64,000 bases of DNA from a bacterium (GTDB lineage: Bacteria > Patescibacteriota > Minisyncoccia > Phycocordibacterales > UBA12079): positions 27,901-91,900 of the forward strand of contig JAGYLJ010000001.1 of the NCBI GenBank assembly GCA_018401295.1. Reading direction: 5' to 3'. A model generated the notes under the pieces. The model searched no databases. It was given only the letters and a program-made list of their open reading frames with translations, and was not told the origin of the DNA. Positions 1 to 64,000 of this stretch are shown here, one piece after another (the stretch's first letter is position 1; the number at the start of each line of letters is the position of its first letter). The position numbers were made by a program, and so were the translations under genes.

Positions 1-2
1 CA

Positions 3-251
3 CAGGCGGTTGTTTATATGGCTAAATGTAAAAAGTCCAATGATTTGTATGTTGCTTATGGAGAGGCTGAAAATGATGTAGAAAAATATGGCAATCTAAA
101 AGTTCCCTTACATATTTGTAATGCACCGACTAAATTGATGAAGAACTTAGGTTATGGTGAAGGTTATAAATATTCTCCTGATCATGATTATAAAGAAGAA
201 CAAGAATATTTTCCTAAAAAGTTAGAAGGAAAAAAGTATCTTAAGGATTAA
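3..251 (+). CDS. rarA: Replication-associated recombination protein A (RarA/MgsA), C-terminal fragment; 5' end is off-window
   Basis: Frame is open to the window edge. 'PLHICNAPTKLMKNLGYGEGYKYSPDHDY' matches the conserved MgsA C-terminal strip (PLHLRNAPTKLMKELGYG..Y.Y.HD). Confidence 0.75.
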   Translation, partial: QAVVYMAKCKKSNDLYVAYGEAENDVEKYGNLKVPLHICNAPTKLMKNLGYGEGYKYSPDHDYKEEQEYFPKKLEGKKYLKD

Positions 252-481
252 TTTTTAATAAAAACATATTTTATTTAAGATTTAATTATTTTATAATTGA
301 ATTTCGGTGTGCCTTTTAGTAAAATCAAGGTAAATAAAGAAGATTAACATTAAGTTAAAGAGATGATATACTCCAAGCTAAGTTATTAATTATTAGTTAA
401 ATTTAAGAGTTTTATGGATAAAAAGAATGTTTTTTTATTATTGTTTTAATCGTCGTTGCTTTCTTTTCCTTTCAATATTTT

Positions 482-1195
482 ATGGGGGGTAATAATAGCC
501 AAACGCTAGTTGCTTCTGGTCATACAGATTGGGCACCAATTATGTATCAAGAAGGCAATAAAATCATTGGGGCTGGACCTGAGATTATTACCAAGATTTT
601 TGATGAACTAGGGATTAAAGTTAATTCTAAATATGTAGGGTCTTGGGACGTTGTGCAGGAAAAGGCTAAGGATGGTTCAATTGATGTTATAGTGGCAGCT
701 TATAAGACCACAGAGAGAGAAGCTTATATGGATTACTCAATCCCTTACACCATTGACCCAGTAGTTTTGGTAGTTAAGAAGGGGAATGATTTTGCCTATG
801 AAGATTGGGAAGATCTAGTTGGTAAGAAAGGTATAGTGATGACAGGTGATAGTTATGGCCAGGCCTTTGATAACATTCTTCTTACTGACAAATTAACAGT
901 AGAAGAAGTTGGAACACCTGAGGAAGCTTTTTCTCTTTTGGAAAAAGAAGAAGCAGATTATTTTGTTTATGCCCTTTATTCAGCTGAAAACTATATTTCC
1001 CAGAATGATCTTTCTGACAAATTTGAAATGATTTCTAAATATGTTAGCGCTGAATATTTTTACTTAACTATCTCAAAGAAGTCTCCTTTTGTTAATCTTC
1101 TTCCACAGGTTAATAATATCTTAAAAGAATATGAAAAAGATGGAATAATTAAAGATATAATTGAAAAAAATACAGAAATTCTCAGAGAAAATTAG
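482..1195 (+). CDS. Family-3 periplasmic solute-binding protein (amino-acid ABC type); N-terminus unresolved
   Basis: 'TDWAPIMY', 'GPEIITKIFDELG' and 'DVIVAAYKTTEREAYMDYSIPY' fit the SBP_bac_3 pattern. Signal-peptide-like codons (FFIIVLIVVAFFSF) lie upstream in the same frame but have no start codon (see finding at 414-482). Confidence 0.65.
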   Translation: MGGNNSQTLVASGHTDWAPIMYQEGNKIIGAGPEIITKIFDELGIKVNSKYVGSWDVVQEKAKDGSIDVIVAAYKTTEREAYMDYSIPYTIDPVVLVVKKGNDFAYEDWEDLVGKKGIVMTGDSYGQAFDNILLTDKLTVEEVGTPEEAFSLLEKEEADYFVYALYSAENYISQNDLSDKFEMISKYVSAEYFYLTISKKSPFVNLLPQVNNILKEYEKDGIIKDIIEKNTEILREN

Positions 1196-1222
1196 GGAGA
1201 AATTAATATAAATTTGAAAAAT

Positions 1223-1251
1223 AAAAAAGGCTGGGTAACCCAGCCTTTTTT
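1223..1251. terminator. Bidirectional rho-independent terminator between convergent genes
   Basis: aaaaaaggctggg-taa-cccagcctttttt: GC stem flanked by an A-run and a T-run. Confidence 0.7.
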
Positions 1252-1267
1252 ATTTGTTCTAAATTAT

Positions 1268-1498
1268 TTATTTTTTTAAAATTAAAATTAAAACCGATAG
1301 AGACGCTATTAAGGAAATTAAGTTTATGGTGGCTAATGTACTCATATTTGAGTTAAAACTATCAATAACCAATAGTAATACACCGATTGAATAAGTGGCA
1401 ACAAATTTTAAAGAAAGTTTCTTTTTGTTTTTGAGAGAAACAAAAAATTGGAAAATCCAAGCTACAACAATAAGAGATAATCCTAAATAAGTAATCAT
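1268..1498 (-). CDS. Small two/three-TM membrane protein, unknown function
   Basis: 76-aa ORF made almost entirely of hydrophobic helices. Confidence 0.45.
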   Translation of the reverse strand: MITYLGLSLIVVAWIFQFFVSLKNKKKLSLKFVATYSIGVLLLVIDSFNSNMSTLATINLISLIASLSVLILILKK

Positions 1499-1528
1499 AT
1501 CTTTGTTTTTTTAACCGTTGTTTACGGC

Positions 1529-1786
1529 TTAAAATTTATTTCTATAAATTGATAAAACTGATATTAACGCAGATACGGTTGCTATGAAAAACAAGATTTG
1601 TAGGAGTTGTCCATCAACAGTATAATTATAAAATTTTACTGCGTCATAGAAGACATAGACACCAAAAGTTAAAGCTAATCCGTAACCAGCTAGTTTTCTT
1701 TTTGTAATAGCTAATTTCAAAGCTACTAAAACAATTACTAATTCTAGGAATATTGATGCTGTTTGTAATGTAAACATAATAAACAA
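1529..1786 (-). CDS. Small three-TM membrane protein, unknown function
   Basis: 85-aa hydrophobic ORF adjacent to 1268..1498. Confidence 0.45.
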   Translation of the reverse strand: MFIMFTLQTASIFLELVIVLVALKLAITKRKLAGYGLALTFGVYVFYDAVKFYNYTVDGQLLQILFFIATVSALISVLSIYRNKF

Positions 1787-1858
1787 TTATAACATTTCTT
1801 TTTTATTCTTTCCTCTTTCTTATCCACAGTCTTAGATTATTTAATTGCTCTGAGTTTT

Positions 1859-3022
1859 TTATTTTCTTGTCTTATAAATTAGTCGATAGGTTCCACCAAG
1901 ACTGATTAATGTAAAGATTATTAAGATGAGCCATCCAACTATCGGGATAAGCCCAACTAGGATAAGAGAAATAACTCCACCAACTACAACTTTCCAGTTA
2001 ACTGAATAATTGTTTCTCTTTTTAATTATTTTAGTTAACCAGCTTCCGAAGGTTATTCCTGATAGGGAAACTGCTAAGAATATTGATAACATGTAAAGAA
2101 CCCCAATAATGATACCTAGCCAAATTCCGACCAATGTAATTAGTAGAAGTATTGCTGTGATTGGGGCTACTATCATGATGACTAAGGCAATCCCCAAATT
2201 TTTCCAGAAATTTGTCAAACTTTCCCTAACTATTCTTTCGGTTATATTTTTGAACAAGTATATTAGCATTAGTCCAACTATAATTAAGCCTACTATCTTA
2301 ATTAAAACAGAAATGGAAATTATTATGAAAATCATTGATAAGAGAGCTCCTTTTTGGGAATCATCTCCACTTATTCCATTTTTTGCTTTAATAGTAGTTT
2401 CTCCTAGGATAACAGCACCTTCTTCTATTATTATTTCATTTTTAGAATGATATTCTAGGTTACCGTTTATCTTTGCTTTACTTCCTATAATTATTTTATC
2501 TCCTTCGACTATTTTTAAGTTTCCACCTATTTCTCCGTTAATGGTTATCATTCCGCCTCCTAAATAAGTGTCTCCTGTGATGGAACCCTGTATGTCTATG
2601 GTTCCGCCACCTATAAATAGATCTCCGCCTATCAAGGCTGTTTTAGAAATAACTATATTACCGCCTCCTAGGAGTAAATCGTCAGTTACTTTATTATTTA
2701 CTATAATACTACCCCCAGCACCGTGGACACTTCCGCCGATGTTCCCATTTATTATGAGTGTACCTGCTCCAGAATATACTGTTCCGCCAATCTCCCCATT
2801 TATAGTGACTACATTACCCGCTGCGTGTAATCCTTTCTCTATATTAGAATCAATTGAGACTATGTTACCAGCGGTGTATAAGTTTTTGATTTCTTCCCCT
2901 TGTTCTATATATACGTTGCTGTTGTTTTTAGTGGCTATACGGAAATCAGCAGCGGAAACATTATTGGCTACAAAGAATAGGGTAAGTAGAATGGAAAAGT
3001 AAATACTTTTTTTTATTTTCAT
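1859..3022 (-). CDS. Membrane protein with an exported bactofilin-like (beta-helix, Gly-rich repeat) domain and a polytopic C-terminus
   Basis: Signal peptide 'MKIKKSIYFSILLTLFFVANNVSA'. About 10 repeats of G.I.I.G.IGG. as in polymer-forming cytoskeletal/bactofilin folds. Several TM helices at the C-terminus. Confidence 0.55.
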   Translation of the reverse strand: MKIKKSIYFSILLTLFFVANNVSAADFRIATKNNSNVYIEQGEEIKNLYTAGNIVSIDSNIEKGLHAAGNVVTINGEIGGTVYSGAGTLIINGNIGGSVHGAGGSIIVNNKVTDDLLLGGGNIVISKTALIGGDLFIGGGTIDIQGSITGDTYLGGGMITINGEIGGNLKIVEGDKIIIGSKAKINGNLEYHSKNEIIIEEGAVILGETTIKAKNGISGDDSQKGALLSMIFIIISISVLIKIVGLIIVGLMLIYLFKNITERIVRESLTNFWKNLGIALVIMIVAPITAILLLITLVGIWLGIIIGVLYMLSIFLAVSLSGITFGSWLTKIIKKRNNYSVNWKVVVGGVISLILVGLIPIVGWLILIIFTLISLGGTYRLIYKTRK

Positions 3023-3198
3023 ATTTTTAGGGTTAATTTTAAGCTTTTAATCACACCTATATATTAACACAATAAGTTATCCTTTTTAAGGAAGTAATCA
3101 ACAGGGGGTGTTTCTTTTTTATTTTTTTAAAGTGTATAATTATATTGATAAATTAATAGTTGTCTTTCTTTCCTAGAGACGTATTTTTTGTAATATTT

Positions 3199-3561
3199 AT
3201 GAACAATGAAATAATAAAAAAATATAAAGAAGAGAGGCCTTGGGGAAGTTTCGAAAGATTTACTCAGAATGAAAAAACAACAGTTAAAATAATAACTGTA
3301 AAACCAAATGAGAAACTAAGTTTGCAATATCATAGAGAGCGAAATGAATTTTGGAAAATTTTATCAGGTAATTGTGAGGTTATAGCTAATGGAAAAGTTG
3401 TACCGGCTAAACAAGGTGATGAATTTTTTATTCCAGCTGGAGAGGAACATTCTCTAGAAGGAAAGAGTAATGGTGTAGTTTTTCTTGAAATTTCTTTTGG
3501 TCATTTTGACGAAAAGGATGAAGTTCGTTTAGAAGATAATTATGGTAGAGAAGATCAATAA
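3199..3561 (+). CDS. Cupin-fold mannose-6-phosphate isomerase (type II PMI C-terminal domain-like)
   Basis: 'EERPWGSFERF', 'VKIITVKPNEKLSLQYHRERNEFW' and 'IPAGEEHSLE' form the cupin PMI motif set. ATG at 3199 preferred over the TTG at 3160. Confidence 0.7.
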   Translation: MNNEIIKKYKEERPWGSFERFTQNEKTTVKIITVKPNEKLSLQYHRERNEFWKILSGNCEVIANGKVVPAKQGDEFFIPAGEEHSLEGKSNGVVFLEISFGHFDEKDEVRLEDNYGREDQ

Positions 3562-5098
3562 AAAAAGTTTAAATAATGGTTGTACAGTTCCTAACTATCT
3601 TTATGGAGGTAAACAGGTTAGATATTATGGAAGTCCTGATATAAGAGTTGCCTTTTCTGATAATGGAAAAAAATGGGAGGATTATGGTCATCCTGTTTTA
3701 GAACCAAGCGAGGGGGCTTTTGATAATCAACCTCTAACTGTCATAGAAGCTGTTTTAACAACAGAAGGGATAATGGTTTTTTACGATAGTTCTTTTCGTA
3801 ATAAAGGAAATACTTATCTTCGTATTGGTTTGGCATTTTTTGATCCAGAAAACCCAACAAGACTTACTGAAAGGAATAAATCTCCTATCTATCAACATGA
3901 AATAAAAATGAGGGATAAAATTATTTCAGTTAAAGCGTTACAAGATAAAGATGATTTGGTGATAAAATGGAAAACGGGTGTTTTAGATAAAATAGAAGTT
4001 AGGATCCCACATCCTTATATTTATTTAGGAGAAAAGGATGGAAGAAAGCCGTTTTTTGCAAAAAAACAGTTTGAAATTAACCGTTATGGAAATAATCCTA
4101 TAATTAAACCACAGGAGCAAAATGAATGGGAAACGAAAGCAACTTTCAACCCAGCGGCTTTGCAAGCGGGAGAAAAAATTCATCTTCTTTATAGAGCTAT
4201 TGGTTATGATGATGTTTCAGTTTTGGGTTATGCCTCCAGTGATGATGGTTTTAGTATAAAAGAGAGGCTTGATCATCCAGTTTTTTTTAATGATCCAGAA
4301 AATGCAAGAAAAAATAAAACTGATAAATCTCCAATTTCTTACCTTTCTGGTGGTGGTGGAAATGGAGGTTGCGAAGATCCACGTCTTACTTTGATTGATG
4401 ATGTTATCTATTTAACCTATACAGCTTTTGATGGTTGGGGTTCTTTGAGAATGGCTCTTTCTTCCATTAGTTTAAAAGATTTTCTTAATAAGGAATGGAA
4501 TTGGGAGGAACCAATAATGATTTCACCTCCTGGTGAGATTCATAAAAATTGGGTTCTTTTTCCAGAGAAAATAAATGGTAAATTTGCAGTTTTACATAGT
4601 GTTAATCCTGATGTTTTGGTTGATTATTTAGATGATCTTGATTTTAAAGGTGAAGATAAATATATTAAAGGTTTTTTTAGCTCATTAAAGAATAAAGGTC
4701 GTTGGGATAGTTGGGTTAGGGGAGCTGGTCCACCTCCAATTAAAACGGAGAAGGGTTGGCTTTTGATTTATCATGCGATGGATGTTTTTCGTGATCCTAA
4801 TCGTTATAAATTAGGGGTGATGTTATTAGACTTAAACGACCCGCAAAAGATAATTGCCAGAAGTAAAGAGCCAATCTTAGAGCCAGATGAATCTTATGAA
4901 AATGATGGCTGGAAAGCAGGTGTTTCCTATTGTTGTGGTGCTGTAGTAAGGGATGGGCAACTTTTGATTTATTATGGGGGGGCTGATACTGTTTCTTGTG
5001 TAGCAGAAACTGATTTGGAAAATTTTATTAATACACTCATAACGACAGCAAAACCCAAAATTAAAATAGTAAGGAAGAAGAAAGTAAAAAAGAAATAA
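3542..5098 (+). CDS. GH130-family glycoside phosphorylase/glycosidase (about 1.5 domains)
   Basis: 'NPIIKPQEQNEWETKATFNPAA', 'CEDPRLTLIDDVIYLTYTAFDG', 'YHAMD....YKLGVMLLDLNDP' and 'IYYGGADT' are GH130 hallmarks. Confidence 0.7.
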   Translation: MVEKINKKSLNNGCTVPNYLYGGKQVRYYGSPDIRVAFSDNGKKWEDYGHPVLEPSEGAFDNQPLTVIEAVLTTEGIMVFYDSSFRNKGNTYLRIGLAFFDPENPTRLTERNKSPIYQHEIKMRDKIISVKALQDKDDLVIKWKTGVLDKIEVRIPHPYIYLGEKDGRKPFFAKKQFEINRYGNNPIIKPQEQNEWETKATFNPAALQAGEKIHLLYRAIGYDDVSVLGYASSDDGFSIKERLDHPVFFNDPENARKNKTDKSPISYLSGGGGNGGCEDPRLTLIDDVIYLTYTAFDGWGSLRMALSSISLKDFLNKEWNWEEPIMISPPGEIHKNWVLFPEKINGKFAVLHSVNPDVLVDYLDDLDFKGEDKYIKGFFSSLKNKGRWDSWVRGAGPPPIKTEKGWLLIYHAMDVFRDPNRYKLGVMLLDLNDPQKIIARSKEPILEPDESYENDGWKAGVSYCCGAVVRDGQLLIYYGGADTVSCVAETDLENFINTLITTAKPKIKIVRKKKVKKK

Positions 5099-5101
5099 AT
5101 T

Positions 5102-7018
5102 ATGTTTGTATTAAAACGCTCTAAACACAATCCAATAATACAACCTGTTCGACAGCATCGATGGGAATCATTTGCGACCTTCAATTGGTCGCCTCTTCAG
5201 GATGGAGATACTCTTCATTGCCTTTATAGAGCAATGTCTTTACCTGAGGCCATGAAGGATGGATCAGTGGCAGGGATGTCAGTAGTCGGTTATGCGAAGA
5301 GCAGAGATGGAGTTGAATTTGAGGATAGAAGGATTTTGGTAGAACCTGAAGAAGAATGGGAAAAATATGGTTGTGAAGATCCCAGAATCACAAAAATTGA
5401 TGGTAAACATTATATTTTTTATACAGCTTTGTCTGAGTATCCTTATAAGGCTGAAGGTATTAAAGTAGCAGTGGCTATTTCTAATGATTTAAAAAATATT
5501 GATGAGAGACATTTAGTAACCCCATTTAATGCCAAGGCTATGGCTATGTTTCCTGAGAAGATAAACGGGAAATTTACGGTTATTTTTGGTGTTAATACAG
5601 ATACTCCTCCGGCTAAAATTGCAATCGCTCAGTTTGAAAGAGAAGAAGATCTTTGGAATAAAGAAAAGTGGGAGGATTGGTATAAAGATTTAGATAAAAA
5701 TACAATTGATCCGAGGCGAAGTCCTAAAGATCATGTTGAGGTTGGAGCTGCTCCTTTAAAGACTGAGCATGGTTGGTTATTAATTTATTCTCATATTAAG
5801 AATTATTTTGGAGAAGGGCCGAGAGTGTTTGGTATTGAAGCCTTGCTTCTGGATATTAATGACCCAAGAAAAATTATAGGAAAGACTAAAAATCCGATAA
5901 TGGTCCCAGAATTAAGTTACGAAAAGTATGGTCATTTACCTAACATAATTTTCCCTTCAGGTGCTATTATAAGAAAGGGAAATGTTGAAATTTATTATGG
6001 GGGGGCTGATACATTATCTTGTCGAGCAAAGGTTAATCTAAATAATTTGGTTGAAAGTATGTTGCCGGATCTTGTGGCAGAAAAAATAAAAAGATTTAAA
6101 GACAACCCTATCTTATTACCTAAACCAGAGAATGCTTGGGAAAGTAAATATGTTTTCAACCCTGGGGCAATTGATTTAGAGGGTGTTGTTTATATCTTAT
6201 ATAGAGCCATGGGAGAAGATAACGTTACGACTATCGGGTTAGCTACTAGTAAAGACGGTATCCATATTGATGAGAGATTAAATGAACCTATATATGTTCC
6301 TAGAGAATTATTTGAATCAAAGGGTTGTGAAGATGCTCGTATTGTAGAGATGGAAGGACGGCTTTATATGAGTTATACAGCCTATGATGGGGTAAACGTT
6401 CCGAGAATCGCTGTGACCTCAATTTTAAAGGAAGACTTTATTAATCGTCAATGGAAATGGGAACCTCCAGCTCTGATTTCACAAGCAGTGTTAATGGATA
6501 AAAATGCTTGTATTCTCCCCAAAAAGACTGACGACGGTTATATGATTTATCACAGAATGGGGCAAAGTATTTGTTATGATTTCATTGATAGTCTTGATTT
6601 TTCAAAAGAAAAATTAAATAAATGTATTCCTCTATTGCTACCTCGTTATGGCATGTGGGATAGTAAAAAAGTTGGTATCTCAGCACCACCTTTTATTTGC
6701 GATGTTGGTTGGATGCTTTTATACCACGGTGTTGGGGAAGATAATGTTTATAGAATAGGAGCAGCTCTTTTTGATAAAGATAATCCGACAAATCTTGTGG
6801 CTACGACCTCAGCGCCAATTCTTGAACCAGAATTTGATTATGAAAAAATCGGTCAGGTTCCTAATGTGGTTTTCCCCTGTGGAACGGTTTTGAGAGATGG
6901 GATTGTCTATATTTACTATGGAGGGGCTGATAGTGTAGTGGGCGGCGCAACCGTAAAGATTGATGATTTAATAAAGATGTTTGATAACTTATGGAATTAT
7001 ACGGACACAAAGAAATGA
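5102..7018 (+). CDS. Tandem double GH130-family domain protein
   Basis: The GH130 motif set occurs twice ('NPIIQP..WESFATFNWSP','CEDPRITKIDGKHYIFYTA','IYYGGADT' and again 'NPILLP..WESKYVFNPGA','CEDARIVEMEGRLYMSYTA','IYYGGADS'). Confidence 0.75.
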   Translation: MFVLKRSKHNPIIQPVRQHRWESFATFNWSPLQDGDTLHCLYRAMSLPEAMKDGSVAGMSVVGYAKSRDGVEFEDRRILVEPEEEWEKYGCEDPRITKIDGKHYIFYTALSEYPYKAEGIKVAVAISNDLKNIDERHLVTPFNAKAMAMFPEKINGKFTVIFGVNTDTPPAKIAIAQFEREEDLWNKEKWEDWYKDLDKNTIDPRRSPKDHVEVGAAPLKTEHGWLLIYSHIKNYFGEGPRVFGIEALLLDINDPRKIIGKTKNPIMVPELSYEKYGHLPNIIFPSGAIIRKGNVEIYYGGADTLSCRAKVNLNNLVESMLPDLVAEKIKRFKDNPILLPKPENAWESKYVFNPGAIDLEGVVYILYRAMGEDNVTTIGLATSKDGIHIDERLNEPIYVPRELFESKGCEDARIVEMEGRLYMSYTAYDGVNVPRIAVTSILKEDFINRQWKWEPPALISQAVLMDKNACILPKKTDDGYMIYHRMGQSICYDFIDSLDFSKEKLNKCIPLLLPRYGMWDSKKVGISAPPFICDVGWMLLYHGVGEDNVYRIGAALFDKDNPTNLVATTSAPILEPEFDYEKIGQVPNVVFPCGTVLRDGIVYIYYGGADSVVGGATVKIDDLIKMFDNLWNYTDTKK

Positions 7019-7755
7019 TAATTTTTGATTTAGATGGCACTCTTGCTAAGAGCAAGTGTGATATTGATAATGAGATGGCTAATCTTTTGGGTAGTTTATT
7101 AAAGATTAAAAAGGTAGCAATTATTTCTGGGGGAACCTATACTCAAATAGAAGAATCCCTTTTATCAAAACTTGATTGCGATAGTTTTCTTTTTTACAAT
7201 CTTTTTATTTTTCCGACCTGTGCCACTAGTTTTTATAAATATGTAATAGGGGAGTGGGAAAATGTTTATACAGAAGAGATAGAACCGGAGCAAAGAGAGA
7301 ATATTATAAAAGCTTTAAATGAATCCCTTGAGGAAGCTGGTTATCATAAACCTAAGATTGTTCGTGGTGAAATAATTGAAGATAGGTTGACTCAGATAAC
7401 TTTTTCTGGTTTAGGACAGGAGGCCCCTCTTGGAGAAAAAATAAGGTGGGATCCTGATCATGTCTTAAGGGATAAAATAATTAAAGCTTTTGAAAAACGC
7501 ATATCTGATTTTGACGCTAAGATTGGAGGTTCTACTTCCATTGATGTGAACAAAAAAGGGGTTGATAAAGCCTATGGTATTAGGCAGATTGAAAAAAATC
7601 TTAAGATCCCTGTTGAAAAAATGTTGTTTATCGGAGATGCACTTTTTGTTGGAGGAAACGATTTCCCAGTTATTACTACGGATATAGATATAATTTTTGT
7701 AGATAATCCAGAAGAGACGAAAAAACATATAAGAGAGATTATAAAAAATCCGTAA
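7015..7755 (+). CDS. HAD-IIB family hydrolase (phosphomannomutase/sugar-phosphatase-like)
   Basis: 'MIIFDLDGTL' DxDGT nucleophile motif and C-terminal 'GDALFVGGND'. ATG at 7015 overlaps the upstream stop (ATGA). Confidence 0.65.
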   Translation: MIIFDLDGTLAKSKCDIDNEMANLLGSLLKIKKVAIISGGTYTQIEESLLSKLDCDSFLFYNLFIFPTCATSFYKYVIGEWENVYTEEIEPEQRENIIKALNESLEEAGYHKPKIVRGEIIEDRLTQITFSGLGQEAPLGEKIRWDPDHVLRDKIIKAFEKRISDFDAKIGGSTSIDVNKKGVDKAYGIRQIEKNLKIPVEKMLFIGDALFVGGNDFPVITTDIDIIFVDNPEETKKHIREIIKNP

Positions 7756-7779
7756 TATTTATATATTATATAAAGGGAT

Positions 7780-9426
7780 ATGAAAAAAAAATCAAATAGG
7801 AAAAAAATAATTTTTAGTTTTGTTATTTTAACTTTGATAGCTGTTATTTTTTTCAGTTATTTTTTTAAGGAAGATGTAGTTGAATATAATTTCAGTTCGG
7901 TTGAAAGAGTAGATTTGGTTCAGGAAATAAGTGCGACGGGAAGGATAAAAGCGGTTGATGAAATAAACTTAGCCTTTGAAAAAAGTGGGAAAATAGAAAC
8001 AGTCTCTGTGAAGATAGGTGATAAAGTAAAGGCAGGTCAGGTTTTAGTTGATTTAGAAAGTGATGATATTTTAGCTGAAATTGTTCAGGCTAGAGCAGGA
8101 GTTTCTAGCGCAGAGGCAAAACTCAATCAATATAAAGCTGTTTTGGAAAAGGAAGAAAACGAATTAGAGATACTTCAAATTGGAACCCGTGACGAAGAAG
8201 TTTTAGTTTATGAATCAAAAGTTAAAAATGCTGAGGCAGTTTATGACGCATCGGTGCAAGGAGTTATAGATAATATTGGAGATGCCTACACGAAGTCTGA
8301 TGATGCTATTAGGAATAAAATAGATCAAATATTTAATAATCCAAGAAGTACAAACCCACAGTTAATTTTTACAGTTAATGATTCCCAACTGGAAACTGAT
8401 GTTGAATGGAGTCGTTCTTTAATTGAACAGCAGTTAGTTTTATGGTTAGCCTCACTTAATTCTCTTGATAGTGATTTATTGCAGGACGAAATAACAAAAG
8501 TAGAAAATCAGCTGAGTGAGATTAAATCTTTTTTGGGTAGTTTAGCTCTAGCAGTAAATAATCTTTCTGCTAATTCAGAGTTTTCTCAAACGGTTATAGA
8601 TGGTTATAAGACAAGTATTTATAGCGCTCGTACTAATGTTAACACTGCGGTTACTAATCTTTCTCTTGCTAAAGAAAAACTTAATACAGCTAAGACTTCT
8701 CTTTTAATAGCAGAAAACGAGTTAGCTTTAAAGGAAGCGGATAACACGCCAGAAAAGATATATTCTCAAAGGGCTATAATTAAACAGGCGGAAGCTAATA
8801 TAGTATCACAGGAGGCAGAAATAGACTTGAAAAAATCTATGGTGCAATCCTCGCTGGTTAAGCTATCTAAGAATACTTTAGTTTCCCCCATTGATGGGAC
8901 TATTATAAAACAGGAGGCTGATATCGGGGCCATTGTTTCAAGTGGACAAGTCATAATTTCTGTTATTTCTGAGGATAATTTGGAGATTGAATCCAATATT
9001 GTGGAAGCTGATATTGCTTATCTAAAGGTTGGTAATAAGGCGAAGTTAACTTTAGACGCCTACGGTGAAGATGTTATTTTTGATGCTGAAGTTGTTAGAA
9101 TTGATCCGTCTGCACAATTAATAGAAGGAGTGGCTAATTATAAAATTGCCTTAAAACTCACTGAAGCTGATAAAAGAGTTAAGTCAGGAATGACAGCTGA
9201 TATTGATATCGTCACTTTAGAATTAGAAGACGTTTTGGTGGTTCCCTATAGATCAATTATCTTTAAGAATGGTTCAGGAAAATTCGTAAGAATACTAAAT
9301 GAATTCCTTCAGGCTGAAGAAGTAGAAGTCGAAATTGGAGTAATTGGTAATGGGAGTTTGGTTGAAATTATAAAGGGAGTCAATGAGGGTGATAAAATTG
9401 TTACCTCTATTAAGAGTAATAAATAA
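7780..9426 (+). CDS. HlyD/MacA-type periplasmic adaptor (membrane fusion protein)
   Basis: N-terminal TM anchor, long coiled-coil segment, lipoyl/barrel motifs ('G.V..V.VK.GD.VKAGQVL..L'), and position directly upstream of the MacB-like ATPase and permeases. Confidence 0.7.
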   Translation: MKKKSNRKKIIFSFVILTLIAVIFFSYFFKEDVVEYNFSSVERVDLVQEISATGRIKAVDEINLAFEKSGKIETVSVKIGDKVKAGQVLVDLESDDILAEIVQARAGVSSAEAKLNQYKAVLEKEENELEILQIGTRDEEVLVYESKVKNAEAVYDASVQGVIDNIGDAYTKSDDAIRNKIDQIFNNPRSTNPQLIFTVNDSQLETDVEWSRSLIEQQLVLWLASLNSLDSDLLQDEITKVENQLSEIKSFLGSLALAVNNLSANSEFSQTVIDGYKTSIYSARTNVNTAVTNLSLAKEKLNTAKTSLLIAENELALKEADNTPEKIYSQRAIIKQAEANIVSQEAEIDLKKSMVQSSLVKLSKNTLVSPIDGTIIKQEADIGAIVSSGQVIISVISEDNLEIESNIVEADIAYLKVGNKAKLTLDAYGEDVIFDAEVVRIDPSAQLIEGVANYKIALKLTEADKRVKSGMTADIDIVTLELEDVLVVPYRSIIFKNGSGKFVRILNEFLQAEEVEVEIGVIGNGSLVEIIKGVNEGDKIVTSIKSNK

Positions 9427-9434
9427 GTAGAGCC

Positions 9435-10148
9435 ATGAGTCTTATTGAGGTAAAAAATTTAAAGAGAACTTTTGAAGATGGTGTTAAAACCTATGCTTTG
9501 AAAGATACATCTTTTGTTATAGAGAAAGGTGAGTTTGTTGCCATTATGGGCCCTTCTGGGTCTGGAAAGTCTACTTTAATGCATATTTTAGGTTTACTTG
9601 ATAGAGCTTCTGGCGGGAAGTTTATTTTTAATGGTAAGGACGTTTCCAAATTAGATGATAACGAATTAGCTTCTTTACGTAATGAAGAAATCGGATTTGT
9701 TTTTCAATCTTTTAATTTGCTTCAAAGAACAACTGTTTTAGATAATGTCATTCTTCCTTTAATTTATTCTGATAATAAAATTAATGCCAAAAAAAGAGCG
9801 GAAGAGGTTTTGGAAAGTGTTGGGTTATCACATCGTCTTGACCATTATACCAACCAAATTTCTGGTGGGGAAAAACAGAGAGTAGCCATTGCTCGAGCTT
9901 TGGTAAATAAAGCTTCGGTTATTTTTGCTGATGAACCTACAGGGAATTTAGATTCAAAGTCAGGTGCACAGATTATGAAAATCTTACAAAGATTAAACGA
10001 CGATGGAAACACTATTATTTTAGTAACCCACGAAACTTACACAGCAGAATGTGCTAAAAGAATCTTGAAAATGAAGGATGGAGAATTAGTCTCGGATGAA
10101 AAAGTTGTAAATCGAAGAAAAGTTAACGTGGAAGATGTGATTAAATAA
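9435..10148 (+). CDS. ABC transporter ATP-binding protein (MacB/LolD family)
   Basis: Walker A 'GPSGSGKST', signature 'LSGGEKQRVAIARAL', Walker B 'IFADEPTGNLD', H-loop 'VTHE'. Confidence 0.9.
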   Translation: MSLIEVKNLKRTFEDGVKTYALKDTSFVIEKGEFVAIMGPSGSGKSTLMHILGLLDRASGGKFIFNGKDVSKLDDNELASLRNEEIGFVFQSFNLLQRTTVLDNVILPLIYSDNKINAKKRAEEVLESVGLSHRLDHYTNQISGGEKQRVAIARALVNKASVIFADEPTGNLDSKSGAQIMKILQRLNDDGNTIILVTHETYTAECAKRILKMKDGELVSDEKVVNRRKVNVEDVIK

Positions 10149-10155
10149 TAGGATC

Positions 10156-11406
10156 GTGTTTAAAACACTTATACAATCTGTCAAAATAGCTACTACGTCG
10201 CTTTTGAGTAATAAGATTCAAAGTTTTTTAACAATGCTTGGTATTGTTATCGGTGTGGCTTCTGTCATTGTAATTATGTCTATTGGGTCTGGAGTTCAAA
10301 GTTTAATTTTATCGGAAATAAAAAATTTAGGAACTAATCTGATCGCTGTAATCCCTGGGCATGGTGATGATGAAGACCCATTCGCCTCCATGGGTGGGTT
10401 TGCTGTTACTACATTAACCTATGATGACGCTGTTGCTTTAAGAAATAAACAAGATGTTCCTAATGTGATAGCTGTTGCAGCTTACAGTCGAGGTTTTGGC
10501 ACCGCTGAATGGAAATCAGAGACCTATAGTACTTCTTTGACAGGAACAACCGCTAGTCATATTGATGTCATGGGAGGAGAATTAAAGGAAGGGCGCTTTT
10601 TTAATTCAGAAGAGGAAAATAGATTTTCTAGGGTAGCAGTTTTAGGAAACGATGTCAGAGATGAGTTATTTGGTCAATCGGATTCTGTTGGTCAAAAAAT
10701 AAAAGTGAATGATTATACCTTTGATGTTATTGGTGTTATGGAGGAAAGGGGTGTTGTCATTATGGAGGATTATGATGACCAAATTTTTATTCCTATAAAA
10801 ACAGCTCAAAGAATGATGGGTGTTAATTATGTTGGTTTTATAAGAATTAAGGTTAATTCGGAAGAGGATATCCCACAGACAGAAGAAGATGTAAAAGCGA
10901 TACTAAGAGAAAGACATAATATTAATGATAGGAGTGGAGGGAAGGATGATTTTATGGTAAAGAACACGGCTGAGGCGCTTGATATGATTACTGAGATTAC
11001 TGATTCCCTGAGATATTTTTTGGCTATTATGGCGGCTATGTCTTTGGTAGTTGGTGGAATAGGAATTATGAATATTATGTTTATTTCTGTGACCGAAAGA
11101 ACTAGGGAAGTTGGTTTGAGAAAAGCTCTAGGGGCTAAAAATTTTCATGTATTGGGTCAATTTTTAGTAGAGGCAATTTTTGTTACTTTAATCGGAGGGA
11201 TCATAGGAATAATCTTTGGGGTAGCCATATCTTTTTTTATTACCATAGGAGCCCACTTACTAGGATATGAATGGGATTTTATTATCTCATTAGGATCAGT
11301 TGTCTTAGCATTGGTTGTTTCTTCTGGTGTTGGTTTATTTTTTGGATTCTATCCAGCTTTTAAGGCTAGTAAACTTAACCCTATCAAGGCGTTACGTTAT
11401 GAATAA
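10156..11406 (+). CDS. ABC transporter permease (MacB_PCD + FtsX domain)
   Basis: N-terminal TM, large periplasmic domain, C-terminal FtsX motif 'GGIGIMNIM..SVTERTREVGLRKALGA'. Confidence 0.85.
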   Translation: MFKTLIQSVKIATTSLLSNKIQSFLTMLGIVIGVASVIVIMSIGSGVQSLILSEIKNLGTNLIAVIPGHGDDEDPFASMGGFAVTTLTYDDAVALRNKQDVPNVIAVAAYSRGFGTAEWKSETYSTSLTGTTASHIDVMGGELKEGRFFNSEEENRFSRVAVLGNDVRDELFGQSDSVGQKIKVNDYTFDVIGVMEERGVVIMEDYDDQIFIPIKTAQRMMGVNYVGFIRIKVNSEEDIPQTEEDVKAILRERHNINDRSGGKDDFMVKNTAEALDMITEITDSLRYFLAIMAAMSLVVGGIGIMNIMFISVTERTREVGLRKALGAKNFHVLGQFLVEAIFVTLIGGIIGIIFGVAISFFITIGAHLLGYEWDFIISLGSVVLALVVSSGVGLFFGFYPAFKASKLNPIKALRYE

Positions 11407-11424
11407 ATTATTTTCAAATTTTAT

Positions 11425-12729
11425 ATGAATTCTTATTTTTCAGCGATAAAATTATCTTTTAAACTGGCTATGACTTCATTTTCTGCTCAGAAGTTAAGGA
11501 CTTTTTTGGCTGTTTTAGGGGTGACCATAGGTATCTCCAGTATTATAATGGTTTTTTCGGCTGGGGAAGGTATTAAAGGGATTGTCTTAAATCAAGTTGA
11601 ATCATTTGGTTCTGATTCTATTCAGGTCGAAGTGAAGGTTCCTAGTAGTAAAAAAGGTGTAGCTAGTGAAGCCCAGAGTGCTGCAGCACTTTTGCAGGGT
11701 GCACAAGTGACTACCTTGAAATTAGATGATTTGGAAGACCTTTTGGATTTACCTAATGTAATTGGAGGTTATGGGGTGTTTATGAGCAGTCAAAGAATTA
11801 CCTATCGTAATGAAATTTATAATTCTTTTGTTTGGTCAACAAATAGTTCTTTTATAGATATCGATTCGACTGAGTTATCCTGCGGTAGATTTTTTACTAA
11901 GATAGAAAATGATTCTTTGGCTAATGTCGTTATCCTGGGGGCTAAGATTAAAGAAAAACTTTTTGGAGAAAGCGATCCAATAGGGAGAAATATAAAAATT
12001 AATGATACTGGTTTTGAAGTAATAGGTGTAATGGAAGAAAGAGGTGCACTTATGTCCTTTGATTTTGATGAATTCGTATATACTCCTATTAATACAATGC
12101 ATAAGAAAGTTTTAGGGATAGATTTTCTGCATAATATAATTTTGAAGGTAGAAGATGTTTCCATAATAGAAGAAACTCTTGAAAATACTAGGATTATTTT
12201 GAGAGAAAATCATGATATTAAACCGCCTGAGGAAGATAGGGACGGTTGGATGGATACGGGTAAAGATGATTTTCGTGTCATGGCTATGACCGAAATTTTA
12301 GAAATTTTTGATACCATGTCTGCTGTCCTGACTTTATTATTGCTTGTTATCGTAGCAATTTCTTTGGTAGTTGGAGGAATAAGCGTTATGAATGTAATGT
12401 TTGTTATTGTAAATGAGAGAACGCCGGAGATAGGTTTAAGGAAAGCCGTGGGGGCAAAATATAAAGATATAATGCTCCAGTTTTTGGTGGAGTCAGTCCT
12501 AATAACCTTAGCAGGAGGGTTGATCGGGAGTCTTTTGGGCTCAGTTATTTCTTATATTATTTCGGTGGGGGCTAATTCCTATGGGATTGATTGGAATTTT
12601 GTTTTACCGTTTAGAGCTTTTGTTACTGCGGGAGTTTTTTCAGTAATTTTTGGTATTTTGTTTGGAACTACTCCTGCTAGGAAGGCCGCAAAAATGAACC
12701 CAATTAAAGCTTTACGTCACGAGCAATAA
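11425..12729 (+). CDS. Second, divergent ABC transporter permease (MacB_PCD + FtsX domain)
   Basis: Same architecture as 10156..11406; 'GGISVMNVM..VNERTPEIGLRKAVGA'. Confidence 0.85.
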   Translation: MNSYFSAIKLSFKLAMTSFSAQKLRTFLAVLGVTIGISSIIMVFSAGEGIKGIVLNQVESFGSDSIQVEVKVPSSKKGVASEAQSAAALLQGAQVTTLKLDDLEDLLDLPNVIGGYGVFMSSQRITYRNEIYNSFVWSTNSSFIDIDSTELSCGRFFTKIENDSLANVVILGAKIKEKLFGESDPIGRNIKINDTGFEVIGVMEERGALMSFDFDEFVYTPINTMHKKVLGIDFLHNIILKVEDVSIIEETLENTRIILRENHDIKPPEEDRDGWMDTGKDDFRVMAMTEILEIFDTMSAVLTLLLLVIVAISLVVGGISVMNVMFVIVNERTPEIGLRKAVGAKYKDIMLQFLVESVLITLAGGLIGSLLGSVISYIISVGANSYGIDWNFVLPFRAFVTAGVFSVIFGILFGTTPARKAAKMNPIKALRHEQ

Positions 12730-12819
12730 ATATCAAATTTTAATGGTAATTTCACTGATCATTGCTTTAAAAGGTTAAAGGGCATAGAATTAACTCTATA
12801 TTAGTTAATTAAAATCATT

Positions 12820-13389
12820 ATGGATAATTTTAAGAGAGGAAATAAATTTAGTGGTGGAAACAAAGGTAGAAAGTTCGGGGGGAAGAGTTTTGGAGGTGAT
12901 AGGGGAGGAAAAAGAAGTTTTGGTGGAGGAAGAGGAGGTGAGAGGTCCGAAATGTTTTCAACTGTCTGTAGTGATTGTGGAAAGAACTGTGAAGTGCCTT
13001 TTAGGCCAACTGGTGAGAAGCCTGTATTTTGTAGTGATTGTTTCAGAAATAGGGGAGAAAATAATTCTAGAGATTCTCGAGGAGGTGATAGGGGTTTTGG
13101 AGGAAGAGATTTTAAACCACGTCTTGAAGATAAAAATAGAGGGTTACCTAATTACAAAGCACAATTTGAATCCTTAAATATTAAATTAGACAAGATTCTT
13201 AAGTTGCTAACACCGGTCACAGAAGAGACATTTGTAGTTGGTTTTTCAAAGCCTAAGAAAGTTGAGAAGTTGCCTAAAAAGGAAGTTTCTGTTGTTGCTC
13301 TTAAGAAAGCAATTAAAAAAACAGTTGAGAAAAAACCAGTTGTAAAGAAAAAAGTAACAAAGAAGAAGGTCGTAAAAAAGAAGAAATAA
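12820..13389 (+). CDS. CxxC-x17-CxxC domain protein with an RGG-rich N-terminus and a Lys-rich tail
   Basis: 'CSDCGKNCEVPFRPTGEKPVFCSDCF' is flanked by GG(R/K) repeats. The C-terminus is 'KKPVVKKKVTKKKVVKKKK'. Confidence 0.7.
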   Translation: MDNFKRGNKFSGGNKGRKFGGKSFGGDRGGKRSFGGGRGGERSEMFSTVCSDCGKNCEVPFRPTGEKPVFCSDCFRNRGENNSRDSRGGDRGFGGRDFKPRLEDKNRGLPNYKAQFESLNIKLDKILKLLTPVTEETFVVGFSKPKKVEKLPKKEVSVVALKKAIKKTVEKKPVVKKKVTKKKVVKKKK

Positions 13390-13412
13390 TTTGACTCTAA
13401 AATAGATAAAAT

Positions 13413-13445
13413 AAAAATCCTCCTAAACAGGAGGATTTTTATTTT
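13413..13445. terminator. Bidirectional rho-independent terminator
   Basis: aaaaatcctcct-aaac-aggaggattttt, followed by atttt, between convergent genes. Confidence 0.7.
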
Positions 13446-13475
13446 AGTTTGGGTGAGTTAATAGAAAATATTTTT

Positions 13476-14687
13476 TTATCTAATTCCACTATCACAGGTC
13501 AGGCTTTCTTTAATGATTAGACTAGGTTCAATTGTTACATTTTTTGTCTCACAAAAAGGAAAAGGTTTTCCTCCTATAGCTTGTAAACCGTATTCTCCTG
13601 GTGGTAACATTATTTCAAATTTTCCGTCTTTGTCTGTTTCAATAACAGCAAAGGGTGAGCTTTTTGGACTACCTGTTCTGATAACTTGAACTGTGGTTTG
13701 GTAAGGTTTGTCTGCGCAATTAGGATCGGCCGGTTCTTTTACAACAGGGCAGGTCGGTCCAAGGAAAACTTCTCCTGTCACCCCAGAATCAAAAGGTAAG
13801 ATACCTGTAGGCTGGTCACCTTTTTGTTTATAATAGTCAAAAAGAGCTTTAACACCAGCGAGATTTTGTTCCCAATCAATTGATTCGTGAGTTTCTAACT
13901 CCACAGTAATAGCGGGGATATTTATTGAGGCTAACCAACCTTCGGCATCCCCGGTTACGGGGTAACTATCAAAAGTTGCAATAGCTTTATAACCAGAAGC
14001 TTTTGCATAGGTATTCATGATGTTAAGTGTTTCTGGGAGAACACCCTTTTCGCATTCAGAAGCATAAACAGCGTTTGACTGACTGTGCCAAAAAATGACA
14101 GCGAGTGGACTTTTATTTAAGACAAAATTTTTAATAGCTTGTGCTTCTGGCTCTGAAAAAGCTGAAGATCCAGCACTAACAGGTTGGCTTCTCCATGTGC
14201 TTTCTGGTTGCCACTTACAGTCAAAGTTACGATTAAGATCAACTTCATTAGCATTAAATCTTCCAGAGACAGTAGCTTCGCTATCTGGAATATCAGCTGT
14301 GGTGAAACGGTCTTCTTTTCCTGTAACCTTATAAATTCCGTCTGGGTTAGCAGAAGGGATAATTGTAACAGATAAATTGTCCGGAATAATTTCTGGATTA
14401 GCTTCTAGATAATCCATAAATCTATAAGCAAGTAGAACACTGTTCCATTCATATCCACCATGAATACCTCCGACAAATGCAATGTTTTCTGAACCGTTTC
14501 CGTAGGTGTATGCATCAATTGTCCTTCCTTCCACTGAAGAGCCTATGATATTGTGTTGTGGTGTATTGTCTTCTACTTGAATTAGTTCCTCAGGAATATT
14601 TTCTTCTTTATTTTTTAACAGATAGAAAGTAATAAAACCTCCTCCCAAGATAGCGAGAGTAATGATAATTATAATTGTTCTTTTCAT
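13476..14687 (-). CDS. M14-family zinc carboxypeptidase with an extra C-terminal beta-rich domain
   Basis: 'GGIHGGYEWNS', 'IIPSANPDG' and 'NANEVDLNRNFDC' are M14 motifs. N-terminal TM anchor. About 100 extra C-terminal residues relative to its neighbour. Confidence 0.75.
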   Translation of the reverse strand: MKRTIIIIITLAILGGGFITFYLLKNKEENIPEELIQVEDNTPQHNIIGSSVEGRTIDAYTYGNGSENIAFVGGIHGGYEWNSVLLAYRFMDYLEANPEIIPDNLSVTIIPSANPDGIYKVTGKEDRFTTADIPDSEATVSGRFNANEVDLNRNFDCKWQPESTWRSQPVSAGSSAFSEPEAQAIKNFVLNKSPLAVIFWHSQSNAVYASECEKGVLPETLNIMNTYAKASGYKAIATFDSYPVTGDAEGWLASINIPAITVELETHESIDWEQNLAGVKALFDYYKQKGDQPTGILPFDSGVTGEVFLGPTCPVVKEPADPNCADKPYQTTVQVIRTGSPKSSPFAVIETDKDGKFEIMLPPGEYGLQAIGGKPFPFCETKNVTIEPSLIIKESLTCDSGIR

Positions 14688-14699
14688 AGAAAAATCTTT

Positions 14700-15617
14700 T
14701 TATTTTTTGTAATATTTAAGCAAGGATTCAATTCCGGCTTTATTTTTTGACCACTCGGTGTTGTTGTGATCTGTGAGTAAAACACTGATAGCAGGGACTC
14801 CTTCTTTTGCTAACCAATTAACCATATCACCGGTTATTGCATAGGAATCAAATTCCGAGTAACCAGTATAACCGGAAGCTTTCGCGTAGGTGCTTGTAAG
14901 TGTTTTGGTTTCTGCCAAGATTTCATTATTGCAGCTTGATGAGTAGACACCTCCAGCTGCGCTATACCAAACTACAACAGCTTGTGGCTGATTATTTTCT
15001 ATATAACTTTTAATAGCTTGACTTTCTGGTTCAGAAAAAACAGAACTTCCTCCGCTAACTGTTTTATTTTGCCACAGTCCTGTTGTTTTCCAATTACAAT
15101 CAAAATTTCTGTTGAGGTCTACTTCATTAGAGTTAAAACGACCAGCAACTACTGTTGTTTGGGAAGTGGAGACATCGGTTAAATCAAATCTACCAGAGGT
15201 TCCAACTACTTTATTCAAACCATCTGGATTTAGAACTGGGATAATTGTAACTTTTAGATTAGTTGGGATAACACTAGGATTGGCTTCCAAATAATCCATT
15301 GCTTCGTAAGCGAGAAGAACTGTGTTCCATTCATATCCACCATGAATACCTCCAACAAATAAAATTTCTGTGTCTCCTGTGCCATAGGTGTAAGCTGTAA
15401 TGTCCCGTCCATCAACAGATTTGCCTATTATAGGATTTTTATCTTTTATAACTTGTTCTTCTGGTGGGCTAATGGGAGTTTCGTTGCTTTTTGGTGGAAC
15501 TATATTATTGGTTGTTTCGTTTTGATATACATCTACGGAAGGAGAATCTGACATTAGAAAATAAAGACCAAAACCAACAACAACTAAAACTAGGGCTATA
15601 ATTATAATGTTTTTCAT
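14700..15617 (-). CDS. M14-family zinc carboxypeptidase (tandem paralogue)
   Basis: 'GGIHGGYEWNT', 'IIPVLNPDG' and 'NSNEVDLNRNFDC'; clearly paralogous to 13476..14687. Confidence 0.75.
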   Translation of the reverse strand: MKNIIIIALVLVVVGFGLYFLMSDSPSVDVYQNETTNNIVPPKSNETPISPPEEQVIKDKNPIIGKSVDGRDITAYTYGTGDTEILFVGGIHGGYEWNTVLLAYEAMDYLEANPSVIPTNLKVTIIPVLNPDGLNKVVGTSGRFDLTDVSTSQTTVVAGRFNSNEVDLNRNFDCNWKTTGLWQNKTVSGGSSVFSEPESQAIKSYIENNQPQAVVVWYSAAGGVYSSSCNNEILAETKTLTSTYAKASGYTGYSEFDSYAITGDMVNWLAKEGVPAISVLLTDHNNTEWSKNKAGIESLLKYYKK

Positions 15618-15734
15618 GATTTTATTTAATAATTAATAATAACTAAATTATACCACAAGTGGAGAGATATTAAAAAACAATGACTTTTAAACAGACAATA
15701 ACTACAGAATTTGTGTTTATTATGAGGATACAAA

Positions 15735-16121
15735 TTATTTTTTGTTTAGAGAATCTCTGATTTCTCTCAAAAGAAGAATTTCTTCAGATGGTTTTGATGG
15801 TTTTGCTTCTTCTTTTTTATTAAAACGATTGATTTGTTTTATTACTAGGAAAATAGCTAAAGCTATGATTATAAAATCAAGAGCAGTGTTTATAAAAGTT
15901 CCGTAATTAAGAGTTACCACTTGAGTTTCTTCAGTTGCTTTTTTTAAGATTATAGATAAGTTAGAAAAATCCACACCTCCTGTCAAAACACCAATAGGTG
16001 GCATGATAATGTCAGAAACAAAGGAACTGACGATTTTTCCAAAAGCAGTTCCTATGACAATTCCGACTGCCATATCTATGACATTTCCTTTGATAGCAAA
16101 ATTTTTAAATTCTTTAAACAT
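15735..16121 (-). CDS. mscL: Large-conductance mechanosensitive channel
   Basis: '[44 protein letters not shown]' is the canonical MscL N-terminus. Confidence 0.9.
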
Positions 16122-16184
16122 AATTAAATAGATTAGGTTTATAATTTCTAATTATATCATCTTCTCTAGAAGGGAACAGGGGGT

Positions 16185-16784
16185 TTATTTTTTTGGATAC
16201 TCCTTCTTTAAAATATAAAACATGGCTATAATTGCACCGAATAAGTTAGAAACTAGATCTAATGCTGTATTTTCATAACCTCCAACCCCTGAATTTGGCA
16301 TGATAACTGTGATAATAAATTCTATAATTTCATTGAATGCTCCCACCCCTAGACCAGCCATAATCATAACGACAGAAAGAGCCACCTTACCGATGTTTTC
16401 TTTTATAAGGTAAGGTTTAATTAGATAAAACATAACCAAGGTTGCAATACCAAAACCAAATAAATGTACAAATTGATCATATTTTAAGATATTGTAAGGT
16501 TCACCTACGAGTGGAAAAAGTATCAACTCATAAACCTTTTTTCCACCTAGATAAATACCTCCGCCGGTCATGTGCAGTAAAGACCAAACGGTTAAACCCC
16601 AAAGGACCACTGGTGGGTAATTAATTTTATTTCTTGTCATCCATATGATAAGTAAAAAGAAGATGATTACACCAACATAGATTAAAAACTCAAGATTTTT
16701 TTTAGAGATGAATATAAAAGAAAAAAGAGCAAGCAAAGCGATATTTATGGAAAGAAGAAGTTTATAGTTTTTTAATTTTTGCAT
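16185..16784 (-). CDS. Polytopic membrane protein, unknown function
   Basis: 199-aa ORF with about 6 hydrophobic helices. Confidence 0.45.
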   Translation of the reverse strand: MQKLKNYKLLLSINIALLALFSFIFISKKNLEFLIYVGVIIFFLLIIWMTRNKINYPPVVLWGLTVWSLLHMTGGGIYLGGKKVYELILFPLVGEPYNILKYDQFVHLFGFGIATLVMFYLIKPYLIKENIGKVALSVVMIMAGLGVGAFNEIIEFIITVIMPNSGVGGYENTALDLVSNLFGAIIAMFYILKKEYPKK

Positions 16785-16804
16785 AGATTATCTATATATT
16801 ATGT

Positions 16805-17083
16805 TTATTTGCGTAATTTTTTTCTCCAATGACGTTTTTCGATGTAGACAATTTTCCACCACTTTCGACCGAGTGAAAAACCTAAAAAGATACCGAGTAA
16901 TATAATCCCGATTGAGAAATATTGTGGGACATAGCCATACTCATAGAGATAGAAATATGGGTCAGGTTGTACTCCTAAAGAAAGTGCGTGGTTAATTATC
17001 CACCTCTCAGCTAGTATAACAACCATACTACTTGAAATAAATCCAAGGAGGGTAGAGAAAAAAATATAAATGTTTTTTTTCAT
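16805..17083 (-). CDS. Small membrane protein, unknown function
   Basis: 92-aa ORF with two TM helices and a basic C-terminus. Confidence 0.4.
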   Translation of the reverse strand: MKKNIYIFFSTLLGFISSSMVVILAERWIINHALSLGVQPDPYFYLYEYGYVPQYFSIGIILLGIFLGFSLGRKWWKIVYIEKRHWRKKLRK

Positions 17084-17113
17084 AGTGTTCTTTTTATATT
17101 ATAGTTTTTAATT

Positions 17114-17299
17114 TTAGGCTCCTATAAATTTGAGAAGCCCGTGGACAAGAAAAACAGGCCAAACAATTGCTTTTAAAACACCTAAAACACCCATTCCAAA
17201 ACTAGTTGCTATAGAGATATAATAAATTACTGCACCAACAAAGCCCAGCATGTAACTCATACTCGAACACTCTTTACCACATATCATTTTTTTGCTCAT
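17114..17299 (-). CDS. Small membrane protein, unknown function
   Basis: 61-aa ORF with two TM helices. Confidence 0.35.
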   Translation of the reverse strand: MSKKMICGKECSSMSYMLGFVGAVIYYISIATSFGMGVLGVLKAIVWPVFLVHGLLKFIGA

Positions 17300-17411
17300 G
17301 AATTTTATTTTTATTAATAATAAATATAATTATATCAAAAGAGGTTATTCGTTTTGATTTTATGGTTATGTTATAATTATAACATTAATAAAATTAAATA
17401 AAATAAAATTT

Positions 17412-19505
17412 ATGGAACAAAATTATGAAGACAATTTAGAGGAAATAATTTTGGGTATAGAGGAAAAACCTAAACGTAACGATAAAAAAATTGTAATTCT
17501 TATTTTTGTTTTGGTAGGTATTATTAGTGTTTTGCTTATTCTATCTGCTCTTAGATCAACTGGCCAATTAGGACCTTCTTTACCTGGGCCGGTAACAGAA
17601 CACATAAAATTAAAGAAAGTTAAAGTAGACGAAGCCAAAGATGCTTTGTTAAATGGAGAGATTGATATGTTTGTTGGATCTATTGATCACGATGATGCTC
17701 AAGAACTGGAAGATAATAAAAATTTCACTCTTTATCCTGCTGTTTCTACCATGGTTGGATTTTATGTTAATCCTTACCCTGATTCAAAAGAAGAACTTAA
17801 TCCTTTTTCTATTCAGAAAGTAAGATATGCTATGCAGTTCTTATTAGATAAACAAAAAATGGTTGATAATCTCTATTCTGGTTTTGCTCAGGTTACTCAA
17901 ACTGTCCCTTGGACTGAACATCCTAGTTATAATCAAATTAAAAAATCTGTTGAAAGTCTGGACATCAGTTATGACGAGGAAAAGGCTTTATCTTTAATTA
18001 AATCCGGTATGGAGGAAGCCGGTGCAGTTTTAGAGTCAGGTGCTTGGATTTACAATCAGGAACCTGTTAATATCATAATTTCTTATTCTAATTGGGATAA
18101 ATCTATAGAGATAGCTTCTTTATTAGACGAAGCTCTTAAAAAAGCGGGCTTTATGACAACTTTAGTTTACTCGGATATGGAAGACGACGATGCTGAGCCA
18201 CCTGAATCGTATACAGACGCAGCTGAGCTAAAATGGCATATTTCTATTAGTGGTTGGATTTACTATAATCAAAGTCAAGTTCTAGACGCAGCAATTTTGG
18301 GTTCCTATGTAAGTGATGGGTGGTGGGAGTATGAAAATGAGGATATTAAAAAATTGGAAGAAGATTTGAGTAATTCTAAATCAGATAAAGAAAGACAAAA
18401 TATAAATAGTGAATTAGCAAAGAAATATTTGGAGGATTCTACTGGCGTTTGGTTATTGGCGGTTGATAGTATTTCAGTTGCAAGAAATGACATCAAAGGG
18501 CTTATTCAGGATCCTTATGTAGGAATTGGTAATTATACTAATATTAGGGAAGCTTATATAGAAGGTAAAGATACTTTAATAATTGGATTACCTTCCCTTT
18601 ATAGAGAAGGGGACTCCTGGAACCACTTTTCAGTAAATGGCATAAATATGATGTATATCTTGAATAGTGTTCATGACCCCTTTTCTTGGAATAAAACTTT
18701 GTCCCTAGAAGAGGATGGTTTTAGGGGATCTTTTGTTGTTAATAATAAAGGAGAGGATAAAGAAATAAGTCTTCCTGCTGATACTTTTTTTTGGGATTCA
18801 ATTAATAAGAAATGGCAACCGGTAGTAGATGGAGATAGAAAAGTAATAACCAAAATAAGTTATGATTTGTCTAATTATCTTGGTGATTCTTGGCACTATG
18901 GGCAAGAAATTACTTGGGCAGATATTATCTTTAATGTCGCTAGGAATTGGGATTTTTCTCTTGATGAAGAAAAATGGAGGTCGCAAGGTAACAATCAACG
19001 AAGTGAAGAATTTGACCCAATTATCGGTTTGAGAATTTCAGATCAGACATTAGAAGTTTATTTGGATGCCTGGTATTCTGGTTTACAAGATTTTTGGGTT
19101 ATCACAAGACTTTTGCAAAGAATCGCTCCTTGGGAGTTGTACACTGCTACCGACGATTTGGTTTTTGAACAAAATTTATACGATTATCATTTTGTTGATG
19201 GTTCAGATAGAGAAGAATTGAATGTATTTAATTCTAGCCATGTTGATAATATCTTTAAAACTTTGGAGAATTTTTCTTTTGCAAAAATTCAAGGGATGAT
19301 GACATTAGGTGATGACGTCTATGCTATAGAAGATGACCTAGGTCCGAGAGTGAGCTCTCTTAAGGAATGGTATATCCCTTATAGACATCTTTATATTAGC
19401 GATGGACCATTTTATATAAATGGTTTCAATATGGAAGAGGAGTCAGTTGATCTTAGGGCTTTTAGAGATATTTCATACCCTTTTTCTAAAGGGGATTGGA
19501 GATAG
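17412..19505 (+). CDS. Membrane-anchored extracellular solute-binding protein, family-5-like (peptide/nickel ABC SBP fold)
   Basis: N-terminal TM anchor. 'AKDALLNGEIDMFVG' resembles the family-5 'aL..GeiD' strip. The size is typical, but no transporter genes lie next to it. Confidence 0.45.
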   Translation: MEQNYEDNLEEIILGIEEKPKRNDKKIVILIFVLVGIISVLLILSALRSTGQLGPSLPGPVTEHIKLKKVKVDEAKDALLNGEIDMFVGSIDHDDAQELEDNKNFTLYPAVSTMVGFYVNPYPDSKEELNPFSIQKVRYAMQFLLDKQKMVDNLYSGFAQVTQTVPWTEHPSYNQIKKSVESLDISYDEEKALSLIKSGMEEAGAVLESGAWIYNQEPVNIIISYSNWDKSIEIASLLDEALKKAGFMTTLVYSDMEDDDAEPPESYTDAAELKWHISISGWIYYNQSQVLDAAILGSYVSDGWWEYENEDIKKLEEDLSNSKSDKERQNINSELAKKYLEDSTGVWLLAVDSISVARNDIKGLIQDPYVGIGNYTNIREAYIEGKDTLIIGLPSLYREGDSWNHFSVNGINMMYILNSVHDPFSWNKTLSLEEDGFRGSFVVNNKGEDKEISLPADTFFWDSINKKWQPVVDGDRKVITKISYDLSNYLGDSWHYGQEITWADIIFNVARNWDFSLDEEKWRSQGNNQRSEEFDPIIGLRISDQTLEVYLDAWYSGLQDFWVITRLLQRIAPWELYTATDDLVFEQNLYDYHFVDGSDREELNVFNSSHVDNIFKTLENFSFAKIQGMMTLGDDVYAIEDDLGPRVSSLKEWYIPYRHLYISDGPFYINGFNMEEESVDLRAFRDISYPFSKGDWR

Positions 19506-19528
19506 ATTATTTAATAGGATATAGCTTC

Positions 19529-20146
19529 TTACAAAGATTCTCCTTCAAAATTTTGTTCTACTTCAACAAATTGCATAGTAATTGGGTCAAGTTTAAGCCA
19601 TATACTTTTACCAATTGAAGGTTGAGTGGTGAACGGCTCATCTGGCAAACGAATAGCATAATTAACCACGATAACGTTTTGTCTGTTGGTTCCTACTGAC
19701 GTTATTCCTTCATCTATTCCTGTTGTTTGAGGGGCAATACGATCACCTAAAAATATAGCCTCTGAACCTAAATATCCCTCAGGTGTATTAAGGGCTGCGA
19801 CAAGATAAAAGAAAATTCCACTTCCACCTGTTTCCTGAGTTAAAAGAAAGGCCACATCTTCACTGTCATCATCATTAAAATCGTGTTTAACTTCGTTGCC
19901 AAAATAACGAGTAATGATTTTTGTTGTTGAGTTGGATGTTGCTTCGATTTCAGACAATCCGTTGTTAAGAGTAACAGGTTCTCCCTCAATTATGTATGTT
20001 GCGTTTTTGTAATCTTTCGGTAAAACTTGATTGTCTACTTTTTCTTTGTTTGAATATGATTTCAAAATAATAAAGCCAGCTGTTAACGTTATTATAATAA
20101 GGACTATTAAGATAATATAATTTTTTTTCATAGTGCTAGTATACAT
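19529..20146 (-). CDS. Exported hypothetical protein
   Basis: 205-aa ORF with an N-terminal TM/signal anchor. Confidence 0.4.
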   Translation of the reverse strand: MYTSTMKKNYIILIVLIIITLTAGFIILKSYSNKEKVDNQVLPKDYKNATYIIEGEPVTLNNGLSEIEATSNSTTKIITRYFGNEVKHDFNDDDSEDVAFLLTQETGGSGIFFYLVAALNTPEGYLGSEAIFLGDRIAPQTTGIDEGITSVGTNRQNVIVVNYAIRLPDEPFTTQPSIGKSIWLKLDPITMQFVEVEQNFEGESL

Positions 20147-20256
20147 TAAAATAGTTCGAACCTAAACTTTTTTGTTTGGTTTACAGTCAGTAATCGTTTT
20201 AACTTCTTGTATATCTTCTCTTTAAAAAGAGAAAGACAACATGGTATAATTAGTTT

Positions 20257-21027
20257 ATGATTAATTATCAAGAAATTGAAAAATACTCTTACGCAAAGTA
20301 TATTTTTGAATTACAAAAACTTTGTCATATACATAAAGTTGATATAAAAATAATCGGTTATGAAAAATTTGAAAAAATAGACGAATCCTATCCTATTTAT
20401 AGAATAGAAATAAATCCTAAGGCTAAAAAAAGAATGTGTATAATGGCAGGGGTTCAGGCCTATGAAATTGCTGGCCCTTTGACCATGCTTGAATTATTCC
20501 AAGACCCTCATTCTTTTTTTGATAAGGATGTTTGTTATAGAATTTATCCTTTATTAAACCCAACTTCTTTTGATTTAAGACAGAGACCGGATGATGACGG
20601 TGTTGATCTTAATGAATTAACACCTCAATCTATAAGAGGAAGAAAATTTGGTGAAGTAAAATGTTTCTATGAAGATATTAAAGATTGGGAAATGGATATT
20701 TTCGTTAGTTTACATGAAGATGTTGATTCAAGTTTTTTTTATATGTATGTTTACGAGAATGAAAAAGTCCCTGTTTATAGAAAAATAATAGAAAGATGGA
20801 ACCTTGAACCAGGCTTGGTTTTAAAAGATAAAAAAATATACGGTGATATTACTGATGGTAATGGAATTTTAATTAACAAATATGATAATTCTATAGAAGA
20901 TTATTTGTATTCTAAAAAAATGACAAAAATTTCTTTATGCACAGAAACTCCCGGTTTATTGCCTTTGGAAAAAAGAATTAAAATGAACATAGAAAACATC
21001 AGGATCCTAAAAAGATCTTTGTTTTAA
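20257..21027 (+). CDS. M14/succinylglutamate-desuccinylase-like domain protein (possibly non-canonical metal site)
   Basis: 'MAGVQAYEIAG', 'YPLLNPTSFD' and 'SLHED' resemble the M14/AstE-AspA layout. Weak, by eye only. Confidence 0.35.
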   Translation: MINYQEIEKYSYAKYIFELQKLCHIHKVDIKIIGYEKFEKIDESYPIYRIEINPKAKKRMCIMAGVQAYEIAGPLTMLELFQDPHSFFDKDVCYRIYPLLNPTSFDLRQRPDDDGVDLNELTPQSIRGRKFGEVKCFYEDIKDWEMDIFVSLHEDVDSSFFYMYVYENEKVPVYRKIIERWNLEPGLVLKDKKIYGDITDGNGILINKYDNSIEDYLYSKKMTKISLCTETPGLLPLEKRIKMNIENIRILKRSLF

Positions 21028-21047
21028 ACATATTAAAAGGGGAGTAA

Positions 21048-21449
21048 TTAGTTATTTAAGCACATTGTTTCTTTTGAAACTGTGCCCATAATTATTTGTT
21101 TGACGCACCCTGTTACTAATTCGTCAGGATAGCAAGTTCCCTCTATATTTTTTAGGGGGTCATCAATGAGAATGATTTTTTGTTCTTCGGTTAATGTTGG
21201 TGGAAAACAAACTCCACTTTTACACTGACCACCGTCGGTACATATTTCACCAGATTCTTTATAAGATAAAAGACAGAAATTTTCTTCAACCGACCACTTT
21301 CCACCTGCAACTTCGCAGTCTTGTTTATTTCCTGGTTGATTATGCCCCGGCAAAAGTGAATATAAAATACCTAAAGAAATCCCAGATAAGATAATAATTA
21401 TAATAACCACGGAAATGATTATTAGGTTTTTATTTTCTTTTAAGTTCAT
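21048..21449 (-). CDS. Cys-rich exported hypothetical protein
   Basis: 133-aa ORF with an N-terminal TM anchor and 8 Cys. Confidence 0.4.
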   Translation of the reverse strand: MNLKENKNLIIISVVIIIIILSGISLGILYSLLPGHNQPGNKQDCEVAGGKWSVEENFCLLSYKESGEICTDGGQCKSGVCFPPTLTEEQKIILIDDPLKNIEGTCYPDELVTGCVKQIIMGTVSKETMCLNN

Positions 21450-21535
21450 ATCTATAATACTATCAAGAAACAGCCTTATTAGCGATATTTTTGGCGTAGT
21501 TGATTAAGTATTCTTTTTTATTGTTAGGAATGTAA

Positions 21536-21919
21536 TTAAAACATTCTCCAGAAATCTCTAAAATATTCTTCTTGTTTTTTGAAATAATCTTCCATTGCTT
21601 TCTGTTTTTCTAGTATCTCGTTGTGAATTTGATCTACATCTTCTTTTGTTAATGGGCTAGAAGTAGAGTAAGTTGTAGAATCTTTGCCATCAAAGGTGGT
21701 TACCATTTCACTACGAAAACCGTAGGGTGATGAAATCGTTTGAGTTGTTGCATCGTCTTGAGTTAGCTTGTTAGTTTTATTTTCATCGATTGTTGTAATC
21801 ATCTTATCGGTATTGTTGAACTGATAAAGATTTGCTCCAATACTTACTAATAATAATGCTAATAAAAACAAGATATTGTTTTTTAGATATCCTAATGTAT
21901 CTTCTTTTTTATTTTCCAT
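21536..21919 (-). CDS. Membrane-anchored hypothetical protein
   Basis: 127-aa ORF with a single N-terminal TM. Confidence 0.35.
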   Translation of the reverse strand: MENKKEDTLGYLKNNILFLLALLLVSIGANLYQFNNTDKMITTIDENKTNKLTQDDATTQTISSPYGFRSEMVTTFDGKDSTTYSTSSPLTKEDVDQIHNEILEKQKAMEDYFKKQEEYFRDFWRMF

Positions 21920-22014
21920 ATATTTTATTTAAATTAAAGATTCTAATAAAATTAGGGTAAATAAGATCTTGTTTAGCATTATATTACAAAGATATATTTT
22001 TTTTCAAGTTTAAA

Positions 22015-22440
22015 TTAATTATTGGTTGGCCAGATATAATCTATCTTAGGTTTTTCTTTCCAGTTAAATTTTTTGTAGTGGGATTGATTCTTTTTAAGAA
22101 GGGCGGCTCTGTGCGATGAATGAAATTTTTCATTGCCTAACCAATTCGGGTAGATTACTTTGCCAAATCTTAAAGGTCTCATTGGGGTTTTCACTTTCTC
22201 TCTTGTCTTGATTTCTTTAAGCATCTCATTTGCATATTCTTTCAGTGAATTAGAATATCCTTCCCACATGAACCTTGCTGGATGGTTAAGAAAACCTCTA
22301 TATTTTCTACCGGATTTAGTTTTTCCCGTCGTAATAATATTTATTATCTGCCTGGCTTCAACCAATTGTTTAAACAATCTTTTATCATCCAAAACTTCAG
22401 CAGTTTTTTTAAAGTCCTTATAGGGTAAAAATGTTTGCAT
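22015..22440 (-). CDS. Conserved 'MQTFLPY' family protein (MSMEG_6728-like; putative DNA-glycosylase-related)
   Basis: The N-terminus 'MQTFLPYKDFKKTAEVLDDKRLFKQLVEARQII' matches a widespread conserved family as I recall it. The function is not established. Confidence 0.4.
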   Translation of the reverse strand: MQTFLPYKDFKKTAEVLDDKRLFKQLVEARQIINIITTGKTKSGRKYRGFLNHPARFMWEGYSNSLKEYANEMLKEIKTREKVKTPMRPLRFGKVIYPNWLGNEKFHSSHRAALLKKNQSHYKKFNWKEKPKIDYIWPTNN

Positions 22441-22541
22441 GATTACTTTTTAGATTTCTTCTTTGTGAGATATAAAAATTTAGATAAAGGCTTATTAATA
22501 TAAGAGCTATATCTAAAAATAAAGTTATTTTAGTCTGCTTT

Positions 22542-23132
22542 TTATATAGTAATATCTCTTCTTTCTTTGACAAATCCTATACGTTTATTCTGTTCTGTCT
22601 TTTTTATAAAATGAGTAAGAGCTTTTTCATACTTATCTATTCCGTGTTGTTTTTGGCTTTCAATATAAGCGACCCTGATGCGTTGATATGAAGGTGGCAT
22701 TTTCTTAAAATATTTCCAAGCATCTTTATTAGCTCGTAATGCTTTTAATATATTTGCAGAAATTATGAAATCTCGTGGACTGTCTATTTCTGGATTGAAT
22801 ACATAGGAGACGGATTCAAACCCCCATTTTGTCATTTTTTTCTCACTTATAAGTTCATAAATGCGTTCTTTATTCATTTGAGATAACTGGCTTTTTGATT
22901 TACGCAACGAGAAGCGTTGGGCAAAAGTTTCATTATCAATTTTTTTGATGATACTATCAATCCATCCATAACAAAGAGCCTCTAACACTGCGTCATCATA
23001 AGAAATACGAGGTTTATTAGTCTCTTTGCGATAATATATAAGCCACACTTCCTTTTGATTTTTATGATTTTTTGCTAGCCATCTTCGCCAATCTTTTCTA
23101 TTAGTTACATAAAGAGTATTTTTGATTTCCAT
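22542..23132 (-). CDS. YdeI/OmpD-associated family protein
   Basis: 'WRRWLAKNH....VWLIYYRK', 'ISYDDAVLEALCYGWIDS' and 'RFSLRKSKS.LSQMNKERI' form the characteristic YdeI pattern. Confidence 0.65.
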   Translation of the reverse strand: MEIKNTLYVTNRKDWRRWLAKNHKNQKEVWLIYYRKETNKPRISYDDAVLEALCYGWIDSIIKKIDNETFAQRFSLRKSKSQLSQMNKERIYELISEKKMTKWGFESVSYVFNPEIDSPRDFIISANILKALRANKDAWKYFKKMPPSYQRIRVAYIESQKQHGIDKYEKALTHFIKKTEQNKRIGFVKERRDITI

Positions 23133-23223
23133 ATTTTAATAATAACAAAAACACTCAAGAGTTCCAACCAAATTTAAGTTTAAAAACGTTGACTAACTGA
23201 CTACATTTTTTCCATTTTTTTTG

Positions 23224-23472
23224 CTACTTTTTATCTCTTTCAACCACAATGGTGCATTTTGTGGTAAGTGCTGCTAAAGTTCCAACCATTGCCAGAACAG
23301 GTGCAATAAGAACACCTATTGCCCCAACTGTTAATGGTATTTCTACTACTGTCTTATTTTCTTCATTTCTGATACTAATTTTTCTTACATTCCCCTCGTG
23401 TATAATTTCTTTGATTTTTTTTAGTAAATCTTCTCCACTTACTTTAAATTCCTCTTTCTCATTTGTTTCCAT
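23224..23472 (-). CDS. DUF4342 domain protein
   Basis: 'VSGEDLLKKIKEIIHEGNVRKISIRNEENKTVVEIPLTVGAIGVLIAPVLAMVG' matches the DUF4342 pattern. Confidence 0.6.
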   Translation of the reverse strand: METNEKEEFKVSGEDLLKKIKEIIHEGNVRKISIRNEENKTVVEIPLTVGAIGVLIAPVLAMVGTLAALTTKCTIVVERDKK

Positions 23473-23600
23473 ATCTATTTAAGCCGTGAAAGTTTTGAAC
23501 TTATTACAGTTAGAATATAAAAGCCAATTTCTTTGTCTAGTAAATAGCCTGTCTGCTTTTGGAGCGACGTTCGGATTTTTTGTTTGTTGGGTAGAAAATA

Positions 23601-23636
23601 AGAAAAACCCACCAAAGTCGATTTTTCTATTGGTGG
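23601..23636 (-). terminator. Rho-independent terminator of 23640..23849
   Basis: Minus strand: ccaccaa-N14-ttggtgg followed by gtttttct. Confidence 0.5.
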
Positions 23637-23639
23637 AAT

Positions 23640-23849
23640 TTAAAGTTGTCCATCTTTTTCCCAACAATCACAACAGACTGGACCGTTCTCTGTTATGTAA
23701 TGTCCTTCAGTTTTTCTTACCTCTTTGCATAAATTACATATCTCCTGTTTTTTGAATGACTCGCATGTTCTACATAATGGGATACAAATTTGTCTTTCAC
23801 ACCTTATACACTTTATTACATCTTTACATTCGTTATTACAGATTATCAT
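23640..23849 (-). CDS. Small Cys-rich (multi-CxxC) zinc-binding protein, unknown function
   Basis: 69 aa with 14 Cys arranged as CxxC pairs. Confidence 0.45.
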   Translation of the reverse strand: MIICNNECKDVIKCIRCERQICIPLCRTCESFKKQEICNLCKEVRKTEGHYITENGPVCCDCWEKDGQL

Positions 23850-23974
23850 GTCTCCTACCTCCTATATAATTTAATTTAAGTAAAAAAACAAACTCCCTAT
23901 TTTTAAGTATAGGAAATCATAAAAACAAAGTAAAGGGGTCCGAATATGGTGAAAAGTCTCGTCTTTAATATTCC

Positions 23975-25153
23975 TTACCAATTTAAATCAGCCTCTTTTG
24001 ATTGTATTCCTCTCCATTTTGCATATAACCAGCGTCCTTTTCGTTCTAATATCCACCACACCAATAGGACAAGAGCCGAGATATTTAACCACATAGGAGT
24101 AGGGGAGAGTTCATTTGATAATTCCCACAAGTTTACCCATCGGACGTTAATATACCCATCAACCGTCTCAACATTATTTATCAAAGATATATCTTCTTCG
24201 TTTAAATTGGTTATGTTTCTTTCAGCTCTTTCAATTTGAGAATTAATTTGGTTAATTTGTGTACGATAGTCTTTGTTTGCTTTCGATAACTCTCCTTGTA
24301 GAGTAGTTAAACGAGTTAAAGACGTTGCCAACTGTTGGCGCAAAAGATTTAAAGCCCCTTGGTCGTTCTCACCTGTGTTTTCTATGGTAATTTTAAGGGC
24401 TTGAATTTGAGATTCAAGGGTGGTTATTTGAGCTTCAATAGATTTGATTTGTTGTTTATAGAAGTTATCTAAGTTAATTTTTTTCTGCCTCAGTTCAGAC
24501 AGGGATTCTTCTTCGTTTTCCATTCTTTGTTCAATATCCTGTTTTTGATACAAAAGATTCGATGATGAAGTGTTTTCTACAATTAATTTTTTATTGGTAA
24601 TCTCTTCTATTTCAGATTTGAATTCAAAAAAATTGTTTTTTGGGATAACAAAGGAGATATACCCATATTTTTCAGAATCATTAACGTTATCTATTCTTCC
24701 GCTGACTTGTTGGACAAGTAACCCAACTTCCCTTATGATCCTCGAAACGTTTCTTGTCTTAATATTAGAGGAATAATTTAACTTTAGAAATTCTCGGGTA
24801 TCGGTAATATCATTAAGGGTATCGTAATAACGAGGAGCCATTGTTTTATAAGCAAAATCTTCGGTATTTGTTTCCATTTCCACCTGTTCCATAACAGAAG
24901 TGTTAAAGACTTCTGTCATCTTACCATTGGGAACGTTCCCTATAATCATGATTACCATTACGACAGTAATTGGAATTAATCTCCACCCCCATGCATATTT
25001 CGAACTAAGGGGGCTTATTATAGACTGGTTATGATCACCTATTGGGAAGTGCTTCATGTATTCTGTTATTGTATCGTGCATTTTCTCACTTTCTTTTTTA
25101 CTGAGATGAATATTTTTTAAAGCATCGGTGATTTTTTTGAATTGATTAGTCAT
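23975..25153 (-). CDS. DUF4349-type membrane protein, probable anti-sigma partner
   Basis: Sits 4 nt downstream of the ECF sigma gene. TM after about 55 aa, coiled-coil segment and terminal TM, as in DUF4349 proteins. Confidence 0.6.
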   Translation of the reverse strand: MTNQFKKITDALKNIHLSKKESEKMHDTITEYMKHFPIGDHNQSIISPLSSKYAWGWRLIPITVVMVIMIIGNVPNGKMTEVFNTSVMEQVEMETNTEDFAYKTMAPRYYDTLNDITDTREFLKLNYSSNIKTRNVSRIIREVGLLVQQVSGRIDNVNDSEKYGYISFVIPKNNFFEFKSEIEEITNKKLIVENTSSSNLLYQKQDIEQRMENEEESLSELRQKKINLDNFYKQQIKSIEAQITTLESQIQALKITIENTGENDQGALNLLRQQLATSLTRLTTLQGELSKANKDYRTQINQINSQIERAERNITNLNEEDISLINNVETVDGYINVRWVNLWELSNELSPTPMWLNISALVLLVWWILERKGRWLYAKWRGIQSKEADLNW

Positions 25154-25157
25154 GATG

Positions 25158-25649
25158 TTAGTTTTTAGTTAGTTCTTTTAATGAAGCAAGACCCCGGTGA
25201 ATCCTTACTGATATTGCGTTTTCTTTTTCTCCTAAATGCTTGGCGATTTCTTTAGGAGACCATCCTTCCACAAATCGTAACATTACAACTGTTTTGGATT
25301 TTGCATCAAGTTTGTTTAATAGAGATAAAGCCCATTTTCCTTCGGCTTCAAGGGAAGGATCTTTGGTATGTTGTTCGTCTGGAATTTGTGAGGCGTCTTT
25401 TTCGTCGAGAGGGAGAGCTTTCTTTTTTCGATACCAGTCAATAATCAAGTTATTGAGAGTGGTAAACAAAAAGGCTTTTAGGTTTTTGATAGCTTTTCCT
25501 TCATATAAATGTTTCCAGGTTTTCATAAAGGCCTCTTGGGTAAGGTCGAGTGCCTGTTCTCGGTTACTTACGCGAACATAACAATACCGAAACATTGCGT
25601 CGGAATAATCGGTATGAGCTGTCACAAATTTTTCTTGAACTTTATTCAT
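25158..25649 (-). CDS. ECF-type RNA polymerase sigma-70 factor
   Basis: Region 2 'DLTQEAFMKTWKHL' and region 4 'MLRFVEGWSPKEIAKHLGEKENAISVRIHRGL'. Confidence 0.85.
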   Translation of the reverse strand: MNKVQEKFVTAHTDYSDAMFRYCYVRVSNREQALDLTQEAFMKTWKHLYEGKAIKNLKAFLFTTLNNLIIDWYRKKKALPLDEKDASQIPDEQHTKDPSLEAEGKWALSLLNKLDAKSKTVVMLRFVEGWSPKEIAKHLGEKENAISVRIHRGLASLKELTKN

Positions 25650-25754
25650 ATGTTTCGTGTTAATAATATAGACGTATGTAACCAGGTTTTCTTACGAGAT
25701 CTATTTTATACCACTGTGTTTACTTTAACGAACTTGATTATATATTAAATTCAA

Positions 25755-25783
25755 TAAAAAAGACCCCTTTTTGTTGTAGGGTC
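25755..25783 (-). terminator. Probable rho-independent terminator of 25836..26567
   Basis: Minus strand: gaccc-N12-gggtc followed by tttttt. Confidence 0.4.
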
Positions 25784-25835
25784 CTAAAAAGGGTTCTTTC
25801 CACCATTATTTACCCTGGGGGGCAGATAACTTGCG

Positions 25836-26567
25836 TTAAATTGCAGGTCTAATCTCAATATATCTCTTTTTCCAAGCACTTTTAAATTTTTCTACAGAAA
25901 TTTTTCCTTGGCCGTCGGCCGGGTCGCTGTAATTTAAAGTATCACCATCAATACCGTTGATGACAACGAGGTGGGGAATTGGGTTTGTTGGTTCAAAAGT
26001 GTAATGAACTGAAGCAATGACAGGGCCTTCCTTCAGAGACATTTCAAGTTTTCCAAAAGCTGTTTCAATATTAGATGATGAATAGTCATGAGTTTTCCCC
26101 GAGAGCCCGTGATTTTCTGCCAGTAGTGCCAATCCTTGGTGTGACCAACCTGCGTTCTTTATATAGGCACCAGATTTTATTCCTTCGTCAAGTAGGGAAT
26201 CAGTCGTAATTTCTTGGGGTTTGTAATAATTAATAAGCATATTCAAACTGGCAATTCCACAACCGATTTTTTTCCAACTTACAGTACTGATGTCACTAAA
26301 TTGTGAAAAGTAGGGAACGTCAAAAAAACTTATTGAAGTTGAGGTAGATTCAATCTTTGTTTTAACAGGTTCTCTAAAAATTTCTAGTGTTTTTGGTTTG
26401 ATTGGAGAAGAGTTTATTTTTTCTATAAATTGTAAACTATTTTTTAGAATTTCTTTTTTAATTGGCGAGTCAATTTCGGAATTAACAGGTGTTGCATCAA
26501 AAAAAACCAAAAAGGTGCTTAAAGCACCTGTAATTAATATTATGAAAGTGATTTTTTTATACCTCAA
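25836..26567 (-). CDS. Exported C39-like cysteine peptidase domain protein
   Basis: 'FDVPYFSQFSD...WKKIGCGIASLNMLINYY' is the typical Peptidase_C39_2 N-terminal Cys motif. His lies in 'IPHLVVINGIDGD'. Confidence 0.6.
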   Translation of the reverse strand: MRYKKITFIILITGALSTFLVFFDATPVNSEIDSPIKKEILKNSLQFIEKINSSPIKPKTLEIFREPVKTKIESTSTSISFFDVPYFSQFSDISTVSWKKIGCGIASLNMLINYYKPQEITTDSLLDEGIKSGAYIKNAGWSHQGLALLAENHGLSGKTHDYSSSNIETAFGKLEMSLKEGPVIASVHYTFEPTNPIPHLVVINGIDGDTLNYSDPADGQGKISVEKFKSAWKKRYIEIRPAI

Positions 26568-26639
26568 ATCACCTAGAAGTTTACATCATCCATTCGGTCT
26601 CCACAATTAACTTTCTTGTAAAGTTGTTGTCTGATTTAT

Positions 26640-27590
26640 TTAGTCTTTTACGATTACATGAGTCCCTATTCCTGCCCAATTATACAATTTACGAGCAATG
26701 TCTGGGGGAAGATTAACACAACCATGAGAATATTCTTCTCCAAAACTAGTATGCCAATATGCTCCGTGTATGACTGCTCCTCCGTGGGTAAAATATAGAT
26801 TCCATGGGACGCCAGGTAAGTCGTAATAATTACTACCAGTAATTTCTGGAATCGGTCCTTGCATGTATCGGCTCGGAGTTTTCCTAAAAATAATAAACTC
26901 TCCTTTGGGAGTAGGGCTTAATTCCAAGCCAGTAGATATTTTTTCTTCCATAAATAATTTATCGTCTTCATAGGCATAAAGAGTTTGTGTTGAGCGCTCA
27001 ACAATGATTTTTTTTGTAGTTGTAGTGGCATATTCGGTATTTGTTGTCGTTTTTATTCCTTCATCAAGAAGCACTTTTACGTAATTTGAGTTTACATAAA
27101 AATCTCCCTCTGCTCTTTCTGGATAACGAAGCCATTCATCAAAAACAATTTTGTACCAAACTTGTCCATCTCGTTCAACTTTTCCATCAACTTTTAATAT
27201 GAGGGAGTTTCTTAGTTGTTTTACTATAGGGTATTCTTCCCCTGGTCCAGAGCGAAGATTTAAACATTCTCCTTCAAAGTGAGGACCACATCCATCTGTA
27301 ACCTCAACATATTCAAAAAGTGGTTTTTTAATAGGAATAATTATGTCATCTGATGGATCGTCATTGGTACATTTGATCATAGCAACTTGTTCTTCGTGAA
27401 GAAATGGACTTGTCGCAGCTTCAAGGATTTTCAGTTCGTTAGTATTTATATAACTTTGCAGATTAGATGTCCTTATGTTTGTAAGGATATCTGGTTTGAT
27501 TATTATTAAAATAATAAAAGAAGTAAGGATAAATATTGTTCCTAACAAGATAAAGATTATTTGATCGTGATATTTTCTGGTTACGTACAT
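26640..27590 (-). CDS. L,D-transpeptidase (YkuD domain) with an SH3-like domain
   Basis: 'HGAYWHTSFGEEYSHGCVNL' is the catalytic His/Cys motif. N-terminal TM anchor. Confidence 0.85.
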   Translation of the reverse strand: MYVTRKYHDQIIFILLGTIFILTSFIILIIIKPDILTNIRTSNLQSYINTNELKILEAATSPFLHEEQVAMIKCTNDDPSDDIIIPIKKPLFEYVEVTDGCGPHFEGECLNLRSGPGEEYPIVKQLRNSLILKVDGKVERDGQVWYKIVFDEWLRYPERAEGDFYVNSNYVKVLLDEGIKTTTNTEYATTTTKKIIVERSTQTLYAYEDDKLFMEEKISTGLELSPTPKGEFIIFRKTPSRYMQGPIPEITGSNYYDLPGVPWNLYFTHGGAVIHGAYWHTSFGEEYSHGCVNLPPDIARKLYNWAGIGTHVIVKD

Positions 27591-27597
27591 AATATAA

Positions 27598-27750
27598 CTA
27601 TTTTAGTGGATTTTCTCCGCGGATGACTCTAATTAAAAACAGAATAATAGCTATAACTAAAAGGATATGAATAAATCCTCCTAAAATATGGAAACCGACA
27701 AAACCCAAAAGCCATAAAACTATTAAAATAATTGCAATTGTTGTAAGCAT
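27598..27750 (-). CDS. lmo0937-family small membrane protein (50 aa; below the ORF-track cutoff)
   Basis: Manual translation gives MLTTIAIILIVLWLLGFVGFHILGGFIHILLVIAIILFLIRVIRGENPLK*, which is the 'VLWLLGF....GGFIHILLVIAII' signature of this family. Confidence 0.6.
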   Translation of the reverse strand: MLTTIAIILIVLWLLGFVGFHILGGFIHILLVIAIILFLIRVIRGENPLK

Positions 27751-27840
27751 AGAATTAAAAATTAAATAATTGATAATGCATTAAATATGGACTTAATTAA
27801 TAAAATAGATACCTAAATAGCCGTCCAGATAGACTTTTAA

Positions 27841-27932
27841 TTACAGAAAAGAAGACCTTTTAGATATTTTTTCTCCTTTGGTAAACTCAGGATCAAAATA
27901 TTTCAAGGCTTTTCGAGCCCTATAATGGAAGA
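27841..27932. repeat. Copy of the island-left-end sequence (about 75% identical by eye to 30025..30110)
   Basis: ttacagaaaagaagaccttttagatatttttt...aaaatatttcaaggcttttcgagccc aligns with ttacagaacagtataccttttggatatttttt...aaaatatctcaaaagcttttcgagtcc. Confidence 0.6.
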
Positions 27933-27993
27933 GGACTAAAAAAGCCCTAACGCTAACGCGTCAGGACTTAGCTAGTTTTAGCTTCGGGGAGTG

Positions 27994-28009
27994 TCCGCCA
28001 GCTGGCGGA
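27994..28009. repeat. GC-rich 16-nt perfect palindrome tccgccagctggcgga
   Basis: Self-complementary. A 15/16-identical copy (tccgccggctggcgga) interrupts the tRNA-Asn 5' pseudo-copy at 56925..56940. Confidence 0.7.
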
Positions 28010-28090
28010 GATTGTTCGGACCTGTGTGATGTTAAATATGGTTGGGTAGGGGATAGAAAAACCGCATAAGAGAGAAAAATTGCAAGAATT

Positions 28091-28360
28091 TTAAAATGGA
28101 TGACAAATCTCTTCTTCATCTCCCTCGCAGAAGAAACAACTTTTTTCGACATTAATATAATTTTCTTCTAAAGAATAATTGTAAAAAGTTTTAGAACTGC
28201 ATCCTGCATCTCCTGTACTCCCATATAATTTTATGTTTTCTTCGTTTATTCCTTGGAATTTATCGGGAGTTCCAAACCATTTATATATATTTTTTACTTG
28301 CTCAGGGGTACCTGTTTTTATAATTTCGTTTCTCTGTTCGGTAAGATTTTTATGGTACAA
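28091..28360 (-). CDS. Hypothetical protein; start uncertain (frame stays open about 90 nt further upstream with no canonical start)
   Basis: Protein-like composition. The track start is TTG. The upstream in-frame stretch follows a GGAGGAGG box (complement of 28452..28459). Confidence 0.35.
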   Translation of the reverse strand: MYHKNLTEQRNEIIKTGTPEQVKNIYKWFGTPDKFQGINEENIKLYGSTGDAGCSSKTFYNYSLEENYINVEKSCFFCEGDEEEICHPF

Positions 28361-28530
28361 ATACCAGGGTGTATTTTTACCCCCATCAATATCCTCTCTT
28401 TTTGCTATATTAATTATATCAAGTTTTGTATCGTAAAGGATGAACTTAAAACCTCCTCCACCATATCAACAAGATAATGATGTTCAACTTGTTGATATTG
28501 GTGAAAAACCAGAATTTCGTTAACTTTTTC

Positions 28531-28565
28531 AACCCCTGATTGCTTATGTAATCAGGGGTTTTTTG
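28531..28565 (+). terminator. Strong plus-strand rho-independent terminator with no annotated upstream plus-strand gene
   Basis: aacccctgatt-N8-aatcaggggtt followed by tttttt. Confidence 0.55.
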
Positions 28566-28579
28566 ATATAATAAATAGT

Positions 28580-29317
28580 ATGAAAAAATATGAGATTATC
28601 TCTTCTTTTAAATCTCTTCCTATTGAGATTTTTTGGTATCCAGCTGATAAAAAAACCTTACAAACAATCTTTTTTTTAAAAGGTTTGTATGGCTTACATG
28701 ATCCTAAATCTCAAGATTCTTGGGATAATGAAATTATAAAAGAAGCTAAAAGAAAATATAATTTTGTTTGTATTAATACCGCTAGGGAAAAAATAGATTC
28801 ACCAGAAAAACATTCTCAAGAAGCTTTCGCTCAAAAAACATTTAAAAAAGAATGTGATGATATTTATAGAGCTTATCTATATTTAACAGAGAAAAATATC
28901 TTAAAGAAAACTCAAAAAATCTCAATCATTGGAAACTCTTTCGGTGGGACAACTCTCTTAGGTATTCCGGAATTAATCAAACAAAGTTCTTCTATCATTA
29001 TGATTGGTAGTGGTTGTGGAAAAAGTGCAACAACTATCAAGCCTTTATTAAAAACATTATTTAGTGAAAAGAAGCTTTTAAAATCAATTAGTCAATATCA
29101 AGGAGTCTTTGTTTATGTAAGGGGTTCAGATGACAACGTGGTGCCTCAAGCATCTCAAAATAAGATTATTGAAGCTGTTTCTAAAGCTTCTATAAAAATT
29201 GTTTATACTCTACAAAATGCTCAACATAATTTATCTAATTCTTTGGATTTTTCAACCCACGATCGTGGTAAAATATTAAGTTCTATTTTGGATCATACTG
29301 TCTTTTTGACTAAATAA
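28580..29317 (+). CDS. Alpha/beta hydrolase
   Basis: Nucleophile elbow 'IIGNSFGG'; Asp in 'RGSDDNVV' and His in 'NAQHNL' in the expected order. Confidence 0.6.
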   Translation: MKKYEIISSFKSLPIEIFWYPADKKTLQTIFFLKGLYGLHDPKSQDSWDNEIIKEAKRKYNFVCINTAREKIDSPEKHSQEAFAQKTFKKECDDIYRAYLYLTEKNILKKTQKISIIGNSFGGTTLLGIPELIKQSSSIIMIGSGCGKSATTIKPLLKTLFSEKKLLKSISQYQGVFVYVRGSDDNVVPQASQNKIIEAVSKASIKIVYTLQNAQHNLSNSLDFSTHDRGKILSSILDHTVFLTK

Positions 29318-29352
29318 TTTAAATTAAAATAAGAAAGTATAATAAAAAAATT

Positions 29353-29877
29353 ATGGAATATTTAGAAATTTTAAAAGACAGTGATATTTTTAAAAATCCT
29401 GAACATCAGGAACCTGATTCTTATGAAGAAAGACAAACTGTTAAAGTTATTGTCCTAAATGAAAAAGGGGAGGTTGCTTTGGTAACTAATCCTATTCATA
29501 AACTTTTTTTATTGCCTGGTGGAGGAGCAGAAAGTAATGATTTAGAAAAAGAAGCTGAAAGGGAGGCCTTAGAAGAAATTAATTATTTTGTAAAAATAAC
29601 AAAAGAAGTTGGAAAAATTGAAGAGTTTAGAAACAGAAACGCTAAGCACTACATAACGACTTGTTTCCTTGCAAAAACAATAAGTGAAAATCAGGAGGAT
29701 TTAAGAACAGAAGAAGAAAAGAAGAATGGTTTAATTGTTCAGTGGTTTTCTTATGATGAAGCTTTAAAAATTTTAAGTGGCCAAGTTGAAAAAGTTAAGA
29801 ATGGAGAAGTGGAATTTTATAATACTGCTTTTAATATTATCCGTGATTATTATTTTGTAGATTTAGCAAAATTATAA
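29353..29877 (+). CDS. NUDIX hydrolase
   Basis: Nudix box 'GGGAESNDLEKEAEREALEEINY' (GX5EX7REUXEEXGU). Confidence 0.8.
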   Translation: MEYLEILKDSDIFKNPEHQEPDSYEERQTVKVIVLNEKGEVALVTNPIHKLFLLPGGGAESNDLEKEAEREALEEINYFVKITKEVGKIEEFRNRNAKHYITTCFLAKTISENQEDLRTEEEKKNGLIVQWFSYDEALKILSGQVEKVKNGEVEFYNTAFNIIRDYYFVDLAKL

Positions 29878-29996
29878 AGGTTCGAACATGGGGAAAAGTC
29901 TCGTTAGGCTAAAACATCAAAAATGTTCGCTCGAATATTTTTTAATAAAAATATTTTAGAGGGTGTAAAAAAATATGGCTTTGTTAGGCCGTATTT

Positions 29997-30020
29997 TTGT
30001 CTGCTCCGGCGGCAGGGCTC
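29997..30020. repeat. Island-distal att-type direct repeat (displaced copy of the tRNA-Asn 3' end)
   Basis: ttgtctgctccggcggcagggctc is identical over 24/24 nt to 56561..56584. Both flanking bases differ. Confidence 0.85.
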
Positions 30021-30024
30021 TTTC

Positions 30025-30110
30025 TTACAGAACAGTATACCTTTTGGATATTTTTTTCGTCTTCAACTCAAAAATATCTCAAAAGCTTTTCGAGTCCTGC
30101 TACGGAAAGA
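30025..30110. repeat. Island left-end sequence, duplicated at 27841..27932
   Basis: See the alignment under 27841..27932. Followed by a perfect 12-bp hairpin, aaaccccaatgc/gcattggggttt, at 30119..30148. Confidence 0.6.
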
Positions 30111-30344
30111 AAAAGTAAAAACCCCAATGCTCAATCGCATTGGGGTTTAACTTTCTCTAGCTCCCCGAACAGGTTCAGAACAAAAATATACAGGACACCG
30201 CAAGGTTTTTTGAGATACTTATAGATATGGATCGGAGGCAGACGGGTCGGTCTAAGCAAAAGTAAAATGGGACAAATGAGACACTTCCTGAGGTTTTTTA
30301 AAAAAATGAATATATTCTGTTTTTGTTATATAATAAGTTCTATT

Positions 30345-31205
30345 ATGGCTGAAAATGACAACAAAAGAAGATATTATTCTCAAAGAACAGGTAAAAGAAG
30401 TATAGAGATGGATTTAGATGCTTTAAAAGCTATTTTTTCTAATTTGTATACAGATTTTTTAAATAGGCAGTACTTTGATGAATATTTCGGTAAAGACTGT
30501 CCTGACGATCAAAGTCTAGGAATAGTTGGTGATCCACAAGCATATGTTCTTAGAAAATTAAGAAAAAATAATTTGTGGCCGATAGAAAAAAAATATTTAG
30601 AATATACCGAAGAAGATCTTTTTGATATGATCGAATTTCTTTTTGACCATATTTCTCACCCAATATTAGATAGTGATGCTCATTATCATGATTTTTGTAA
30701 TTGTGGTTATCATTATAAAAATTTTGATAAAAAATTAGCACAAATTGAATATGTAGAAAATATAAATGAATTTTTAAATGATTACGGGGATGGTTATGAA
30801 TTAAATCATAATGGAGAAATCTACTCGCTTTTAAAAGAAGAATTTCGTCCTTTATTAAGTGCTTCGATTCCGACAAATGAAACTGACAATGTAGAGAAAA
30901 AAGTTAGAAAAGCTGTTGATAAATTTAGACGATATGGTTCTACTTTAGATGAAAGAAGAGAATCTGTTAGAACCTTGGCTGATTGCCTTGAATATGTACG
31001 TTCAGATTTAAAAAAGGTGCTTACTAATAAAGATGACGGGGACTTGTTTAATATTGCAAATAATTTTGGTATTAGGCATCATAATGACAAACAAAAAACA
31101 AATTATGATCAGAATATTTGGTTAAGTTGGATGTTTTATTTTTATCTTTCAACAATCCACGCAAGTCTACGTCTTATAGATAAACAAAAGAATGTTAATA
31201 AATAG
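30345..31205 (+). CDS. Hypothetical protein (Abi-like stand-alone gene at the island edge)
   Basis: ATG at 30345 (MAENDNKRRYYSQRTG...) preferred over 30267. 'EDLFDMIEFLFDHISHP' and the C-terminal 'NNFGIRHHND' look like conserved strips. No family assigned. Confidence 0.45.
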   Translation: MAENDNKRRYYSQRTGKRSIEMDLDALKAIFSNLYTDFLNRQYFDEYFGKDCPDDQSLGIVGDPQAYVLRKLRKNNLWPIEKKYLEYTEEDLFDMIEFLFDHISHPILDSDAHYHDFCNCGYHYKNFDKKLAQIEYVENINEFLNDYGDGYELNHNGEIYSLLKEEFRPLLSASIPTNETDNVEKKVRKAVDKFRRYGSTLDERRESVRTLADCLEYVRSDLKKVLTNKDDGDLFNIANNFGIRHHNDKQKTNYDQNIWLSWMFYFYLSTIHASLRLIDKQKNVNK

Positions 31206-31206
31206 G

Positions 31207-32259
31207 TTATTTTATTAATTTAACTAAATCATCTTCTTTTTCATAGACTCGGAAGCGACCAGAAAGAATGCCGAGTCTATAATTTATACCTTCACTCATT
31301 AACCCCCAATTAGTTTCTTTTAGTTTCTCTTTTAATAATTTTTTAAGGTTAGCGGAGCTTTCATATTCATTTTCTGTTTTTGAATCTTCGAGAGTAAAAG
31401 ATAAAGAAACTATTCTATCCATATCTGGTTTATCAAATATAAGATTTGAGTAATGAGTATCTTTTAAAATACTTACAATAAATTCTTTAAATTGGGGAAT
31501 TGTAAGTTTCTTTAATTTACCAACCTTATCATATAGATCTTTATTCTTCTCTTTTTCTTTGTGTTTATCAATTATTTCAGATAGACCTTCCATTCTTCTC
31601 TTAAAATCTAAATATTTATATCCTTTTTCTTCACTTAAGCAAAAACGAGCTTTATCTTTTTCAAAGTTGGGATCGGGTTTTTCTTTTTTAGTTCTCAGAT
31701 CAAATTTATCTATAAATGAATGATCACACTTAGTACAAATATATTTTGTTATGGCAATTTTATTCTTAACCTTTTCTGGTTCACGTGTCATTTCAGAATT
31801 ACATTTTTCACAAAGAGTTGGTGTTGATTTCCAAACCTCACCATTATCAAAAACTCCTTTATTATGCAAACATTTATTTGGACAAACAAAAAAGAAAAGA
31901 ACTCTGTCGTCTTTGTCTCCCCAAAGATGTTTACTTTCAGACTCCATTAAGGAATTACAAGTGCCACATCTTATTAACTCTGGGGGAGGAGTTTCTTCTA
32001 ATAATCTGTCTCTTTCTTCATCTCTTTGCATCCATTTATTTATAACTTCTTCTTTCTTTAAATATTTTTCTCCTGTTATGAAATGTAATTGAAATTCAAA
32101 AAGAGACGCTAACTGTCTTTTTGAAAGGTTTTTACCTTTGTGTTTGGGAGGTTTGTGTTTTGGATCAAACCAAAGTTTTTCCATATCACGACAATAACTA
32201 ATAGTTGTTTTATCATATAAATCAGAATATTCTTGTTTTGGTTTGAGATATTTAATCAT
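31207..32259 (-). CDS. Double zinc-ribbon protein, unknown function (last gene of the TIR operon)
   Basis: 'CGTCNS...CPNKC' and 'CEKCNS...CTKCDH'. Its start overlaps the stop of the upstream gene by 4 nt. Confidence 0.5.
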   Translation of the reverse strand: MIKYLKPKQEYSDLYDKTTISYCRDMEKLWFDPKHKPPKHKGKNLSKRQLASLFEFQLHFITGEKYLKKEEVINKWMQRDEERDRLLEETPPPELIRCGTCNSLMESESKHLWGDKDDRVLFFFVCPNKCLHNKGVFDNGEVWKSTPTLCEKCNSEMTREPEKVKNKIAITKYICTKCDHSFIDKFDLRTKKEKPDPNFEKDKARFCLSEEKGYKYLDFKRRMEGLSEIIDKHKEKEKNKDLYDKVGKLKKLTIPQFKEFIVSILKDTHYSNLIFDKPDMDRIVSLSFTLEDSKTENEYESSANLKKLLKEKLKETNWGLMSEGINYRLGILSGRFRVYEKEDDLVKLIK

Positions 32260-33101
32260 TTTAATAAATAATCAAAAGTTATTTTTTTTTCTTTTATATC
32301 CATGTTTAATAATTGAAGACCTTCTAATGCTTCTGGATGACAATTCAATAAAGTTTTGTTACTCCCACAGTAACAAGATTGTTTCCCTTTGACTTTTTTC
32401 TTTTTTAATTGCTCTTTTATAGAATTAAATTTATTGATATTAGTTATCTCTGCGTCTTTTGCACAGAAAAACTTTATTGAATCTATTACTTCGAGTATTT
32501 TTGCAGAAGTTATTGGTCTTTGTATATTTTTGTATGATTGTATTATACCTAGGAAACCATGGTAATAATCTTTCCATAACCTCTTCCTTGTTTTTTCAAA
32601 ATAACTATTAGAATAAAAGAAAGGAATTAATAAATTATTTATGAAATTTCTTAAATTAAATTCATTTGGTAAATAGTACTCCTCTAATATCGGGGAACAT
32701 AAGCAAAGAGATGTGTCTTTGTTTATGTGTAGATCTGCTGGATTTATTTTATTAAATAAAGAAAAATTAATCATTCTATTACCGATTTCTTTAATTGGGG
32801 GGAATGTTGATTTTTCTTTAAAATACATTGGAATTTCAATTTCATATTGATCCTCTATTAGGTATTCATTAAAAAAATTTCCTGTTGGGTTTATTATTAT
32901 TTTCTTTGATTCTGTATTAAAACTTGCCTTAAAAATAAAATTTCCTTTTATCACATCAAAATCTTCTCCCTTAACTAAATTAAGTTCTGGGTAGTTTTTT
33001 GATAACCATTCAATTTCATCATCGTTAAGGTTTATTTTTTTAGTAGCCCCATTGTCCTGGGGTTTTAACCTCAATATTTTTTTCTCTTTGAGGGTACTCA
33101 T
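32256..33101 (-). CDS. Unknown protein with a C-terminal SEC-C-like metal-binding motif
   Basis: 'CYCGSNKTLLNCH' resembles the SEC-C knuckle. The internal 'LHINKDTSLCLC' strip is noted. Overlaps the TIR gene by 62 nt. Confidence 0.5.
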   Translation of the reverse strand: MSTLKEKKILRLKPQDNGATKKINLNDDEIEWLSKNYPELNLVKGEDFDVIKGNFIFKASFNTESKKIIINPTGNFFNEYLIEDQYEIEIPMYFKEKSTFPPIKEIGNRMINFSLFNKINPADLHINKDTSLCLCSPILEEYYLPNEFNLRNFINNLLIPFFYSNSYFEKTRKRLWKDYYHGFLGIIQSYKNIQRPITSAKILEVIDSIKFFCAKDAEITNINKFNSIKEQLKKKKVKGKQSCYCGSNKTLLNCHPEALEGLQLLNMDIKEKKITFDYLLK

Positions 33102-33615
33102 TACTTTTTTTAGGTATTAATTTAGAATTATTTGATTTATCAACTTTTTTAATAGATTCGTCTACCCATTTCCCAAAATTTTCATAACCATTGTCATTTA
33201 CCCAATCATAGGTATCGGCAATCTTATCTAATGTAATACTATCTTCTATTTCAACTTCATTGAAAGGGTTTTTACCTTTAGGAGTAGTTTTTTCATCAAG
33301 ACCTTTGATATTATGGATATAAACTCCTAATAAAGCATTGCCTTTCTTGTAGCTTTCTTCTATTTCGTATTTTACCCATTCTCTTTCTGATGTTTTTTCA
33401 CCAATTAATACTACGGTAAGCGAAGTACCATTTAGTTGATCTTTAATCCAATCCTCAACAACTTTTTTACCTTTTAATTTTAGTTTTTCCCAATCAGCAG
33501 AATCTATATAGCCAGCTGATTCTCTGTCTGGTTTTGTAATCCAATGATTTCTTACAACACCAATTCTTTTTGAATCTCCTTTGTGATAAAAACTAAAAAA
33601 TACTTTTCTGACCAT
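33040..33615 (-). CDS. TIR-like domain protein (DUF1863/MTH538, ThsB type)
   Basis: 'KVFFSFYHKGDSKRIGVVRNHW', 'TVVLIGEKTSEREWVKYEIEESYKKGNALLGVYIHNIKG' and 'KGKNPF' match the ThsB-type TIR pattern. Confidence 0.8.
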   Translation of the reverse strand: MVRKVFFSFYHKGDSKRIGVVRNHWITKPDRESAGYIDSADWEKLKLKGKKVVEDWIKDQLNGTSLTVVLIGEKTSEREWVKYEIEESYKKGNALLGVYIHNIKGLDEKTTPKGKNPFNEVEIEDSITLDKIADTYDWVNDNGYENFGKWVDESIKKVDKSNNSKLIPKKSNEYPQREKNIEVKTPGQWGY

Positions 33616-33619
33616 ATTG

Positions 33620-34012
33620 TTATATTAAATAAATTACTAATAAATGCGCCATTAAAATACCTCCGTAAAAAATATTTAATGTTTTTGAGAATACTGCACA
33701 GGACCAATTACAATTGCATTCAAAACTTTTAGTGCTCATAGAAAAGTCAACTTTTTCATCTTCTAAATTTCTGACATAATCAAATACTTTAATAAAAAGA
33801 CGTTCTTTGAATAAGTAAAATCCATCAAGTATCCAGAAAAAGATCAATATTACAGAGGATATATATAAATAATCAGTATTTGATTCCTTAAATACCAAAG
33901 CAAAAAGAGCTCCCACCAATGTTATACACCAACCTTTCAAAAGAAATGAATTATGACCCATTCGGTTTATTGCTCCCTGTATAAATTCTAGGTGTTTGAT
34001 TTTATTGTTCAT
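33620..34012 (-). CDS. 130-aa three-TM membrane protein (candidate effector)
   Basis: ATG at 34012 (MNNKIKHLEF...) sits 4 nt after the DUF2188 stop. TM helices 'LLKGWCITLVGALFALVF', 'YISSVILIFFWILDGFYLF' and 'IFYGGILMAHLLVIYLI'. Confidence 0.55.
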   Translation of the reverse strand: MNNKIKHLEFIQGAINRMGHNSFLLKGWCITLVGALFALVFKESNTDYLYISSVILIFFWILDGFYLFKERLFIKVFDYVRNLEDEKVDFSMSTKSFECNCNWSCAVFSKTLNIFYGGILMAHLLVIYLI

Positions 34013-34016
34013 AAGT

Positions 34017-34262
34017 TTAATGTTTTTTGTCTTTGGGTGGGCAAGGATCTTTTCCAGGGGAAACGGTATCACTATCCCTAATAGGGCCTCCGTTTGGTTT
34101 ATGTATCCTAACCTCACCACCTCCAGAATTAGCTGATAATTCTTTTGCTATTTTTTCGGCTTCTTTTTGAGTACTTGCTGTAGCTGATGCACGGTCACCT
34201 CCGGCTTTTTTGATGTTCCATTTATCTGATCCTTTAGGATTTGTGACATGATAATTTGCCAT
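34017..34262 (-). CDS. DUF2188 domain protein
   Basis: 'YHVTNPKGSDKWNIKKAGGDRASATASTQKEAEKIAKELS' fits the DUF2188 pattern. Confidence 0.6.
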   Translation of the reverse strand: MANYHVTNPKGSDKWNIKKAGGDRASATASTQKEAEKIAKELSANSGGGEVRIHKPNGGPIRDSDTVSPGKDPCPPKDKKH

Positions 34263-34278
34263 ATTTTTATTTTATTAA

Positions 34279-34944
34279 TTAATAATCTTCTTTTATTGGT
34301 TCAAAAGTATAATCATCTTGAGGTTTCATTTTTATAACATCAATCACTTTTCCAAAAATTTTAAAGTCTTCTTTCATTATTATCGGGCTGTATCCTTTTG
34401 CTTCTGGATTAAGAATCGTAGCATTTTCTGTAAAATTTATTTTTTTAACTACTGCCATATCTCCTATAATTGCAACTATTCTATCGTTTTCAGTAACATT
34501 TTCAGTAACTTTAACAAGAACGTAATCTCCATCATTGATTCCTGCGTCTTTCATACTCCCGCCAATAGCTTTTATAGCAACAAATTTGTCTTTATCATTA
34601 ATAAATTTTTTATCAATAGTGATATGTTCGTCATATGTTTTTTGAGCAAGAATATTTACATTATCACATCCTGCTGAAGCAAAAACCGGAAGAGTTACTG
34701 TAGATGTTATGTTCTCTTTTTCTTCTATCAATTCAATGTTTCTTTTTTTATACCGATTTCTTTTTATAAGTCCTTTTTTTTCAAGCGATTCAAGATATTG
34801 AGTAACACTTCTCAAAGATCGCACTTTAATTAAAGCCCTAAGTTCTTCTGTGGTCGGGGATTCTCCGTGTTCGGTAATAAAGGTTTTAATAACAGCAAGA
34901 ACCTCTTGTTGTCTTTGTGTTAAAATTCTTTTTCTTCGTTCCAT
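34279..34944 (-). CDS. LexA-like S24-peptidase repressor
   Basis: LexA-type wHTH 'LTQRQQEVLAVIKTFITEHGESPTTEEL', an Ala-Gly site in 'FASAGCD', Ser 'IGGSMKDAGINDGDYVLV' and Lys 'AVVKK'. ATG at 34944 preferred to the TTG at 34980. Confidence 0.8.
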   Translation of the reverse strand: MERRKRILTQRQQEVLAVIKTFITEHGESPTTEELRALIKVRSLRSVTQYLESLEKKGLIKRNRYKKRNIELIEEKENITSTVTLPVFASAGCDNVNILAQKTYDEHITIDKKFINDKDKFVAIKAIGGSMKDAGINDGDYVLVKVTENVTENDRIVAIIGDMAVVKKINFTENATILNPEAKGYSPIIMKEDFKIFGKVIDVIKMKPQDDYTFEPIKEDY

Positions 34945-34993
34945 TCCTATTATTTTACTATATAGGGTTTGGAAAGGCAAGTTTATTTCATAT

Positions 34994-35012
34994 ATAACCT
35001 ACACAAAGTTAT
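34994..35012. promoter_or_regulatory. Candidate operator dyad ATAAC-N9-GTTAT upstream of the LexA-like gene
   Basis: ataacctacacaaagttat. A further aggttat (35037..43) is the reverse complement of ataacct. Confidence 0.3.
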
Positions 35013-35157
35013 CCACAGTTGCTTTTATCTTTGTTTAGGTTATTATATGGACATAGTTTGAAGAAGATTATAAATTTAATATGGTGTGTGTCTCCACCTT
35101 AAAGACATAAAGACAACTGAATATTTTTGAAAATGTAATTAGTGAAGTTTTAAAGAA

Positions 35158-35213
35158 AACTCACATAAGAAGACGTAATGAATTTTTTAACGCCTTCTTG
35201 TGTGAGTTTTTTT
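35158..35213 (+). terminator. Strong rho-independent terminator immediately upstream of the ParB-methylase operon
   Basis: 15-bp stem aactcacataagaag/cttcttgtgtgagtt (one U.G pair), 21-nt loop, then ttttt. Confidence 0.65.
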
Positions 35214-35261
35214 ATTTGCTTACATAAAGATGGAAACATTATAAATTAAGTAATAAAAAAT

Positions 35262-36542
35262 ATGACTATTAAAAAGAAAATTGTTTGGCACACAGAACAA
35301 AGAAAAGTTTCTGAATTAGTGCCTTATTCTAAAAATCCACGAATTTTGTCAGATAAACAACGTGAGGATTTAGAAGCAAGTATCAAAAAATTTGGACTTG
35401 CAGAAATACCAGCCATTAATACAGATAATCTTATTATTGCTGGTCACCAAAGGCTAAAGATATTATTGACGTTAGGAAAAGGTAACGAAATTATTGATGT
35501 TCGAATTCCTAATAGAAAATTAAAAAAAAAAGAATTTGAGGAATACCTACTTAGAAGCAACCGAAATCGAGGTTCTTGGGAATATGAGCTTCTTAAAGAA
35601 TTCGATATAGATTTCTTGTTAGATATTGGATTTGACGACACGGACTTGTTAAATATTTGGGATGATGTTTTAGAAATAGAGGATGACGATTTTGAAATTG
35701 ATAAAGAAATTGATGAAATACACGAAACAGATATTCAGGAAGGAAATTTTTTCCAACTAGGAGACCACTTTTTGTATTGTGGCGATAGTACTGATTTATC
35801 AGTAATTCAAAAATTAGTTGGGAAAAATAAGATAGATATGATCTATGGAGATAGTCCATATAATATTTCTTTAAATTACGACAAAGGGCTTGGAGGAAAA
35901 AGTCACTATGGTGGAAATGTGAGAGATAATTTATCTGATTCAGATTTTAAAGATTTTTTGAAAACAGTAATTTCAAACACTCTTTCTGTTGCAAAAAAAG
36001 ATGCTCATATATTTTATTGGGCAGATTCTCGGTATGTCGGAATGCTTCAAGATATCTACAAAGAATTATATATTAATTACAAGAGAACCTGCTTGTGGAT
36101 TAAGAACGGAATGAATTTGACCCCTCAGATAAGTTTTAATAAGTGCTATGAAAATTGTTTGTATGGAATAATCGGAGAGCCTTATATTGCAGATTTTCCA
36201 AAAAACTTAAATGAAATCTTAAACAAAGAAGTTGGTACTGGTAACGCAACCATTGATGACATTGTTGATCTTTTTGATATTTGGTTAGCAAAAAGATTAC
36301 CGGGATCAGAAATGGAACATCCAACTCAAAAACCTGTGACATTACACGAAAAACCCTTAAAGCGTTGTACAAAGATTGGAGATTGTGTCTTGGACCCTTT
36401 TGGAGGAAGTGGGTCCACAATGTTGGCGTGTGAACAAATGAAAAGGAAATCTTTTTTAGTCGAAAAGAGTCCAATATTTTGTCAGTTAATAATAAATAGA
36501 TATGAAAAAGAAACCGGAATCAAAACAAAGAAAATCAACTAG
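35262..36542 (+). CDS. ParB-like nuclease domain fused to a DNA methyltransferase (phage type)
   Basis: N-terminal 'PYSKNPRILSDKQ...IIAGHQRL' (ParB/Srx fold); 'IYGDSPYN' motif IV variant; C-terminal 'EHPTQKPV..LDPFGGSGST'. Confidence 0.8.
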   Translation: MTIKKKIVWHTEQRKVSELVPYSKNPRILSDKQREDLEASIKKFGLAEIPAINTDNLIIAGHQRLKILLTLGKGNEIIDVRIPNRKLKKKEFEEYLLRSNRNRGSWEYELLKEFDIDFLLDIGFDDTDLLNIWDDVLEIEDDDFEIDKEIDEIHETDIQEGNFFQLGDHFLYCGDSTDLSVIQKLVGKNKIDMIYGDSPYNISLNYDKGLGGKSHYGGNVRDNLSDSDFKDFLKTVISNTLSVAKKDAHIFYWADSRYVGMLQDIYKELYINYKRTCLWIKNGMNLTPQISFNKCYENCLYGIIGEPYIADFPKNLNEILNKEVGTGNATIDDIVDLFDIWLAKRLPGSEMEHPTQKPVTLHEKPLKRCTKIGDCVLDPFGGSGSTMLACEQMKRKSFLVEKSPIFCQLIINRYEKETGIKTKKIN

Positions 36543-36549
36543 TTTACAA

Positions 36550-37293
36550 ATGAAGTACGGCGATACCTTTTTGCTTGGGGAACATTTACTTGTTTACGGA
36601 AGTGCGACTGATGAAGAATTAATAAGGAAAGTTCTGAAAGATAAAAAAATTAACGCAACGATTTGTGATCCCCCTTACGGGGTAAGTTATGTTGCAAGTA
36701 AAGAAAATTTCCAAACTTTAGCTAAAAGAAAACATATTGTTGGTGATGAAATTACTTCAGATAGTGAGTATATAGAATTCAGTAAAAAATGGTTAAGTCC
36801 TGTTATTCCATTCTTGAGTAAAGATAACTCAGTGTATATCTTCAATTCAGACAAGATGATATTTGCTCTACGAACAGCAATGCTGGAATTAGGTTTTAAA
36901 TTTTCTCAATTACTAATTTGGGTAAAAGACCGTGCTGTAATTGGAAGATTAGATTATTTACCTCAACATGAGTTAATTGCTTATGGTTGGTATGGAAGAC
37001 ATCATTTCAGAAAATCAAAAAGTAAATCGGTTTTAGTTTTTCCGAAACCAAACAGGAGCAGACTTCATCCGACGATGAAACCTGTCGGGTTACTTAGACA
37101 TATCATTCTAAATTCAACGAAAATTAACGAAACGGTATATGACCCATTTGCTGGTAGCGGAACAACTTTGATTGCTTGTGAGCATACCAAAAGAAAAGCG
37201 ATCGTTATTGAATTAGATAAGGAATATTGCAGAACAATAATTAAAAGATGGGAAATATTATCAGGTAATAAAGCAGAAAAATATGAGAACTAA
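36550..37293 (+). CDS. N4/N6 DNA methyltransferase
   Basis: 'ICDPPYG', 'HPTMKPVGL' and 'YDPFAGSGTT'. ATG at 36550 sits just after the upstream stop. Confidence 0.8.
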   Translation: MKYGDTFLLGEHLLVYGSATDEELIRKVLKDKKINATICDPPYGVSYVASKENFQTLAKRKHIVGDEITSDSEYIEFSKKWLSPVIPFLSKDNSVYIFNSDKMIFALRTAMLELGFKFSQLLIWVKDRAVIGRLDYLPQHELIAYGWYGRHHFRKSKSKSVLVFPKPNRSRLHPTMKPVGLLRHIILNSTKINETVYDPFAGSGTTLIACEHTKRKAIVIELDKEYCRTIIKRWEILSGNKAEKYEN

Positions 37294-37696
37294 ACAAGAA
37301 AGAGAAATATTGTTGAAACAGTTAGGAAAAACACCTGTAATTCAAATCGCTTGCGAAAAATCAAGTGTTCCTAGGTCAACATATTACAGATGGAGACAGT
37401 CGAGTAAAAAATTCAAAGAAGATTCTGATAAGGCATTAAGTGAAGGAAAGAAAATGGTTAACGATCTTGCAGAGTCTCAACTTATAACAGCTATTAAAGA
37501 TAGGAATTTCCAAGCAATTAAATTTTGGTTAACAAGTCATCATAAAGACTACAATAACAAATTGGAAATTACTCACAATGATAGAAATAAAGAATTATCT
37601 GAATCTCAAAAAGAACTTATTAAAAAAGCTCTTGAGCTAACTTCTGCTCATAAAAAACCAGAAATAAAAGAAAAACATGAGGACAACAGAGAATAA
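37283..37696 (+). CDS. HTH protein, terminase small-subunit-like
   Basis: 'IACEKSSVPRSTYYRWRQ' is an HTH. Sits directly upstream of TerL and overlaps it. Confidence 0.5.
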   Translation: MRTKQEREILLKQLGKTPVIQIACEKSSVPRSTYYRWRQSSKKFKEDSDKALSEGKKMVNDLAESQLITAIKDRNFQAIKFWLTSHHKDYNNKLEITHNDRNKELSESQKELIKKALELTSAHKKPEIKEKHEDNRE

Positions 37697-39116
37697 GAAA
37701 ATCATAGAAAGTATTATTAACGATGCTGAAGTAAGAAAAAAAATAACAAAAGAAAGTCATGAATATTTTTTCTCAGTATATCTTAATAACTATATAAATT
37801 ATCCTAGTGCACCATTTCACGATGAAATGATACGAACTACTGAAAACGAAGATGAATTACTTTCGGTTATTGTGGCTTTTAGAGGGTCAGCAAAATCAAC
37901 TTTGTTTTCATTGTCTTACCCGATATGGGCGATCCTTGGGAAACAACAGAAAAAATTTGTGCTTATATTGTCTCAAACACAAATACAAGCAAGACAAATT
38001 TTATCTAATATAAAGACAGAATTAGAGAATAATAGTTTGCTTAAAAGTGATCTTGGTCCCTTTGAAGAACCTGATGACGAATGGAGATCAACATCTATTG
38101 TTTTGCCAAAATATGGAGCAAGGATAATGGTGGCTTCAACAGAACAAAGTATCAGAGGAATCAGACATAATAGTCACAGACCCGATTTGTTAATTTTTGA
38201 TGACATCGAAGATTTGTCATCAACAAGAACAATAGAAAGTAGGGATAAAACTTTTAGGTGGCTTTCAGGAGATGTCTTACCAGCAGGAGATATAAACACA
38301 AAAGTTGTTGTTATTGGAAATTTGGTGCATGAAGATTCAGTTATAATGAAATTAAAGAATAAAATTGAGAAAAAAGAAATAAGTGGAAATTTTTATTCTT
38401 ATCCGATTATAGATGATGATGGAAAAAGCATATGGCCTGGTAAGTTTCCAGATAAGAAGTCTTTACTTCAGGAAGAAAAGAGAGTGTTAAATCCTCAAGC
38501 TTGGTCTAGAGAATATTTATTAAAAATCATTCCAGAAGACGGACAAATAATCGAACTGGAATGGATCCAATATTATAATACTATGCCAAGCTTAAAATCT
38601 GATGATTATGTAGGAACTATAATTGCGATAGACCCAGCGTCTTCATTAAAACCAACGGCTGACTACACAGCCATGATTGCTGTAAGTGTATTTGATAAGG
38701 GAAAAGACCGAAAAATATATATTCATCGACAAATCATTAATGAAAGGATAACACCTCTTACAACTGCTAAAAAGGCAAAAGATTTACTAAATACCTTTGC
38801 TGTGGTTCATTCTACGAAGTTAATTGTTGAGGGAAACTGCTATCAAGTTTCACTTGCGGGGGTATTAGGACAGGAAGGGATGATTGTAGATGTTGTCTAT
38901 AGTCGATTCAGTAAAAAAGATCGTCTTATGGCTATCTCTAGTCCAATAGAAAGTGGTAGAGTTTTATTCCCTTTAAAGGGTGCAGAAAAACTTGTTGATC
39001 AACTTGTAAATTTTGGTAGTAGTCGACATGATGACTTAGCAGATGCTTTGGCTATGGCTATTCAAGCTACTGTAGAAATGAAAAAAGAAATGGAACCTGA
39101 AATATGGATTATTTAG
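37677..39116 (+). CDS. Phage terminase large subunit
   Basis: Deviant Walker A 'FRGSAKST', Walker B 'LLIFDDIED', RNaseH-like nuclease 'IIAIDPASS...ADYTAMI' and terminal 'HDDLADAL'. Confidence 0.75.
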   Translation: MRTTENKKIIESIINDAEVRKKITKESHEYFFSVYLNNYINYPSAPFHDEMIRTTENEDELLSVIVAFRGSAKSTLFSLSYPIWAILGKQQKKFVLILSQTQIQARQILSNIKTELENNSLLKSDLGPFEEPDDEWRSTSIVLPKYGARIMVASTEQSIRGIRHNSHRPDLLIFDDIEDLSSTRTIESRDKTFRWLSGDVLPAGDINTKVVVIGNLVHEDSVIMKLKNKIEKKEISGNFYSYPIIDDDGKSIWPGKFPDKKSLLQEEKRVLNPQAWSREYLLKIIPEDGQIIELEWIQYYNTMPSLKSDDYVGTIIAIDPASSLKPTADYTAMIAVSVFDKGKDRKIYIHRQIINERITPLTTAKKAKDLLNTFAVVHSTKLIVEGNCYQVSLAGVLGQEGMIVDVVYSRFSKKDRLMAISSPIESGRVLFPLKGAEKLVDQLVNFGSSRHDDLADALAMAIQATVEMKKEMEPEIWII

Positions 39117-39139
39117 GTAAAAGAAATTAGAATGTAGAC

Positions 39140-40894
39140 TTAATTAATAATTTCTTTTAGTTTTCTAACCAAGAGATTTTTCCTTTCAGAGATAAATTCT
39201 TCAAAATTATTGAATTCCAATATATTAGGAATCAGATGATTTTCGCAGAATTTTTCAATACTGATATTTTGTTTTTCACTTTCTTGTTTTGCCCAATCTT
39301 TAAGATTCGTCTGTTGTTTAGATTCATTTTCATTTGCATCCAAAAGTTGGAGATTAAGTATGCTATTGTTATTTTCTTTATCTAAATAAAATTCAAATTT
39401 ATCTTCGGGAATATTGTTATTGTCCAAATCAAGTTTTTTGAATGTTGAAATGGGATGTAAGTGGTCTTTATGGAAATCTCCATTTTTATAATCAAGATCA
39501 GGATAAAGTAATGATAGGATAGAAAATGACAGGTCAGTATCTTTTTGGATTTTTAATAGATTATTGATGTACTCATCATCAATGGTCATGTTTTTTGTGG
39601 TTCCTTTTAATTTTTCTTGGATTTTTTTAATCGGAAATAAATTGAGGTTTTCCTCAATAGGGTATTTGTTAATGTTATTAGTGAAAACACTTCTGATTAG
39701 TGACAATATTTGGTCTGCTTGTCCTCCAAATATTCTTTTTACTAGAGCAACATTTAACCATCTCTTGATAATTGTTCTATCTTCGGTAAATTCTACTTTT
39801 GACGTAAAGCCATCAGTAATATTTCTGTGGTATAAGTAATATATTATCGGCATTAAAGCATTTTTAGAAGTAAGATTTGAATCAACAAAACCGAAATCTC
39901 TAATTAGATCAAAAGTTTTATGTATTGCTTGGCTTATTTTATTCCACTCTTTCTCAAAATTTATTGCATTTTCCTTGCTAAAATTAGTTACCCTAAATTT
40001 GATATCTTTACTGTGCAATAAAAGAAAAGTTTTTAATATAAAATCTTTTTTTATGAAATAACCTTTATCTCTAATTTCATCAACTAGTTTATGGATCTCT
40101 TTTCTTGCATCTTTTTCCTCCCAATTTGCGACTGCTATCGACATCACAAGATCTGAAAAATTAAGTGGTTCTCCTCCGCTGTTAATTCTTATAAAAATAT
40201 TTGATGCTTTATCTATATCTTGTTCTTTTTCTAAAAAATAATTGATTATGGAATCAGAGTGAATTGTTTTTTGTAATTTAGAGAGCGTTTCGTAAGTAAA
40301 TTTATTGTTTTTATATTGATGTTCATCTAGAAACTCATTGAAACTTAGAATATCTCTAAATTTTAAAATTTGGTTAATCTTAAACCATTTGAGGGGATCG
40401 TCAGTATATTCATCTAATGTTAGAAATTTAAATTCATAGATTCTGCCATCCTCCTCATCTTCTAAGGGACTTTGAATATTTAAATAAAGATGGCGTGTGG
40501 GAAGAGCATGTTCTGTATCTTCTCTTCGAAATCTTGGTTTTTTGTAGGCATAACTACCTTTTAAACCTATATACAATGAAGTTAAACGCTGTTGTCCATC
40601 TAAAATAGCAGTAAAGTCAGGTAACCCCACTGTGTTAATTTCTTCGTTATGTGTTCTAAATCCTTCTCTGTATTCTTTTAAAAATTTATAAAATTTATAT
40701 GAATTTGTAGTATTTCCCTCAACCATCCAAAACAAAAAAGAGCTTATTGGGTAGTTTCTCATTATGGAATCAAAAAGCCACTCAATTTTACTGTGTTCCC
40801 ATTCAAACTCTCTTTGAATTGCAGGGAGTAAATATTTATTATTTTCTATATTTTTTATTGCCTCAAAAATTGTGATTGGTGTTTGAAATGACAT
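39140..40894 (-). CDS. DUF262/DUF1524 protein (GmrSD-like type IV restriction enzyme)
   Basis: N-terminal 'LLPAIQREFEWEHSKIEWLFDSI..YPISSFLFW' and 'ILDGQQRLTSL' (DUF262). C-terminal His-Me strip 'HKDHLHP.....N..LLDANENESK' (DUF1524). Confidence 0.8.
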   Translation of the reverse strand: MSFQTPITIFEAIKNIENNKYLLPAIQREFEWEHSKIEWLFDSIMRNYPISSFLFWMVEGNTTNSYKFYKFLKEYREGFRTHNEEINTVGLPDFTAILDGQQRLTSLYIGLKGSYAYKKPRFRREDTEHALPTRHLYLNIQSPLEDEEDGRIYEFKFLTLDEYTDDPLKWFKINQILKFRDILSFNEFLDEHQYKNNKFTYETLSKLQKTIHSDSIINYFLEKEQDIDKASNIFIRINSGGEPLNFSDLVMSIAVANWEEKDARKEIHKLVDEIRDKGYFIKKDFILKTFLLLHSKDIKFRVTNFSKENAINFEKEWNKISQAIHKTFDLIRDFGFVDSNLTSKNALMPIIYYLYHRNITDGFTSKVEFTEDRTIIKRWLNVALVKRIFGGQADQILSLIRSVFTNNINKYPIEENLNLFPIKKIQEKLKGTTKNMTIDDEYINNLLKIQKDTDLSFSILSLLYPDLDYKNGDFHKDHLHPISTFKKLDLDNNNIPEDKFEFYLDKENNNSILNLQLLDANENESKQQTNLKDWAKQESEKQNISIEKFCENHLIPNILEFNNFEEFISERKNLLVRKLKEIIN

Positions 40895-40993
40895 AATGAT
40901 ATTTTCATAGATTAAAGATTAAACACCCAAACTAAAAAAGGTCGAAATAATGACCTTAGATTTTGACAGGAATAAATTTTTTTCTCCATAATA

Positions 40994-41375
40994 TTCTAGC
41001 GGGTTTTAAAATGGAAGAAGTCTTTTGAATACCAAAAGGCTTCCCGCCATTGCGATGAACCGAAGCTCACCCATACAGATTTCTCCATATGACCCGCTAG
41101 AGTGACTTTGGACGAGAAGCCTTTTAGACTCTAGCGGGATTTTCACCATACCTTTTGAAATTCAAAAGGGTTAGGCTACTTATATTTAATTGTTAATGAA
41201 TATAATATCAAATATTCTGATATTATTCTATACCCTAACTTAAAGGAGGGAATTTGTGAAGCGATAGTTACCTACTTCTTACCAACTTATATAAATGCTG
41301 GACTTTAAAATTCATTGCGTCATTAATAGAGTTATGGAAAATGTTGCAATAAACCCGCTAGAAGTGACTTTGATT
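40994..41375. repeat. Nested inverted/direct repeats built on CTAGCGGG, running into the recombinase 5' end
   Basis: ttctagcgggttt 40994-41006 versus aaacccgctagaa 41351-41363. cccgctagagt 41093-41103 versus actctagcggg 41128-41138. acccgctagagtgactttg versus acccgctagaagtgactttg. Confidence 0.8.
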
Positions 41376-42674
41376 AGAGATACTATACAATCTCCAAAGT
41401 ACTGTTTATACGCCCGTAAATCAACAGAACAGGACGAATTACAAGCTCTTTCGATTGATTCTCAAATCAAAGAGATGACAGATATGGCGGTGAAAGAAGA
41501 GCTTGATATTGTTGAGATTAGAAAAGAAAGTCACTCAGCTAAAGATTCAGGGAGCAGACCTGTTTTTAATCAATTAATTGAAGATATAAAATTAGGAAAA
41601 TTTACGGGGATAATTTGTTGGGCACCTGATAGGTTGAGCAGAAATGCTGGAGATTTAGGACGGGTGGTAGATTTAATGGATCAAGGATTTTTGGTAGATA
41701 TCAGAACTCACGGACAAAGATTTACTAATAATCCAAATGAAAAGTTTTTGTTAATGATTTTAGGAAGTCAGGCAAAACTTGAAAATGATCATAAAGGAGA
41801 AAATGTAAAGAGAGGATTGAGAGCAAAATGTGAGCAAGGTTGGCGACCAGGAGTTTCTCCTGTTGGGTATATTCATGATAAGTATTTAGATAAAGGACAA
41901 AAGAAAGTATTTATTGATGAAGAAAAAGCCCCTGTCATTAAAGAAATGTTCGAAAAAGTGGCTTACGAAAAATATAGTGGGAGAGATGTTTATGTTTGGT
42001 TAGTAAAAGAAAAAGATTTCAGAACTAAAAATGATAAGAGATTAGCTTTGAGTAGAATTTATAAGATTTTCAGTGACACATATTATTATGGTGAGTTTGA
42101 ATATCCTGTGGGAAGTGAAAATTGGTATCAAGGTAAACATGATCCAATCATAACAAAAGAGTTATTTTTGAAAGCCAAAGCAAATTTACAAACTCCACCT
42201 AAACGATACCCTGGAACTAAAGAATTTGATTTTACTCAATTAATGTTTTGTGGAAATTGTGGTTCAGGAATATCTGCGGAAGAAAAATTTAAACATCAGA
42301 AGAATGGAAATACTCATCGTTATGTTTACTATCATTGTTCAAGAGGTAAAGATAGATTTTGTAAAGAGAAAGCTATAAGAGAGGAAGAACTCATTAAACA
42401 ATTAATTCAAATGATAGATAAAATAGATATTGATGAAATTAGTGCTCAAGGCAAAATTAAAAAAGAAGTTATGAGATTTAGAAAATTCAGTTATGGAGTA
42501 TTTGGACAAGAAACAGAATTTGATAAAAGACCAATCGAAGCAGATATTCGAAACTATGCAAAGTATATTCTTACAGATGGCACAAAAGACGATAAAAGAG
42601 AGTTGCTGGGGTGTTTAAGAAGTAGGTTGGAAATAAGAGAGAAGAGAGTGCTTTTGTCCCCAAACAATCAATAA
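41334..42674 (+). CDS. Large serine recombinase (resolvase catalytic domain + recombinase domain + zinc ribbon)
   Basis: 'YCLYARKSTEQDELQALSIDSQ' (catalytic Ser), 'WAPDRLSRN', 'KGENVKRGL' and Zn ribbon 'CGNCGS...YYHCS'. ATG at 41334 preferred to 41295. Confidence 0.85.
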   Translation: MENVAINPLEVTLIRDTIQSPKYCLYARKSTEQDELQALSIDSQIKEMTDMAVKEELDIVEIRKESHSAKDSGSRPVFNQLIEDIKLGKFTGIICWAPDRLSRNAGDLGRVVDLMDQGFLVDIRTHGQRFTNNPNEKFLLMILGSQAKLENDHKGENVKRGLRAKCEQGWRPGVSPVGYIHDKYLDKGQKKVFIDEEKAPVIKEMFEKVAYEKYSGRDVYVWLVKEKDFRTKNDKRLALSRIYKIFSDTYYYGEFEYPVGSENWYQGKHDPIITKELFLKAKANLQTPPKRYPGTKEFDFTQLMFCGNCGSGISAEEKFKHQKNGNTHRYVYYHCSRGKDRFCKEKAIREEELIKQLIQMIDKIDIDEISAQGKIKKEVMRFRKFSYGVFGQETEFDKRPIEADIRNYAKYILTDGTKDDKRELLGCLRSRLEIREKRVLLSPNNQ

Positions 42675-42736
42675 TACTGTTTTTAATAAATAGATAAAAT
42701 ACCATTATTTTATAACAATTTATATCAATATAACTT

Positions 42737-44482
42737 ATGTTAACCTATGAAGTATTGACTTTGTATTTAAGACGCGATAGAATGCTTATTAATAATATGA
42801 GAAAAGACATAAAAGCTAAATTAAAAGAAATGCCAGAACTGCTTACTATTGGGCAAGTAGCAGAGGTTTTTTCTATTCACCCCGACACCCTTAGAAATTG
42901 GGAAAAAGAAGGGATTTTAGTTCCAATGAGAGTTGGGACAAGAAAAGATAGAAAATACCGCCCACAAGACATTGAAGCGGTCATGGATAAAATGGGTAGC
43001 AAACTTACTCTTCCCCAACTAGAGCAATTTCTTTGGAAGAGTGCTGACATTCTTCGTGGAAAGATTGATGGTTCTGATTACAAAAAATATATTTTTGGAC
43101 TTTTATTTTTCAAAAGGATCAGTGATGTTTGGGATGAAGAATATGAAAAAATAAAAAAAGAATATGGAGATGAAAAAATTGCCAAAGCAGATTATAACCA
43201 CCGTTTTCAAGTTCCAAAAGAATGTCGTTGGTCTGTTATAGAAGAAAAGGCAGAAAACATCGGGCAAAAACTTAATGAAATTTTTGATAAATTGGCAAAC
43301 GCTAACAGTCCGAAGCTTGATAAAATTTTTAATGATTTAGATTTTGCTAACAAAGATCGTTTCCCTAATGAAACCACTCAAAGATTGATAAATCATTTTT
43401 CTCAATATAATTTCGGTGATACTTATATCAGTTCAGACCTGTTAGGTGATGCTTACGAATATCTTATCAAGCAATTCGCAGCCGATGCAGGAAAGAAAGG
43501 GGGTGAGTTTTATACTCCGCGAGAAGTTGAGCGAGTGATTATCCAAATTCTAAAACCTCACAAAAAAGACCATGTTTATGATCCTACTGCAGGATCAGGT
43601 GGTTTCTTACTTGAAGCTTTTCATTATCTAAAAGAAAAAGTAGATGAATCTATAGCTCGAACTCTTTATTTAAACGGACAAGAGTTAAATATAGGAACTT
43701 TTGCGATCGCAAAGATAAATATGTTTTTGCACGGATTAGATGGAGCGGATATCAGACGAGGCGATACTTTGGCGAATCCTCAATTTTTAAATCCAAATGG
43801 AAGTTTGCAAACTTTCGATATCGTAGTTGCAAATTTCCCTTACTCAATAAAAGAGTGGGAATATGAAATTTTTAAGTCTAATAAATATGGACGAATTGAT
43901 GGTTATGAAATGCCACCAAACAAAAATGCTGATTTTGCTTTTATTTTACATATTATAAAATCAATGAATTCAAATGGAAGGGCTGGTGTAGTTGTACCTC
44001 ATGGAGTACTTTTCAAAACAGATGCATCAAAAAGAATTCGTGAACAAATTTTAAAAAATGATTTAATTGAAGCTATTATCGGTATGCCATCAAAATTATT
44101 TTATGGAGTTGGTATCCCAGTAGTAATAATTATTTTCAATAAAAATAAACCAGAAGAAAGAAAAAATAAAGTTTTAATTATTAATGCTGAGAAAGATTAT
44201 TCAGAAGGAAAAAATCAAAATTCTCTACGAGTAAAAGATATTGAAAAGATAGTTAAAACATATGATAAATATGAAGATGTAGAAAATTATGCTCGTGTGG
44301 TTGATATAAAAGAAATCGAAGAAAACGATTTTAATCTAAATGTTAGCCGTTATATTGAAAATGGAGAAAAAGAAGAAAAAATTGATGTTTCTATTGTTAA
44401 AAAAGAATTAAATGAGTTAGAAAAAGAAAGAGAAAAAATTGATAAAAAAGTTGAGGGTTATTTAAAAGAATTAAAGTATTAA
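42737..44482 (+). CDS. hsdM: Type I R-M methyltransferase subunit HsdM with an in-frame N-terminal Xis/MerR-type HTH extension
   Basis: 'LPQLEQFLWKSADILRG', 'LLFFKRISD', 'GGEFYTPREV', 'VYDPTAGSGGFL' and 'VANFPYS'. Residues about 35-82, 'LLTIGQVAEVFSIHPDTLRNWEKEGIL', form the HTH. Confidence 0.9.
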   Translation: MLTYEVLTLYLRRDRMLINNMRKDIKAKLKEMPELLTIGQVAEVFSIHPDTLRNWEKEGILVPMRVGTRKDRKYRPQDIEAVMDKMGSKLTLPQLEQFLWKSADILRGKIDGSDYKKYIFGLLFFKRISDVWDEEYEKIKKEYGDEKIAKADYNHRFQVPKECRWSVIEEKAENIGQKLNEIFDKLANANSPKLDKIFNDLDFANKDRFPNETTQRLINHFSQYNFGDTYISSDLLGDAYEYLIKQFAADAGKKGGEFYTPREVERVIIQILKPHKKDHVYDPTAGSGGFLLEAFHYLKEKVDESIARTLYLNGQELNIGTFAIAKINMFLHGLDGADIRRGDTLANPQFLNPNGSLQTFDIVVANFPYSIKEWEYEIFKSNKYGRIDGYEMPPNKNADFAFILHIIKSMNSNGRAGVVVPHGVLFKTDASKRIREQILKNDLIEAIIGMPSKLFYGVGIPVVIIIFNKNKPEERKNKVLIINAEKDYSEGKNQNSLRVKDIEKIVKTYDKYEDVENYARVVDIKEIEENDFNLNVSRYIENGEKEEKIDVSIVKKELNELEKEREKIDKKVEGYLKELKY

Positions 44483-44483
44483 T

Positions 44484-45272
44484 ATGATATTTAATGTACA
44501 AAAAATAATAGAAAATCTTTCTTTAAAGTTTGGTTTTCGTTTTGAAAGAATAAATTCTTCTAATACAAAAAATGTAAATAAAATAAAAGAGTCTACTATT
44601 GGAAGCATTCAACAAGCTAATAACATTAACAATGATATGAGAAGTTTCGCTGGATCTGAAGATTATGTTTCTGATATTGAGCTTAATATTCTTAAAGAAC
44701 TTTACTTAATGTTTAGAGAGAGTAAAAAATATGTTCGTATACCAGTAATAGAAATGCACAATAAACTTGGTATTTCTGAGGGTGATTATGTGGGAACAGT
44801 AAATAATAGTAATTTTATTAATATTGATAATAATGATTATGTCATTAAGGAGGCCGGAATTAGGTTTATGGATAATTATGCTAGAAATAATAAACCAGAG
44901 ATAGATATTACTAGTTTAGCTCATTCTGGAAGTTATAGAGGACAAGAATTGACAGGTTTACGTTTAATAAATAACGGATCAGGTGTAGCAATTGGAATTG
45001 ATTGTTACCTTTGTGCCGATGATTTGGAAAGTATAAAGTTTGCAAGAGTAGAAAGACTTAGCCCAGGCGAAGAATCAAGAAACTCTTTAGGATTTAGATA
45101 CTCTGATACTTCGTTCTCCACACAGTCATTAGAAAACCTAAGAATTGTTTTTGAATATAAAAATCGAGATGGGTTTAAATTTACTTCGGGGAGATATTTG
45201 AGTCAAACGAAAAGAGCTGATGGAAATTATAATATAAATAATTCTCCTTTAGGTGTTTACTTTAAAATGTAA
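44484..45272 (+). CDS. Unknown protein embedded between hsdM and hsdS (P1)
   Basis: 262-aa ORF, 1 nt after the hsdM stop. Asn-rich N-terminus, beta-rich C-terminus. No recognisable motif. Confidence 0.5.
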   Translation: MIFNVQKIIENLSLKFGFRFERINSSNTKNVNKIKESTIGSIQQANNINNDMRSFAGSEDYVSDIELNILKELYLMFRESKKYVRIPVIEMHNKLGISEGDYVGTVNNSNFINIDNNDYVIKEAGIRFMDNYARNNKPEIDITSLAHSGSYRGQELTGLRLINNGSGVAIGIDCYLCADDLESIKFARVERLSPGEESRNSLGFRYSDTSFSTQSLENLRIVFEYKNRDGFKFTSGRYLSQTKRADGNYNINNSPLGVYFKM

Positions 45273-45273
45273 A

Positions 45274-46164
45274 ATGGAACTATATATAAACACATTGAAA
45301 TATTTTAGGTTAGCGATAGCTGAATTTACTCCCACATTGAAAGGTCTGTATTCAAATACCAAAGATCCTCTTCTTAAAGAAGAACTAAATGATTTACTTG
45401 AAATATATGACGATATTGCAACAAAAATAGATAGATATAATTTAAATTATGATGACCCTAATCGTTTTTATGATGGAGAACCAGATGATATCGATTTTCC
45501 TATAGAGAAAGCTATGATCGAAGATCTCTCTTGCTTAAGTCTTAGGCTTCTTAATTCCTGGAAAGAAAAACTTACTAAATTGAATAATAAAAAATACTTA
45601 ACAGAAAAAAATAAAGAAGAGAAAAACAAGTTAGAAAAACTTATCTGGCCACTTGAAGCAATAGCCAAAAGTAGCAGTTCTGTAATTGGTCGTTGTTCAA
45701 AGAAAGGCCCTCTTGTATTCCCTGGCGAGAATACCTTCGCAAAAGAAAATATAGAAGATAATAATTTAGATATTATTATGTTTCCAGTTTCTTTATTGTC
45801 AAAATTACCAAAAGATTTATCTTTATTGTGTAATGAGTTTAATTTTTGCTATAAGAATCAAAAAAATAATGCAGGAATTCTTTTGTTAAGAAAAATTTTA
45901 CCTTTTTCGATAGTAAGAAAATTTCAAATAGAAAATAAAGAAAATGAAATAAAAGATTCAAAGGGTGATTATTTGGAAACTAAGAGTTTGTTAGGCAATG
46001 TGGAGAAGCTTTTAAGCAACAAAAGGATTTTTAAAGAAATTAGTAATAGCAAGATATTACTAGATAGTTCTCAGCATTCTTATACATTAACTGTTGATTA
46101 TACGGATGTTCAAGGAGTGGCTCTTAATTTAAGAGTATTTCTTGATGACATTTTTAATTCTTAA
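45274..46164 (+). CDS. Unknown protein embedded between hsdM and hsdS (P2); the C-terminal ~110 aa are DUF4145-like
   Basis: ATG sits 1 nt after the P1 stop. 'AGILLLRKILPFSIVRKF...LLGNVEKLL..KRIFKEI...LLDSSQHSY...DVQGVALNLRVFLDDIF' resembles the DUF4145 helical pattern seen in R-M/Abi contexts (by eye). Confidence 0.45.
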   Translation: MELYINTLKYFRLAIAEFTPTLKGLYSNTKDPLLKEELNDLLEIYDDIATKIDRYNLNYDDPNRFYDGEPDDIDFPIEKAMIEDLSCLSLRLLNSWKEKLTKLNNKKYLTEKNKEEKNKLEKLIWPLEAIAKSSSSVIGRCSKKGPLVFPGENTFAKENIEDNNLDIIMFPVSLLSKLPKDLSLLCNEFNFCYKNQKNNAGILLLRKILPFSIVRKFQIENKENEIKDSKGDYLETKSLLGNVEKLLSNKRIFKEISNSKILLDSSQHSYTLTVDYTDVQGVALNLRVFLDDIFNS

Positions 46165-46166
46165 TT

Positions 46167-47312
46167 ATGAAAACCAAACAAATACAAAAGAATATTCCAA
46201 AAGGTTGGGAGCCAAAAACTATAAATGATATTTGTGAGAATTTAGATAATTTAAGAAAACCTGTAACAAAATCAGAAAGAGATCCTGGTTCGATTCCTTA
46301 TTATGGGGCAACAGGGATTGTTGATTATGTAAAAGATTTTATTTTTAATGAAAAACTTTTACTTGTTGGAGAAGACGGGGCTGATTGGTCTAAATTTGCA
46401 GATTCTTCTTATATTATAGAAGGAAAAAGTTGGGTAAATAATCACGCTCATGTTTTAAGATGTAAAAAAGCAAATATTTATTTTGTAAAAGAGTTTTTAA
46501 ATTACAACAATCTTGGAAATTATATAACAGGGACAACAAGAGGAAAATTAAACAAACAAGCTTTGATGTCTTTAAAATTAATTTTTCCTCCAATTAACGA
46601 ACAAAAAAAGATTGCGGAGATTTTGGAAACTGTTGATAAAGAAATAGAAAAAACTGATGAGATTATAGAAAAAACAGAAAAGTTGAAGAAAGGGTTAATG
46701 CAAAAACTTTTTGAGAAAAAGAATGGTTGGAAAGAAGTTAGTTTAAAGAAAGTAACAGAAAAAATAGGAGATGGTTTACATGGAACACCGAATTATTCTT
46801 TTGATTCAGAATTTTATTTTATTAATGGGAATAATTTATCTGACAGGCAAATAAATATATATCCAGAAACAAAAAGAATTTCTGAAGAAGAATATCTTTT
46901 TCACAAAAAAGATTTGAATAAAAAATCAATACTTTTATCTATTAACGGAACGATTGGAAATATAGGTTTCTACAATAATGAGAAAGTAGCCTTAGGTAAA
47001 AGCGCATGTTATATCAATTGCAAAAAAGATATCATTAAAGAATTTATAGCATATCAATTGGAGAGTCGCAGGATCGTTGATTATTTTACAAAAAGTTTGA
47101 CAGGAACAACAATTAAAAATTTATCACTTACTACGATCAGGCAAACACCTATCTTAAAACCAAGTACTGAAGAACAACAAAAAATTGCAGAAATTCTTTC
47201 AGCTGTCGATGAAAAGATTTCATTTAATAAAAAATTAAAAGAAAAACTAACTCAACTAAAAAAAGGTCTAATGCAGGATCTTTTAAGTGGTGAGGTTAGG
47301 GTTAATATTTAG
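46167..47312 (+). CDS. hsdS: Type I R-M specificity subunit HsdS
   Basis: Two TRDs separated by the conserved helices 'PPINEQKKIAEILETVDKEIEKTDEIIEKTEKLKKGLMQKLF' and 'STEEQQKIAEILSAVDEKI...LKKGLMQDLLSG'. Confidence 0.85.
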   Translation: MKTKQIQKNIPKGWEPKTINDICENLDNLRKPVTKSERDPGSIPYYGATGIVDYVKDFIFNEKLLLVGEDGADWSKFADSSYIIEGKSWVNNHAHVLRCKKANIYFVKEFLNYNNLGNYITGTTRGKLNKQALMSLKLIFPPINEQKKIAEILETVDKEIEKTDEIIEKTEKLKKGLMQKLFEKKNGWKEVSLKKVTEKIGDGLHGTPNYSFDSEFYFINGNNLSDRQINIYPETKRISEEEYLFHKKDLNKKSILLSINGTIGNIGFYNNEKVALGKSACYINCKKDIIKEFIAYQLESRRIVDYFTKSLTGTTIKNLSLTTIRQTPILKPSTEEQQKIAEILSAVDEKISFNKKLKEKLTQLKKGLMQDLLSGEVRVNI

Positions 47313-47318
47313 AATATT

Positions 47319-48296
47319 ATGAATGATTATTTAAAAATAGATGAAATAACAAAAAGAATAAAATTAAATGAAACTAATGAATCTATTAGACTTTTCGGTG
47401 AGTTAATAGACAGCATTCCTGCTAATTCGACATATATTAATTGGGATCATCGATGGATAAAATCAGTTTATGACTTAGGAAAAGTTTTTGAGACAAAGAA
47501 CCCAGAAGTTTATTTGTCTAAGATAAATAGTTCTTTGGCAGAATTTAGTAATAAAAAAGAAGTCATTCATTTTATACAGTCTGAAATTATTTTTAATTAT
47601 TTTTCAGAAGACCAGACTTTTGTAAGAGAATCTTTAAAAGAATTAAAAAATAATTATCCGACTAATCCTGAGTTTTGTCATAATTATTCTCATGTATTAG
47701 ATAATGATGGTGGACATAAAGAATCTTTAAAATTACTTGAGCATTGTATAAAAATTGATCCTTGTGACCGATTTGTCTACACCTATATTAATAGGGTCAG
47801 AAATACTTTTAATAAATTTTTATCAAAAAATCAAATAAGTGAAGGTGAAGTTATTTTAAAAAATGCTAACAAACTTTTTGATTCAATGTCTTTGGCTAAT
47901 AAATTTCCAATTTATTCAAATGTGTTAGCTCAATTTCGTGATAGGTTAGAGGATCATAAGACTATACAGAACAAAATTTCTAAAATTGATGGAATTATAT
48001 CAAGAAGAACTGAATCTTTAAGAAACCGTTTTATTTCCATGATAGGTGTTTTTGCCGCTATTATAGCTTTCATCTTAACCTCGGTTAATATAGCAATTTC
48101 CAACCTTGATATAAAAGATATAATGCTGTTAATGTTAACCATGGCAGATGTTTTGATAATTTTTGCCCTTAGTCTTGATTATATATTTTATATAAGAAGA
48201 AAAGGAAAGTCATTTTTTAGTTTTTTAGAAGATAAACAGTTTTGGGGTATTATTATTTTGTTAATTTTATTATATATACTATATAAAACGGTTTAG
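47319..48296 (+). CDS. Unknown helical-repeat protein with a C-terminal three-TM module, embedded between hsdS and hsdR (P3)
   Basis: 325-aa ORF. TM helices 'MIGVFAAIIAFILTSVNIAI', 'IMLLMLTMADVLIIFALSL' and 'FWGIIILLILLYILY'. Confidence 0.5.
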   Translation: MNDYLKIDEITKRIKLNETNESIRLFGELIDSIPANSTYINWDHRWIKSVYDLGKVFETKNPEVYLSKINSSLAEFSNKKEVIHFIQSEIIFNYFSEDQTFVRESLKELKNNYPTNPEFCHNYSHVLDNDGGHKESLKLLEHCIKIDPCDRFVYTYINRVRNTFNKFLSKNQISEGEVILKNANKLFDSMSLANKFPIYSNVLAQFRDRLEDHKTIQNKISKIDGIISRRTESLRNRFISMIGVFAAIIAFILTSVNIAISNLDIKDIMLLMLTMADVLIIFALSLDYIFYIRRKGKSFFSFLEDKQFWGIIILLILLYILYKTV

Positions 48297-48310
48297 AAAT
48301 AATTAAATAT

Positions 48311-51217
48311 ATGAAATTCAACGAACAATATACAATAGAAAACTACATAATTAAGTTTTTAGAAAAAGAGCTTGGTTTTGAATATATAAAACCGCAGGAT
48401 TTTGCAAAACTGCGGGAATTTGAGAATGAATATATTATTTCTTCTCTTTTACTTGATGCTATAAAAAAGATAAACAATATATCTGAAGAAGAAGCAAAAT
48501 CTGTTTTGAGAGAAGTTAAAAAAATAGATAACAATGAAGATTTTCTTAAAGCTTTTCGCAACGGAATAAATCTTAAAGATTCTGAAACTGGAAAAATGCG
48601 AGATTATTTTATTGTTGACTTTGATAATTTAGAAAACAATCAGTTTGTAGTTACGAATCAATTTTATTTTGAAGGTAATTCTGAAAATATAAGAACTGAT
48701 GTTTTGGTTTTTTTGAACGGTTTGCCCGTTGTTAATATAGAAGCAAAAAGTCCAACGGCTTCAAGTAATGTAAATTATGCAAATGCAGTTGGACAGATTA
48801 AAAGATATGAAAGGAATGCTTTTAAACTTTTCTGGCCGAATTGTTTTAATATTGCAACTGATGGATTAGAAACTGTTTACGGTGCTACTTATTCTCCCGT
48901 TCAATATTTTTTGAGGTGGAAAGAGGAGGAGAAAAACAAAAAATATGATGATGAACTCGAGAATACTTTGTTTGCTTTATTAGAGCAAGAAAGATTATTG
49001 GATATAATTAGAAACTTTATTTTATTTGAAAAAGAAAAAGAGCAAACTATTAAAAAAATTGCCCGTTATCAACAACTTCGAGCAACAAATAAGATTATAG
49101 AAAGAGTTAAAGATGGAAATACAAAACGAGGACTTATTTGGCACACTCAAGGATCAGGAAAATCCTTGACGATGTTTTTCACTGCTTGGAAATTGAGATT
49201 TAATAAAGAATTAAAAAATCCTAAGATATTTATCTTAGTTGATAGAATTGATCTTGATGATCAAATTTATGAAACTTTTATAAATTGTGGCGGTGAAAAT
49301 GTCGTTAGGGTAAATTCTCGTCTTGACCTCGAGAAAAAAATAAAATCATCAGAGAGAGGTATCTTCATTTCAACTATTCAGAAATTTTCTGAATTAGGAA
49401 ATGATGTAAAAAATCTTGATGAAAATATAATTGTGCTTTCGGATGAAGCTCATCGAGATAATGAAGGAATTTCGGCTATTAATCTTCGCGACTCAATGGA
49501 GAATGCCTTTTTTTTCGGGTTTACAGGAACACCGATTGATAGGATTACCTTAAACACTCATAGAAATTTTGGAGCAGAAGGAGAAAGATATCTTGATTAT
49601 TATTCAATTAAACAAGCGATTGATGACGGAACAACTCTACCTGTTACCTATGAGGCGAGATTGTCAAAGTTTTTTATTGATGAAGAAAAATTGGATAAAC
49701 AATTTGAGGAATTAACTAGAGATTTATCTAGTAAAGAAAAGGAATCAATCTCTAAAAAGTACGGAAAGAAAGAAGCTATTGTAAAACTTGATAGAAGAAT
49801 GCAAGCCGTGGCTCAGGATATTGTTGAACATTATAAATTATATGTTGAACCAGCTGGATTTAAAGCTCAGGTTGTTTGTTATGACAGAGAGGCTACAGCC
49901 AAGTATAAAGAACTATTAGACCAACTCGTACCTAAAGAGTGGTCGGCGGTTATTTATTCTGCTGGTGATCCAAATACAAGTCCCGAAGATTTACAAAAAT
50001 ATAACACTACTAAAGCAAAGAGAGAAAAATTAATAAATGAATTTAAAGATCCAAATAGCCCATTAAAGTTTTTGTTGGTGTGCGATATGCTTTTAACTGG
50101 TTTTGATGCTCCAATTGAACAAGTGATGTATTTAGACAAACCACTTTGGGATCACAATCTTTTGCAAGCTATTGCCCGAACAAATAGAATCTATCCAAAC
50201 AAAGGAGCAGGGAAAATTATTGATTACTATGGAATCACAAAAAGTTTGCATTTAGCTTTAAAATTTGATGAAAGTGAAATTGATTCAGTAATGATAAATA
50301 TCGACAAACTTAAAGAAGAATTTAAGGATGTCCTTGATGAGATTATGGATATTTTTGTAAATGTAAATATCGAAGATCCTTCAATTGAGAATCTTCGTCG
50401 TTGTTTGAAAATTTTTGCTGAAAATAATGAGAAGCAAAAATTCTTCCGTGAAAAATATGGTAGGTTGAAACTTTTATTTGAAGTTTTATCCCCTGACCCT
50501 TTTCTTAAAGGATTTGTGAGAAAATTTGAATGGTTAACTAGTGTTTATATTGCTTTCAGTAAGGAGTTTGGAGAAAGTGCTTATGATTCAGAAGTTCTAG
50601 CAGAATATGGAGAAAAAGTTAAACAACTAATTCAGGATAGAGTTGACTATGAAGGAATAACAAAGAACTTTAGAGAATTAAATATAAATGATTTATACGT
50701 AATGGAGAGACTCAATAAAATGGATGATGAAGAAAAAGCATTGAATTTAGAAAAAATGTTAAAACAAGAAATTTCTTTAAACATTGATACAAATCCAGCT
50801 TATAAAAAGTTTAGTGAGAGATTGTCTGCCATTAGAAAAGAGTTTGAAAAAAATCAGATTGATTTATCTGAAAGAATTAAACGATATCAAAAATTACTTG
50901 GGGATATAAAAAAGAAAGGTGATGAAGCTAAAGAACTTGGATATTCTCTCAAAGAATATGGTCTTTTCGTTATGTCTGAAGAGTTTATTAAGGGGGATAA
51001 AAATATAATAAGAGAATTTATTCAAGATATGTCTAAAAGAATTGAGAATGTTCTTGACGAAGGTTGGCAGGAATCTTCAAAACGAGATGAATTTTTGAAA
51101 GAAGTTAAAAGAATTATTCAAGAATTAGTTCTAAAAGAATATAGAGAACAAGTTGAGGTTTTGGACTTTCATAAGTATTTAAATCGTTTAGTTGATTTAG
51201 TAATTAAAAAGTTTTAA
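48311..51217 (+). CDS. hsdR: Type I R-M restriction subunit HsdR
   Basis: N-terminal nuclease 'DVLVFLNGLPVVNIEAKS', helicase motifs 'HTQGSGKSLTM', 'VLSDEAHR', 'FGFTGTP' and 'QAIARTNR'. Confidence 0.9.
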   Translation: MKFNEQYTIENYIIKFLEKELGFEYIKPQDFAKLREFENEYIISSLLLDAIKKINNISEEEAKSVLREVKKIDNNEDFLKAFRNGINLKDSETGKMRDYFIVDFDNLENNQFVVTNQFYFEGNSENIRTDVLVFLNGLPVVNIEAKSPTASSNVNYANAVGQIKRYERNAFKLFWPNCFNIATDGLETVYGATYSPVQYFLRWKEEEKNKKYDDELENTLFALLEQERLLDIIRNFILFEKEKEQTIKKIARYQQLRATNKIIERVKDGNTKRGLIWHTQGSGKSLTMFFTAWKLRFNKELKNPKIFILVDRIDLDDQIYETFINCGGENVVRVNSRLDLEKKIKSSERGIFISTIQKFSELGNDVKNLDENIIVLSDEAHRDNEGISAINLRDSMENAFFFGFTGTPIDRITLNTHRNFGAEGERYLDYYSIKQAIDDGTTLPVTYEARLSKFFIDEEKLDKQFEELTRDLSSKEKESISKKYGKKEAIVKLDRRMQAVAQDIVEHYKLYVEPAGFKAQVVCYDREATAKYKELLDQLVPKEWSAVIYSAGDPNTSPEDLQKYNTTKAKREKLINEFKDPNSPLKFLLVCDMLLTGFDAPIEQVMYLDKPLWDHNLLQAIARTNRIYPNKGAGKIIDYYGITKSLHLALKFDESEIDSVMINIDKLKEEFKDVLDEIMDIFVNVNIEDPSIENLRRCLKIFAENNEKQKFFREKYGRLKLLFEVLSPDPFLKGFVRKFEWLTSVYIAFSKEFGESAYDSEVLAEYGEKVKQLIQDRVDYEGITKNFRELNINDLYVMERLNKMDDEEKALNLEKMLKQEISLNIDTNPAYKKFSERLSAIRKEFEKNQIDLSERIKRYQKLLGDIKKKGDEAKELGYSLKEYGLFVMSEEFIKGDKNIIREFIQDMSKRIENVLDEGWQESSKRDEFLKEVKRIIQELVLKEYREQVEVLDFHKYLNRLVDLVIKKF

Positions 51218-51219
51218 AA

Positions 51220-51792
51220 ATGGAGAAAAAAATAACTCTAAAAAATAAAAAAATATCCTATACTCTCAAAAAAAGTAAAAGGGCGAGAAGAATGAGATTG
51301 GCTGTTTATTGTGATGGTGCAGTAGTGGTGACAACACCTTTTGATTTAAAAGAGAATATCGTTGAAAGATTTTTGAGAGAAAAATCTCAATGGGTGTTTT
51401 CAAAATTAGATTTTTTTAAACAATTTGAAGATAAATCTATTACTAAATATAGTCATGAAGATTATTTAAAATTTAAAAAAGATGCTTATATTTTAGCGGA
51501 AAATAGATTGGAATACTTTAATAAAACATATAAACTTAAGTACAATAAGATAAGTATAAAAAATCAAAAAACCCGTTGGGGCAGTTGTTCTAAAAAAGGT
51601 AATTTAAATTTTAATTATAAAATTGTTTTACTTCCAAAAAATCTCGCTGATTATATTATTGTGCATGAGTTATGCCATCTAAAAGAATTCAATCATTCAA
51701 AAAAGTTTTGGAATTTGGTTTCAAAAGTGATGTCAGATTATTTAGATATTCGGAAAAATCTTAAAAAAAACGGTTATCAATTTTATAAATAA
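51220..51792 (+). CDS. YgjP-like (DUF45/M48-type) metallopeptidase
   Basis: 'TRWGSCS' and 'IIVHELCHLKEFNHSKKFW' (HExxH). A common hsdR neighbour. Confidence 0.8.
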   Translation: MEKKITLKNKKISYTLKKSKRARRMRLAVYCDGAVVVTTPFDLKENIVERFLREKSQWVFSKLDFFKQFEDKSITKYSHEDYLKFKKDAYILAENRLEYFNKTYKLKYNKISIKNQKTRWGSCSKKGNLNFNYKIVLLPKNLADYIIVHELCHLKEFNHSKKFWNLVSKVMSDYLDIRKNLKKNGYQFYK

Positions 51793-51797
51793 AAACT

Positions 51798-52556
51798 ATG
51801 TCAGAATATTATAAATCACAGAGAAAAGATGCGTATAATTACGGGGGGAAGCAGTGGAAACTGAGTCGTTCTAAGATAGATTTGTTTCGGCAATGTCCTC
51901 GTTGTTTTTATATTGATAATAAACTGGGGACGAAGAGACCTCCAGGTTTTCCTTTTGCTATAAACAGTGCTGTCGATACTCTACTTAAAAAAGAATTTGA
52001 TATACATAGAGCAAAAGAAGAACAACATCCTTTGCAGAAACAATATGGTGTAGATGCTAGACCAGTAGCTCATGAGGAGTTGGATATTTGGAGGGAGAAT
52101 TTTAAAGGTGTTCGTTATGAAGATAAAAAAACTGGTTTTGTAATCACAGGGGCTATTGATGATCTTTGGATAAATAGTAAGGGAGAATATATTGTTGTCG
52201 ATTATAAAGCGACAGCTAAAGATGAGCCAGTTGTAGAATTAAATAAGGAATGGCAAGACGGATATAAAAGACAAATGGAAATTTATCAGTGGTTGTTGAG
52301 AAAAAATGGGTTGAAAGTTTCTAATACAGGATATTTTGTTTACTGCACAGGGAAGTTAGATCGGAAAGCTTTTGACGGAAAGATTGATTTTGATGTGAAT
52401 TTGATTGCCTATGAAGGGAATGATAGTTGGGTGGAAGGTATAATTAGGGAAATTAAAAAATGTTTAGATAGTGAAAAAATTCCAGAGTCAGGAAAAGACT
52501 GTGATTATTGTGATTATTTTAATACCAGGTTGGGTCATGAGAAAAATAAACTATGA
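51798..52556 (+). CDS. PD-(D/E)XK nuclease with Cys clusters (Cas4/RecB-like)
   Basis: N-terminal 'CPRCFY', core 'GAIDDLW...YIVVDYKAT', 'QMEIYQWLL' (QxxxY) and C-terminal 'CDYCDY'. Confidence 0.65.
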   Translation: MSEYYKSQRKDAYNYGGKQWKLSRSKIDLFRQCPRCFYIDNKLGTKRPPGFPFAINSAVDTLLKKEFDIHRAKEEQHPLQKQYGVDARPVAHEELDIWRENFKGVRYEDKKTGFVITGAIDDLWINSKGEYIVVDYKATAKDEPVVELNKEWQDGYKRQMEIYQWLLRKNGLKVSNTGYFVYCTGKLDRKAFDGKIDFDVNLIAYEGNDSWVEGIIREIKKCLDSEKIPESGKDCDYCDYFNTRLGHEKNKL

Positions 52557-53287
52557 AAAAGGATTATAAAGTAAAAATTGATGATAATTATCACTCTATG
52601 GATGGAAGTAGAATAATGTCAGATAGATCTTATGTTACTCTTGAGGAAGCGATTGAAAGGTGTAAAGAGCTTACAATAAGAAGTTTAGGAGAGATGTATG
52701 AAAAGGGAATATCTCCAGAAAAACTTTCGGCTCAGTGGGCAATGTTTGGAGATGATCCATTTATAATGGGAGTAGAGGGGAAAGTACCTTTTTCTGCAAG
52801 AGTTTTTATTAATAGAACTATTTGTGAGAAGGTAATTAAAGATATGGAAATAAAAGAAGAAAATAGAAAAAATATGTTTGAAAAATCAGTTGAGATAGCT
52901 ACGAAAGCTCATGCTGGTCAGGTTGATAAAGCTGGAGCTGAATATATTCAGCATCCTATTCGGCTTGCAGAGAAAGTGGAATCGTTAGAAGAGAAAACTG
53001 TCGCTATGTTGCATGATGTTGTTGAAGATAGTGATTATTCTTTTGAAGATTTGAAAAAAGAAGGTTTTAGCCAAGAAATAATTGATGCTGTTGAGTGTTT
53101 AACGAAAAGAGAGGGAGAAGAATATTTTAGTTTTATTAAACGAGTTAAACGAAATCATTTAGCTACAGCAGTAAAAATTGCAGATTTAAAGGATAATTCA
53201 AATCTTGAAAGGATACCTAATCCAACACAGGTGGATATAGATAGAGTTGAGAAGTATAAAAAAGCTTTGGTTTATCTTGAAGATTAA
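52553..53287 (+). CDS. HD-domain hydrolase of the RelA/SpoT (small alarmone hydrolase) type with an unknown ~105-aa N-terminal domain
   Basis: 'KAHAGQVDKAGAEYIQHPIRLAE' and 'AMLHDVVEDS'. ATGA overlap with the upstream gene. Confidence 0.7.
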   Translation: MKKDYKVKIDDNYHSMDGSRIMSDRSYVTLEEAIERCKELTIRSLGEMYEKGISPEKLSAQWAMFGDDPFIMGVEGKVPFSARVFINRTICEKVIKDMEIKEENRKNMFEKSVEIATKAHAGQVDKAGAEYIQHPIRLAEKVESLEEKTVAMLHDVVEDSDYSFEDLKKEGFSQEIIDAVECLTKREGEEYFSFIKRVKRNHLATAVKIADLKDNSNLERIPNPTQVDIDRVEKYKKALVYLED

Positions 53288-53437
53288 AAAGATTTAAAAA
53301 TAATTTTGATTGTATAAAATAAATTGATTTTTTTTGAGGAGGTGACTGAAAATTTGTGAAGAAATTTTCAAGATTAGAAATCTATCTACCAGAAGGCGGG
53401 TTTTAGATATTAAATTATTAATTAATTAAAAAATATT

Positions 53438-54301
53438 ATGAAAGTTCAAAACATAAAAGATAAACTAACAAGAAAAAACATTTTTATTGTTTGTCTATTA
53501 CTTTTTCTTATCTTTGTCTTTTCAAAATTTGTTATTAATTTTGATAGCAATACCTCGATTAATTATAGTGAGCTTAGCAAAAATAAAACTATAAATAAAA
53601 ATCTAACTTATGATTTAGCACAATACGAATTTAACACATATAAAGGAGACTTTGTTGAATGGGGAGGAAGAGTTTTTATAGAACCTGATTACGACAGTAA
53701 AGGGGTTTATTTACAAATTTTTTATAAAGATATATCGGAAAAACCTTTTATTGTTTTTTTAAATAATCCTAGCTTTAAAATCAAAGATGGTGATTATGTA
53801 ATTATAAAAGGTTGGGTTATAGATATTTATGAAGGTAAAAACCTTTTAGGCGGGATAATCAATGGTATAAATATTTTAGCTGATTCTATAGATATAACTA
53901 AAAGATCTAACGCTATTGCTCCAGCAGAAAAAACTTTAACAATTAACGAAACTAAAACACAAAATAATTTTTCAGTTACTGTTGAAAAGGTAGAAATAGC
54001 AAAAGAAGAAACGAGAATTTATTTAAGTGTTAAAAATTCTAGCCAAGACAAAGTAAGTTTTTATACTTATGACTCTAAGATAGTTCAAGGTGACAAACAA
54101 ATAGAGATTAAAAATATATTTGAGAATGAAGAAGAATTACCAAACGAATTTTTACCTAATGTAGAGATGGAGGGGGTTATTATATTTTCACCAATAGATT
54201 ATACTAAGAAATCTTTAATACTTTATTTAGATACACCATATTCTCGTGATTTTCGTCTTGATTTTGAAGAATTCATTTTTGATATTAATTTATTTAATTA
54301 A
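53438..54301 (+). CDS. Membrane-anchored protein with a DUF4352-like Ig-fold C-terminal domain
   Basis: N-terminal TM. 'FSVTVEKVEIAKEETRIYLSVKNSS.DKVSF...EGVIIFSPI' fits the pattern. Confidence 0.4.
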   Translation: MKVQNIKDKLTRKNIFIVCLLLFLIFVFSKFVINFDSNTSINYSELSKNKTINKNLTYDLAQYEFNTYKGDFVEWGGRVFIEPDYDSKGVYLQIFYKDISEKPFIVFLNNPSFKIKDGDYVIIKGWVIDIYEGKNLLGGIINGINILADSIDITKRSNAIAPAEKTLTINETKTQNNFSVTVEKVEIAKEETRIYLSVKNSSQDKVSFYTYDSKIVQGDKQIEIKNIFENEEELPNEFLPNVEMEGVIIFSPIDYTKKSLILYLDTPYSRDFRLDFEEFIFDINLFN

Positions 54302-54306
54302 AAATT

Positions 54307-55161
54307 ATGAATAAACAAAAGGTAAAAAATATTTTGATTTTGTTTGTTGGTTTTTTGGGTGGGGTGTTATTTTTGTTTGCTATTGGATTAAATGATTTCC
54401 AAGTAGTTCAAAATACTCAAACAGCCCTTGTTGTTGAATCACAAAAAGAAAATATAGAGGTTAAACCTACACAAATTGAGAAAAATAATAATGAGGAAAA
54501 TCTTGAAATTTTTTATCCTGTTGTAAAAGTTGTTGATGGGGATACTGTGACTTTAAACATTGATGGTCAAAAACAAACTCTTCGTCTAATTGGAATAGAC
54601 ACTCCAGAAACTGTTGATCCAAGAAAACCAGTGCAGTGTTTTGGAGTAGAAGCGTCAAATAAAGCTAAAGAAATTTTAATAGGACAGAAAGTAAGAATAG
54701 AAAAAGATTCAAGTCAGGGCGAATTAGATAAATATGGAAGATTACTTGCTTATGTTTTTCTAAAAGACGGAACTAACTTTAATAAAATGATGATAGACCA
54801 AGGTTATGCTTATGAGTATACTTATGATTTACCATATAAATATCAAACAGAATTTAAGTTGGCAGAAGATACAGCAAGAATAGAGAAAAGGGGATTGTGG
54901 GCTGAAGATACTTGCAACGGAGATGCCACCAAAGCTCAAGAAATACCTGTTGTAGAACAAAATGATCCTATAACGCCATCTAACTCAACAACCATTTCAA
55001 AACCGATTAAAAGTGATTGTAGTAGTAATGTATATAATTGCACTGATTTTAAAACTCATACTGAGGCACAAGCCACTTATGATTATTGTGGCGGTGTAAA
55101 TAATGACATTCATAGGTTAGATAATGATAAAGATGGAGAAGCTTGTGAAAGTTTACCTTAA
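54307..55161 (+). CDS. Secreted thermonuclease (SNase) with a C-terminal Excalibur calcium-binding domain
   Basis: 'VVDGDTVTL....LRLIGIDTPE', 'YGRLLAYVF' and 'GYAYEY'. C-terminus 'CTDFKTHTEAQATYDYCGG....LDNDKDGEACE'. Confidence 0.85.
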   Translation: MNKQKVKNILILFVGFLGGVLFLFAIGLNDFQVVQNTQTALVVESQKENIEVKPTQIEKNNNEENLEIFYPVVKVVDGDTVTLNIDGQKQTLRLIGIDTPETVDPRKPVQCFGVEASNKAKEILIGQKVRIEKDSSQGELDKYGRLLAYVFLKDGTNFNKMMIDQGYAYEYTYDLPYKYQTEFKLAEDTARIEKRGLWAEDTCNGDATKAQEIPVVEQNDPITPSNSTTISKPIKSDCSSNVYNCTDFKTHTEAQATYDYCGGVNNDIHRLDNDKDGEACESLP

Positions 55162-55245
55162 AATAAGATGTTTTTTCGGTGAATTTTTGAAATTCATAAA
55201 TTAAATCTAACCCAAAGTCTTAATAGTATTAAAGAGATAAATGTT

Positions 55246-56205
55246 TTATTTGGTAGAGTGTTGTTTACTAGCCCCTTCTTCTGGGTTACTAGATTCTGTT
55301 CCTGAAGCTGGAGGGATTGAGTCTGATAAATCTTCTTGGATATTATTAATCTCTTTTTTATTTATATCACCAATTTCTTTAACTGTAGCCTTTTTAACTT
55401 TATAGATAGGGGTTGCAATTTTAAGAAAAATTTCCATTGTATACATATGAAATTTGACACCGTGTTCAGAAATTTCTTTTATTAATTCTGGTTTTGGTCC
55501 GATTGTTTTTTTATTTATTTTTAACCACCAATCTTCTTTATTGTCGTTTGTTACAAAAATAATAGGTTTTTTGTCCTCTAATGTTTTAACCATTTCCATT
55601 ATTTGATACCACCCTATCCAGTCACCGTACGGGTAGTTTTTTTTGATATCTTTATATCCAGGTGGTATCTCTTTTGAGATTCTTGCGCTCCCTTTATTTT
55701 CAATAGACTGGATATCTTCACAAGGGGATCCCACTTTACCCTTAAAAAGGCTATCTATTTTATTTCTTATTGGATCGCTATTAAACCAATCAGGATGTTT
55801 TTTTTCTGTTTTTTCTATTTCCTTTATAACTATTTCTATTGATTTTGAAATTTTACTTAATAAATTATCTATATTTAAAAAAGGGTGTTGCTGTTGATCT
55901 TTTTTGATTTCATTTGAAATTGAAGCAAATCCCCTAGATAATTTTTCTGAAGTATTTTTGTAAAAAATCGATTGATCCTCAATGATTTTAAGTCTTTTTC
56001 TTTGGTATTCTAACGCAAATTGATGAGGTAACCATATTCTATTTCCCATTTTTTCAAGTATATTTAAAAACTCGTTTCGAGTTTCTGTCGAATACTTATA
56101 TAAGTTTAAAAGTATATTTGCATCAAATATAAAAATAGCATCTTTCCATAGTTTGTTTTTTTCAGTAGTACTTAATGAATAATATTCTTTGAAAGTTTTT
56201 TTCAT
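55246..56205 (-). CDS. PIN-like domain protein (DUF4935 type)
   Basis: N-terminal 'IFIFDANILLNLYKYS' and 'IWLPHQFALEYQRKR', later 'IIFVTNDNKEDWW'. Confidence 0.55.
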   Translation of the reverse strand: MKKTFKEYYSLSTTEKNKLWKDAIFIFDANILLNLYKYSTETRNEFLNILEKMGNRIWLPHQFALEYQRKRLKIIEDQSIFYKNTSEKLSRGFASISNEIKKDQQQHPFLNIDNLLSKISKSIEIVIKEIEKTEKKHPDWFNSDPIRNKIDSLFKGKVGSPCEDIQSIENKGSARISKEIPPGYKDIKKNYPYGDWIGWYQIMEMVKTLEDKKPIIFVTNDNKEDWWLKINKKTIGPKPELIKEISEHGVKFHMYTMEIFLKIATPIYKVKKATVKEIGDINKKEINNIQEDLSDSIPPASGTESSNPEEGASKQHSTK

Positions 56206-56211
56206 GTTATT

Positions 56212-56481
56212 TTATAGACGGACATTAATCCATGTCCAAATATCTCGATGCATCCATCCTTGATGAGCTCCGTTTACTATTTGTGTTATGAAAATTCTAT
56301 CATTAATATCTAAGTGAACTCTAAGATTTTCATATATTTGACCAGAAGTCCATGTTGTGGAAACAAACCAAACTGAGTCTAATCCATTATCTCTTATAAA
56401 GTCATAACGTCTTAATGCAGAATAAAGACTGTTGTAGTCTTTCCCTGTTTTATTAAGATCATAAGTAATTAAGTAAACCAT
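56212..56481 (-). CDS. Small protein with a Cas2/VapD-like beta-alpha-beta-beta-alpha-beta pattern (tentative)
   Basis: 'MVYLITYDL...YNSLYSALRRY...SVWFVSTT...QIYENLRVHL...DRIFITQI' parallels the VapD/Cas2 layout (compare VapD 'MYAIAFDL'). Sits 6 nt upstream of the PIN-like gene. Confidence 0.3.
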   Translation of the reverse strand: MVYLITYDLNKTGKDYNSLYSALRRYDFIRDNGLDSVWFVSTTWTSGQIYENLRVHLDINDRIFITQIVNGAHQGWMHRDIWTWINVRL

Positions 56482-56510
56482 TTTTGAATTATATCATAAT
56501 TTACAAAACA

Positions 56511-56550
56511 TAAGAAAACCGACCCGATCCCCAGACGGGGACGGGTCGGT
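56511..56550 (-). terminator. Rho-independent terminator following tRNA-Asn (lies inside the island end)
   Basis: Minus strand: accgacccg-tcccc-gtct-gggga-t-cgggtcggt followed by tttctta. Confidence 0.6.
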
Positions 56551-56560
56551 TTCACCAAAA

Positions 56561-56584
56561 TTGTCTGCTCCGGCGGCAGGGCTC
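56561..56584. repeat. att-type direct repeat at tRNA-Asn (last 17 nt of the tRNA + 7 nt of flank)
   Basis: Identical to 29997..30020. Confidence 0.85.
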
Positions 56585-56640
56585 GAACCTGCGACAAAGC
56601 GATTAACAGTCGCTTGCTCTACCAACTGAGCTACGCCGGA
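56568..56640 (-). tRNA. tRNA-Asn (anticodon GTT)
   Basis: Manual cloverleaf: acceptor TCCGGCG/CGCCGGA, D arm GCTC-AGTTGGTA-GAGC, anticodon arm AGCGA-CTGTTAA-TCGCT, variable TTGTC, T arm GCAGG-TTCGAGC-CCTGC, discriminator G. CCA is not encoded. Confidence 0.95.
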
Positions 56641-56882
56641 ATGTTTTGTTTTATAAATTCTCTTCCTCTAAAACTTTTTAATTGCTTCTCTCTTTTTAAA
56701 GCTGAAGCTCTGTCTAAAAATTTTTCTTTATAAAAAACCTCCCAATTTCCAGAAAATTTTGATGTATAGCTTCTGACAAAAGTTTTCTTGTTATGCATCT
56801 GTAATCTTTCTCTTATATTCTGGGTTTGCCCTATATAAAAAACATTATTCTCTTTATTATATATAGCATAAACAATGTACAT
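56631..56882 (-). CDS. GIY-YIG nuclease family protein (small, UPF0213/YhbQ-like)
   Basis: 'MYIVYAIYNKENNVFYIGQTQNIRERLQMHN' and 'REKQLKSFRGRE'. The last 10 nt, including the TAG stop, lie inside tRNA-Asn. Confidence 0.85.
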   Translation of the reverse strand: MYIVYAIYNKENNVFYIGQTQNIRERLQMHNKKTFVRSYTSKFSGNWEVFYKEKFLDRASALKREKQLKSFRGREFIKQNIPA

Positions 56883-56914
56883 ATTTTATCTAAAATATAC
56901 CACAACATAATCTA

Positions 56915-56954
56915 TTGCTCTACCTCCGCCGGCTGGCGGATGAGCTACGCCGGA
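56915..56954 (-). pseudogene. Partial copy of tRNA-Asn positions 1-26 with a 16-nt hairpin replacing 3 nt of the D loop
   Basis: Plus strand ttgctctacc[tccgccggctggcgga]tgagctacgccgga versus the genuine ttgctctacc[aac]tgagctacgccgga at 56614..56640. Confidence 0.8.
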
Positions 56955-56965
56955 ATACTTCTCGT

Positions 56966-56993
56966 ATTTTACACAAAAATTAAGCAGAAGTAA
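56966..56993 (-). promoter_or_regulatory. Putative sigma-70-type promoter upstream of the tRNA fragment/GIY-YIG/tRNA-Asn unit
   Basis: Minus strand: TTACTT-N16-TAAAAT, about 11 nt before the tRNA-fragment 5' end. Confidence 0.35.
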
Positions 56994-57062
56994 ATATTAA
57001 ATTAATATTAAACCTGTGTATTTTCAATCTTGCAAAATTCTGTTTTGTGATATAATTAACCT

Positions 57063-57773
57063 ATGAAAAAATATGTAATTTTGATTGTATCGCTCATAGC
57101 CATACTAATTCTAGTTTTTGCTATTATTAGTAATAGAGAAATAAAAACATTAACGTTACCTTTAGAAGAAGTAAATTTAGAAGAAACAAATTTAGGGGAA
57201 GAGATAAAAGAAAGAAATTCAGGTGGTTATAAAATAACAGATGACGCTATTTTTATTAATTTACCCCAAGACATTGGGTTAACGGGGACAACAAGTGATA
57301 TGATTACAAATCAAGCTACATCGAGTTTAAGGTTAACTAGTTCTATATTTAATAATCAAGAAACAATTCCCTCGAAATACACCTGTGATGGTGAAAATAT
57401 AAGTCCTTCTTTTGAAATATTTGGAGTAAACCCTGAGGCCAAGTCTTTAGTTTTAATTATGGATGATCCTGATGCCTCACCAGAAGTTTGGAACCATTGG
57501 ATTAAATTTAACATTCCTCCTACCACTCAAGAAATAATAGAAGGAGAAGAACCGGAAGGAATTTCTGGGGAAGGAACTGGGGGAGATTTAGGTTATTCAG
57601 GTCCTTGTCCTCCTGATAATGAACACAGTTACGTTTTTAGGTTGTATTCACTAGATGCAGAATTGACTCTCCCAGAAGGGAGTTCTCGAGAAGAAGTTGA
57701 GAAGGGGATGGAAGGACATATTTTACAAACAGCAGAATTAACAGGAAAGTATGAAAGGGTAATAAGTCTGTAA
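57063..57773 (+). CDS. YbhB/YbcL-family PEBP (Raf kinase inhibitor-like) protein, exported
   Basis: 'IPSKYTCDGENISPSFEI', 'LIMDDPDA', 'WNHWIKFNIP' and 'GPCPPDNEHSYVFRLYSLD'. Confidence 0.85.
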   Translation: MKKYVILIVSLIAILILVFAIISNREIKTLTLPLEEVNLEETNLGEEIKERNSGGYKITDDAIFINLPQDIGLTGTTSDMITNQATSSLRLTSSIFNNQETIPSKYTCDGENISPSFEIFGVNPEAKSLVLIMDDPDASPEVWNHWIKFNIPPTTQEIIEGEEPEGISGEGTGGDLGYSGPCPPDNEHSYVFRLYSLDAELTLPEGSSREEVEKGMEGHILQTAELTGKYERVISL

Positions 57774-57872
57774 AGTCTATAAAGTTCATAATGTCGAAAG
57801 TAAAAAATTTGCGAAGCGAATTTTCCCCCTAAAAGCTAACCCCTATAAGCTATAAACTAACCTACTAAATAA

Positions 57873-58100
57873 ATGTATATAAAAGTAAAAGCTTTTCCTA
57901 AATCAAAACAGGAAGAAATAAAGGAAGTAGCTGAAGGTAGATTTGAAATTAAGGTAAAAGAGAAGGCAGAAAAGAATTTAGCTAATCAAAGGATCATTGA
58001 AATAGTAGCTTCTCATTTTAAAGTAGATAAAAAAGATGTTAGAATTATAAATGGGCACCATCATCAAAGTAAATTATTAAGTATTAATTTTGTTGATTAA
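57873..58100 (+). CDS. DUF167 (YggU) family protein
   Basis: 'IKVKAFPKSKQEEI....FEIKVKEKAEKNLANQRIIEIVASHFKV.KKDVRIING' fits the pattern. Confidence 0.7.
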   Translation: MYIKVKAFPKSKQEEIKEVAEGRFEIKVKEKAEKNLANQRIIEIVASHFKVDKKDVRIINGHHHQSKLLSINFVD

Positions 58101-58127
58101 TTTTATTAAGTAATTTAATTAGAGAAT

Positions 58128-58499
58128 ATGAAAAATATAGAAATAAACGAAATTGGAACTGAGTTGGGGAAAAGTGGAAAAGAATATTTGATGAAAAAAC
58201 TGGAGAGTTTAAGAAAATTTATTGATTTTGATGATAAAGAGGTTACTACTGATATTAGAATAAGCAAAGAAACACGAAGTAGTCGTTCAGGCAATATCTA
58301 TAAATCTGAAATTAGTATTATGACCATTGGTAAAAAATATGGTGCAAAAGGAGAAGCCGAAGAACTTTATGCTTCTATTGACGCCATGAAAGATGCCATT
58401 TCTAAAAAGATTTCTTCTCATAGAGGGAAAAAACAGAGTCTTTTCAGAAAAGGCGGTGCAAAAATTAAGAAAATGTTAAAAAAGGATATTAAAAATTAA
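58128..58499 (+). CDS. hpf: Ribosome hibernation-promoting factor / RaiA family
   Basis: 'YLMKKLESLRKF', 'SEISIMTIGKKYGAKGEAEELYASIDAMKDAISKKI' matches the S30EA layout. Confidence 0.7.
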   Translation: MKNIEINEIGTELGKSGKEYLMKKLESLRKFIDFDDKEVTTDIRISKETRSSRSGNIYKSEISIMTIGKKYGAKGEAEELYASIDAMKDAISKKISSHRGKKQSLFRKGGAKIKKMLKKDIKN

Positions 58500-58513
58500 A
58501 TTTTCAAAAACAT

Positions 58514-59116
58514 ATGTCAATTAGTGGTAAAATAACAATCGTATTAGCAATTATTTTAATAATAAGTGGAGTAATATATTTTCAATTTATGAATGATACA
58601 AAACAAGAAATCGATGAAATCGTTCCGGCAGTAAGCGGGAATGTTGTTTTTAAAACTAATTTTGGTGATATTGAATTAGAACTTTTTACTGACAAAGCCC
58701 CTGTGACTGTTGAGAATTTTAAGAAATTAGTCGGAGAGGGTTTCTACGATGGTGTTAAATTTCACCGAATTATAAAAGGTTTTATGATTCAAGGAGGTGA
58801 TCCATTAACAAAAGACGATTCAAATCCAATGTCATGGGGAACAGGCGGTCCCGGTTATTCTTTTGATGATGAACTTTATGCAGGAAATTCTAATGCAATG
58901 GGGACTATTTCTATGGCTAATGCAGGTCCCAACACAAATGGTAGCCAATTTTTTATAAATGTTGCTGATAATAACTCCTTAGACCAAAAACATGTTGTGT
59001 TTGGTAAAGTTGTTAATGGAATGGATGTCGTCGCTCAAATTGAAAATTCAGTAACAGGAGCAAGAGATGTTCCCGTTGAGCCAGTAATAATTGAGAGTGC
59101 TACTTTAATAGAGTAA
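58514..59116 (+). CDS. Cyclophilin-type peptidyl-prolyl isomerase, membrane-anchored
   Basis: 'FKTNFGDIELELF.DKAP.TVENF', 'FHRIIKGFMIQGGDP', 'GTISMANAGPNTNGSQFFI' and 'HVVFGKV'. Confidence 0.9.
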   Translation: MSISGKITIVLAIILIISGVIYFQFMNDTKQEIDEIVPAVSGNVVFKTNFGDIELELFTDKAPVTVENFKKLVGEGFYDGVKFHRIIKGFMIQGGDPLTKDDSNPMSWGTGGPGYSFDDELYAGNSNAMGTISMANAGPNTNGSQFFINVADNNSLDQKHVVFGKVVNGMDVVAQIENSVTGARDVPVEPVIIESATLIE

Positions 59117-59954
59117 TATAATCGATTTCTTTCCCTCCGTCCGGAATAATTCTGTCTATAATAAGCTCGCCGTTTTCAAGGCGGGCTTTTTTGATGATTA
59201 TCCTTTTCCCATTTTGGAAGAAATGGGCTTTTGGCCAAGTATTAAAAGCTTGAATCTTCTTATAGTTTGTTTCAGGGTTATCACTTAAATCAATTAAGCC
59301 ATCATCAGATTTCAGTTTTTGAGTGTAAGTAGCTTCATTGTGATTTTGTTCTTTGATCGTTATCTCTTCATTAATCCATTGTGGAATAATTTTGATTAGC
59401 ATTTGTCCTCCGAGAATAGATAATTGTTTTTCCAGTTCATTTTCTGTTGGTAACTCAGAGAGAGAGTTTTTATAGAGTTGAAATTTTTCCTGGAATATAA
59501 TTGGTCCGTGATCCATTTGCTCATCTAATAGAATTATGGAAACACCTGTTTCTTTTTCATTTCCTAAAATCGCGCTGTGAATGGGGGTAGCGCCTCTAAG
59601 TTTAGGTAAAAGGGAAGGATGGACATTAATAGTTTTGTGTTCGGGTAGGCCTAAAATAGATTGGGGAATTATTTTTCCATAGGCGGCTACGACGAATAGA
59701 TCCCAATTTTCTGATTTTAATTTATTTATGAAAATATCATCCAGTTTTTCAGGTTGTAATGTTGGTATATTGTTTTCATCAGCCCAAATTTTTAGTGGAG
59801 GGGGAGTCAGTCTTAGTTTCCTCCCAGCTGGTTTGTCTGGGGTTGTTATTATTATCTCTGGCAGAAGTTGTGAGGTTGAGATTTTTAGTTGCTCTAAAAC
59901 ACCAACTGCAAACTGAGATGTTCCAAAAAATATTGTTTTTAATTTATTATTCAT
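59100..59954 (-). CDS. fmt: Methionyl-tRNA formyltransferase
   Basis: 'IFFGTSQFAV', 'PDKPAGRK', 'VVAAYGKIIP', 'INVHPSLLPKLRGATPI' and 'TGVSIILLDEQMDHGPII'. Confidence 0.85.
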   Translation of the reverse strand: MNNKLKTIFFGTSQFAVGVLEQLKISTSQLLPEIIITTPDKPAGRKLRLTPPPLKIWADENNIPTLQPEKLDDIFINKLKSENWDLFVVAAYGKIIPQSILGLPEHKTINVHPSLLPKLRGATPIHSAILGNEKETGVSIILLDEQMDHGPIIFQEKFQLYKNSLSELPTENELEKQLSILGGQMLIKIIPQWINEEITIKEQNHNEATYTQKLKSDDGLIDLSDNPETNYKKIQAFNTWPKAHFFQNGKRIIIKKARLENGELIIDRIIPDGGKEIDYITLLK

Positions 59955-59958
59955 ATTA

Positions 59959-61008
59959 TTATATTCCTAATTTTTTTCTATCTCGGGCCATCATTTTATT
60001 GTATGTTTCTAGCGGGTCGGCACCTTCATAGATTATTTGATAAATGAAATCGATAGAAGGAGCATCAATACTATTTTCCCTGGCAATTTCATGGGCAGCC
60101 TTAACTGAATAGTAACCTTCAACAGTTTTATGTTCTTTTTTCATTTCTTCTATTAGTTCTAGCGGGGTTTTTCCGTCAGTGCAAATCCTTTTTCCAAACT
60201 CTTTGTTTCTTGTATCTCCAAAACAAGAAAGCATTATATCACCCCAAAAAGAAGCTGATCCTGGAAGGAAAGTCGTGTCAGAAGCTCCCATCTTTTTAGC
60301 AATTTTATAAACATCAAAAGCAGCTCTAGTAATAAAAGATGATTTAGTACCTATAGAAAAACCTAACCCTTCACAAATTCCGGCCCCGATTGAAATAAAG
60401 TTTTTCAAAGCACCTGCAATTTCAACTGATAGAACGTCATTATTGGTATAAATGCGAAGAGTATCACTGTGGAATAAATCAGCAGCTAATTCAGTACAGA
60501 CATTATTTTGACAAGCTATTTCTGCGATTAAGGGTACATTATTAGCGATATCTTTGGCTATTGTTCCTCCGGAGAAGACTGCAATAGGATTGTTGAATTT
60601 GGTATCTTTAGTATTTTTATGAACAATAGTACTGAGAAGTTCATGAGTTTTGTTATCGATTCCTTTAGAAATAATTATAAAAGTCGTGTCTCTGTTTATC
60701 ATAGGACCAATGTCTTTTAGTGCCTCGTTTATATTCTGGGCGTTAATTCCAATGATAACAATATCTGAATCTTTAATTAAATCTTCTTTATTCTTTAAAC
60801 CTTGAATTTTGTCATTAAAAGCCATTTCTTGAAAATGATAGGGGTGTTTTTTGTCGGTAGTAAAATTATTATAAACATTTTCGTCAATGTCCCAAAAAAA
60901 GAAATTGTAATTATCGTCTTTAGCAAATTTTTTCGTAAGGTAATGGGCGATGGCACAATTGAATGCTCCGAACCCTAAGAAAGATATTTTTTTTACTTGT
61001 TTATCCAT
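59959..61008 (-). CDS. gpsA: NAD(P)H-dependent glycerol-3-phosphate dehydrogenase
   Basis: N-terminal Rossmann 'ISFLGFGAFNCAIA', 'VEIAGALKNFISIGAGICEGLG', 'GDIMLSCFGDTRNKEFG' and 'TVEGYYS'. Confidence 0.75.
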   Translation of the reverse strand: MDKQVKKISFLGFGAFNCAIAHYLTKKFAKDDNYNFFFWDIDENVYNNFTTDKKHPYHFQEMAFNDKIQGLKNKEDLIKDSDIVIIGINAQNINEALKDIGPMINRDTTFIIISKGIDNKTHELLSTIVHKNTKDTKFNNPIAVFSGGTIAKDIANNVPLIAEIACQNNVCTELAADLFHSDTLRIYTNNDVLSVEIAGALKNFISIGAGICEGLGFSIGTKSSFITRAAFDVYKIAKKMGASDTTFLPGSASFWGDIMLSCFGDTRNKEFGKRICTDGKTPLELIEEMKKEHKTVEGYYSVKAAHEIARENSIDAPSIDFIYQIIYEGADPLETYNKMMARDRKKLGI

Positions 61009-61089
61009 GATTATTTATTTTAATATTAATTAATAACATTATACACAGAATGAGAGGGGAGATAAACTAGGAAAATTTAAATAAAAAAA

Positions 61090-61114
61090 CAGGCATCGCT
61101 TTGCGCAATGCCTG
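61090..61114 (-). terminator. Rho-independent terminator of the PAS gene
   Basis: Minus strand: caggcat-N11-atgcctg followed by ttttttt. Confidence 0.55.
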
Positions 61115-61143
61115 GTGGATATGAGGAAGGGGAGTTGTTATAG

Positions 61144-61752
61144 TTATAGGTCTAGGTCCGGATAAAGTTTCTTGGCACATTCCTTACATATTCCATGACT
61201 AAAGTTCATAAAGAAGTTTTTGTTCAAGTATGCCTCAAGTTGTTCCCAGACTCCATCTTCTTTGCGGATTTTTTTGCATGAAGCACATATTGGGAGTACC
61301 TCTCTTAACCCACTCATCTTCTTTGTAATGGCTTCCAATTGTTCAATTCTCTTCCTTTGATCGATAATCATTTTTTCAGTTTCGTCGATATCAGTGCTGA
61401 CGCCAATGATTTTTTTTGGCTGTCCACTTGAGTCCCTTATTACAGAAAAATCTACAAGAAACCATTTGGTTTTTCCATCCTTGCAAAAACTCTCTAGCTT
61501 TATTGTTTGGAGGTCTTTCCCGTTTGAGGTTTGAGTCAACTCATTTTGAATCTTATACGAGATTATCTGATAAGATTCTTTTGTTAAAGCATCTTCTAAG
61601 GATTGACGTAAACCCTCTTCCGCAGTAAAACCCCTTAGTCTCTCTATTTGGGGACTGATGTAGGTCCATGAAAATTCTGGGAGCTTTATTTCCCAGTGAA
61701 TTTGGTTAAAATTCTTTTCTACCAAAGATTTGTAATCTATTGTTCCTTCCAT
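61144..61752 (-). CDS. PAS-domain protein with a C-terminal Cys/His motif
   Basis: PAS-like 'WTYISPQIERLRGFTAEE' and a C-terminal 'ICASCKKIRKEDGVWEQLEAYL......FSHGICKEC' motif found at the end of many PAS sensors. Confidence 0.6.
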   Translation of the reverse strand: MEGTIDYKSLVEKNFNQIHWEIKLPEFSWTYISPQIERLRGFTAEEGLRQSLEDALTKESYQIISYKIQNELTQTSNGKDLQTIKLESFCKDGKTKWFLVDFSVIRDSSGQPKKIIGVSTDIDETEKMIIDQRKRIEQLEAITKKMSGLREVLPICASCKKIRKEDGVWEQLEAYLNKNFFMNFSHGICKECAKKLYPDLDL

Positions 61753-61859
61753 ACCAACTCCTCCTATATTGTTTAATTTAAAAAGGGCAAAAACTAATTT
61801 GGTTCTATTAAAATAATAACTTATTTTTATATATTTGTCAATATCAGAAGATATTAAAC

Positions 61860-62363
61860 TTATATAGTTTTTCTACCATCGATCTTGTCTTCCCTTATAT
61901 TTTTAGCTTTGCTAGTAAAAAGAATTCCATTAAGGTGATCAATCTCATGTTGAAAAACTTGGGCTAAGAGTCCACTACTACCAAAGGTAAATTTTTTTCC
62001 GTGCTCATCTTCTGCTTTTATGAGGGCTTTTTTAGACCTTTCTACTTCGCCATAAACGTTTCTAACACTCAAACACCCTTCTTCCATCCATTGTTTTTCC
62101 TTAGAGAGTTTAACTATTTTAGGATTTATAAAAATTAAGTCTCCTTGTTTATTTTTTTCAAAAAATCTATTAGAAACTACAAAAATCCTTAGAGGTTCTC
62201 CGATCTGGGGACCAGCTAATGCTATGGCATCGTCAGTATTTTTTAGTATATCTTTCATATTAGAAATAATACCTTTTATCTTAGGACTTGAGATTTCATT
62301 TGGAGAAATTTCTTTAGCAGTTTCTTCCAAAATTTTATTTCCTTTTTGTAAAACTTCTACCAT
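61860..62363 (-). CDS. def: Peptide deformylase
   Basis: 'GLAGPQIG', 'EGCLSV' and 'QHEIDHLNG'. Confidence 0.9.
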   Translation of the reverse strand: MVEVLQKGNKILEETAKEISPNEISSPKIKGIISNMKDILKNTDDAIALAGPQIGEPLRIFVVSNRFFEKNKQGDLIFINPKIVKLSKEKQWMEEGCLSVRNVYGEVERSKKALIKAEDEHGKKFTFGSSGLLAQVFQHEIDHLNGILFTSKAKNIREDKIDGRKTI

Positions 62364-62590
62364 TTACCCTGTTAAATAAGATTTGACTTTCATCAACCTT
62401 GTTATTATTAATAACACTTTATATATTTAGTTTATTTTTATTTATTACTCTTGTCAAATCTTAATTTTATTTGTTAAATAGTATTTTACTTTTTGTTATT
62501 TTTACTGATAACTGTTTTTTCTGGAGCTTGTCTATCACTTCCTAAATAAAATTATTTAACAGGGTGAATACTATACCACAGAAATTAGGT

Positions 62591-63361
62591 CTAGTCTTTC
62601 TTTTTGAGAAATTGTCCGATTTTCCACCAAAATAATTTTTGTTGGTCTTTAATTGATTTTCGGCTCTCTTTTACCTCTGCCCAATACTGATAAATAGTGA
62701 ATTCAGGTATTCTTTTAAAGAAACCCAGATAAAAACTAAAAGAACCTTTACCTTTCTTCGCTGTTTCGTTGAAATAACTTCTTATTTCATTAACTAGATA
62801 ATGCTTTTCTGAATGGAGAGAAGTTTTTTCATTTCTTTCTCTAGAAAGTAAGTCTCCAATATTTTTTATGTTACTTTTGGAGAATCCATTTTCGGTTATC
62901 TCTTTAGTAGGGACTTTTTTAAATTTGTTTTTTATAAAATCAAGATCTATCTTATTTATCGCTTTTTGAATATTTATAGAAAGTTCTTCCTTATCTGGGG
63001 AAAGTTTGTTTATGTTGGAAATAATTTTTTTTGTCAGGACTTTATTTAGGACTTCTTCAGTAGGGATATCTCTTTTTTCTGAAATTAATAATATTAGTTC
63101 AATAGTTTTCTTATTAAGAAGAGTAATCTCAGAAGATTTATCTAATTTATTTACAGTTAATTTATTTTTTCTCAAGAAAAATTTTTCTTTTTCTAAATCT
63201 TCAATTGTTACAATTAGCGCTGGTTTTCTGTTGGAATTTTTTGTTGGTTTAGGATAAGGGATAAAAATTAGTGAACCTAAAGAAAAATTTTGAGTAGAAA
63301 AAAATAAAGCCGGTTTTTGAAAACGATTTCTAAATATAGGTATGGTTATTATTAGGTTCAT
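62591..63361 (-). CDS. Hypothetical protein
   Basis: 256-aa Lys-rich ORF with no recognisable motif. Confidence 0.35.
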   Translation of the reverse strand: MNLIITIPIFRNRFQKPALFFSTQNFSLGSLIFIPYPKPTKNSNRKPALIVTIEDLEKEKFFLRKNKLTVNKLDKSSEITLLNKKTIELILLISEKRDIPTEEVLNKVLTKKIISNINKLSPDKEELSINIQKAINKIDLDFIKNKFKKVPTKEITENGFSKSNIKNIGDLLSRERNEKTSLHSEKHYLVNEIRSYFNETAKKGKGSFSFYLGFFKRIPEFTIYQYWAEVKESRKSIKDQQKLFWWKIGQFLKKKD

Positions 63362-63362
63362 T

Positions 63363-64000
63363 CTAATAGTTTACAATCATCAAGTTGTCATTGTCCAAGA
63401 CATAAATAGATGAGCTGTCCTTTTTCACAAAGATTGGATTTATTCCTTTATAAATAGGTTGGAAATTTTGAATGTTTTCACTCCCAATTTCTAGAGCATA
63501 TATACCATCACCAGAAGAGATTATTACTACATCTTTTCTGTTTTTATAAAAGTCTATAGCTGTTATGGAAGTTTTTAAAGTTTGGTTTACATCTGAGATA
63601 TCTGAGTAAGCTTCATCTGAAATAAGATTTTTTTGAAAGAGAGATGTTATCTGTGTATATTCGGAATCTTCTTTTCCAATTAATAATCCACTGGTGTTTT
63701 GAGGAATAAAGAAAGGTTGAATTTTAGTACTTTTTTCTTTTTTTATTTCAATTTCTTTAATCCAGGGCCAGAATCTATCTTTTGATATAACAACGGTATG
63801 TTCTCCACTTTTTAATTCGAATTGGGGATTTATATCCTGTTTTGCAGTTTTTCTCTGGTTATCAATAAAAATAATCAAGTTTTCATCAAGAGATTCGATT
63901 TGTAGTGTCCCATATTGATCATTTCGGTAAAAAACACCCAATACAACTACTAGAATTATAATTAAACCAATTATATATCCATATGGATGACCACTTTTTT
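63363..64000 (-). CDS. Membrane-anchored hypothetical protein (PEGA-like stretch); 5' end is off-window
   Basis: The frame stays open to the window edge through a TM-like 'YIIGLIIILVVVLGV'. 'GEHTVVISKDRFWPW' resembles a PEGA strand pair. Confidence 0.4.
   Translation of the reverse strand, partial: KSGHPYGYIIGLIIILVVVLGVFYRNDQYGTLQIESLDENLIIFIDNQRKTAKQDINPQFELKSGEHTVVISKDRFWPWIKEIEIKKEKSTKIQPFFIPQNTSGLLIGKEDSEYTQITSLFQKNLISDEAYSDISDVNQTLKTSITAIDFYKNRKDVVIISSGDGIYALEIGSENIQNFQPIYKGINPIFVKKDSSSIYVLDNDNLMIVNY

Follow-up and report, generated by a model that had tools for sequence, protein, structure and literature searches.

Which enzyme placed a 26.5-kb block of defence genes at the end of a tRNA-Asn gene, between perfect 24-bp repeats and with no recognisable tyrosine integrase, is the question raised by this locus in a Patescibacteria (CPR) chromosome. 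An earlier sequence-only reading left two alternatives, namely that the integrase had been lost and the island immobilised, or that the integration chemistry was unusual. As judged from sequence comparison, the block most likely owes its position to a large serine recombinase (LSR) of its own. Below, "the window" is the whole 64-kb stretch of DNA that was analysed.

The repeats and the tRNA-Asn target

29997..30020, + strand: attL, the distal 24-bp core copy; exact repeat, abutting the chromosomal left flank
56561..56584, + strand: attR, the tRNA-proximal 24-bp core copy; exact repeat
56567/56568-56640, - strand: tRNA-Asn(GTT), intact, the integration target (ARAGORN and Rfam)

In the window the 24-mer TTGTCTGCTCCGGCGGCAGGGCTC has just two exact copies, 29997-30020 and 56561-56584, as had been claimed, and this count does not change when up to 3, or even up to 7, mismatches are allowed. 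No matches (0) are expected by chance (100 shuffles of the window, ≤3 mismatches). The bases beside the copies do differ (29996 t and 56560 a; 30021 t and 56585 g), and no degenerate internal copies of the att sites or arm were found in the island at ≤7 mismatches. A dyad-symmetry scan of the att sites gave no clear dyad symmetry. Because the tRNA-Asn(GTT) gene, which lacks an encoded CCA, lies on the minus strand at these coordinates, the right copy consists of the last 17–18 nt of the tRNA and 6–7 nt of trailer, in agreement with the 17 and 7 nt proposed earlier. A pair of direct repeats, one of them forming the end of a complete tRNA gene, is characteristic of tRNA-integrated islands. Among all loci fetched for comparison, the 24-mer is present solely at tRNA-Asn junctions (L001, L002, L004).

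An empty site in a distant relative

The empty site that had been predicted, with the flank joined straight to tRNA-Asn, is present in the Patescibacteria MAG L003, where a terminator-like homologue of the left flank (window 29878-29996) directly abuts tRNA-Asn. L003 is a distant relative, its flanking proteins being 62–81% identical to those of the window, and the gene order of tRNA-Asn followed by a PBP gene is shared with L003, L004 and L008. Since the left flank in L003 meets tRNA-Asn directly, all of the DNA between them in the window is an insertion relative to L003. The repeats and the empty site together support an island inserted at the tRNA-Asn 3' end with attL/attR-type direct repeats. 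An excised or circular form of the island was looked for and none was seen.

Composition, which had been suggested as a further test, does not discriminate. The GC content of the island is 29.7% vs 33.0% and 31.3% in the flanks, and its tetranucleotide correlation is no lower than that of flank segments. The island thus lacks a base composition distinct from its host, a feature that is not essential to such islands.

The large serine recombinase

41295..42674, + strand: LSR, 459 aa, proposed integrase (Pfam Resolvase, Recombinase and Zn_ribbon_recom)

The island contains one recombinase, this LSR, as had been read from the sequence. Its N-terminal Resolvase domain (PF00239, E 3e-23) includes the catalytic serine, and its C-terminal part matches Recombinase (PF07508, E 2e-11) and the Zn-ribbon (PF13408, E 3e-9). 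The motifs YARKS43T (catalytic) and DRLSRN are both present. The protein matches the integrase family phrog_95, and the nearest solved structure is SPbeta SprA (9dxh, E 5e-11); identity to characterised LSRs is low. The absence of a tyrosine integrase was also borne out, as none of the 25 island ORFs of at least 80 aa matches Phage_integrase at E≤0.01, and the intergenic gaps of the island are ≤400 nt, leaving no room for a decayed one. The integrase was probably not lost; the island would encode its own, with the LSR in that role.

The length of the repeat had been held against a serine recombinase. LSRs make 2-bp staggered double-strand cuts, within att sites of about 40–50 bp, followed by subunit rotation, and extended homology is unnecessary. 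Just the 2-bp crossover is short, and the identity around it may be long, as in SCCmec, so the argument does not stand.

Linkage of the LSR clade to tRNA genes

The LSR belongs to a large CPR-associated clade, which was sampled as 100 related loci from IMG/VR and metagenomes, fetched to 10 kb from the LSR. Around these LSRs, tRNAs number 0 in 601 kb upstream vs 60 in 473 kb downstream, and in every case (39/39) the first downstream tRNA lies on the opposite strand with its 3' end toward the LSR. Seven of the loci have only 87–183 nt between the LSR stop and the tRNA 3' end, too little for another integrase. The tRNA isotype tracks LSR phylogeny in a neighbour-joining tree, with separate Trp, Gln, Ser and Lys/Glu clades, and the clade of the window's LSR has tRNA-Asn in 9/9 cases; L106, L111, L113, L114, L120, L121 and L123 are relatives in this clade. 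The window's own tRNA-Asn lies 13.9 kb downstream of the LSR, and here too the tRNA 3' end faces the upstream LSR and the isotype is that conserved in the clade. Of the two earlier alternatives, unusual chemistry is favoured over a lost integrase because the LSR clade adjoins tRNA 3' ends in a fixed orientation and with clade-specific isotypes. A CPR-wide LSR lineage that has come to target tRNA genes (Asn, Gln, Trp, Ser, Lys, Glu), with an attP that copies the tRNA 3' end, is probable.

Other members were searched for a partial copy of their tRNA at the opposite element end, in flanks of up to 10 kb from the LSR, and this gave only a doubtful 15-nt candidate (L141); a second family element with both att copies was not obtained, as the fetched loci extend just 10 kb from the LSR. 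The closest island, FLOH01000029, has an LSR 89% identical to that of the window, and no tRNA or att-like sequence was found within 20 kb on either side. Tandem att-like remnants are seen in the relatives L149 and L088.

The element arm beside the tRNA

56519..56560, - strand: element right arm, hairpin and U-run, predicted tRNA-Asn terminator, including the GGGTCGGTTTCACCAAA motif (fold energy, conservation)

The right arm folds with an energy of -33.7 kcal/mol (z -6.0). Its GGGTCGGTTTCACCAAA motif is kept beside tRNA-Asn in eight relatives (L004, L104, L106, L111, L114, L120, L121, L123) and is missing from the L003 empty site and from attL, where the left flank carries a native terminator-like hairpin at about 29973-29996. 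The element-side arm is conserved among elements although their host tRNA sequences differ, and a GGGTC-type motif lies about 24–27 nt from the tRNA end in all LSR clades.

A conserved core with packaging genes and LOOT RNA

34279..34980, - strand: LexA/CI-like S24 repressor (Pfam Peptidase_S24 and LexA_DNA_bind; PHROG transcriptional repressor)
35262-36542, + strand: ParB-N6/N4 DNA methyltransferase (Pfam, PHROG)
36502-37293, + strand: second methyltransferase (Pfam, PHROG)
37283-37696, + strand: TerS-like HTH protein (weak PHROG match, E 7e-4)
37677-39116, + strand: terminase large subunit, TerL (phrog_38 TerL, E 2e-84)
41050..41181, - strand: LOOT RNA (Rfam RF03000; 76.8 bits vs a gathering score of 46.4)

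These genes had been taken for a phage remnant. They are the conserved core of the element family rather than debris, as the order methyltransferase-TerS-TerL-LOOT-LSR is kept in relatives. The core consists of the S24 repressor, the ParB-methylase, a TerS-like protein, the LOOT RNA and the LSR, joined in some cases by a second methylase and in some by TerL. Homologues of the ParB-methyltransferase and the second methyltransferase stand upstream of the LSR in 52/100 and 44/100 related loci, respectively. The S24 repressor, of which L103 has a 94% identical copy in the corresponding place, is likely to be the switch of the element. No capsid, portal, tail or lysis genes were seen in the island, which speaks against an intact prophage; only the TerS-like protein and TerL have a phage structural or packaging annotation, and no phage structural genes were seen in the 10-kb flanks of the relatives either. 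Packaging genes without structural genes are suggestive of a phage satellite, though the element may also be a decayed prophage.

The LOOT match covers the full length of the model (positions 1–121), as in the known family; here the RNA is tightly linked to the LSR gene, from which it is divergent across a gap of 113 nt. Our own covariance model found LOOT in 37/100 sources, and in 24 of these the RNA is no more than about 270 nt away from the LSR gene. The Rfam entry (RF03000) describes it as an sRNA only, and no statement on its function or on a link to recombinases was found in the searchable literature.

Cargo in three variable slots

30267..31205, + strand: AbiJ-like/PDC-S32-like protein, 312 aa, left-end cargo (Pfam, PHROG, PADLOC)
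31207..34120, - strand: left cargo operon, ThsB-TIR/PDC-M50/E2 (Pfam, PADLOC), comprising PDC-M50A-like (33620-34120), ThsB-TIR/PDC-M50B (33040-33615), E2-like (32256-33101) and a 350-aa Zn-ribbon protein (31207-32259), all -
39140..40894, - strand: GmrSD-type restriction enzyme (HEC-05), TerL-LSR slot (Pfam, PADLOC)
42737..51792, + strand: type I R-M and YgjP-like, LSR-attR slot (Pfam), comprising HsdM (42737-44482), HsdS (46167-47312), HsdR (48311-51217), three ORFs inside the system with no assigned family (44484-45272, 45253-46164, 47319-48296) and, after HsdR, a YgjP-like metallopeptidase (51220-51792), all +
51798..55161, + strand: PD-(D/E)XK nuclease, HD protein, DUF5643-like protein and SNase with Excalibur domain (Pfam)
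55246-56205, - strand: PIN_8 protein, tRNA-proximal cargo (Pfam PIN_8, E 4e-60)
56212-56481, - strand: 89-aa partner of the PIN_8 protein

The element has three variable slots, at the left end, from TerL to the LSR and from the LSR to attR, which here contain five or more defence modules between them. Apart from the phage label, the gene content read from the letters was largely borne out, with the TIR operon, GmrSD, type I R-M, the PIN_8 pair (a phrog_1090 match) and a weak AbiJ-like gene at the edge. This 312-aa edge protein matches AbiJ_NTD4 at E 1e-4, under the curated Pfam cut-off, as well as phrog_20667 (E 2e-67) and PADLOC PDC-S32 (E 2e-9).

Cargo in the slots is swapped among relatives. 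The TerL-LSR slot elsewhere holds SNase, type I or III R-M, reverse transcriptase or Mrr, and the LSR-attR slot type II or III R-M or Shedu. The cargo of the window is completely different from that of its closest relative, FLOH01000029. The 350-aa Zn-ribbon protein is 86–87% identical to a neighbour of a CBASS SMODS+HORMA pair there, and a PDDEXK-HD pair also follows the LSR cargo in that contig. Copies of the PD-(D/E)XK gene that are 90–94% identical stand in core-gene contexts of other CPR genomes, without an LSR, and PDDEXK is also found at various positions inside other LSR elements (L124, L136, L142, L158).

Proposed integration and its alternatives

We read 30021-56560 as one integrative mobile element in a CPR chromosome, inserted at tRNA-Asn by its own LSR, with a probability of roughly 0.78 on the sequence evidence. 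The LSR (41295-42674) would have catalysed site-specific integration between the attP of the element and a host attB at the 3' end of tRNA-Asn(GTT), with a crossover possibly near the tRNA 3' terminus. An attP bearing 24 bp identical to the last 17–18 nt of the tRNA and its trailer would keep the tRNA whole at attR while attL receives a partial copy of 24 bp, and the right arm of the element would give tRNA-Asn a new intrinsic terminator. Mobilisation may follow SOS-type induction via the S24 repressor, and transfer may occur by terminase-dependent packaging into helper phage capsids.

That a tyrosine integrase inserted the island and was later deleted, leaving the repeats as fossils of an immobile island and the LSR as an unrelated passenger, has several points in its favour. 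Insertion into the end of a tRNA gene through a core of at least 20 bp is the classic signature of these enzymes, t(m)RNA genes make up 4.9% of mapped targets for serine integrases vs 44.5% for tyrosine integrases (PMC7192596), and the LSR is not terminal but lies 11 kb from one end of the island and 14 kb from the other. We nevertheless consider it quite unlikely, given that no ORF or gap holds a remnant, the repeats are still perfect, the right junction bears an arm typical of the LSR family, and the LSR clade is itself tRNA-linked (orientation, seven adjacent cases, isotype by clade). An integrase encoded elsewhere in the genome and acting in trans, with the LSR left to inversion or resolution, draws on the visible portion of the genome being 64 kb; it is very improbable, as the full architecture with Recombinase and Zn-ribbon domains is the usual one for integrases and not for resolvases or invertases, and the family-wide linkage to tRNA 3' ends would go unexplained.

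The 26.5 kb could instead be a composite built stepwise, an LSR element beside tRNA-Asn plus separately acquired or resident DNA (e.g. PDDEXK-HD or the left TIR operon), and so not one mobile unit. The PD-(D/E)XK homologues in core-gene neighbourhoods, the wholly different cargo of FLOH01000029, the tandem remnants in L149 and L088, and a composition like that of the flanks all fit this, yet it appears unlikely. The core occurs in two copies only, with no degenerate att or arm between them, the L003 flank meets tRNA-Asn directly, and PDDEXK recurs in other LSR elements. Cargo swapping within fixed slots is the usual pattern of the family, so separate integrations at the tRNA-Asn site are not required. 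A chance or dispersed 24-mer with no island behind it, for which only the indistinct composition speaks, is refuted by the copy number of two even at 7 mismatches against a chance expectation of 0, by one copy being the tRNA 3' end itself, by the empty site in L003 and by the restriction of the 24-mer to tRNA-Asn junctions; it is hardly credible.

A wider reading would join the tRNA-specialised CPR LSR lineage to a LOOT RNA that is a working part of the integration/excision module, e.g. as a regulator or cofactor of recombination directionality, and to a satellite lifestyle. We hold this combination only tentatively, as rather unlikely to be right in all its parts; if true, the elements would be capsid-less satellites carrying defence systems between ultra-small bacteria.

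Comparison with known systems

The island resembles tyrosine-integrase tRNA islands (P4-like, mycobacteriophage Int-Y) in its insertion at a tRNA 3' end, in repeats that equal this end, in restoration of the tRNA by element sequence and in accessory or defence cargo, but it has an LSR and no tyrosine recombinase. Common cores in those systems are typically 25–76 bp (PMC8092301). Serine-integrase elements (SPbeta SprA, phiC31, Bxb1, A118, SCCmec CcrAB, Vibrio PLE) share the LSR domain architecture, whereas their targets are protein-coding genes or repeats and that of the island is a tRNA gene. The proposed LSR-driven defence element at a tRNA gene involves an enzyme family not normally known for such targets. 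Use of t(m)RNA genes by serine integrases was termed previously unreported in 2020 (PMC7192596), and tRNA is nowhere mentioned in the large LSR survey of Durrant et al. (PMC10083194).

P4/P2 hotspots and PICI likewise carry interchangeable defence systems in slots by an integrase and att site. The island has TerS and TerL, with no capsid or tail genes seen; unlike them, it has no identified satellite hallmark proteins and no known helper phage, and its host is a CPR bacterium. PLEs are described as LSR-bearing anti-phage satellites (PMC9638900).

An SCC-type element was considered and rejected, since the target is tRNA-Asn and not the rlmH (orfX) 3' end, and the enzyme is a single LSR and not CcrAB/CcrC. 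The likeness is functional only: SCCmec is moved by the large serine recombinases CcrAB, has direct repeats of 15–18 bp that coincide with a conserved gene's 3' end, places its recombinase genes centrally and often carries type I R-M.

The phiRSM phages offer a case of a serine-family recombinase with a tRNA gene as attB, their integration target being tRNA-Ser. The group has been cited as site-specific S-Core integrases (PMC7192596). Their enzymes, from filamentous Ralstonia phages, are small and resolvase-like, without Recombinase and Zn-ribbon domains, whereas the enzyme here is a 459-aa LSR, and the CPR element that encodes it also has methylase, terminase and LOOT genes.

An island inserted at tRNA-Asn

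The stretch between two copies of a 24-mer (30021-56560) is best read as an integrative defence element inserted at tRNA-Asn by a large serine recombinase (LSR), a reading to which we give a probability of a little under four in five. The 24-mer, TTGTCTGCTCCGGCGGCAGGGCTC, occurs in the window only at 29997-30020 (attL) and 56561-56584 (attR) by exact search, and still only there at 3 mismatches (none expected, 100 shuffles) and at 7, so that up to 7 mismatches the search finds no internal att remnant in the island. The bases adjoining the two copies differ, left and right alike. Because the sole tRNA of the window, tRNA-Asn(GTT), lies on the minus strand at 56567/8-56640, the right copy comprises the last 17-18 nt of the tRNA and 6-7 nt of trailer, just as the sequence-only reading had described it. 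Composition, which that reading had offered as a test of island status, does not discriminate: the island has 29.7% GC and the flanks 33.0% and 31.3%, and by tetranucleotide correlation the island equals the flank segments.

The exact flanking proteins are on record in one Logan run only (SRR14300308), where the occupied junctions are identical. A Logan contig ending 26 nt beyond attL (L001) was considered as a sign of mixed occupancy, yet it matches the occupied junction. Judged by the PBP protein encoded on the right flank of tRNA-Asn, the nearest relatives are Patescibacteria (CPR) MAGs of at most 62% identity (GTDB species representatives), and the order tRNA-Asn then PBP gene is common to loci L003, L004 and L008. 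In L003, a Patescibacteria MAG, the tRNA 3' end adjoins a homologue of window 29878-29996 that shares with it a 27-nt block and an A/T-flanked hairpin. The empty site that had been predicted is therefore present, though in a distant relative, with the left-flank homologue directly abutting the tRNA.

Two smaller features were seen at these sites. A 25-nt motif, GGTYCGAAYATGGKGAAAAGTCTCG, follows the stop of a NUDIX gene at 29879-29903, recurs 6 kb upstream with 3 mismatches (23937-23961), and is identical in L003 (653-677) beside the empty site; possible identities are a small dispersed repeat, a regulatory element and a fragment left from an old tRNA. The window tRNA-Asn does not encode CCA (...GGAGCAGACAA; 56561-56567 compared with L003 719-724), nor do several other element-occupied tRNA-Asn genes, while the empty-site tRNA of L003 does, and the trailer at occupied sites looks element-derived.

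Gene content

Island genes were annotated by Pfam, PHROG and PADLOC scans.

Features of the island, in island order
AbiJ-like gene, first in the island
31207-34120, minus strand: operon of PDC-M50A, ThsB-TIR, E2-like and 350-aa Zn-ribbon proteins
S24 repressor, LexA/CI-like, after the TIR operon
ParB-methylase and a second methylase, after the repressor
TerS-like protein and TerL, after the methylases
GmrSD (HEC-05), between TerL and LOOT
41050-41181, minus strand: LOOT RNA (Rfam RF03000), 76.8 bits
41295-42674, plus strand: LSR, 459 aa, after LOOT
Type I R-M system with three internal ORFs, after the LSR
YgjP, PD-(D/E)XK, HD, DUF5643 and SNase, in that order, after the type I R-M system
PIN_8 and an 89-aa partner, last in the island

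The reported lack of a tyrosine integrase was confirmed, as no island ORF matches Phage_integrase and intergenic gaps of at most 400 nt leave no room for a decayed one. The 350-aa protein, which has a weak Zn_ribbon_recom match, was rejected as a recombinase: it lacks a Resolvase domain and is found in the company of TIR or CBASS genes. Together with the E2-like protein it sits beside the ThsB-TIR/PDC-M50 pair in the window (31207-34120) and beside a CBASS SMODS+HORMA pair in FLOH01000029 (L185 8000-11907), the island closest to that of the window, which suggests a shared effector/regulator module swapped between sensor systems. Its family has 214 homologues, nearly all from CPR and none annotated.

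The ORFs within the type I R-M system (262, 303 and 325 aa) lie at 44484-46164 (hsdM-hsdS) and 47319-48296 (hsdS-hsdR), and have no Pfam or PADLOC assignment except one weak PD-Lambda-5_A match. The Cas4-like PD-(D/E)XK nuclease (51798-52556) is unusually conserved: over 8000 homologues share about 70% identity or more with it and occur in many CPR lineages, within LSR elements as well as among core genes (dnaE, gltX, ribosomal protein genes). Homologues of 90-94% identity, considered as pointers to related islands, proved instead to lie in core-gene contexts without an LSR, so that some of the cargo may come from the host.

The LSR and its linkage to tRNA genes

The LSR carries Resolvase, Recombinase and Zn-ribbon domains with the motifs YARKS43T and DRLSRN, and its closest solved structure is SPbeta SprA. 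Relatives of 45-89% identity were found in 20 IMG/VR contigs and at least 528 metagenome stretches; the former and the best 80 of the latter make up the 100 loci examined. Many of these relatives sit on host contigs of 100-600 kb. A tRNA gene lies downstream of the LSR in 39 of the 100 loci, and the first such gene invariably (39 of 39) runs on the opposite strand, 3' end towards the LSR. Around the 100 LSRs, no tRNA occurs in 601 kb of upstream sequence vs 60 in 473 kb downstream, and seven loci have 87-183 nt between the LSR stop and the tRNA 3' end. In a neighbour-joining tree of 97 LSRs the isotypes are clade-specific: the clade of the window has tRNA-Asn in 9/9, and Trp, Gln, Ser and Lys/Glu fall in clades of their own. 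The 100 loci show a consistent, clade-specific tRNA association across the whole LSR clade.

From the sequence alone, either the integrase had been lost and the island immobilised, or the integration chemistry was unusual. The tRNA linkage (39/39), the isotypes of the clades and a conserved arm at the junction favour the latter, with the LSR as the likely integrase. In its workings the island resembles a classical tRNA-integrated one, apart from its probable use of a serine integrase; targeting of tRNA genes is commonly held to be a hallmark of tyrosine integrases. The serine recombinases CcrAB move SCCmec, whose repeats measure 15-18 bp, and the phiRSM small serine recombinase targets tRNA-Ser; these precedents soften the surprise of finding a serine recombinase at a tRNA gene. 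Serine integrases have been described as "not known for targeting tRNA genes", with such targeting found by computation in 14 of 297 cases; their use of t(m)RNA genes was called previously unreported, and proof was asked for (Mageeney et al., 2020; PMC7192596). Only protein-coding targets are considered in the LSR survey of Durrant et al. (PMC10083194). No prior report of this LSR clade or of a link between LOOT and LSRs was found in the literature searched.

Junctions and the site of crossover

At tRNA-Asn, the element-side arm approximates GGAC.GGG..CGGGTCGGTTTCACCAAA...TCT and is kept among elements with differing host tRNA sequences; it is missing from the empty site and from the attL of the window. 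Every clade has a GGGTC-type motif about 24-27 nt from the tRNA end. A U-run follows the strong hairpin into which the window arm folds (-33.7 kcal/mol, z -6), and the arm would thus provide a replacement terminator for tRNA-Asn. A dyad-symmetry scan of the att sequence did not place the crossover, giving only a weak peak at a palindromic GC, an unlikely crossover dinucleotide. The fixed distance kept by the conserved arm motif hints at a crossover near the tRNA terminus; the tRNA-like 17 nt of attL would then belong to the element as its own half-site instead of being displaced host sequence.

L004, a Paceibacterota MAG whose PBP protein is 51% identical (flanking proteins 51-65%), has at 9070-9166 a tRNA-Asn identical to that of the window, with 41 identical nt (arm and core) at the junction and an SNase homologue close by. 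The 9 kb left of this tRNA contain no LSR, and the related element in L004 has either decayed or carries a very large cargo region.

Both att copies were not found in a second family member, the loci covering 10 kb of flank and the far ends lying further out. Far-end repeats in these flanks (exact matches of at least 11 nt; 20-mers with 3 mismatches) gave nothing convincing: a 15-mer in L141 does not keep the tRNA terminus, and 11-mers in L114 are at chance level. A methylase query against IMG/VR for longer left flanks added one locus (L207) of the same architecture, with no tRNA in range. An excised form was not found either, as the 24-mer has no match in IMG/VR viral contigs, the conserved arm GGTCGGTTTCACCAAA, used to seek attP there, has 14 matches that are all unrelated chance ones without a tRNA or LSR, and none of the 100 loci has the terminal repeats of a circular contig. 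Near-copies of the attR arm and tRNA end do occur between LSR and tRNA in L149 (about 36 nt; 12930-12995 and 14910-14975) and L088 (17 nt; 16044 and 16211), and look like remnants of successive integrations at one site.

The element family and LOOT

About half of the 100 loci share the order MTase, (MTase), TerS, (TerL, sometimes duplicated), LOOT, LSR. What had been called a phage remnant is thus not debris: while an inserted island at tRNA-Asn, with its empty site in L003, stands, this part is the conserved core of the family, its gene order recurring and no capsid, portal or tail genes being seen in the element or the family loci. Either the element is capsid-less and satellite-like, or it derives in stable form from a prophage lineage. 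The TerL-LSR and LSR-tRNA slots hold a defence system that varies between members, with contents including type I, II and III R-M, Shedu, Mrr, reverse transcriptase, SNase and GmrSD. In many relatives a tandem pair of TerL paralogues, with 42-47% identity to the window TerL, precedes the LSR (IMG/VR loci L083, L084, L089, L091, L092 and L102); L104, L114, L120 and L129 have a TerS-like protein only, without TerL.

The structured orphan RNA LOOT shows tight linkage to the LSR family. With a purpose-built covariance model it was found in 37 of the 100 sources, 20 copies lying 94-267 nt upstream of the LSR in divergent orientation and four on the LSR strand, about 65 nt downstream. Copies include those of the window (41050-41181), L103 (9754-9887), L117, L124, L129, L141, L146 and others. 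As a candidate guide RNA it was rejected, its longest att-region match being 6.6 nt vs 6.6 nt for mismatched locus pairs.

If the link between this LSR clade and tRNA genes is confirmed, the known target range of serine integrases, which are preferred genome-engineering tools, becomes wider, and attB sites that are conserved and predictable would become available in the CPR bacteria, a group refractory to genetic work. The long repeat would then reflect copying of the tRNA end rather than the type of recombination chemistry, the orphan LOOT RNA would gain a genomic context, and the reduced-genome Patescibacteria would have a vehicle for defence systems (type I/II/III R-M, Shedu, TIR, GmrSD, CBASS).

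FLOH01000029 shares with the window its LSR (89% identical), GmrSD (98%) and repressor (94%), with different cargo, and the 20 kb on each side of its LSR contain neither a tRNA nor an att sequence. Directly past its left cargo lie a second, longer LSR (564 aa) and an HTH_17 protein (L185 11910-14316), which suggests tandem serine-integrase elements.

Follow-up and report, generated by a model that had tools for sequence, protein, structure and literature searches.

A LOOT RNA leader beside a large serine recombinase gene in a patescibacterium, with a possible swap of pairing partners at the downstream start site

The locus described here has analogues, of varying closeness, in several known systems. 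Translational riboswitch platforms, and leaders that sequester the ribosome-binding site, comprise the same three parts that we recognise below, a strand that buries the start site, a strand that restrains the burying strand, and the start site itself; their exclusive folds are nearly equal in energy and the element lies directly upstream of an open reading frame (ORF). In plasmid mRNAs of the hok/sok type, long-range alternative pairings decide whether the start site opens, and an antisense RNA encoded nearby can pair there. Integrons have a recombinase gene divergent from a conserved promoter and leader, behind which highly variable cargo genes follow, and the IS110 bridge RNA, also structured, is encoded next to a recombinase gene and has a variable segment matching DNA close by. 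The most direct precedent is the LOOT RNA motif itself (Rfam RF03000; Weinberg et al. 2017, PMC5737381), which has been described as metagenome-derived (PMC7779021) and for which many 'cross-covariations' have been reported (PMC7657543). Rfam types the family as 'Gene; sRNA'. LOOT is a well-supported bacterial RNA motif, and a search of the accessible literature turned up no account of what it does.

We analysed a window of 64,000 nucleotides from a bacterium of the Patescibacteriota, and in particular the spacer between a GmrSD-like gene on the minus strand (39140..40894; Pfam GmrSD_N, E 1e-31) and a large serine recombinase gene on the plus strand (41334..42674; Pfam Resolvase, Recombinase and Zn_ribbon_recom; start assigned from homologues). 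An earlier note on this DNA had pointed to a spacer relatively rich in GC, which it is (0.405, against about 0.25-0.31 in the flanks), and among several explanations had offered a structured RNA on the minus strand that would also be the leader of the GmrSD-like gene. This was essentially right. At its core the spacer encodes a full-length LOOT RNA on the minus strand, divergent from the recombinase gene; the Infernal comparison with Rfam that the note had recommended (cmscan) matched helices P1 to P5 at 41054..41177 to RF03000 with 76.8 bits against a gathering score of 46.4 (E 1e-12), over model positions 1-121 of 121, and in relatives the RNA is a 5' leader. The window therefore holds a new member of a known RNA family, and one that brings new functional clues.

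Chance is no explanation for the repeats of the spacer: the 64-kb window contains the word CCCGCTAGA six times where shuffles predict 0.08, and none of 100 shuffles reached six. Four of the six fall in the spacer and recombinase-start region under study, and these are both arms of LOOT helix P3 and two copies outside it. The first outside copy, AAAACCCGCUAGA (40995..41007, minus strand), is by sequence match a copy of the P3 5' arm with its linker; the second, AAACCCGCTAGAAGTGACTTTG (41351..41372, plus strand), occupies codons 6-13 of the recombinase and is complementary to the 3' strand of helix P3b together with the 3' arm of P3. Each of the repeats first noticed in the bare sequence is present: a perfect 13-nt inverted repeat (40994-41006/41351-41363), a perfect 11-bp stem with a 24-nt loop (41093-41103/41128-41138), which is P3, a direct repeat with one extra A (41092-41110 against 41353-41372), and the hairpin ccttttgaa/ttcaaaagg (41151..41169), which on the minus strand is LOOT helix P2 by the Rfam alignment and by its compensatory changes. 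A further hairpin, at 41017-41043, is also real, but its mismatch is a G.U only on the plus strand and becomes C.A on the minus strand, the strand of the RNA. The remaining two CCCGCTAGA words lie at about 60 kb inside gpsA, each as Pro-Leu-Glu codons, and are probably a coincidence.

For comparison we gathered about 145 LOOT loci. At least 119 loci were found with a LOOT-only DNA pattern, nearly all of them in Patescibacteria genomes assembled from metagenomes, which fits the published description of the motif as metagenome-derived; all 19 of the pattern-derived genome loci that were tested against Rfam proved to be LOOT, at 69-97 bits. Because a single sequence pattern produced this LOOT-anchored set, it represents one subfamily. 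Tandem arrays were searched for, and there was one full LOOT copy per locus. BLAST of the spacer against phage records gave no match, and a DNA pattern of the 5' domain gave 13 matches on viral contigs, two of them LOOT contigs already known and the other 11 below the LOOT threshold. A four-sequence MAFFT alignment misaligned P3 when used with RNAalifold, and structure and loci were taken instead from Rfam, nhmmer, a pattern of the 3' half and scripts.

The paired segments of this RNA covary among relatives, as the earlier note had proposed to check, both in P1-P4 and in a helix that the Rfam model does not contain. In an alignment of 59 sequences (A7), made with MAFFT, fitted to no structure and controlled by 500 shuffles, the pairs changed on both sides numbered 3 of 4 in P1, 6 of 7 in P2, 9 of 10 in P3 and 6 of 8 in P4, values matched by none of the shuffles; P5, which MAFFT misaligned, was left out of the scoring. 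The additional helix joins the strand of the P3 apical loop, AAAAGGCUUCUCGUCC (41110..41125, minus strand), to a conserved 3' tail, GGCGGGAAGCCUUUU (41034..41048, minus strand), with which it forms an inverted repeat and a pseudoknot; over 19 pairs, 91.9% of cells in the same alignment are paired and 11 pairs are changed on both sides, again matched by none of 500 shuffles. The loop strand overlaps a short helix, P3b (41117-41121 with 41104-41108, minus strand, from pair counts); a CUC strand is common to both helices, and P3b also covaries. The 5' arm of the hairpin at 41017..41043 (P6, minus strand; an inverted repeat and not a canonical terminator) is the tail itself, so that P6 and the loop:tail helix compete. 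We could establish no covariation for P6, nor did a test support the idea that the P3 loop recurs as a 10-nt copy in its 3' arm, which would have made the proposed swap fully symmetrical. The cross-covariations reported for LOOT may reflect the alternative pairings found here.

The strand of the RNA and the behaviour of P3 bear directly on a different reading, in which the CCCGCTAGA copies are DNA sites of the recombinase, either bounding a 344-bp segment, with both promoters and the recombinase start inside it, that can invert, or acting as att sites or their remnants. Inversion of 41007-41350 would create the junction aatattctagcgggtttattgcaac, and as read from the sequence it would bring the start-site copy immediately in front of an in-frame recombinase GTG. 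The perfect 13-bp inverted repeat does bracket the promoters, and a recombinase gene is adjacent here. Large serine recombinase genes are strongly linked to LOOT across the family, and of the LOOT loci found independently of any protein 66% have a recombinase gene within their 8 kb. In the one other locus that has the recombinase-internal copy (L187), moreover, the recombinase is broken directly after it. Yet the two arms of P3 (5' arm, RNA CCCGCUAGAGU, 41128..41138, behind an AAAAU linker; 3' arm, RNA ACUCUAGCGGG, 41093..41103; both on the minus strand) are hypervariable among loci while remaining perfectly complementary, with 57 different P3 10-mers, and G.U pairs are frequent on the LOOT strand (UG in 58 of 59 sequences at columns 83/160, UG in 31 and CG in 18 at columns 68/174). 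G.U pairs on one strand indicate that the minus strand is the RNA strand, and arms that vary freely while staying complementary are the signature of an RNA helix, not of a site for a protein. One and the same P3 word also occurs beside recombinases just 22% identical; P3 remains whole in chromosomal contexts (more than 100 chromosomal contigs carry an intact LOOT) and so is not an attP split by integration; and the outer arm within the recombinase gene is missing from nearly all relatives. The sole other assembly of the locus that we found (Logan SRR14300308), which breaks at 41151, has the same orientation. With the recombinase-internal arm in just one of about 140 other loci, the comparative data lend no support to att sites, or to the invertible switch, the crossover or binding sites and the att remnants that had been raised before, and we consider a role of the copies as recombination sites highly improbable. 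We also rejected an attP or attB role for P3, and the reading of the repeats as target-site duplications, in view of the hypervariable arms, the intact P3 and repeats that differ between loci with the same flanks.

The locus also differs from two recombinase systems that it resembles. The divergent arrangement of recombinase gene, conserved leader and variable cargo recalls an integron, but the enzyme here is a large serine recombinase where integrons have the tyrosine recombinase IntI, the cargo is not followed by attC-like repeats, and a locus usually has a single unit. With regard to the IS110 bridge RNA, the recombinase there is of the DEDD type and the variable segment lies in guide loops, whereas the variable segment of LOOT is a closed stem and its match lies on its own transcript, at a translation start, with no pair of target and donor; neither unpaired guide loops nor a recombinase of the IS110 type were found at LOOT.

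The position of the RNA is that of a leader. Across loci, a motif with the consensus ACAAYTNAATA (A.93, C.81, A.94, A.92, Y, T 1.0, N, A 1.0, A 1.0, T 1.0, A.87) stands 0-12 nt before P1, represented in the window by ACAATTAAATA (41183..41193, minus strand), and over 105 loci a T-A-T-A-A-T profile lies 5 nt upstream of it, corresponding here to a putative -10 box, TATATT (41199..41204, minus strand). The conservation of the motif, combined with the -10-like box, suggests that transcription starts near 41193-41190, and ACAATTAAATA is probably the 5' end of the transcript or a site overlapping its start. The TTGATA-N17-TAAATA promoter suggested earlier finds no support in family-wide conservation, which falls instead on this motif and its TATAAT-like box. 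Downstream, an ORF of at least 50 aa begins on the same strand within 130 nt of LOOT in 122 of 125 loci, against 33% of control positions, and only 17 of 137 loci (12%) have a terminator-like site between the two. LOOT in the relatives is thus the 5' leader of the next ORF on its strand. These cargo ORFs are mutually unrelated, and include membrane proteins, zinc-ribbon proteins, GmrSD-like proteins, methyltransferases and nucleases; the common function expected of a riboswitch regulon was not found among them.

In the window, where relatives have the start of a cargo gene, there is an ORF of just 25 codons, MEKKIYSCQNLRSLFRPFLVWVFNL (40912..40989, minus strand), which is either a leader peptide or a remnant. 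Its stop codon lies 17 nt before the ATG of the GmrSD-like gene at 40894, the first long same-strand ORF downstream of LOOT, and it contains the hairpin with a T-run on the minus strand (40930..40957) that the earlier note had also seen, the sole terminator-like site reported by our terminator scan. That the canonical ATG heads only 25 codons, with a terminator-like hairpin inside them and the GmrSD-like start 95 nt further on, speaks against a leader switch at this particular locus.

The observation that suggests how such a leader might work is the copy of the P3 5' arm just before the start codon. In the window it ends 5 nt (as a 13-mer) or 4 nt (as a 10-mer) before the ATG at 40989. A downstream copy matching at least 9 of 10 nt is found in 79 of 134 loci (59%), compared with 4 of 1417 non-cognate controls (0.3%), and in 69 of the 79 it ends 2-5 nt before an ATG. 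The copy changes with P3: one cargo gene is found downstream of three different P3 variants, and the copy matches P3 in every case. The 3' arm of P3 can pair with its own 5' arm, at a predicted -22.6 kcal/mol, or with the start-site copy, at -22.2 kcal/mol. For the 206-nt leader of the window, the 3' arm is paired with the copy in the fold of minimum energy (-68.4 kcal/mol, z = -4.8). When each fold was imposed in turn on 77 leaders, the median difference between them was 2.4 kcal/mol (range -4.8 to +8.8); these nested-fold energies leave the pseudoknot out. What one would look for in an expression platform, an alternative pairing at the translation start region that tracks P3 and is nearly equal in fold energy, is present.

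We propose, as a reading that is on balance probable, that the spacer encodes a minus-strand LOOT leader acting in cis, which swaps pairing partners to control the downstream start site. The unit would run, on the minus strand, from the promoter (about 41204-41183) through LOOT (41177-41054), the tail and hairpin (41053-41017) and the copy (41007-40995) to the start codon at 40989. In one state, the 3' arm of P3 would pair with the 5' arm to give the native LOOT fold, the 5' arm holding it off the downstream start site, which would be free. In the other, the 3' arm would pair with the copy just before the ATG and the start site would be buried. A second pair of mutually exclusive helices, P3b and the helix between P3 loop and 3' tail, would act on the same choice. 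LOOT would then be a translational switch in cis for the first downstream gene, its fold flipped by some putative signal, and we infer that translation is regulated by the swap. Here, the gene switched would be the 25-codon ORF; if it is translated, transcription or translation could continue into the GmrSD-like gene. In contrast to riboswitch-type leaders, the genes downstream of LOOT are functionally unrelated, and the sequestering helix is hypervariable and specific to each locus where such leaders use a conserved Shine-Dalgarno sequence. The start-site copy, and with it the platform, is absent in 41% of loci, and so the swap cannot be the entire function of the family.

The direct repeats formed by the P3 5' arm and its copy could also be seen as the boundaries of an inserted or exchangeable DNA module, reaching from the P3 loop to P6, with the internal 3' arm matching the repeats through the mode of insertion or copying. 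The segment is bounded by direct repeats of 10-13 nt; in one locus (L127) a second unit fuses promoter, P1, P2 and 5' arm straight to the ATG of a cargo gene, so that just one repeat separates P2 from the ATG in what would be an 'empty' version; and two loci (L230 and L123) share flanks and cargo while the segment between the repeats differs, repeats included. That last difference means that the repeats are not target-site duplications of host sequence, however, and the L127 arrangement, a natural deletion variant, is explained equally well by deletion between direct repeats. The copy as a rule lies 2-5 nt from the ATG, pointing to a role at the translation start, and P1 and P2, upstream of the supposed module, are always present across loci and covary as part of one RNA. 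A module of this kind is very unlikely to be the explanation.

A third partner for the 3' arm of P3 exists in this window, the copy within the recombinase mRNA, and it bears on the Rfam typing of the family. On this alternative, LOOT would be a free-standing sRNA acting in trans, with the 3' arm of P3 as a seed for mRNAs; its main target here would be codons 6-13 of the recombinase mRNA, and LOOT would either repress the recombinase or be triggered by it. The predicted duplex between the two, 19 bp with one bulge, has an energy of -33.3 kcal/mol and is stronger than that of the 3' arm with either its 5' arm or the start-site copy, all these values being from short segments (RNAduplex on whole transcripts gave meaningless long bulged duplexes). 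The copy is retained in L187 as a 33-nt island at the same distance from LOOT as in the window, and in the window a terminator-like site follows LOOT at 40957-40930. Against this, only two of about 140 loci have the recombinase-internal copy, and in L187 the body of the recombinase is gone; the commonest extra copy of P3 is in cis, at the downstream start site; and a same-strand ORF follows within 130 nt in 98% of loci, with a terminator-like site in 12% only. Rfam lists an sRNA gene, whereas the genomic context points to a leader acting in cis, and we regard the sRNA reading as unlikely. Under the proposed swap of partners in cis, the copy in the recombinase mRNA would be a lineage-specific addition, which may let the divergent transcripts pair. 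It might in this window play the part of the antisense partner in hok/sok; the LOOT locus shows no evidence of a toxin, of 3' processing or of a dedicated antisense RNA, and has no similarity to hok/sok in sequence or structure.

Taken further, and more tentatively, since we would put this at somewhat less than an even chance, LOOT RNAs may be partner-swap riboregulators nearly confined to bacteria of the candidate phyla radiation, where they would sit in recombinase-linked islands of cargo or defence genes. Each would have a private address of 10-12 nt in P3, duplicated at the start site of the cargo and, in this lineage, in the recombinase mRNA, coupling the expression of both, and the address and its copies would be exchanged, or change together, between near-identical loci.

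This study adds to a motif typed as an sRNA a host range in the Patescibacteria, a neighbourhood of large serine recombinases with variable and often defence-related cargo, and a fixed position as a 5' leader. The Rfam model, which ends at P5, contains neither the upstream start motif nor two structural features described here, the helix that joins the P3 loop to the 3' tail and the P3 arm repeated at the start site. For annotation of the window, the consequence is that the spacer should not be read as a recombination site. For the family, an 'unknown sRNA' becomes a hypothesis that mutations can test, a switch for the translation of cargo genes; if it is true, LOOT would be a natural, address-coded translational switch and would offer a handle on gene regulation in bacteria that are very hard to culture.

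The feature singled out in the spacer between the GmrSD-like gene (39140-40894, minus strand) and the large serine recombinase gene (41334-42674, plus strand) is real, and is a further member of an already known RNA family. In an Rfam scan of the window the sole match within the spacer was to LOOT RNA (RF03000), which occupies 41177-41054 of the minus strand, covers the full model and scores 76.8 bits (curated threshold, 46.4). All the repeats listed in the earlier note are present and do not arise by chance. The perfect 11-bp stem with its 24-nt loop (41093-41103/41128-41138) is helix P3 of LOOT, the local hairpin ccttttgaa/ttcaaaagg is helix P2, and the other local hairpin (41017-41043) lies on the same strand just 3' of the Rfam model; the 13-nt inverted repeat (40994-41006/41351-41363) is perfect and the direct repeat (41092-41110 and 41353-41372) differs by one extra A. 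The window holds six occurrences of the word CCCGCTAGA, where shuffles predict 0.08, and the spacer is GC-rich as described, at 40% compared with approximately 25-31% in its surroundings. LOOT was one of 224 candidate structured RNAs reported in 2017 (PMC5737381), was termed metagenome-based by the authors of Rfam (PMC7779021) and has been picked out as an extreme case with 28 'cross-covariations' (PMC7657543); no description of its function was found in the literature searched.

Relatives were gathered in three ways: from viral contigs and from metagenome contigs, both seeded with the recombinase protein, and with the LOOT DNA pattern alone. LOOT scored above the Rfam threshold in 3 of 20 viral contigs and was found with an nhmmer profile in 26 of 80 metagenome contigs. 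The third search used a pattern from the 3' half of LOOT, without protein reference, on a collection of species-representative genomes, and returned at least 119 loci, one of the 119 being a false positive; these LOOT-anchored loci are a sample of one subfamily, and all 19 that were re-tested with Rfam carried full-length LOOT (69-97 bits). Nearly all the matches listed come from metagenome-assembled genomes labelled in their records as Patescibacteria (the candidate phyla radiation), including Paceibacterota, Saccharibacteria, Nomurabacteria, Woesebacteria and others. The window is low in GC, and with relatives of this kind it probably comes from a Patescibacterium too. Among the same matches, a serine recombinase ORF lies inside the 8-kb stretch in 79 of 119 loci. 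At 49 loci it has the arrangement of the window, upstream of LOOT and divergent from it (within 600 nt at 27 of these); at 19 it is convergent and past the downstream gene, and at six it is followed directly by LOOT on the same strand. Two recombinase subfamilies take part, with a mutual identity of only 22%. The link between LOOT and recombinases is strong, but its geometry is variable. At one locus (L131) a SAM riboswitch (RF00162, 61 bits; 2886-2992) stands approximately 540 nt upstream of LOOT on the same strand.

The wider setting in the window looks like a defence or mobile island, dense from approximately 30000 to 56200 and adjoining a tRNA-Asn gene (56567-56640). To the left of LOOT are genes for an AbiJ-like protein, a ThsB-TIR protein, a LexA-like repressor and two N6/N4 methyltransferases, with small and large terminase-like genes. 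Past the recombinase gene come a type I restriction-modification system, in which a helix-turn-helix domain (MerR-type) is fused to HsdM, and then several nuclease genes; the island includes PD-(D/E)XK, HD and SNase nucleases, a YgjP peptidase and a PIN-like protein. A 350-aa ORF at 31207-32259 (minus strand) has a weak match to the recombinase zinc-ribbon domain (E 2e-4) and could represent a second large serine recombinase in degenerate form. In the 5' untranslated region of the recombinase gene, the segment 41243-41267 (plus strand), approximately 85 nt before the ATG, holds a strong Shine-Dalgarno-like AAGGAGG and, after it, a GTG that opens a mini-ORF of 3 codons (GTG AAG CGA TAG).

The position of LOOT among its relatives is that of a 5' leader, and the earlier suggestion of a structured RNA or leader was right. 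A same-strand ORF of at least 50 aa, the cargo, starts no more than 130 nt past the end of P5 in 122 of 125 loci, compared with 33% at control positions, most commonly at a distance of 50-75 nt, and a terminator-like site intervenes in only 17 of 137 loci. These downstream ORFs are mutually unrelated. On the other side, 0-12 nt upstream of P1 and outside the Rfam model, an ACAAYTNAATA motif is nearly invariant, and a TATAAT-like profile lies 5 nt upstream of it; the window has the motif at 41193-41183 and the putative -10 box at 41204-41199, both on the minus strand. The LOOT transcript therefore probably begins at or near the motif, which may be the RNA 5' end itself or an operator overlapping the transcription start.

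The sequence of P3 is hypervariable: the 134 unique loci carry 57 different 10-mers. Its 5' arm is nevertheless copied downstream, at no fewer than 9 of 10 nt, in 79 of the 134, compared with 4 of 1417 non-cognate pairings. This copy usually includes the preceding A-rich linker, and its end is 2-5 nt short of the ATG that opens the downstream ORF at 69 of these 79 loci. No such copy is present in 41% of the 134. In the window this start-site copy is at 41007-40995 (minus strand), followed by an ATG at 40989. Consequently, the P3 3' arm is complementary both to the 5' arm and to the downstream start region. One cargo gene (MYKRIPVSKLTG...) is found behind three different P3 words, with the matching copy each time. 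Locus L230 was compared with L123 and L120 over a stretch that opens 120 nt ahead of P3 and reaches the cargo gene. The left flank, P1-P2 and the initial 40 nt of the cargo gene are 93-97% identical, but identity is only 50-70% from the P3 5' arm to the start-site copy; the P3 words differ, and the three matching 10-mers seem to have been swapped or altered together. In L127, approximately 3.2 kb downstream of the full LOOT (plus strand of the locus, approximately 7090-7660), a second unit consists of promoter, ACAACTGAATA motif, P1, P2 and a P3 5' arm joined directly to the AATATG of a cargo gene (MKSVQPDQAGNL...) that stands behind a full LOOT in L003. This unit is a natural 'short leader' and looks as if it arose when the sequence between the two direct repeats was deleted.

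A second alternative pairing is between the conserved tail that follows P5 and the apical portion of the P3 hairpin, to which the tail is complementary. Covariation among relatives, which the earlier note had proposed to look for, is present in a MAFFT alignment of 59 diverse sequences made without fitting to structure. The loop:tail helix comprises 19 pairs, with 91.9% of cells paired and 11 pairs changed on both sides (for example, CG 31/AU 24/GC 4 at columns 80/162 and CG 40/GC 13 at columns 78/164); no shuffle out of 500 matched it, and shifted registers fell to 35-49% paired. P3b, which belongs to the Rfam model, also covaries (AU 27/GC 24 at columns 74/90) and uses the CUC strand of the loop:tail helix, so that the two are mutually exclusive. 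Frequent G.U pairs on the LOOT strand, which are A.C mismatches on the other, fix the minus strand of the window as the functional one. The window tail doubles as the 5' arm of the hairpin at 41043-41017, for which covariation was sought among the relatives and not shown. In the predicted minimum-energy fold of the 206-nt window leader (-68.4 kcal/mol, z = -4.8), P4, P5 and the tail hairpin lie inside a helix formed by the P3 3' arm and the start-site copy. When both folds were forced in turn on 77 leaders, with energies that leave the pseudoknot out, totals were approximately -65 to -75 kcal/mol and the gap had a median of 2.4 kcal/mol (range -4.8 to +8.8); start-region pairing was 0.68 in the alternative fold compared with 0.37 in the native fold.

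The copy inside the recombinase ORF (41351-41372) complements LOOT over 19 nt (the P3b 3' strand and P3 3' arm, with one bulge), and the predicted duplex, at -33.3 kcal/mol, is more stable than with either partner in cis. Among approximately 140 other loci it occurs only in L187, and so is not part of the design of the family. There, a 33-nt island, 88% identical to the window copy and equally distant from LOOT (222-235 nt upstream of the P3 5' arm), heads an ORF (METYNSARVTLMRG...) in which approximately 13 codons match the recombinase N-terminus before complete divergence; judged by its sequence, this ORF is a recombinase remnant keeping only the LOOT-complementary part. The copy may reflect antisense contact between two divergent transcripts in the window lineage, or a rearrangement scar. 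Two further exact CCCGCTAGA words (60008-60016 and 60158-60166, minus strand) lie inside gpsA (59959-61008), each as the codons CCG-CTA-GAA (Pro-Leu-Glu), as in the recombinase ORF. They are probably a coincidence, though statistically odd, and may otherwise be a candidate trans target of the LOOT 3' arm.

The spacer repeats had also been read as an invertible switch, as recombinase binding sites or as att remnants, and these DNA-level explanations are not supported: the stem bears the signature of an RNA helix, its arms are hypervariable beside unrelated recombinases, P3 is intact in chromosomes and the outer arm is missing in nearly all relatives. The only other assembly found of the window locus (L233, Logan SRR14300308) is identical and unchanged in orientation. 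Judged from assemblies, inversion in this one lineage is unlikely. That contig ends at window position 41151, exactly at the P2 palindrome inside LOOT, probably through an assembler break at the hairpin and not a rearrangement.

We propose a model in which LOOT would act in cis as a leader for the next ORF. In the native fold, with P3 closed, the start site of that ORF would be free, while in the alternative fold it would be buried by the P3 3' arm; competition between the loop:tail helix and P3b, and in the window the tail hairpin too, would weigh on the choice. At the canonical position the window has an ORF of only 25 codons (40989-40912, minus strand), which contains a terminator-like hairpin (40957-40930) and stops 17 nt before the start of the GmrSD-like gene; it could be a leader peptide through which the switch is coupled to expression of GmrSD, or what is left of an earlier cargo gene. 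To a motif for which no description of a function was found, the comparison adds a host range, a linkage to recombinases and a leader position. It further adds a pseudoknot or alternative helix that lies beyond the Rfam model and, at the downstream start site, a copy of the stem that co-varies with it.

Follow-up and report, generated by a model that had tools for sequence, protein, structure and literature searches.

A minimal GIY-YIG nuclease gene nested against tRNA-Asn in a Patescibacteria genome is a member of a widespread family of tRNA-associated cassettes

Introduction

How does the gene of an 83-aa GIY-YIG protein come to lie between a broken partial copy of a tRNA gene and the intact tRNA gene, with its last codons forming the beginning of that tRNA? 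The question is raised by a locus in the window, by which we mean the whole 64-kb stretch of Patescibacteria DNA analysed here and which contains one tRNA only, tRNA-Asn(GTT). An earlier note on this DNA had read the arrangement as a homing or insertion event that split the tRNA and restored it, leaving the nuclease gene to ride on the tRNA promoter. In this work, the locus was compared with 80 Patescibacteria loci that carry homologous ORFs and with related loci in other phyla. The nuclease gene is a member of a widespread family of tiny nuclease cassettes located in or beside tRNA genes in several phyla. This tRNA-nested family is apparently undescribed, and a literature search retrieved no paper that places GIY-YIG nucleases next to tRNA-Asn or tRNA-Met in bacteria or that contains the palindrome of the cassette.

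Results

Read on the minus strand, to which all features of the locus belong, the order is promoter, tRNA-Asn positions 1-14, a 16-nt hairpin, tRNA positions 18-27, a 32-nt spacer, the 83-aa GIY-YIG ORF and the intact tRNA-Asn, and every element of the layout that had been claimed was found base for base in its place. A promoter-like site, TTTACT-17-TAAAAT (56966..56994), was located by a promoter scan directly 5' of the tRNA fragment. The left arm of this fragment (A*), TTCCGGCGTAGCTCA (56941..56955), corresponds to tRNA-Asn -1 to 14 and is an exact copy of 56641-56627. A chance repeat was ruled out as the origin of this 15-mer, because its chance expectation in the window is 0.00 and the layout recurs in dozens of lineages. 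The 16-nt hairpin or palindrome tccgccagccggcgga (TCCGCCAGCCGGCGGA; 56925..56940) replaces G15-U16-U17 of the D-loop, and the right arm of A*, GGTAGAGCAA (56915..56924), is recognised by sequence identity as tRNA 18-27. The AT-rich spacer of 32 nt that separates A* from the ATG (56883..56914) is without a Shine-Dalgarno sequence and contains TTTTAGATAAAAT, which resembles the -10 region of the tRNA promoter in the close relative L082. The ORF (56631..56882) encodes a catalytic domain only, which is Slx1/UPF0213-like according to sequence and structure comparison. Its end, ATT CCG GCG TAG, overlaps the tRNA by 10 nt (56631..56640), where (AT)T CCG GCG TAG coincides with tRNA positions 1-10 and U8-A9-G10 of the tRNA serves as the stop codon. 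The intact tRNA-Asn(GTT) (56567..56640) was identified by ARAGORN and by the Rfam tRNA model with 69.7 bits. The size of the cassette is ~315 bp. An Rfam scan of 56300-57200 returned the tRNA only, with no known RNA family for the leader or the hairpin and no group I intron.

The promoter had been given before as TTACTT-N16-TAAAAT, and the scan places the hexamers as TTTACT-17-TAAAAT, offset by 1 nt. By itself, the promoter scan was not above chance (3 sites found vs 3.8 expected). Both promoter hexamers together with TAAAATACGAG align with the tRNA-Asn promoter of L082, which is free of the cassette, and L151 has a matching TTGGAC...TATAAAAT promoter arrangement. It is plausible that the nuclease gene rides on the tRNA promoter. 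In about a quarter of the cassettes, a -10 box is positioned for a leaderless transcript, and the spacer of other loci often has a TATAAT box 6 nt 5' of the ATG, which is the leaderless geometry. A leaderless promoter was nevertheless rejected as a cassette-specific trait, since the -10 box 6 nt before the ATG was observed in 13/77 cassettes and the same peak appears in control ORFs of the same loci (37/442), which makes it a trait of these genomes in general. An internal tRNA promoter made of the conserved F-I-K codons was likewise rejected, because their nucleotide conservation is no higher than the codons need.

Among the 80 Patescibacteria loci, tRNA-Asn lies directly 3' of the ORF and on the same strand in 67. 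The remaining 13 comprise 10 in which tRNA-Asn has an intron-like insertion in the anticodon loop, one contig end, one N-masked sequence and L036, where the ORF ends in a second hairpin-bearing fragment and no intact tRNA was resolved. The ORF thus adjoins tRNA-Asn in essentially all 80 loci. The exact 10-nt overlap of ORF and tRNA is present in 41 loci besides the window, and the protein C-terminus reads IPx, where x is determined by acceptor-stem nucleotides 5-7. The upstream tRNA fragment, counted over 76 loci, was found in 53 of them and in the window. Its identity to the resident tRNA is 99% at positions 1-13 and 96% at 18-26, falling to 46% at 27-31 and 30% at 32-38. Furthermore, the left arm in 38 related loci is 99% identical to the resident tRNA, despite acceptor stems that differ between lineages. 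The two outcomes that the earlier note had said would count against its reading, a loss of the upstream similarity and an ORF beside unrelated genes with no tRNA duplication, were not observed in these counts. The idea of a singular insertion event was refuted, since the layout is family-wide in Patescibacteria and recurs, mirrored, in other phyla with other tRNAs.

The window hairpin has a 6-bp stem and a 4-nt loop, with a z of -3.7 as DNA, and it is also present in the MFE fold of the RNA. With its AGCC loop, it is a variant of the family consensus TCCGCCAGCTGGCGGA, a nearly invariant palindrome that was found upstream of the ORF in 76/80 loci and that substitutes exactly the 3 nt preceding G18 in 51/52 loci. 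The identical 16-mer occurs in Bacteroidota cassettes. With this near-invariance, the 3-nt precision and the sharing with Bacteroidota, the hairpin can no longer be regarded as an incidental disruption of the tRNA copy. In L013-type loci, the hairpin removes A9-C11, so the D-stem cannot form. The palindrome is also found solo, inside other hairpins, in group I intron loops and in tRNA 3' fragments. One solo exact family palindrome lies in an intergenic region of the window (27994..28009, no strand assigned) without an adjacent ORF or a recognisable tRNA fragment, and Rfam gave no credible match around it. Neither target-site duplications nor terminal repeats were observed around the 16-mer. 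A search of all of IMG/VR gave 55 background matches of the 16-mer, none of them near a GIY-YIG ORF or a tRNA, and the ORF family was not found in IMG/VR, so a phage origin was rejected. The idea that the hairpin imitates the acceptor stem of tRNA-Asn was dropped as well, because the identical hairpin is present at tRNA-Met cassettes. The loop variant shows no consistent pattern with the D-loop sequence of the resident tRNA. As to whether the hairpin acts as RNA or DNA, sense and antisense wobble among its few variants stand at roughly 5 vs 2.

The 83-aa protein matches Pfam GIY-YIG (PF01541) with 57.5 bits against a cut-off of 22.6 (E=1.7e-15), and its motifs, catalytic residues and three-stranded sheet with helices place it in the GIY-YIG nuclease superfamily. 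In 25 sequences, 28 residues are invariant, including Y5, Y16, G18, R26, H30 and E65, and Y5, Y16, R26 and H30 align with Y6, Y17, R27 and H31 of I-TevI (residues 4-33 vs I-TevI 5-34). The AlphaFold2 model (pLDDT 96) contains strands E2-9, E14-20 and E47-55 and helices H23-31, H58-69 and H71-78. The best PDB sequence matches are the UPF0213 proteins EF2693 and BH0048, which are weak (E = 0.007, 21-22% identity), and the best fold matches are BH0048, Slx1 and HIGLE (TMq 0.54-0.72). The minimal domain has no invariant Asn after E65, the C-terminal residue taken as the criterion for the UvrC/homing-endonuclease lineage (PMC1564403), and the protein thus belongs with the stand-alone prokaryotic Slx1-like/UPF0213 proteins. 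The domain layout of I-TevI/Seg enzymes is absent, since the 83 aa are all catalytic domain with no DNA-binding domain, and the NCBIfam group I intron endonuclease model reaches 24 bits against a cut-off of 56, over residues 4-35 only. The reading as a homing endonuclease of I-TevI/Seg type was therefore given up, as the protein clusters with stand-alone Slx1/UPF0213-like nucleases. With PADLOC, the protein did not fall into known anti-phage defence, the matches being 25-40-residue GIY-region alignments to PDC-S14, UzuA and HEase with E of at least 2e-5. We infer that the 83-aa protein acts as a nuclease, and the target suggested by the modelled fold would be branched DNA, cleaved in a structure-specific manner as by Slx1-Slx4.

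The nuclease ORF is under strong purifying selection, with a median pN of 0.20 vs a pS of 0.86 and a dN/dS of about 0.04 in one pair. In nearly all species pairs, synonymous sites have reached saturation. Between the window and L151, the ORF is 70% identical, while the flanking genes PEBP, S30AE and PF1765-like are 54, 53 and 60% identical, respectively. A look-up of the PEBP of the window by exact sequence gave no record. Saturation and a conservation above that of housekeeping neighbours indicate that the copies are old and selected, and not fresh insertions. The GC3 of the ORF is always below the host GC, yet correlated with it (rho 0.55). ORF identity and tRNA identity, both from short and saturated sequences, are not correlated (Spearman 0.03), a result that speaks neither for nor against horizontal transfer.

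Presence and absence of the cassette were both observed at this locus. The close relative L082 has a homologous promoter and identical tRNA-Asn exons, and no fragment, hairpin or ORF. The earlier proposal of an insertion that split and restored the tRNA is thus supported in that the unit behaves as an insertion between the native promoter and an intact tRNA, and needs change in that the insertion is neither singular nor fresh. As the sole cassette-free relative found, L082 may equally represent a never-invaded allele or a precise deletion. The longer leader of L082 was considered as a remnant of the ORF 3' end, which was dropped because this leader is homologous to the leader 5' of the fragment in L151. 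Tandem arrays are present in L047, L063, L139, L141 and L146, and extra fragment copies 3' of the ORF in L008, L011, L018, L027, L036 and L078. Frameshifted or read-through copies occur in L008, L010, L028, L071 and L078, and in L025 and L076 the acceptor sequences of the fragment mismatch the resident tRNA. The tRNA of L082 contains a group I intron, where the window has the ORF and tRNA 1-35. In related loci, introns lie at 35/36 of the downstream tRNA, apart from the ORF. No Rfam intron was detected at the window locus and its downstream tRNA is uninterrupted, so the ORF is not a group I intron-encoded endonuclease.

The 3' end of the same tRNA carries a 26.5-kb island, which had been noticed earlier and is real: it has a 22-nt direct repeat of the tRNA 3' end, a large serine recombinase and defence genes. 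The tRNA-proximal copy of the repeat, GAGCCCTGCCGCCGGAGCAGAC (56563..56584, minus strand), forms the attachment site of the island, and the distal copy (29999..30020, minus strand) is followed by the original downstream terminator of the tRNA, which is homologous to the sequence immediately 3' of the tRNA in L082 and L151. The island has both marks of an integrase-type tRNA element, a recombinase and tRNA direct repeats, while the cassette has the tRNA repeats and the nuclease as its sole gene.

In other phyla, related subfamilies flank tRNA-Asn, tRNA-Met or tRNA-Arg, with the same or similar hairpins. Cassettes were found at tRNA-Asn in Sumerlaeota, in Kiritimatiellia and in a 3-Mb genome, and at tRNA-Arg in an Acidobacterium. 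The tRNA-Met cassettes of Bacteroidota, including those of cultured Sphingobacterium and Mucilaginibacter, have the identical 16-mer. The ORF precedes the tRNA in one phylum and follows it in others.

Discussion

We hypothesize, with about even confidence, that the ~315-bp unit is a selfish, recombination-driven cassette specialised for tRNA genes. Its parts would be the gene of a minimal GIY-YIG nuclease of the structure-specific type, a 16-nt GC-rich hairpin and copies of the tRNA gene flanking the ORF. In Patescibacteria, the cassette lies between the tRNA-Asn promoter and the tRNA, with the hairpin in the D-loop of the 5' fragment (1-26). The tRNA-derived repeats could serve as built-in homology arms, so that break-induced or homologous recombination could copy the cassette into any gene for this tRNA and leave the tRNA intact. 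Unequal exchange between the tRNA repeats could then expand or delete it. Such copying and exchange are proposed to give rise to the tandem arrays, the cassette-free alleles and the fragment that tracks the resident tRNA. The nuclease would make the initiating cut, and the hairpin may mark the junction with the displaced tRNA piece. Most likely, the hairpin would be the structure that the nuclease binds or cleaves, or else it would keep the pseudo-copy from being cut and make its loss by recombination difficult. An ORF-tRNA co-transcript would start at the tRNA promoter and, in some lineages, at a leaderless promoter located in the spacer. Cleavage by RNase P at tRNA +1 would remove the stop codon, which would mean that one transcript could be either mRNA or tRNA precursor.

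Several observations count against the selfish reading. Most copies are intact, and the homing-endonuclease cycle usually shows decay of copies. An intact tRNA always lies beside the nuclease gene, which creates a problem of self-cleavage if the tRNA gene is the target. In addition, a separate DNA-binding domain, by which the protein might recognise a particular tRNA gene, is lacking. An old, vertically kept and possibly host-useful gene fits the saturation and the conservation at least as well as a spreading parasite. A wider form of the selfish reading, possible but offered tentatively, is an unrecognised class of minimal mobile elements in several bacterial phyla. Here, an 80-90-aa Slx1-like nuclease would act on a 16-nt palindrome, tRNA genes would be colonised by partial duplication, nuclease-stimulated spread would run between tRNA repeats and solo hairpins would be seeded into loops of structured DNA in a RAYT/REP-like manner, with subfamilies for tRNA-Asn, tRNA-Met and tRNA-Arg.

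The likeliest rival, although we consider it rather unlikely, is a domesticated, host-useful module in which an old, vertically inherited nuclease and a structured leader form an operon with the tRNA. The 5' acceptor strand in the leader could compete for the 3' acceptor strand and so couple ORF translation to tRNA-Asn maturation, or the fragment with its hairpin could be an operator for autoregulation. The nuclease itself could guard the tRNA gene against islands, resolve structures at highly transcribed tRNA genes or act on RNA. Strong purifying selection, saturated synonymous sites and an ORF that outconserves its housekeeping neighbours and is intact in most copies would be expected of such a module. 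Moreover, A*(1-26) and the hairpin are ~96-100% conserved and the adjacent 27-38 has decayed, which points to a module under selection and not a relic. The identity of fragment and tRNA has a sharp start at +1, with 8 loci that differ at -1, and these tRNAs commonly have islands and att remnants. In a 2006 survey, prokaryotic Slx1-like proteins that stand alone were also regarded as repair factors of vertical inheritance, and a fusion with TrmH, the tRNA G18 methylase, was noted (PMC1564403). On the other hand, L082 has a fully functional-looking locus without the cassette, and selfish repeats typically come with tandem arrays, extra fragments and solo hairpins such as these. The L013-type loci, in which no D-stem is possible, speak against a leader folded like a tRNA. 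The fragment follows even the unpaired D-loop positions and the D-loop length of the resident tRNA, which argues for homogenisation rather than selection for pairing. Furthermore, the different ORF positions, before the tRNA in one phylum and after it in others, are hard to reconcile with a single regulatory design, and the GC of the ORF is always below that of the host.

It is improbable that the cassette is mobilised in trans by an integron- or IS-like recombinase encoded elsewhere, with the hairpin as a folded single-strand site and the ORF as cargo or accessory. Promoterless units of a small ORF and a hairpin do stand in tandem beside a promoter, 3 nt are precisely replaced by 16 nt, and the hairpin occurs solo and within other hairpins, intron loops and 3' fragments of tRNAs, which would suit independent insertion. 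However, all units encode a member of the one ORF family and none was seen with different cargo, the neighbours vary in every lineage and do not regularly include an integrase or transposase, the 16-mer lacks target-site duplications and terminal repeats, and the hairpin is conserved across phyla with the nuclease and with no other protein. Least of all do we expect the ORF to be the relic of an endonuclease gene once carried by a group I intron at 35/36 of tRNA-Asn, where such introns are common in Patescibacteria (PMC13011429), and rearranged with an intron-less copy into 5' exon, ORF and whole tRNA: introns in about 10/80 loci and in L082, fragments that reach the anticodon loop in L016, L031, L048 and L078, and the position of the window ORF with tRNA 1-35 where L082 has its intron would agree with it, but cassette and intron occur together in about 10 loci, the conserved fragment stops at 26 and not 35, the same design is found at tRNA-Met, at tRNA-Arg and 3' of tRNAs in phyla without such an intron, the reported ORFs of Patescibacteria tRNA-Asn introns are HNH and not GIY-YIG, and the protein is Slx1-like and lies outside the intron-endonuclease clade.

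The selfish cassette, as we propose it, can be set beside several known systems. Like REP/RAYT and integron attC elements, it has a short conserved hairpin with copies scattered over the genome, grouped near a single conserved enzyme gene and found within other hairpins. Those systems work with an HUH enzyme or a tyrosine recombinase, whereas the cassette family has a GIY-YIG nuclease, and its hairpin is far less numerous (about 1 solo copy for every 100 kb examined) and is tightly linked to tRNA fragments. With tRNA-targeting integrative elements, of which the 26.5-kb island at the 3' end of the same tRNA is a standard example, the cassette shares insertion in a tRNA gene, an intact tRNA left in place and a partial tRNA duplicate at the other junction. 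Such elements span kilobases, carry an integrase gene and nearly always have the 3' part of the tRNA in duplicate. The cassette differs in being ~315 bp, in having no recombinase and in duplicating the 5' part in Patescibacteria, and as a result of the 5' duplication it captures the tRNA promoter and has an ORF with nucleotides in common with the tRNA. In work attributed to Edgell et al. in 2004, I-TevI is said to repress its own gene through an operator that resembles the homing site and is not cut. By analogy, A* could be compared with this operator, as a target-like sequence immediately 5' of the nuclease gene, over the expression signals and altered at what would be the cleavage point; I-TevI has a DNA-binding domain for operator binding, unlike the 83-aa protein.

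Free-standing GIY-YIG genes of the T4 SegB type are also nuclease genes outside introns that adjoin tRNA genes, and T-even genes of this kind are presumed to gain preferential inheritance of themselves and their flanks via break repair (PMC2330249). SegB-type proteins have a C-terminal DNA-binding region and cluster with homing endonucleases and UvrC, in contrast to the 83-aa catalytic domain in the Slx1/UPF0213 cluster. Moreover, Seg genes have no tRNA overlap, no duplicated tRNA segment and no conserved hairpin, and the cassette family, unlike them, was not found in viral contigs. In size, fold and the lack of a C-terminal extension or conserved C-terminal Asn, the protein resembles the stand-alone Slx1-like/UPF0213 proteins (YhbQ-type, COG2827; PDB 1zg2, 1ywl; PMC1564403). 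These differ in being described as probable vertically inherited repair factors, and the survey reports no link to tRNA genes, hairpins or overlaps (PMC1564403).

The group annotated as GIY-YIG nuclease family proteins has 7,944 cluster representatives at E <= 0.001 and is annotated without a function. If our hypothesis is true, at least a large part of these proteins, once assumed to be repair factors, would be tRNA-gene-associated cassettes with a shared cis element, and the annotation of these genes and of the surrounding tRNA fragments would change. It would also mean that a nuclease-only element can live inside an essential single-copy tRNA gene of the reduced Patescibacteria genomes, where its stop codon is also part of the tRNA and RNase P is a probable competitor for the transcript. 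The palindrome and a homologous ORF of 81-88 aa are present in the cultured Sphingobacterium spiritivorum (CP068083, ~1.092-1.094 Mb) and Mucilaginibacter jinjuensis (CP117167, ~5.258-5.261 Mb), which makes the cassette testable in the laboratory, a rare situation for features of uncultured Patescibacteria. Public gene calls currently read through the hairpin and the tRNA, which gives spurious peptides such as PPAGGGRA, RQLAEVE or VAQW.

Structure of the tRNA-Asn locus

The tRNA-Asn locus of the window consists, in minus-strand order, of a promoter-like site (TTTACT-17-TAAAAT, 56994-56966), the left arm of a tRNA-Asn 5' fragment (TTCCGGCGTAGCTCA, 56955-41), a hairpin (tccgccagccggcgga, 56940-25), the right arm of the fragment (GGTAGAGCAA, 56924-15), an AT-rich spacer of 32 nt, a GIY-YIG ORF of 83 aa (56882-56631; Pfam E = 1.7e-15), and tRNA-Asn(GTT) (56640-56567), which overlaps the 3' end of the ORF. 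The hairpin folds into a 6-bp stem with a 4-nt loop, and the 15-mer shared by fragment and tRNA has exactly two copies in 64 kb, against 0.00 expected by chance. The ORF closes with ATT CCG GCG TAG, the final ten nucleotides of which are tRNA positions 1-10; its stop codon is therefore U8-A9-G10. The earlier note had described this order of parts, the 10-nt overlap, and an island at the 3' end of the same tRNA, and every part of that description is correct. The order is borne out by the coordinates, the Pfam match and the 15-mer repeat, the last codons of the ORF are indeed the tRNA start, and 22 nt of the tRNA 3' end are repeated at 29999-30020, with a recombinase gene between the repeats.

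The 26.5 kb between these repeats form a defence island (30020-56563). It encodes AbiJ-like, ThsB-TIR and GmrSD proteins and a type I R-M system (HsdM/S/R). Further products are a LexA-like repressor, two N6/N4 methylases, a terminase-like protein, a large serine recombinase, a YgjP-like peptidase, a Cas4-like PD-(D/E)XK nuclease, SNase-Excalibur and PIN_8. A LOOT RNA (Rfam RF03000; 41054-41177, minus strand; 76.8 bits, gathering score 46.4) lies inside the island just upstream of the large serine recombinase gene (41295-42674), on the opposite strand. At the island edge, directly 3' of the tRNA, an 89-aa ORF (56212-56481, minus strand) precedes the PIN_8 gene; it has no match in Pfam or PADLOC, and the Logan contig L081 conserves it along with the locus.

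Conservation of the ORF and its overlap with tRNA-Asn in Patescibacteria

Close homologues of 82-83 aa number in the hundreds in Patescibacteria, and an alignment of 25 contains 28 invariant positions, among them a C-terminal Ile-Pro followed by one variable residue. In a sample of 80 loci, one each from 80 species-level genomes, tRNA-Asn(GTT) was located by ARAGORN directly after the ORF on the same strand in 67. Ten of the remaining 13 have a tRNA-Asn broken in the anticodon loop by an intron-like insertion (several clearly group I), one is cut by the contig end, and one is N-masked; in the last, L036, the ORF ends in a second hairpin-bearing fragment and no intact tRNA was resolved. The identical 10-nt overlap was found in 41 loci plus the window, and acceptor-stem nucleotides 5-7 encode the variable last residue. 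A minority of the ORFs use another frame and stop at the second tRNA TAG (GGTAG, D-loop) with the tail SPVAQW, and one copy terminates at the UAA of the anticodon loop. In public gene calls, many distant family proteins carry N- or C-terminal extensions that are translated tRNAs or hairpin. The artefactual peptides that recur in this way among the representatives P0121-P0270 are PPAGGGRA and RQLAEVE, which derive from the hairpin fragment, VAQW/VAQR from TAGCTCAATGG, AHNPKV.GSSP from tRNA-Met, and AVNRRV from tRNA-Asn.

The anticodon-loop insertions, of at least ~240 nt, break tRNA-Asn after CTGT (35/36) in L082, a cassette-free relative (543-786), and in L005, L015, L028, L031 and L032; insertions at the same position were found in L037, L040, L041, L043 and L075. 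These tRNAs were missed by ARAGORN, and clear group I features (e.g., GATATAGTCC) are present in L082, L028, L040 and L043. Published work has described group I introns at position 35/36 of tRNA-Asn in Patescibacteria, which the insertions here match; GIY-YIG genes, duplication and hairpins are not mentioned there (PMC13011429).

The upstream fragment and the hairpin

The tRNA 5' end has an upstream copy, 41-112 nt ahead of the ATG, in 53 of the 76 loci as well as the window; the one outlier in distance is in the tandem array of L063. The acceptor-stem sequence of the fragment is that of the lineage's own tRNA (TCCGGCG, TCCCCTG, TCCGCGA, and others). In 38 main-type loci, the identity between fragment and resident tRNA is 99% at positions 1-13 and 96% at 18-26, and only 46% at 27-31 and 30% at 32-38. 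A hairpin [TC]C[CT]GCC-N4-GGCGG[AG] lies just 5' of the ORF in 76/80 loci, most commonly as the perfect palindrome TCCGCCAGCTGGCGGA; the loop varies (AGCC, the window's form, AACT, GGCT, AGTT), and stem variants are rare, with one compensatory pair. The 16-mer replaces exactly the three nucleotides before G18 in 51 of 52 loci, and A14 is retained only if the resident D-loop has four nucleotides there. Alternatively, the hairpin replaces A9-C11 (L013, L024, L026, L028, L040), stands before position 1 (L076), or replaces G53-T55 in tRNA 3' fragments downstream of the gene (L025, L039, L059, L076). In addition, the group I intron of L041 bears it in peripheral loops, with a degenerate copy in L028, and seven loci have it nested in the loop of another hairpin copy.

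A solo exact TCCGCCAGCTGGCGGA is located at 27994-28009 of the window, intergenic and 2 kb outside the island, with no ORF, tRNA fragment or Rfam family found beside it. For comparison, IMG/VR as a whole contains 55 exact matches to the 16-mer, none of them next to a GIY-YIG ORF or a tRNA. About 25 nt before the solo palindrome (~27948-27972), a second GC-rich hairpin motif, CCTAACGC-TAA(C)-GCGTC(A/G)GG, was observed; a similar motif follows tRNA-Asn in L010 (~1850-1880), and this type may be another dispersed hairpin family.

Related cassettes in other phyla

In Sumerlaeota, Kiritimatiellia and a 3-Mb genome, a related subfamily lies just 3' of an intact tRNA-Asn, often in tandem. Each of these ORFs terminates within a tRNA-Asn pseudo-copy, at its TAG (8-10) or TAA (36-38), and the pseudo-copy bears hairpins such as TCCGCCACGGCGGA or TTCGCC...GGCGAA. 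In L138 (Sumerlaeota; 1141-1450), four tandem 76-nt units follow tRNA-Asn, each with a spacer, GGTGGCTGTTAA, the hairpin TTCGCCTCAGGCGAA and a tRNA 3' end, and the GIY-YIG ORF begins ~50 nt after the last unit. In an Acidobacterium, tRNA-Arg is followed after 9 nt by the ORF and then by another tRNA-Arg, in which GTCGCCGCGGCGAC takes the place of the anticodon-stem 5' strand. A third ORF subfamily, present in Bacteroidota such as Sphingobacterium spiritivorum and Mucilaginibacter jinjuensis, lies 37-59 nt 3' of tRNA-Met, single or tandem, followed by a tRNA-Met 3' fragment with the identical TCCGCCAGCTGGCGGA ahead of it. Three exact copies of TCCGCCAGCTGGCGGA occur within 2.6 kb of L146 and one in L147, which also holds two upstream fragments (tRNA-Met 1-13 plus a hairpin in the D-loop); the variants of L145 are TCCGCC[TC]ACCGGCGGA. 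In its general form, the cassette has copies of one tRNA on both sides of the ORF, whose 3' end enters one of them; exactly one copy is intact, and GC-rich hairpins interrupt the rest. Just beyond some of these cassettes (L139 2118-3240, L145 2016-2667, L143 1882-2504) lie genes typical of island or defence cargo, which encode a reverse transcriptase alongside an HTH protein, a large serine recombinase, and the toxin-antitoxin pair PIN/Phd. Cassette-hosting tRNA genes are therefore also hot spots of integration.

Age, gain and loss of the cassette

Between species, the median pS of the ORF is 0.86 (synonymous sites essentially saturated) versus a median pN of 0.20, and the closest informative pair has a dN/dS of ~0.04. 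The window and the related L001/L151 lineage share the order PPIase, S30AE, PF1765-like, PEBP, cassette, tRNA-Asn, with 70% identity in the ORF and 54, 53 and 60% in PEBP, S30AE and PF1765-like, respectively. The GC3 of the ORF tracks host GC (rho 0.55), yet is lower in every case. Because pS is saturated, pN is low, ORF identity exceeds that of the neighbours and GC3 follows the host, the copies are judged from their sequences to be old, functional and selected. Fragment positions 27-38 decayed meanwhile, and therefore positions 1-26 and the hairpin must be maintained; selection could achieve this, or else ongoing homogenisation between fragment and tRNA.

Among metagenome contigs, L082 alone shares the exact 3' half of the tRNA found in the window. 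The tRNA-Asn exons of the two are identical, a PEBP gene lies upstream, the promoter aligns with that of the window (TTGGAC...TAAAATACGAG), and the tRNA carries a ~240-nt group I intron at 35/36. The terminator directly after this tRNA is the sequence displaced to the island's far end in the window. No fragment, hairpin or ORF is present at the L082 locus; thus, the cassette occurs in two of three close lineages and is missing from one. Tandem arrays (fragment-ORF-fragment-ORF...tRNA) were found in L047 and L063, and the arrangement ORF-fragment-spacer-tRNA in L008, L011, L018, L027, L036 and L078. The ORF is frameshifted or truncated in a few loci. In L025 and L076, the acceptor sequences of the fragments mismatch the resident tRNA, which would fit an origin in another lineage.

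The predicted nuclease and the nature of the cassette

In alignment, the catalytic residues Y6, Y17, R27 and H31 of I-TevI correspond to Y5, Y16, R26 and H30, and the conserved Glu of UPF0213 to E65. The confident AlphaFold2 model (pLDDT 96) matches best UPF0213 BH0048, Slx1 and HIGLE, with I-TevI and UvrC domains lower. The product has no DNA-binding extension, and by its domains it falls outside the I-TevI/Seg-type homing endonucleases; a full-length match is absent from NCBIfam, PHROGs and PADLOC. Based on the structural matches and the missing extension, the modelled protein is assigned to the stand-alone prokaryotic Slx1-like proteins, which a 2006 survey treated as vertically inherited repair factors, noting no tRNA linkage (PMC1564403).

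We hypothesize that the cassette is selfish and has specialised on tRNA genes, the most economical reading and one with about an even chance of being right, because tRNA repeats flank the ORF, a cassette-free allele, arrays and non-matching fragments exist, and AT bias, subfamily-specific tRNA identity and hairpin dispersal are observed. The cassette would be copied, amplified and lost through recombination inside the tRNA sequence, with the initiating lesion supplied by the predicted nuclease and the tRNA-derived repeats serving as portable homology arms. The main rival, an old module useful to the host, would explain the strong conservation, but the polymorphism of the cassette, its arrays, the hairpins standing alone and the reversed orientation in other phyla make it seem unlikely. 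For the selfish cassette, the closest likenesses are free-standing selfish nuclease genes and tRNA-restoring insertions; that it represents a distinct class of minimal mobile element is a tentative proposal, less likely than not but by no means remote. Among published cases, T4 SegB comes closest, as a GIY-YIG gene located among tRNA genes (PMC2330249). In the searched literature, the coverage of which is incomplete so that a prior description is possible, there is no report of GIY-YIG genes adjoining bacterial tRNA-Asn or tRNA-Met, nor of the palindrome TCCGCCAGCTGGCGGA.

The hairpin marks the exact junction with the displaced tRNA piece, and across phyla it is conserved along with the nuclease. 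Most probably it is the nuclease's own site (for binding, autoregulation, or cruciform/hairpin cleavage), or it protects the pseudo-copy both against cutting and against recombination that would remove the ORF.

Expression of the ORF

That the ORF is expressed from the tRNA promoter finds support in the homology of this promoter to that of L082. RNase P cleaves at tRNA +1, and therefore processing of a co-transcript would cost the ORF its last codons and its stop. It would mean that ORF translation and tRNA maturation compete. In some lineages, a -10 box positioned for a leaderless mRNA has been added, a geometry that is general in these genomes. Ordinary genes, too, show a sharp peak of TATAAT-like hexamers 6 nt upstream of the ATG (37 of 442 control ORFs, from all ATG ORFs of ≥100 aa in L001-L080), suggesting that these Patescibacteria commonly use leaderless mRNAs.
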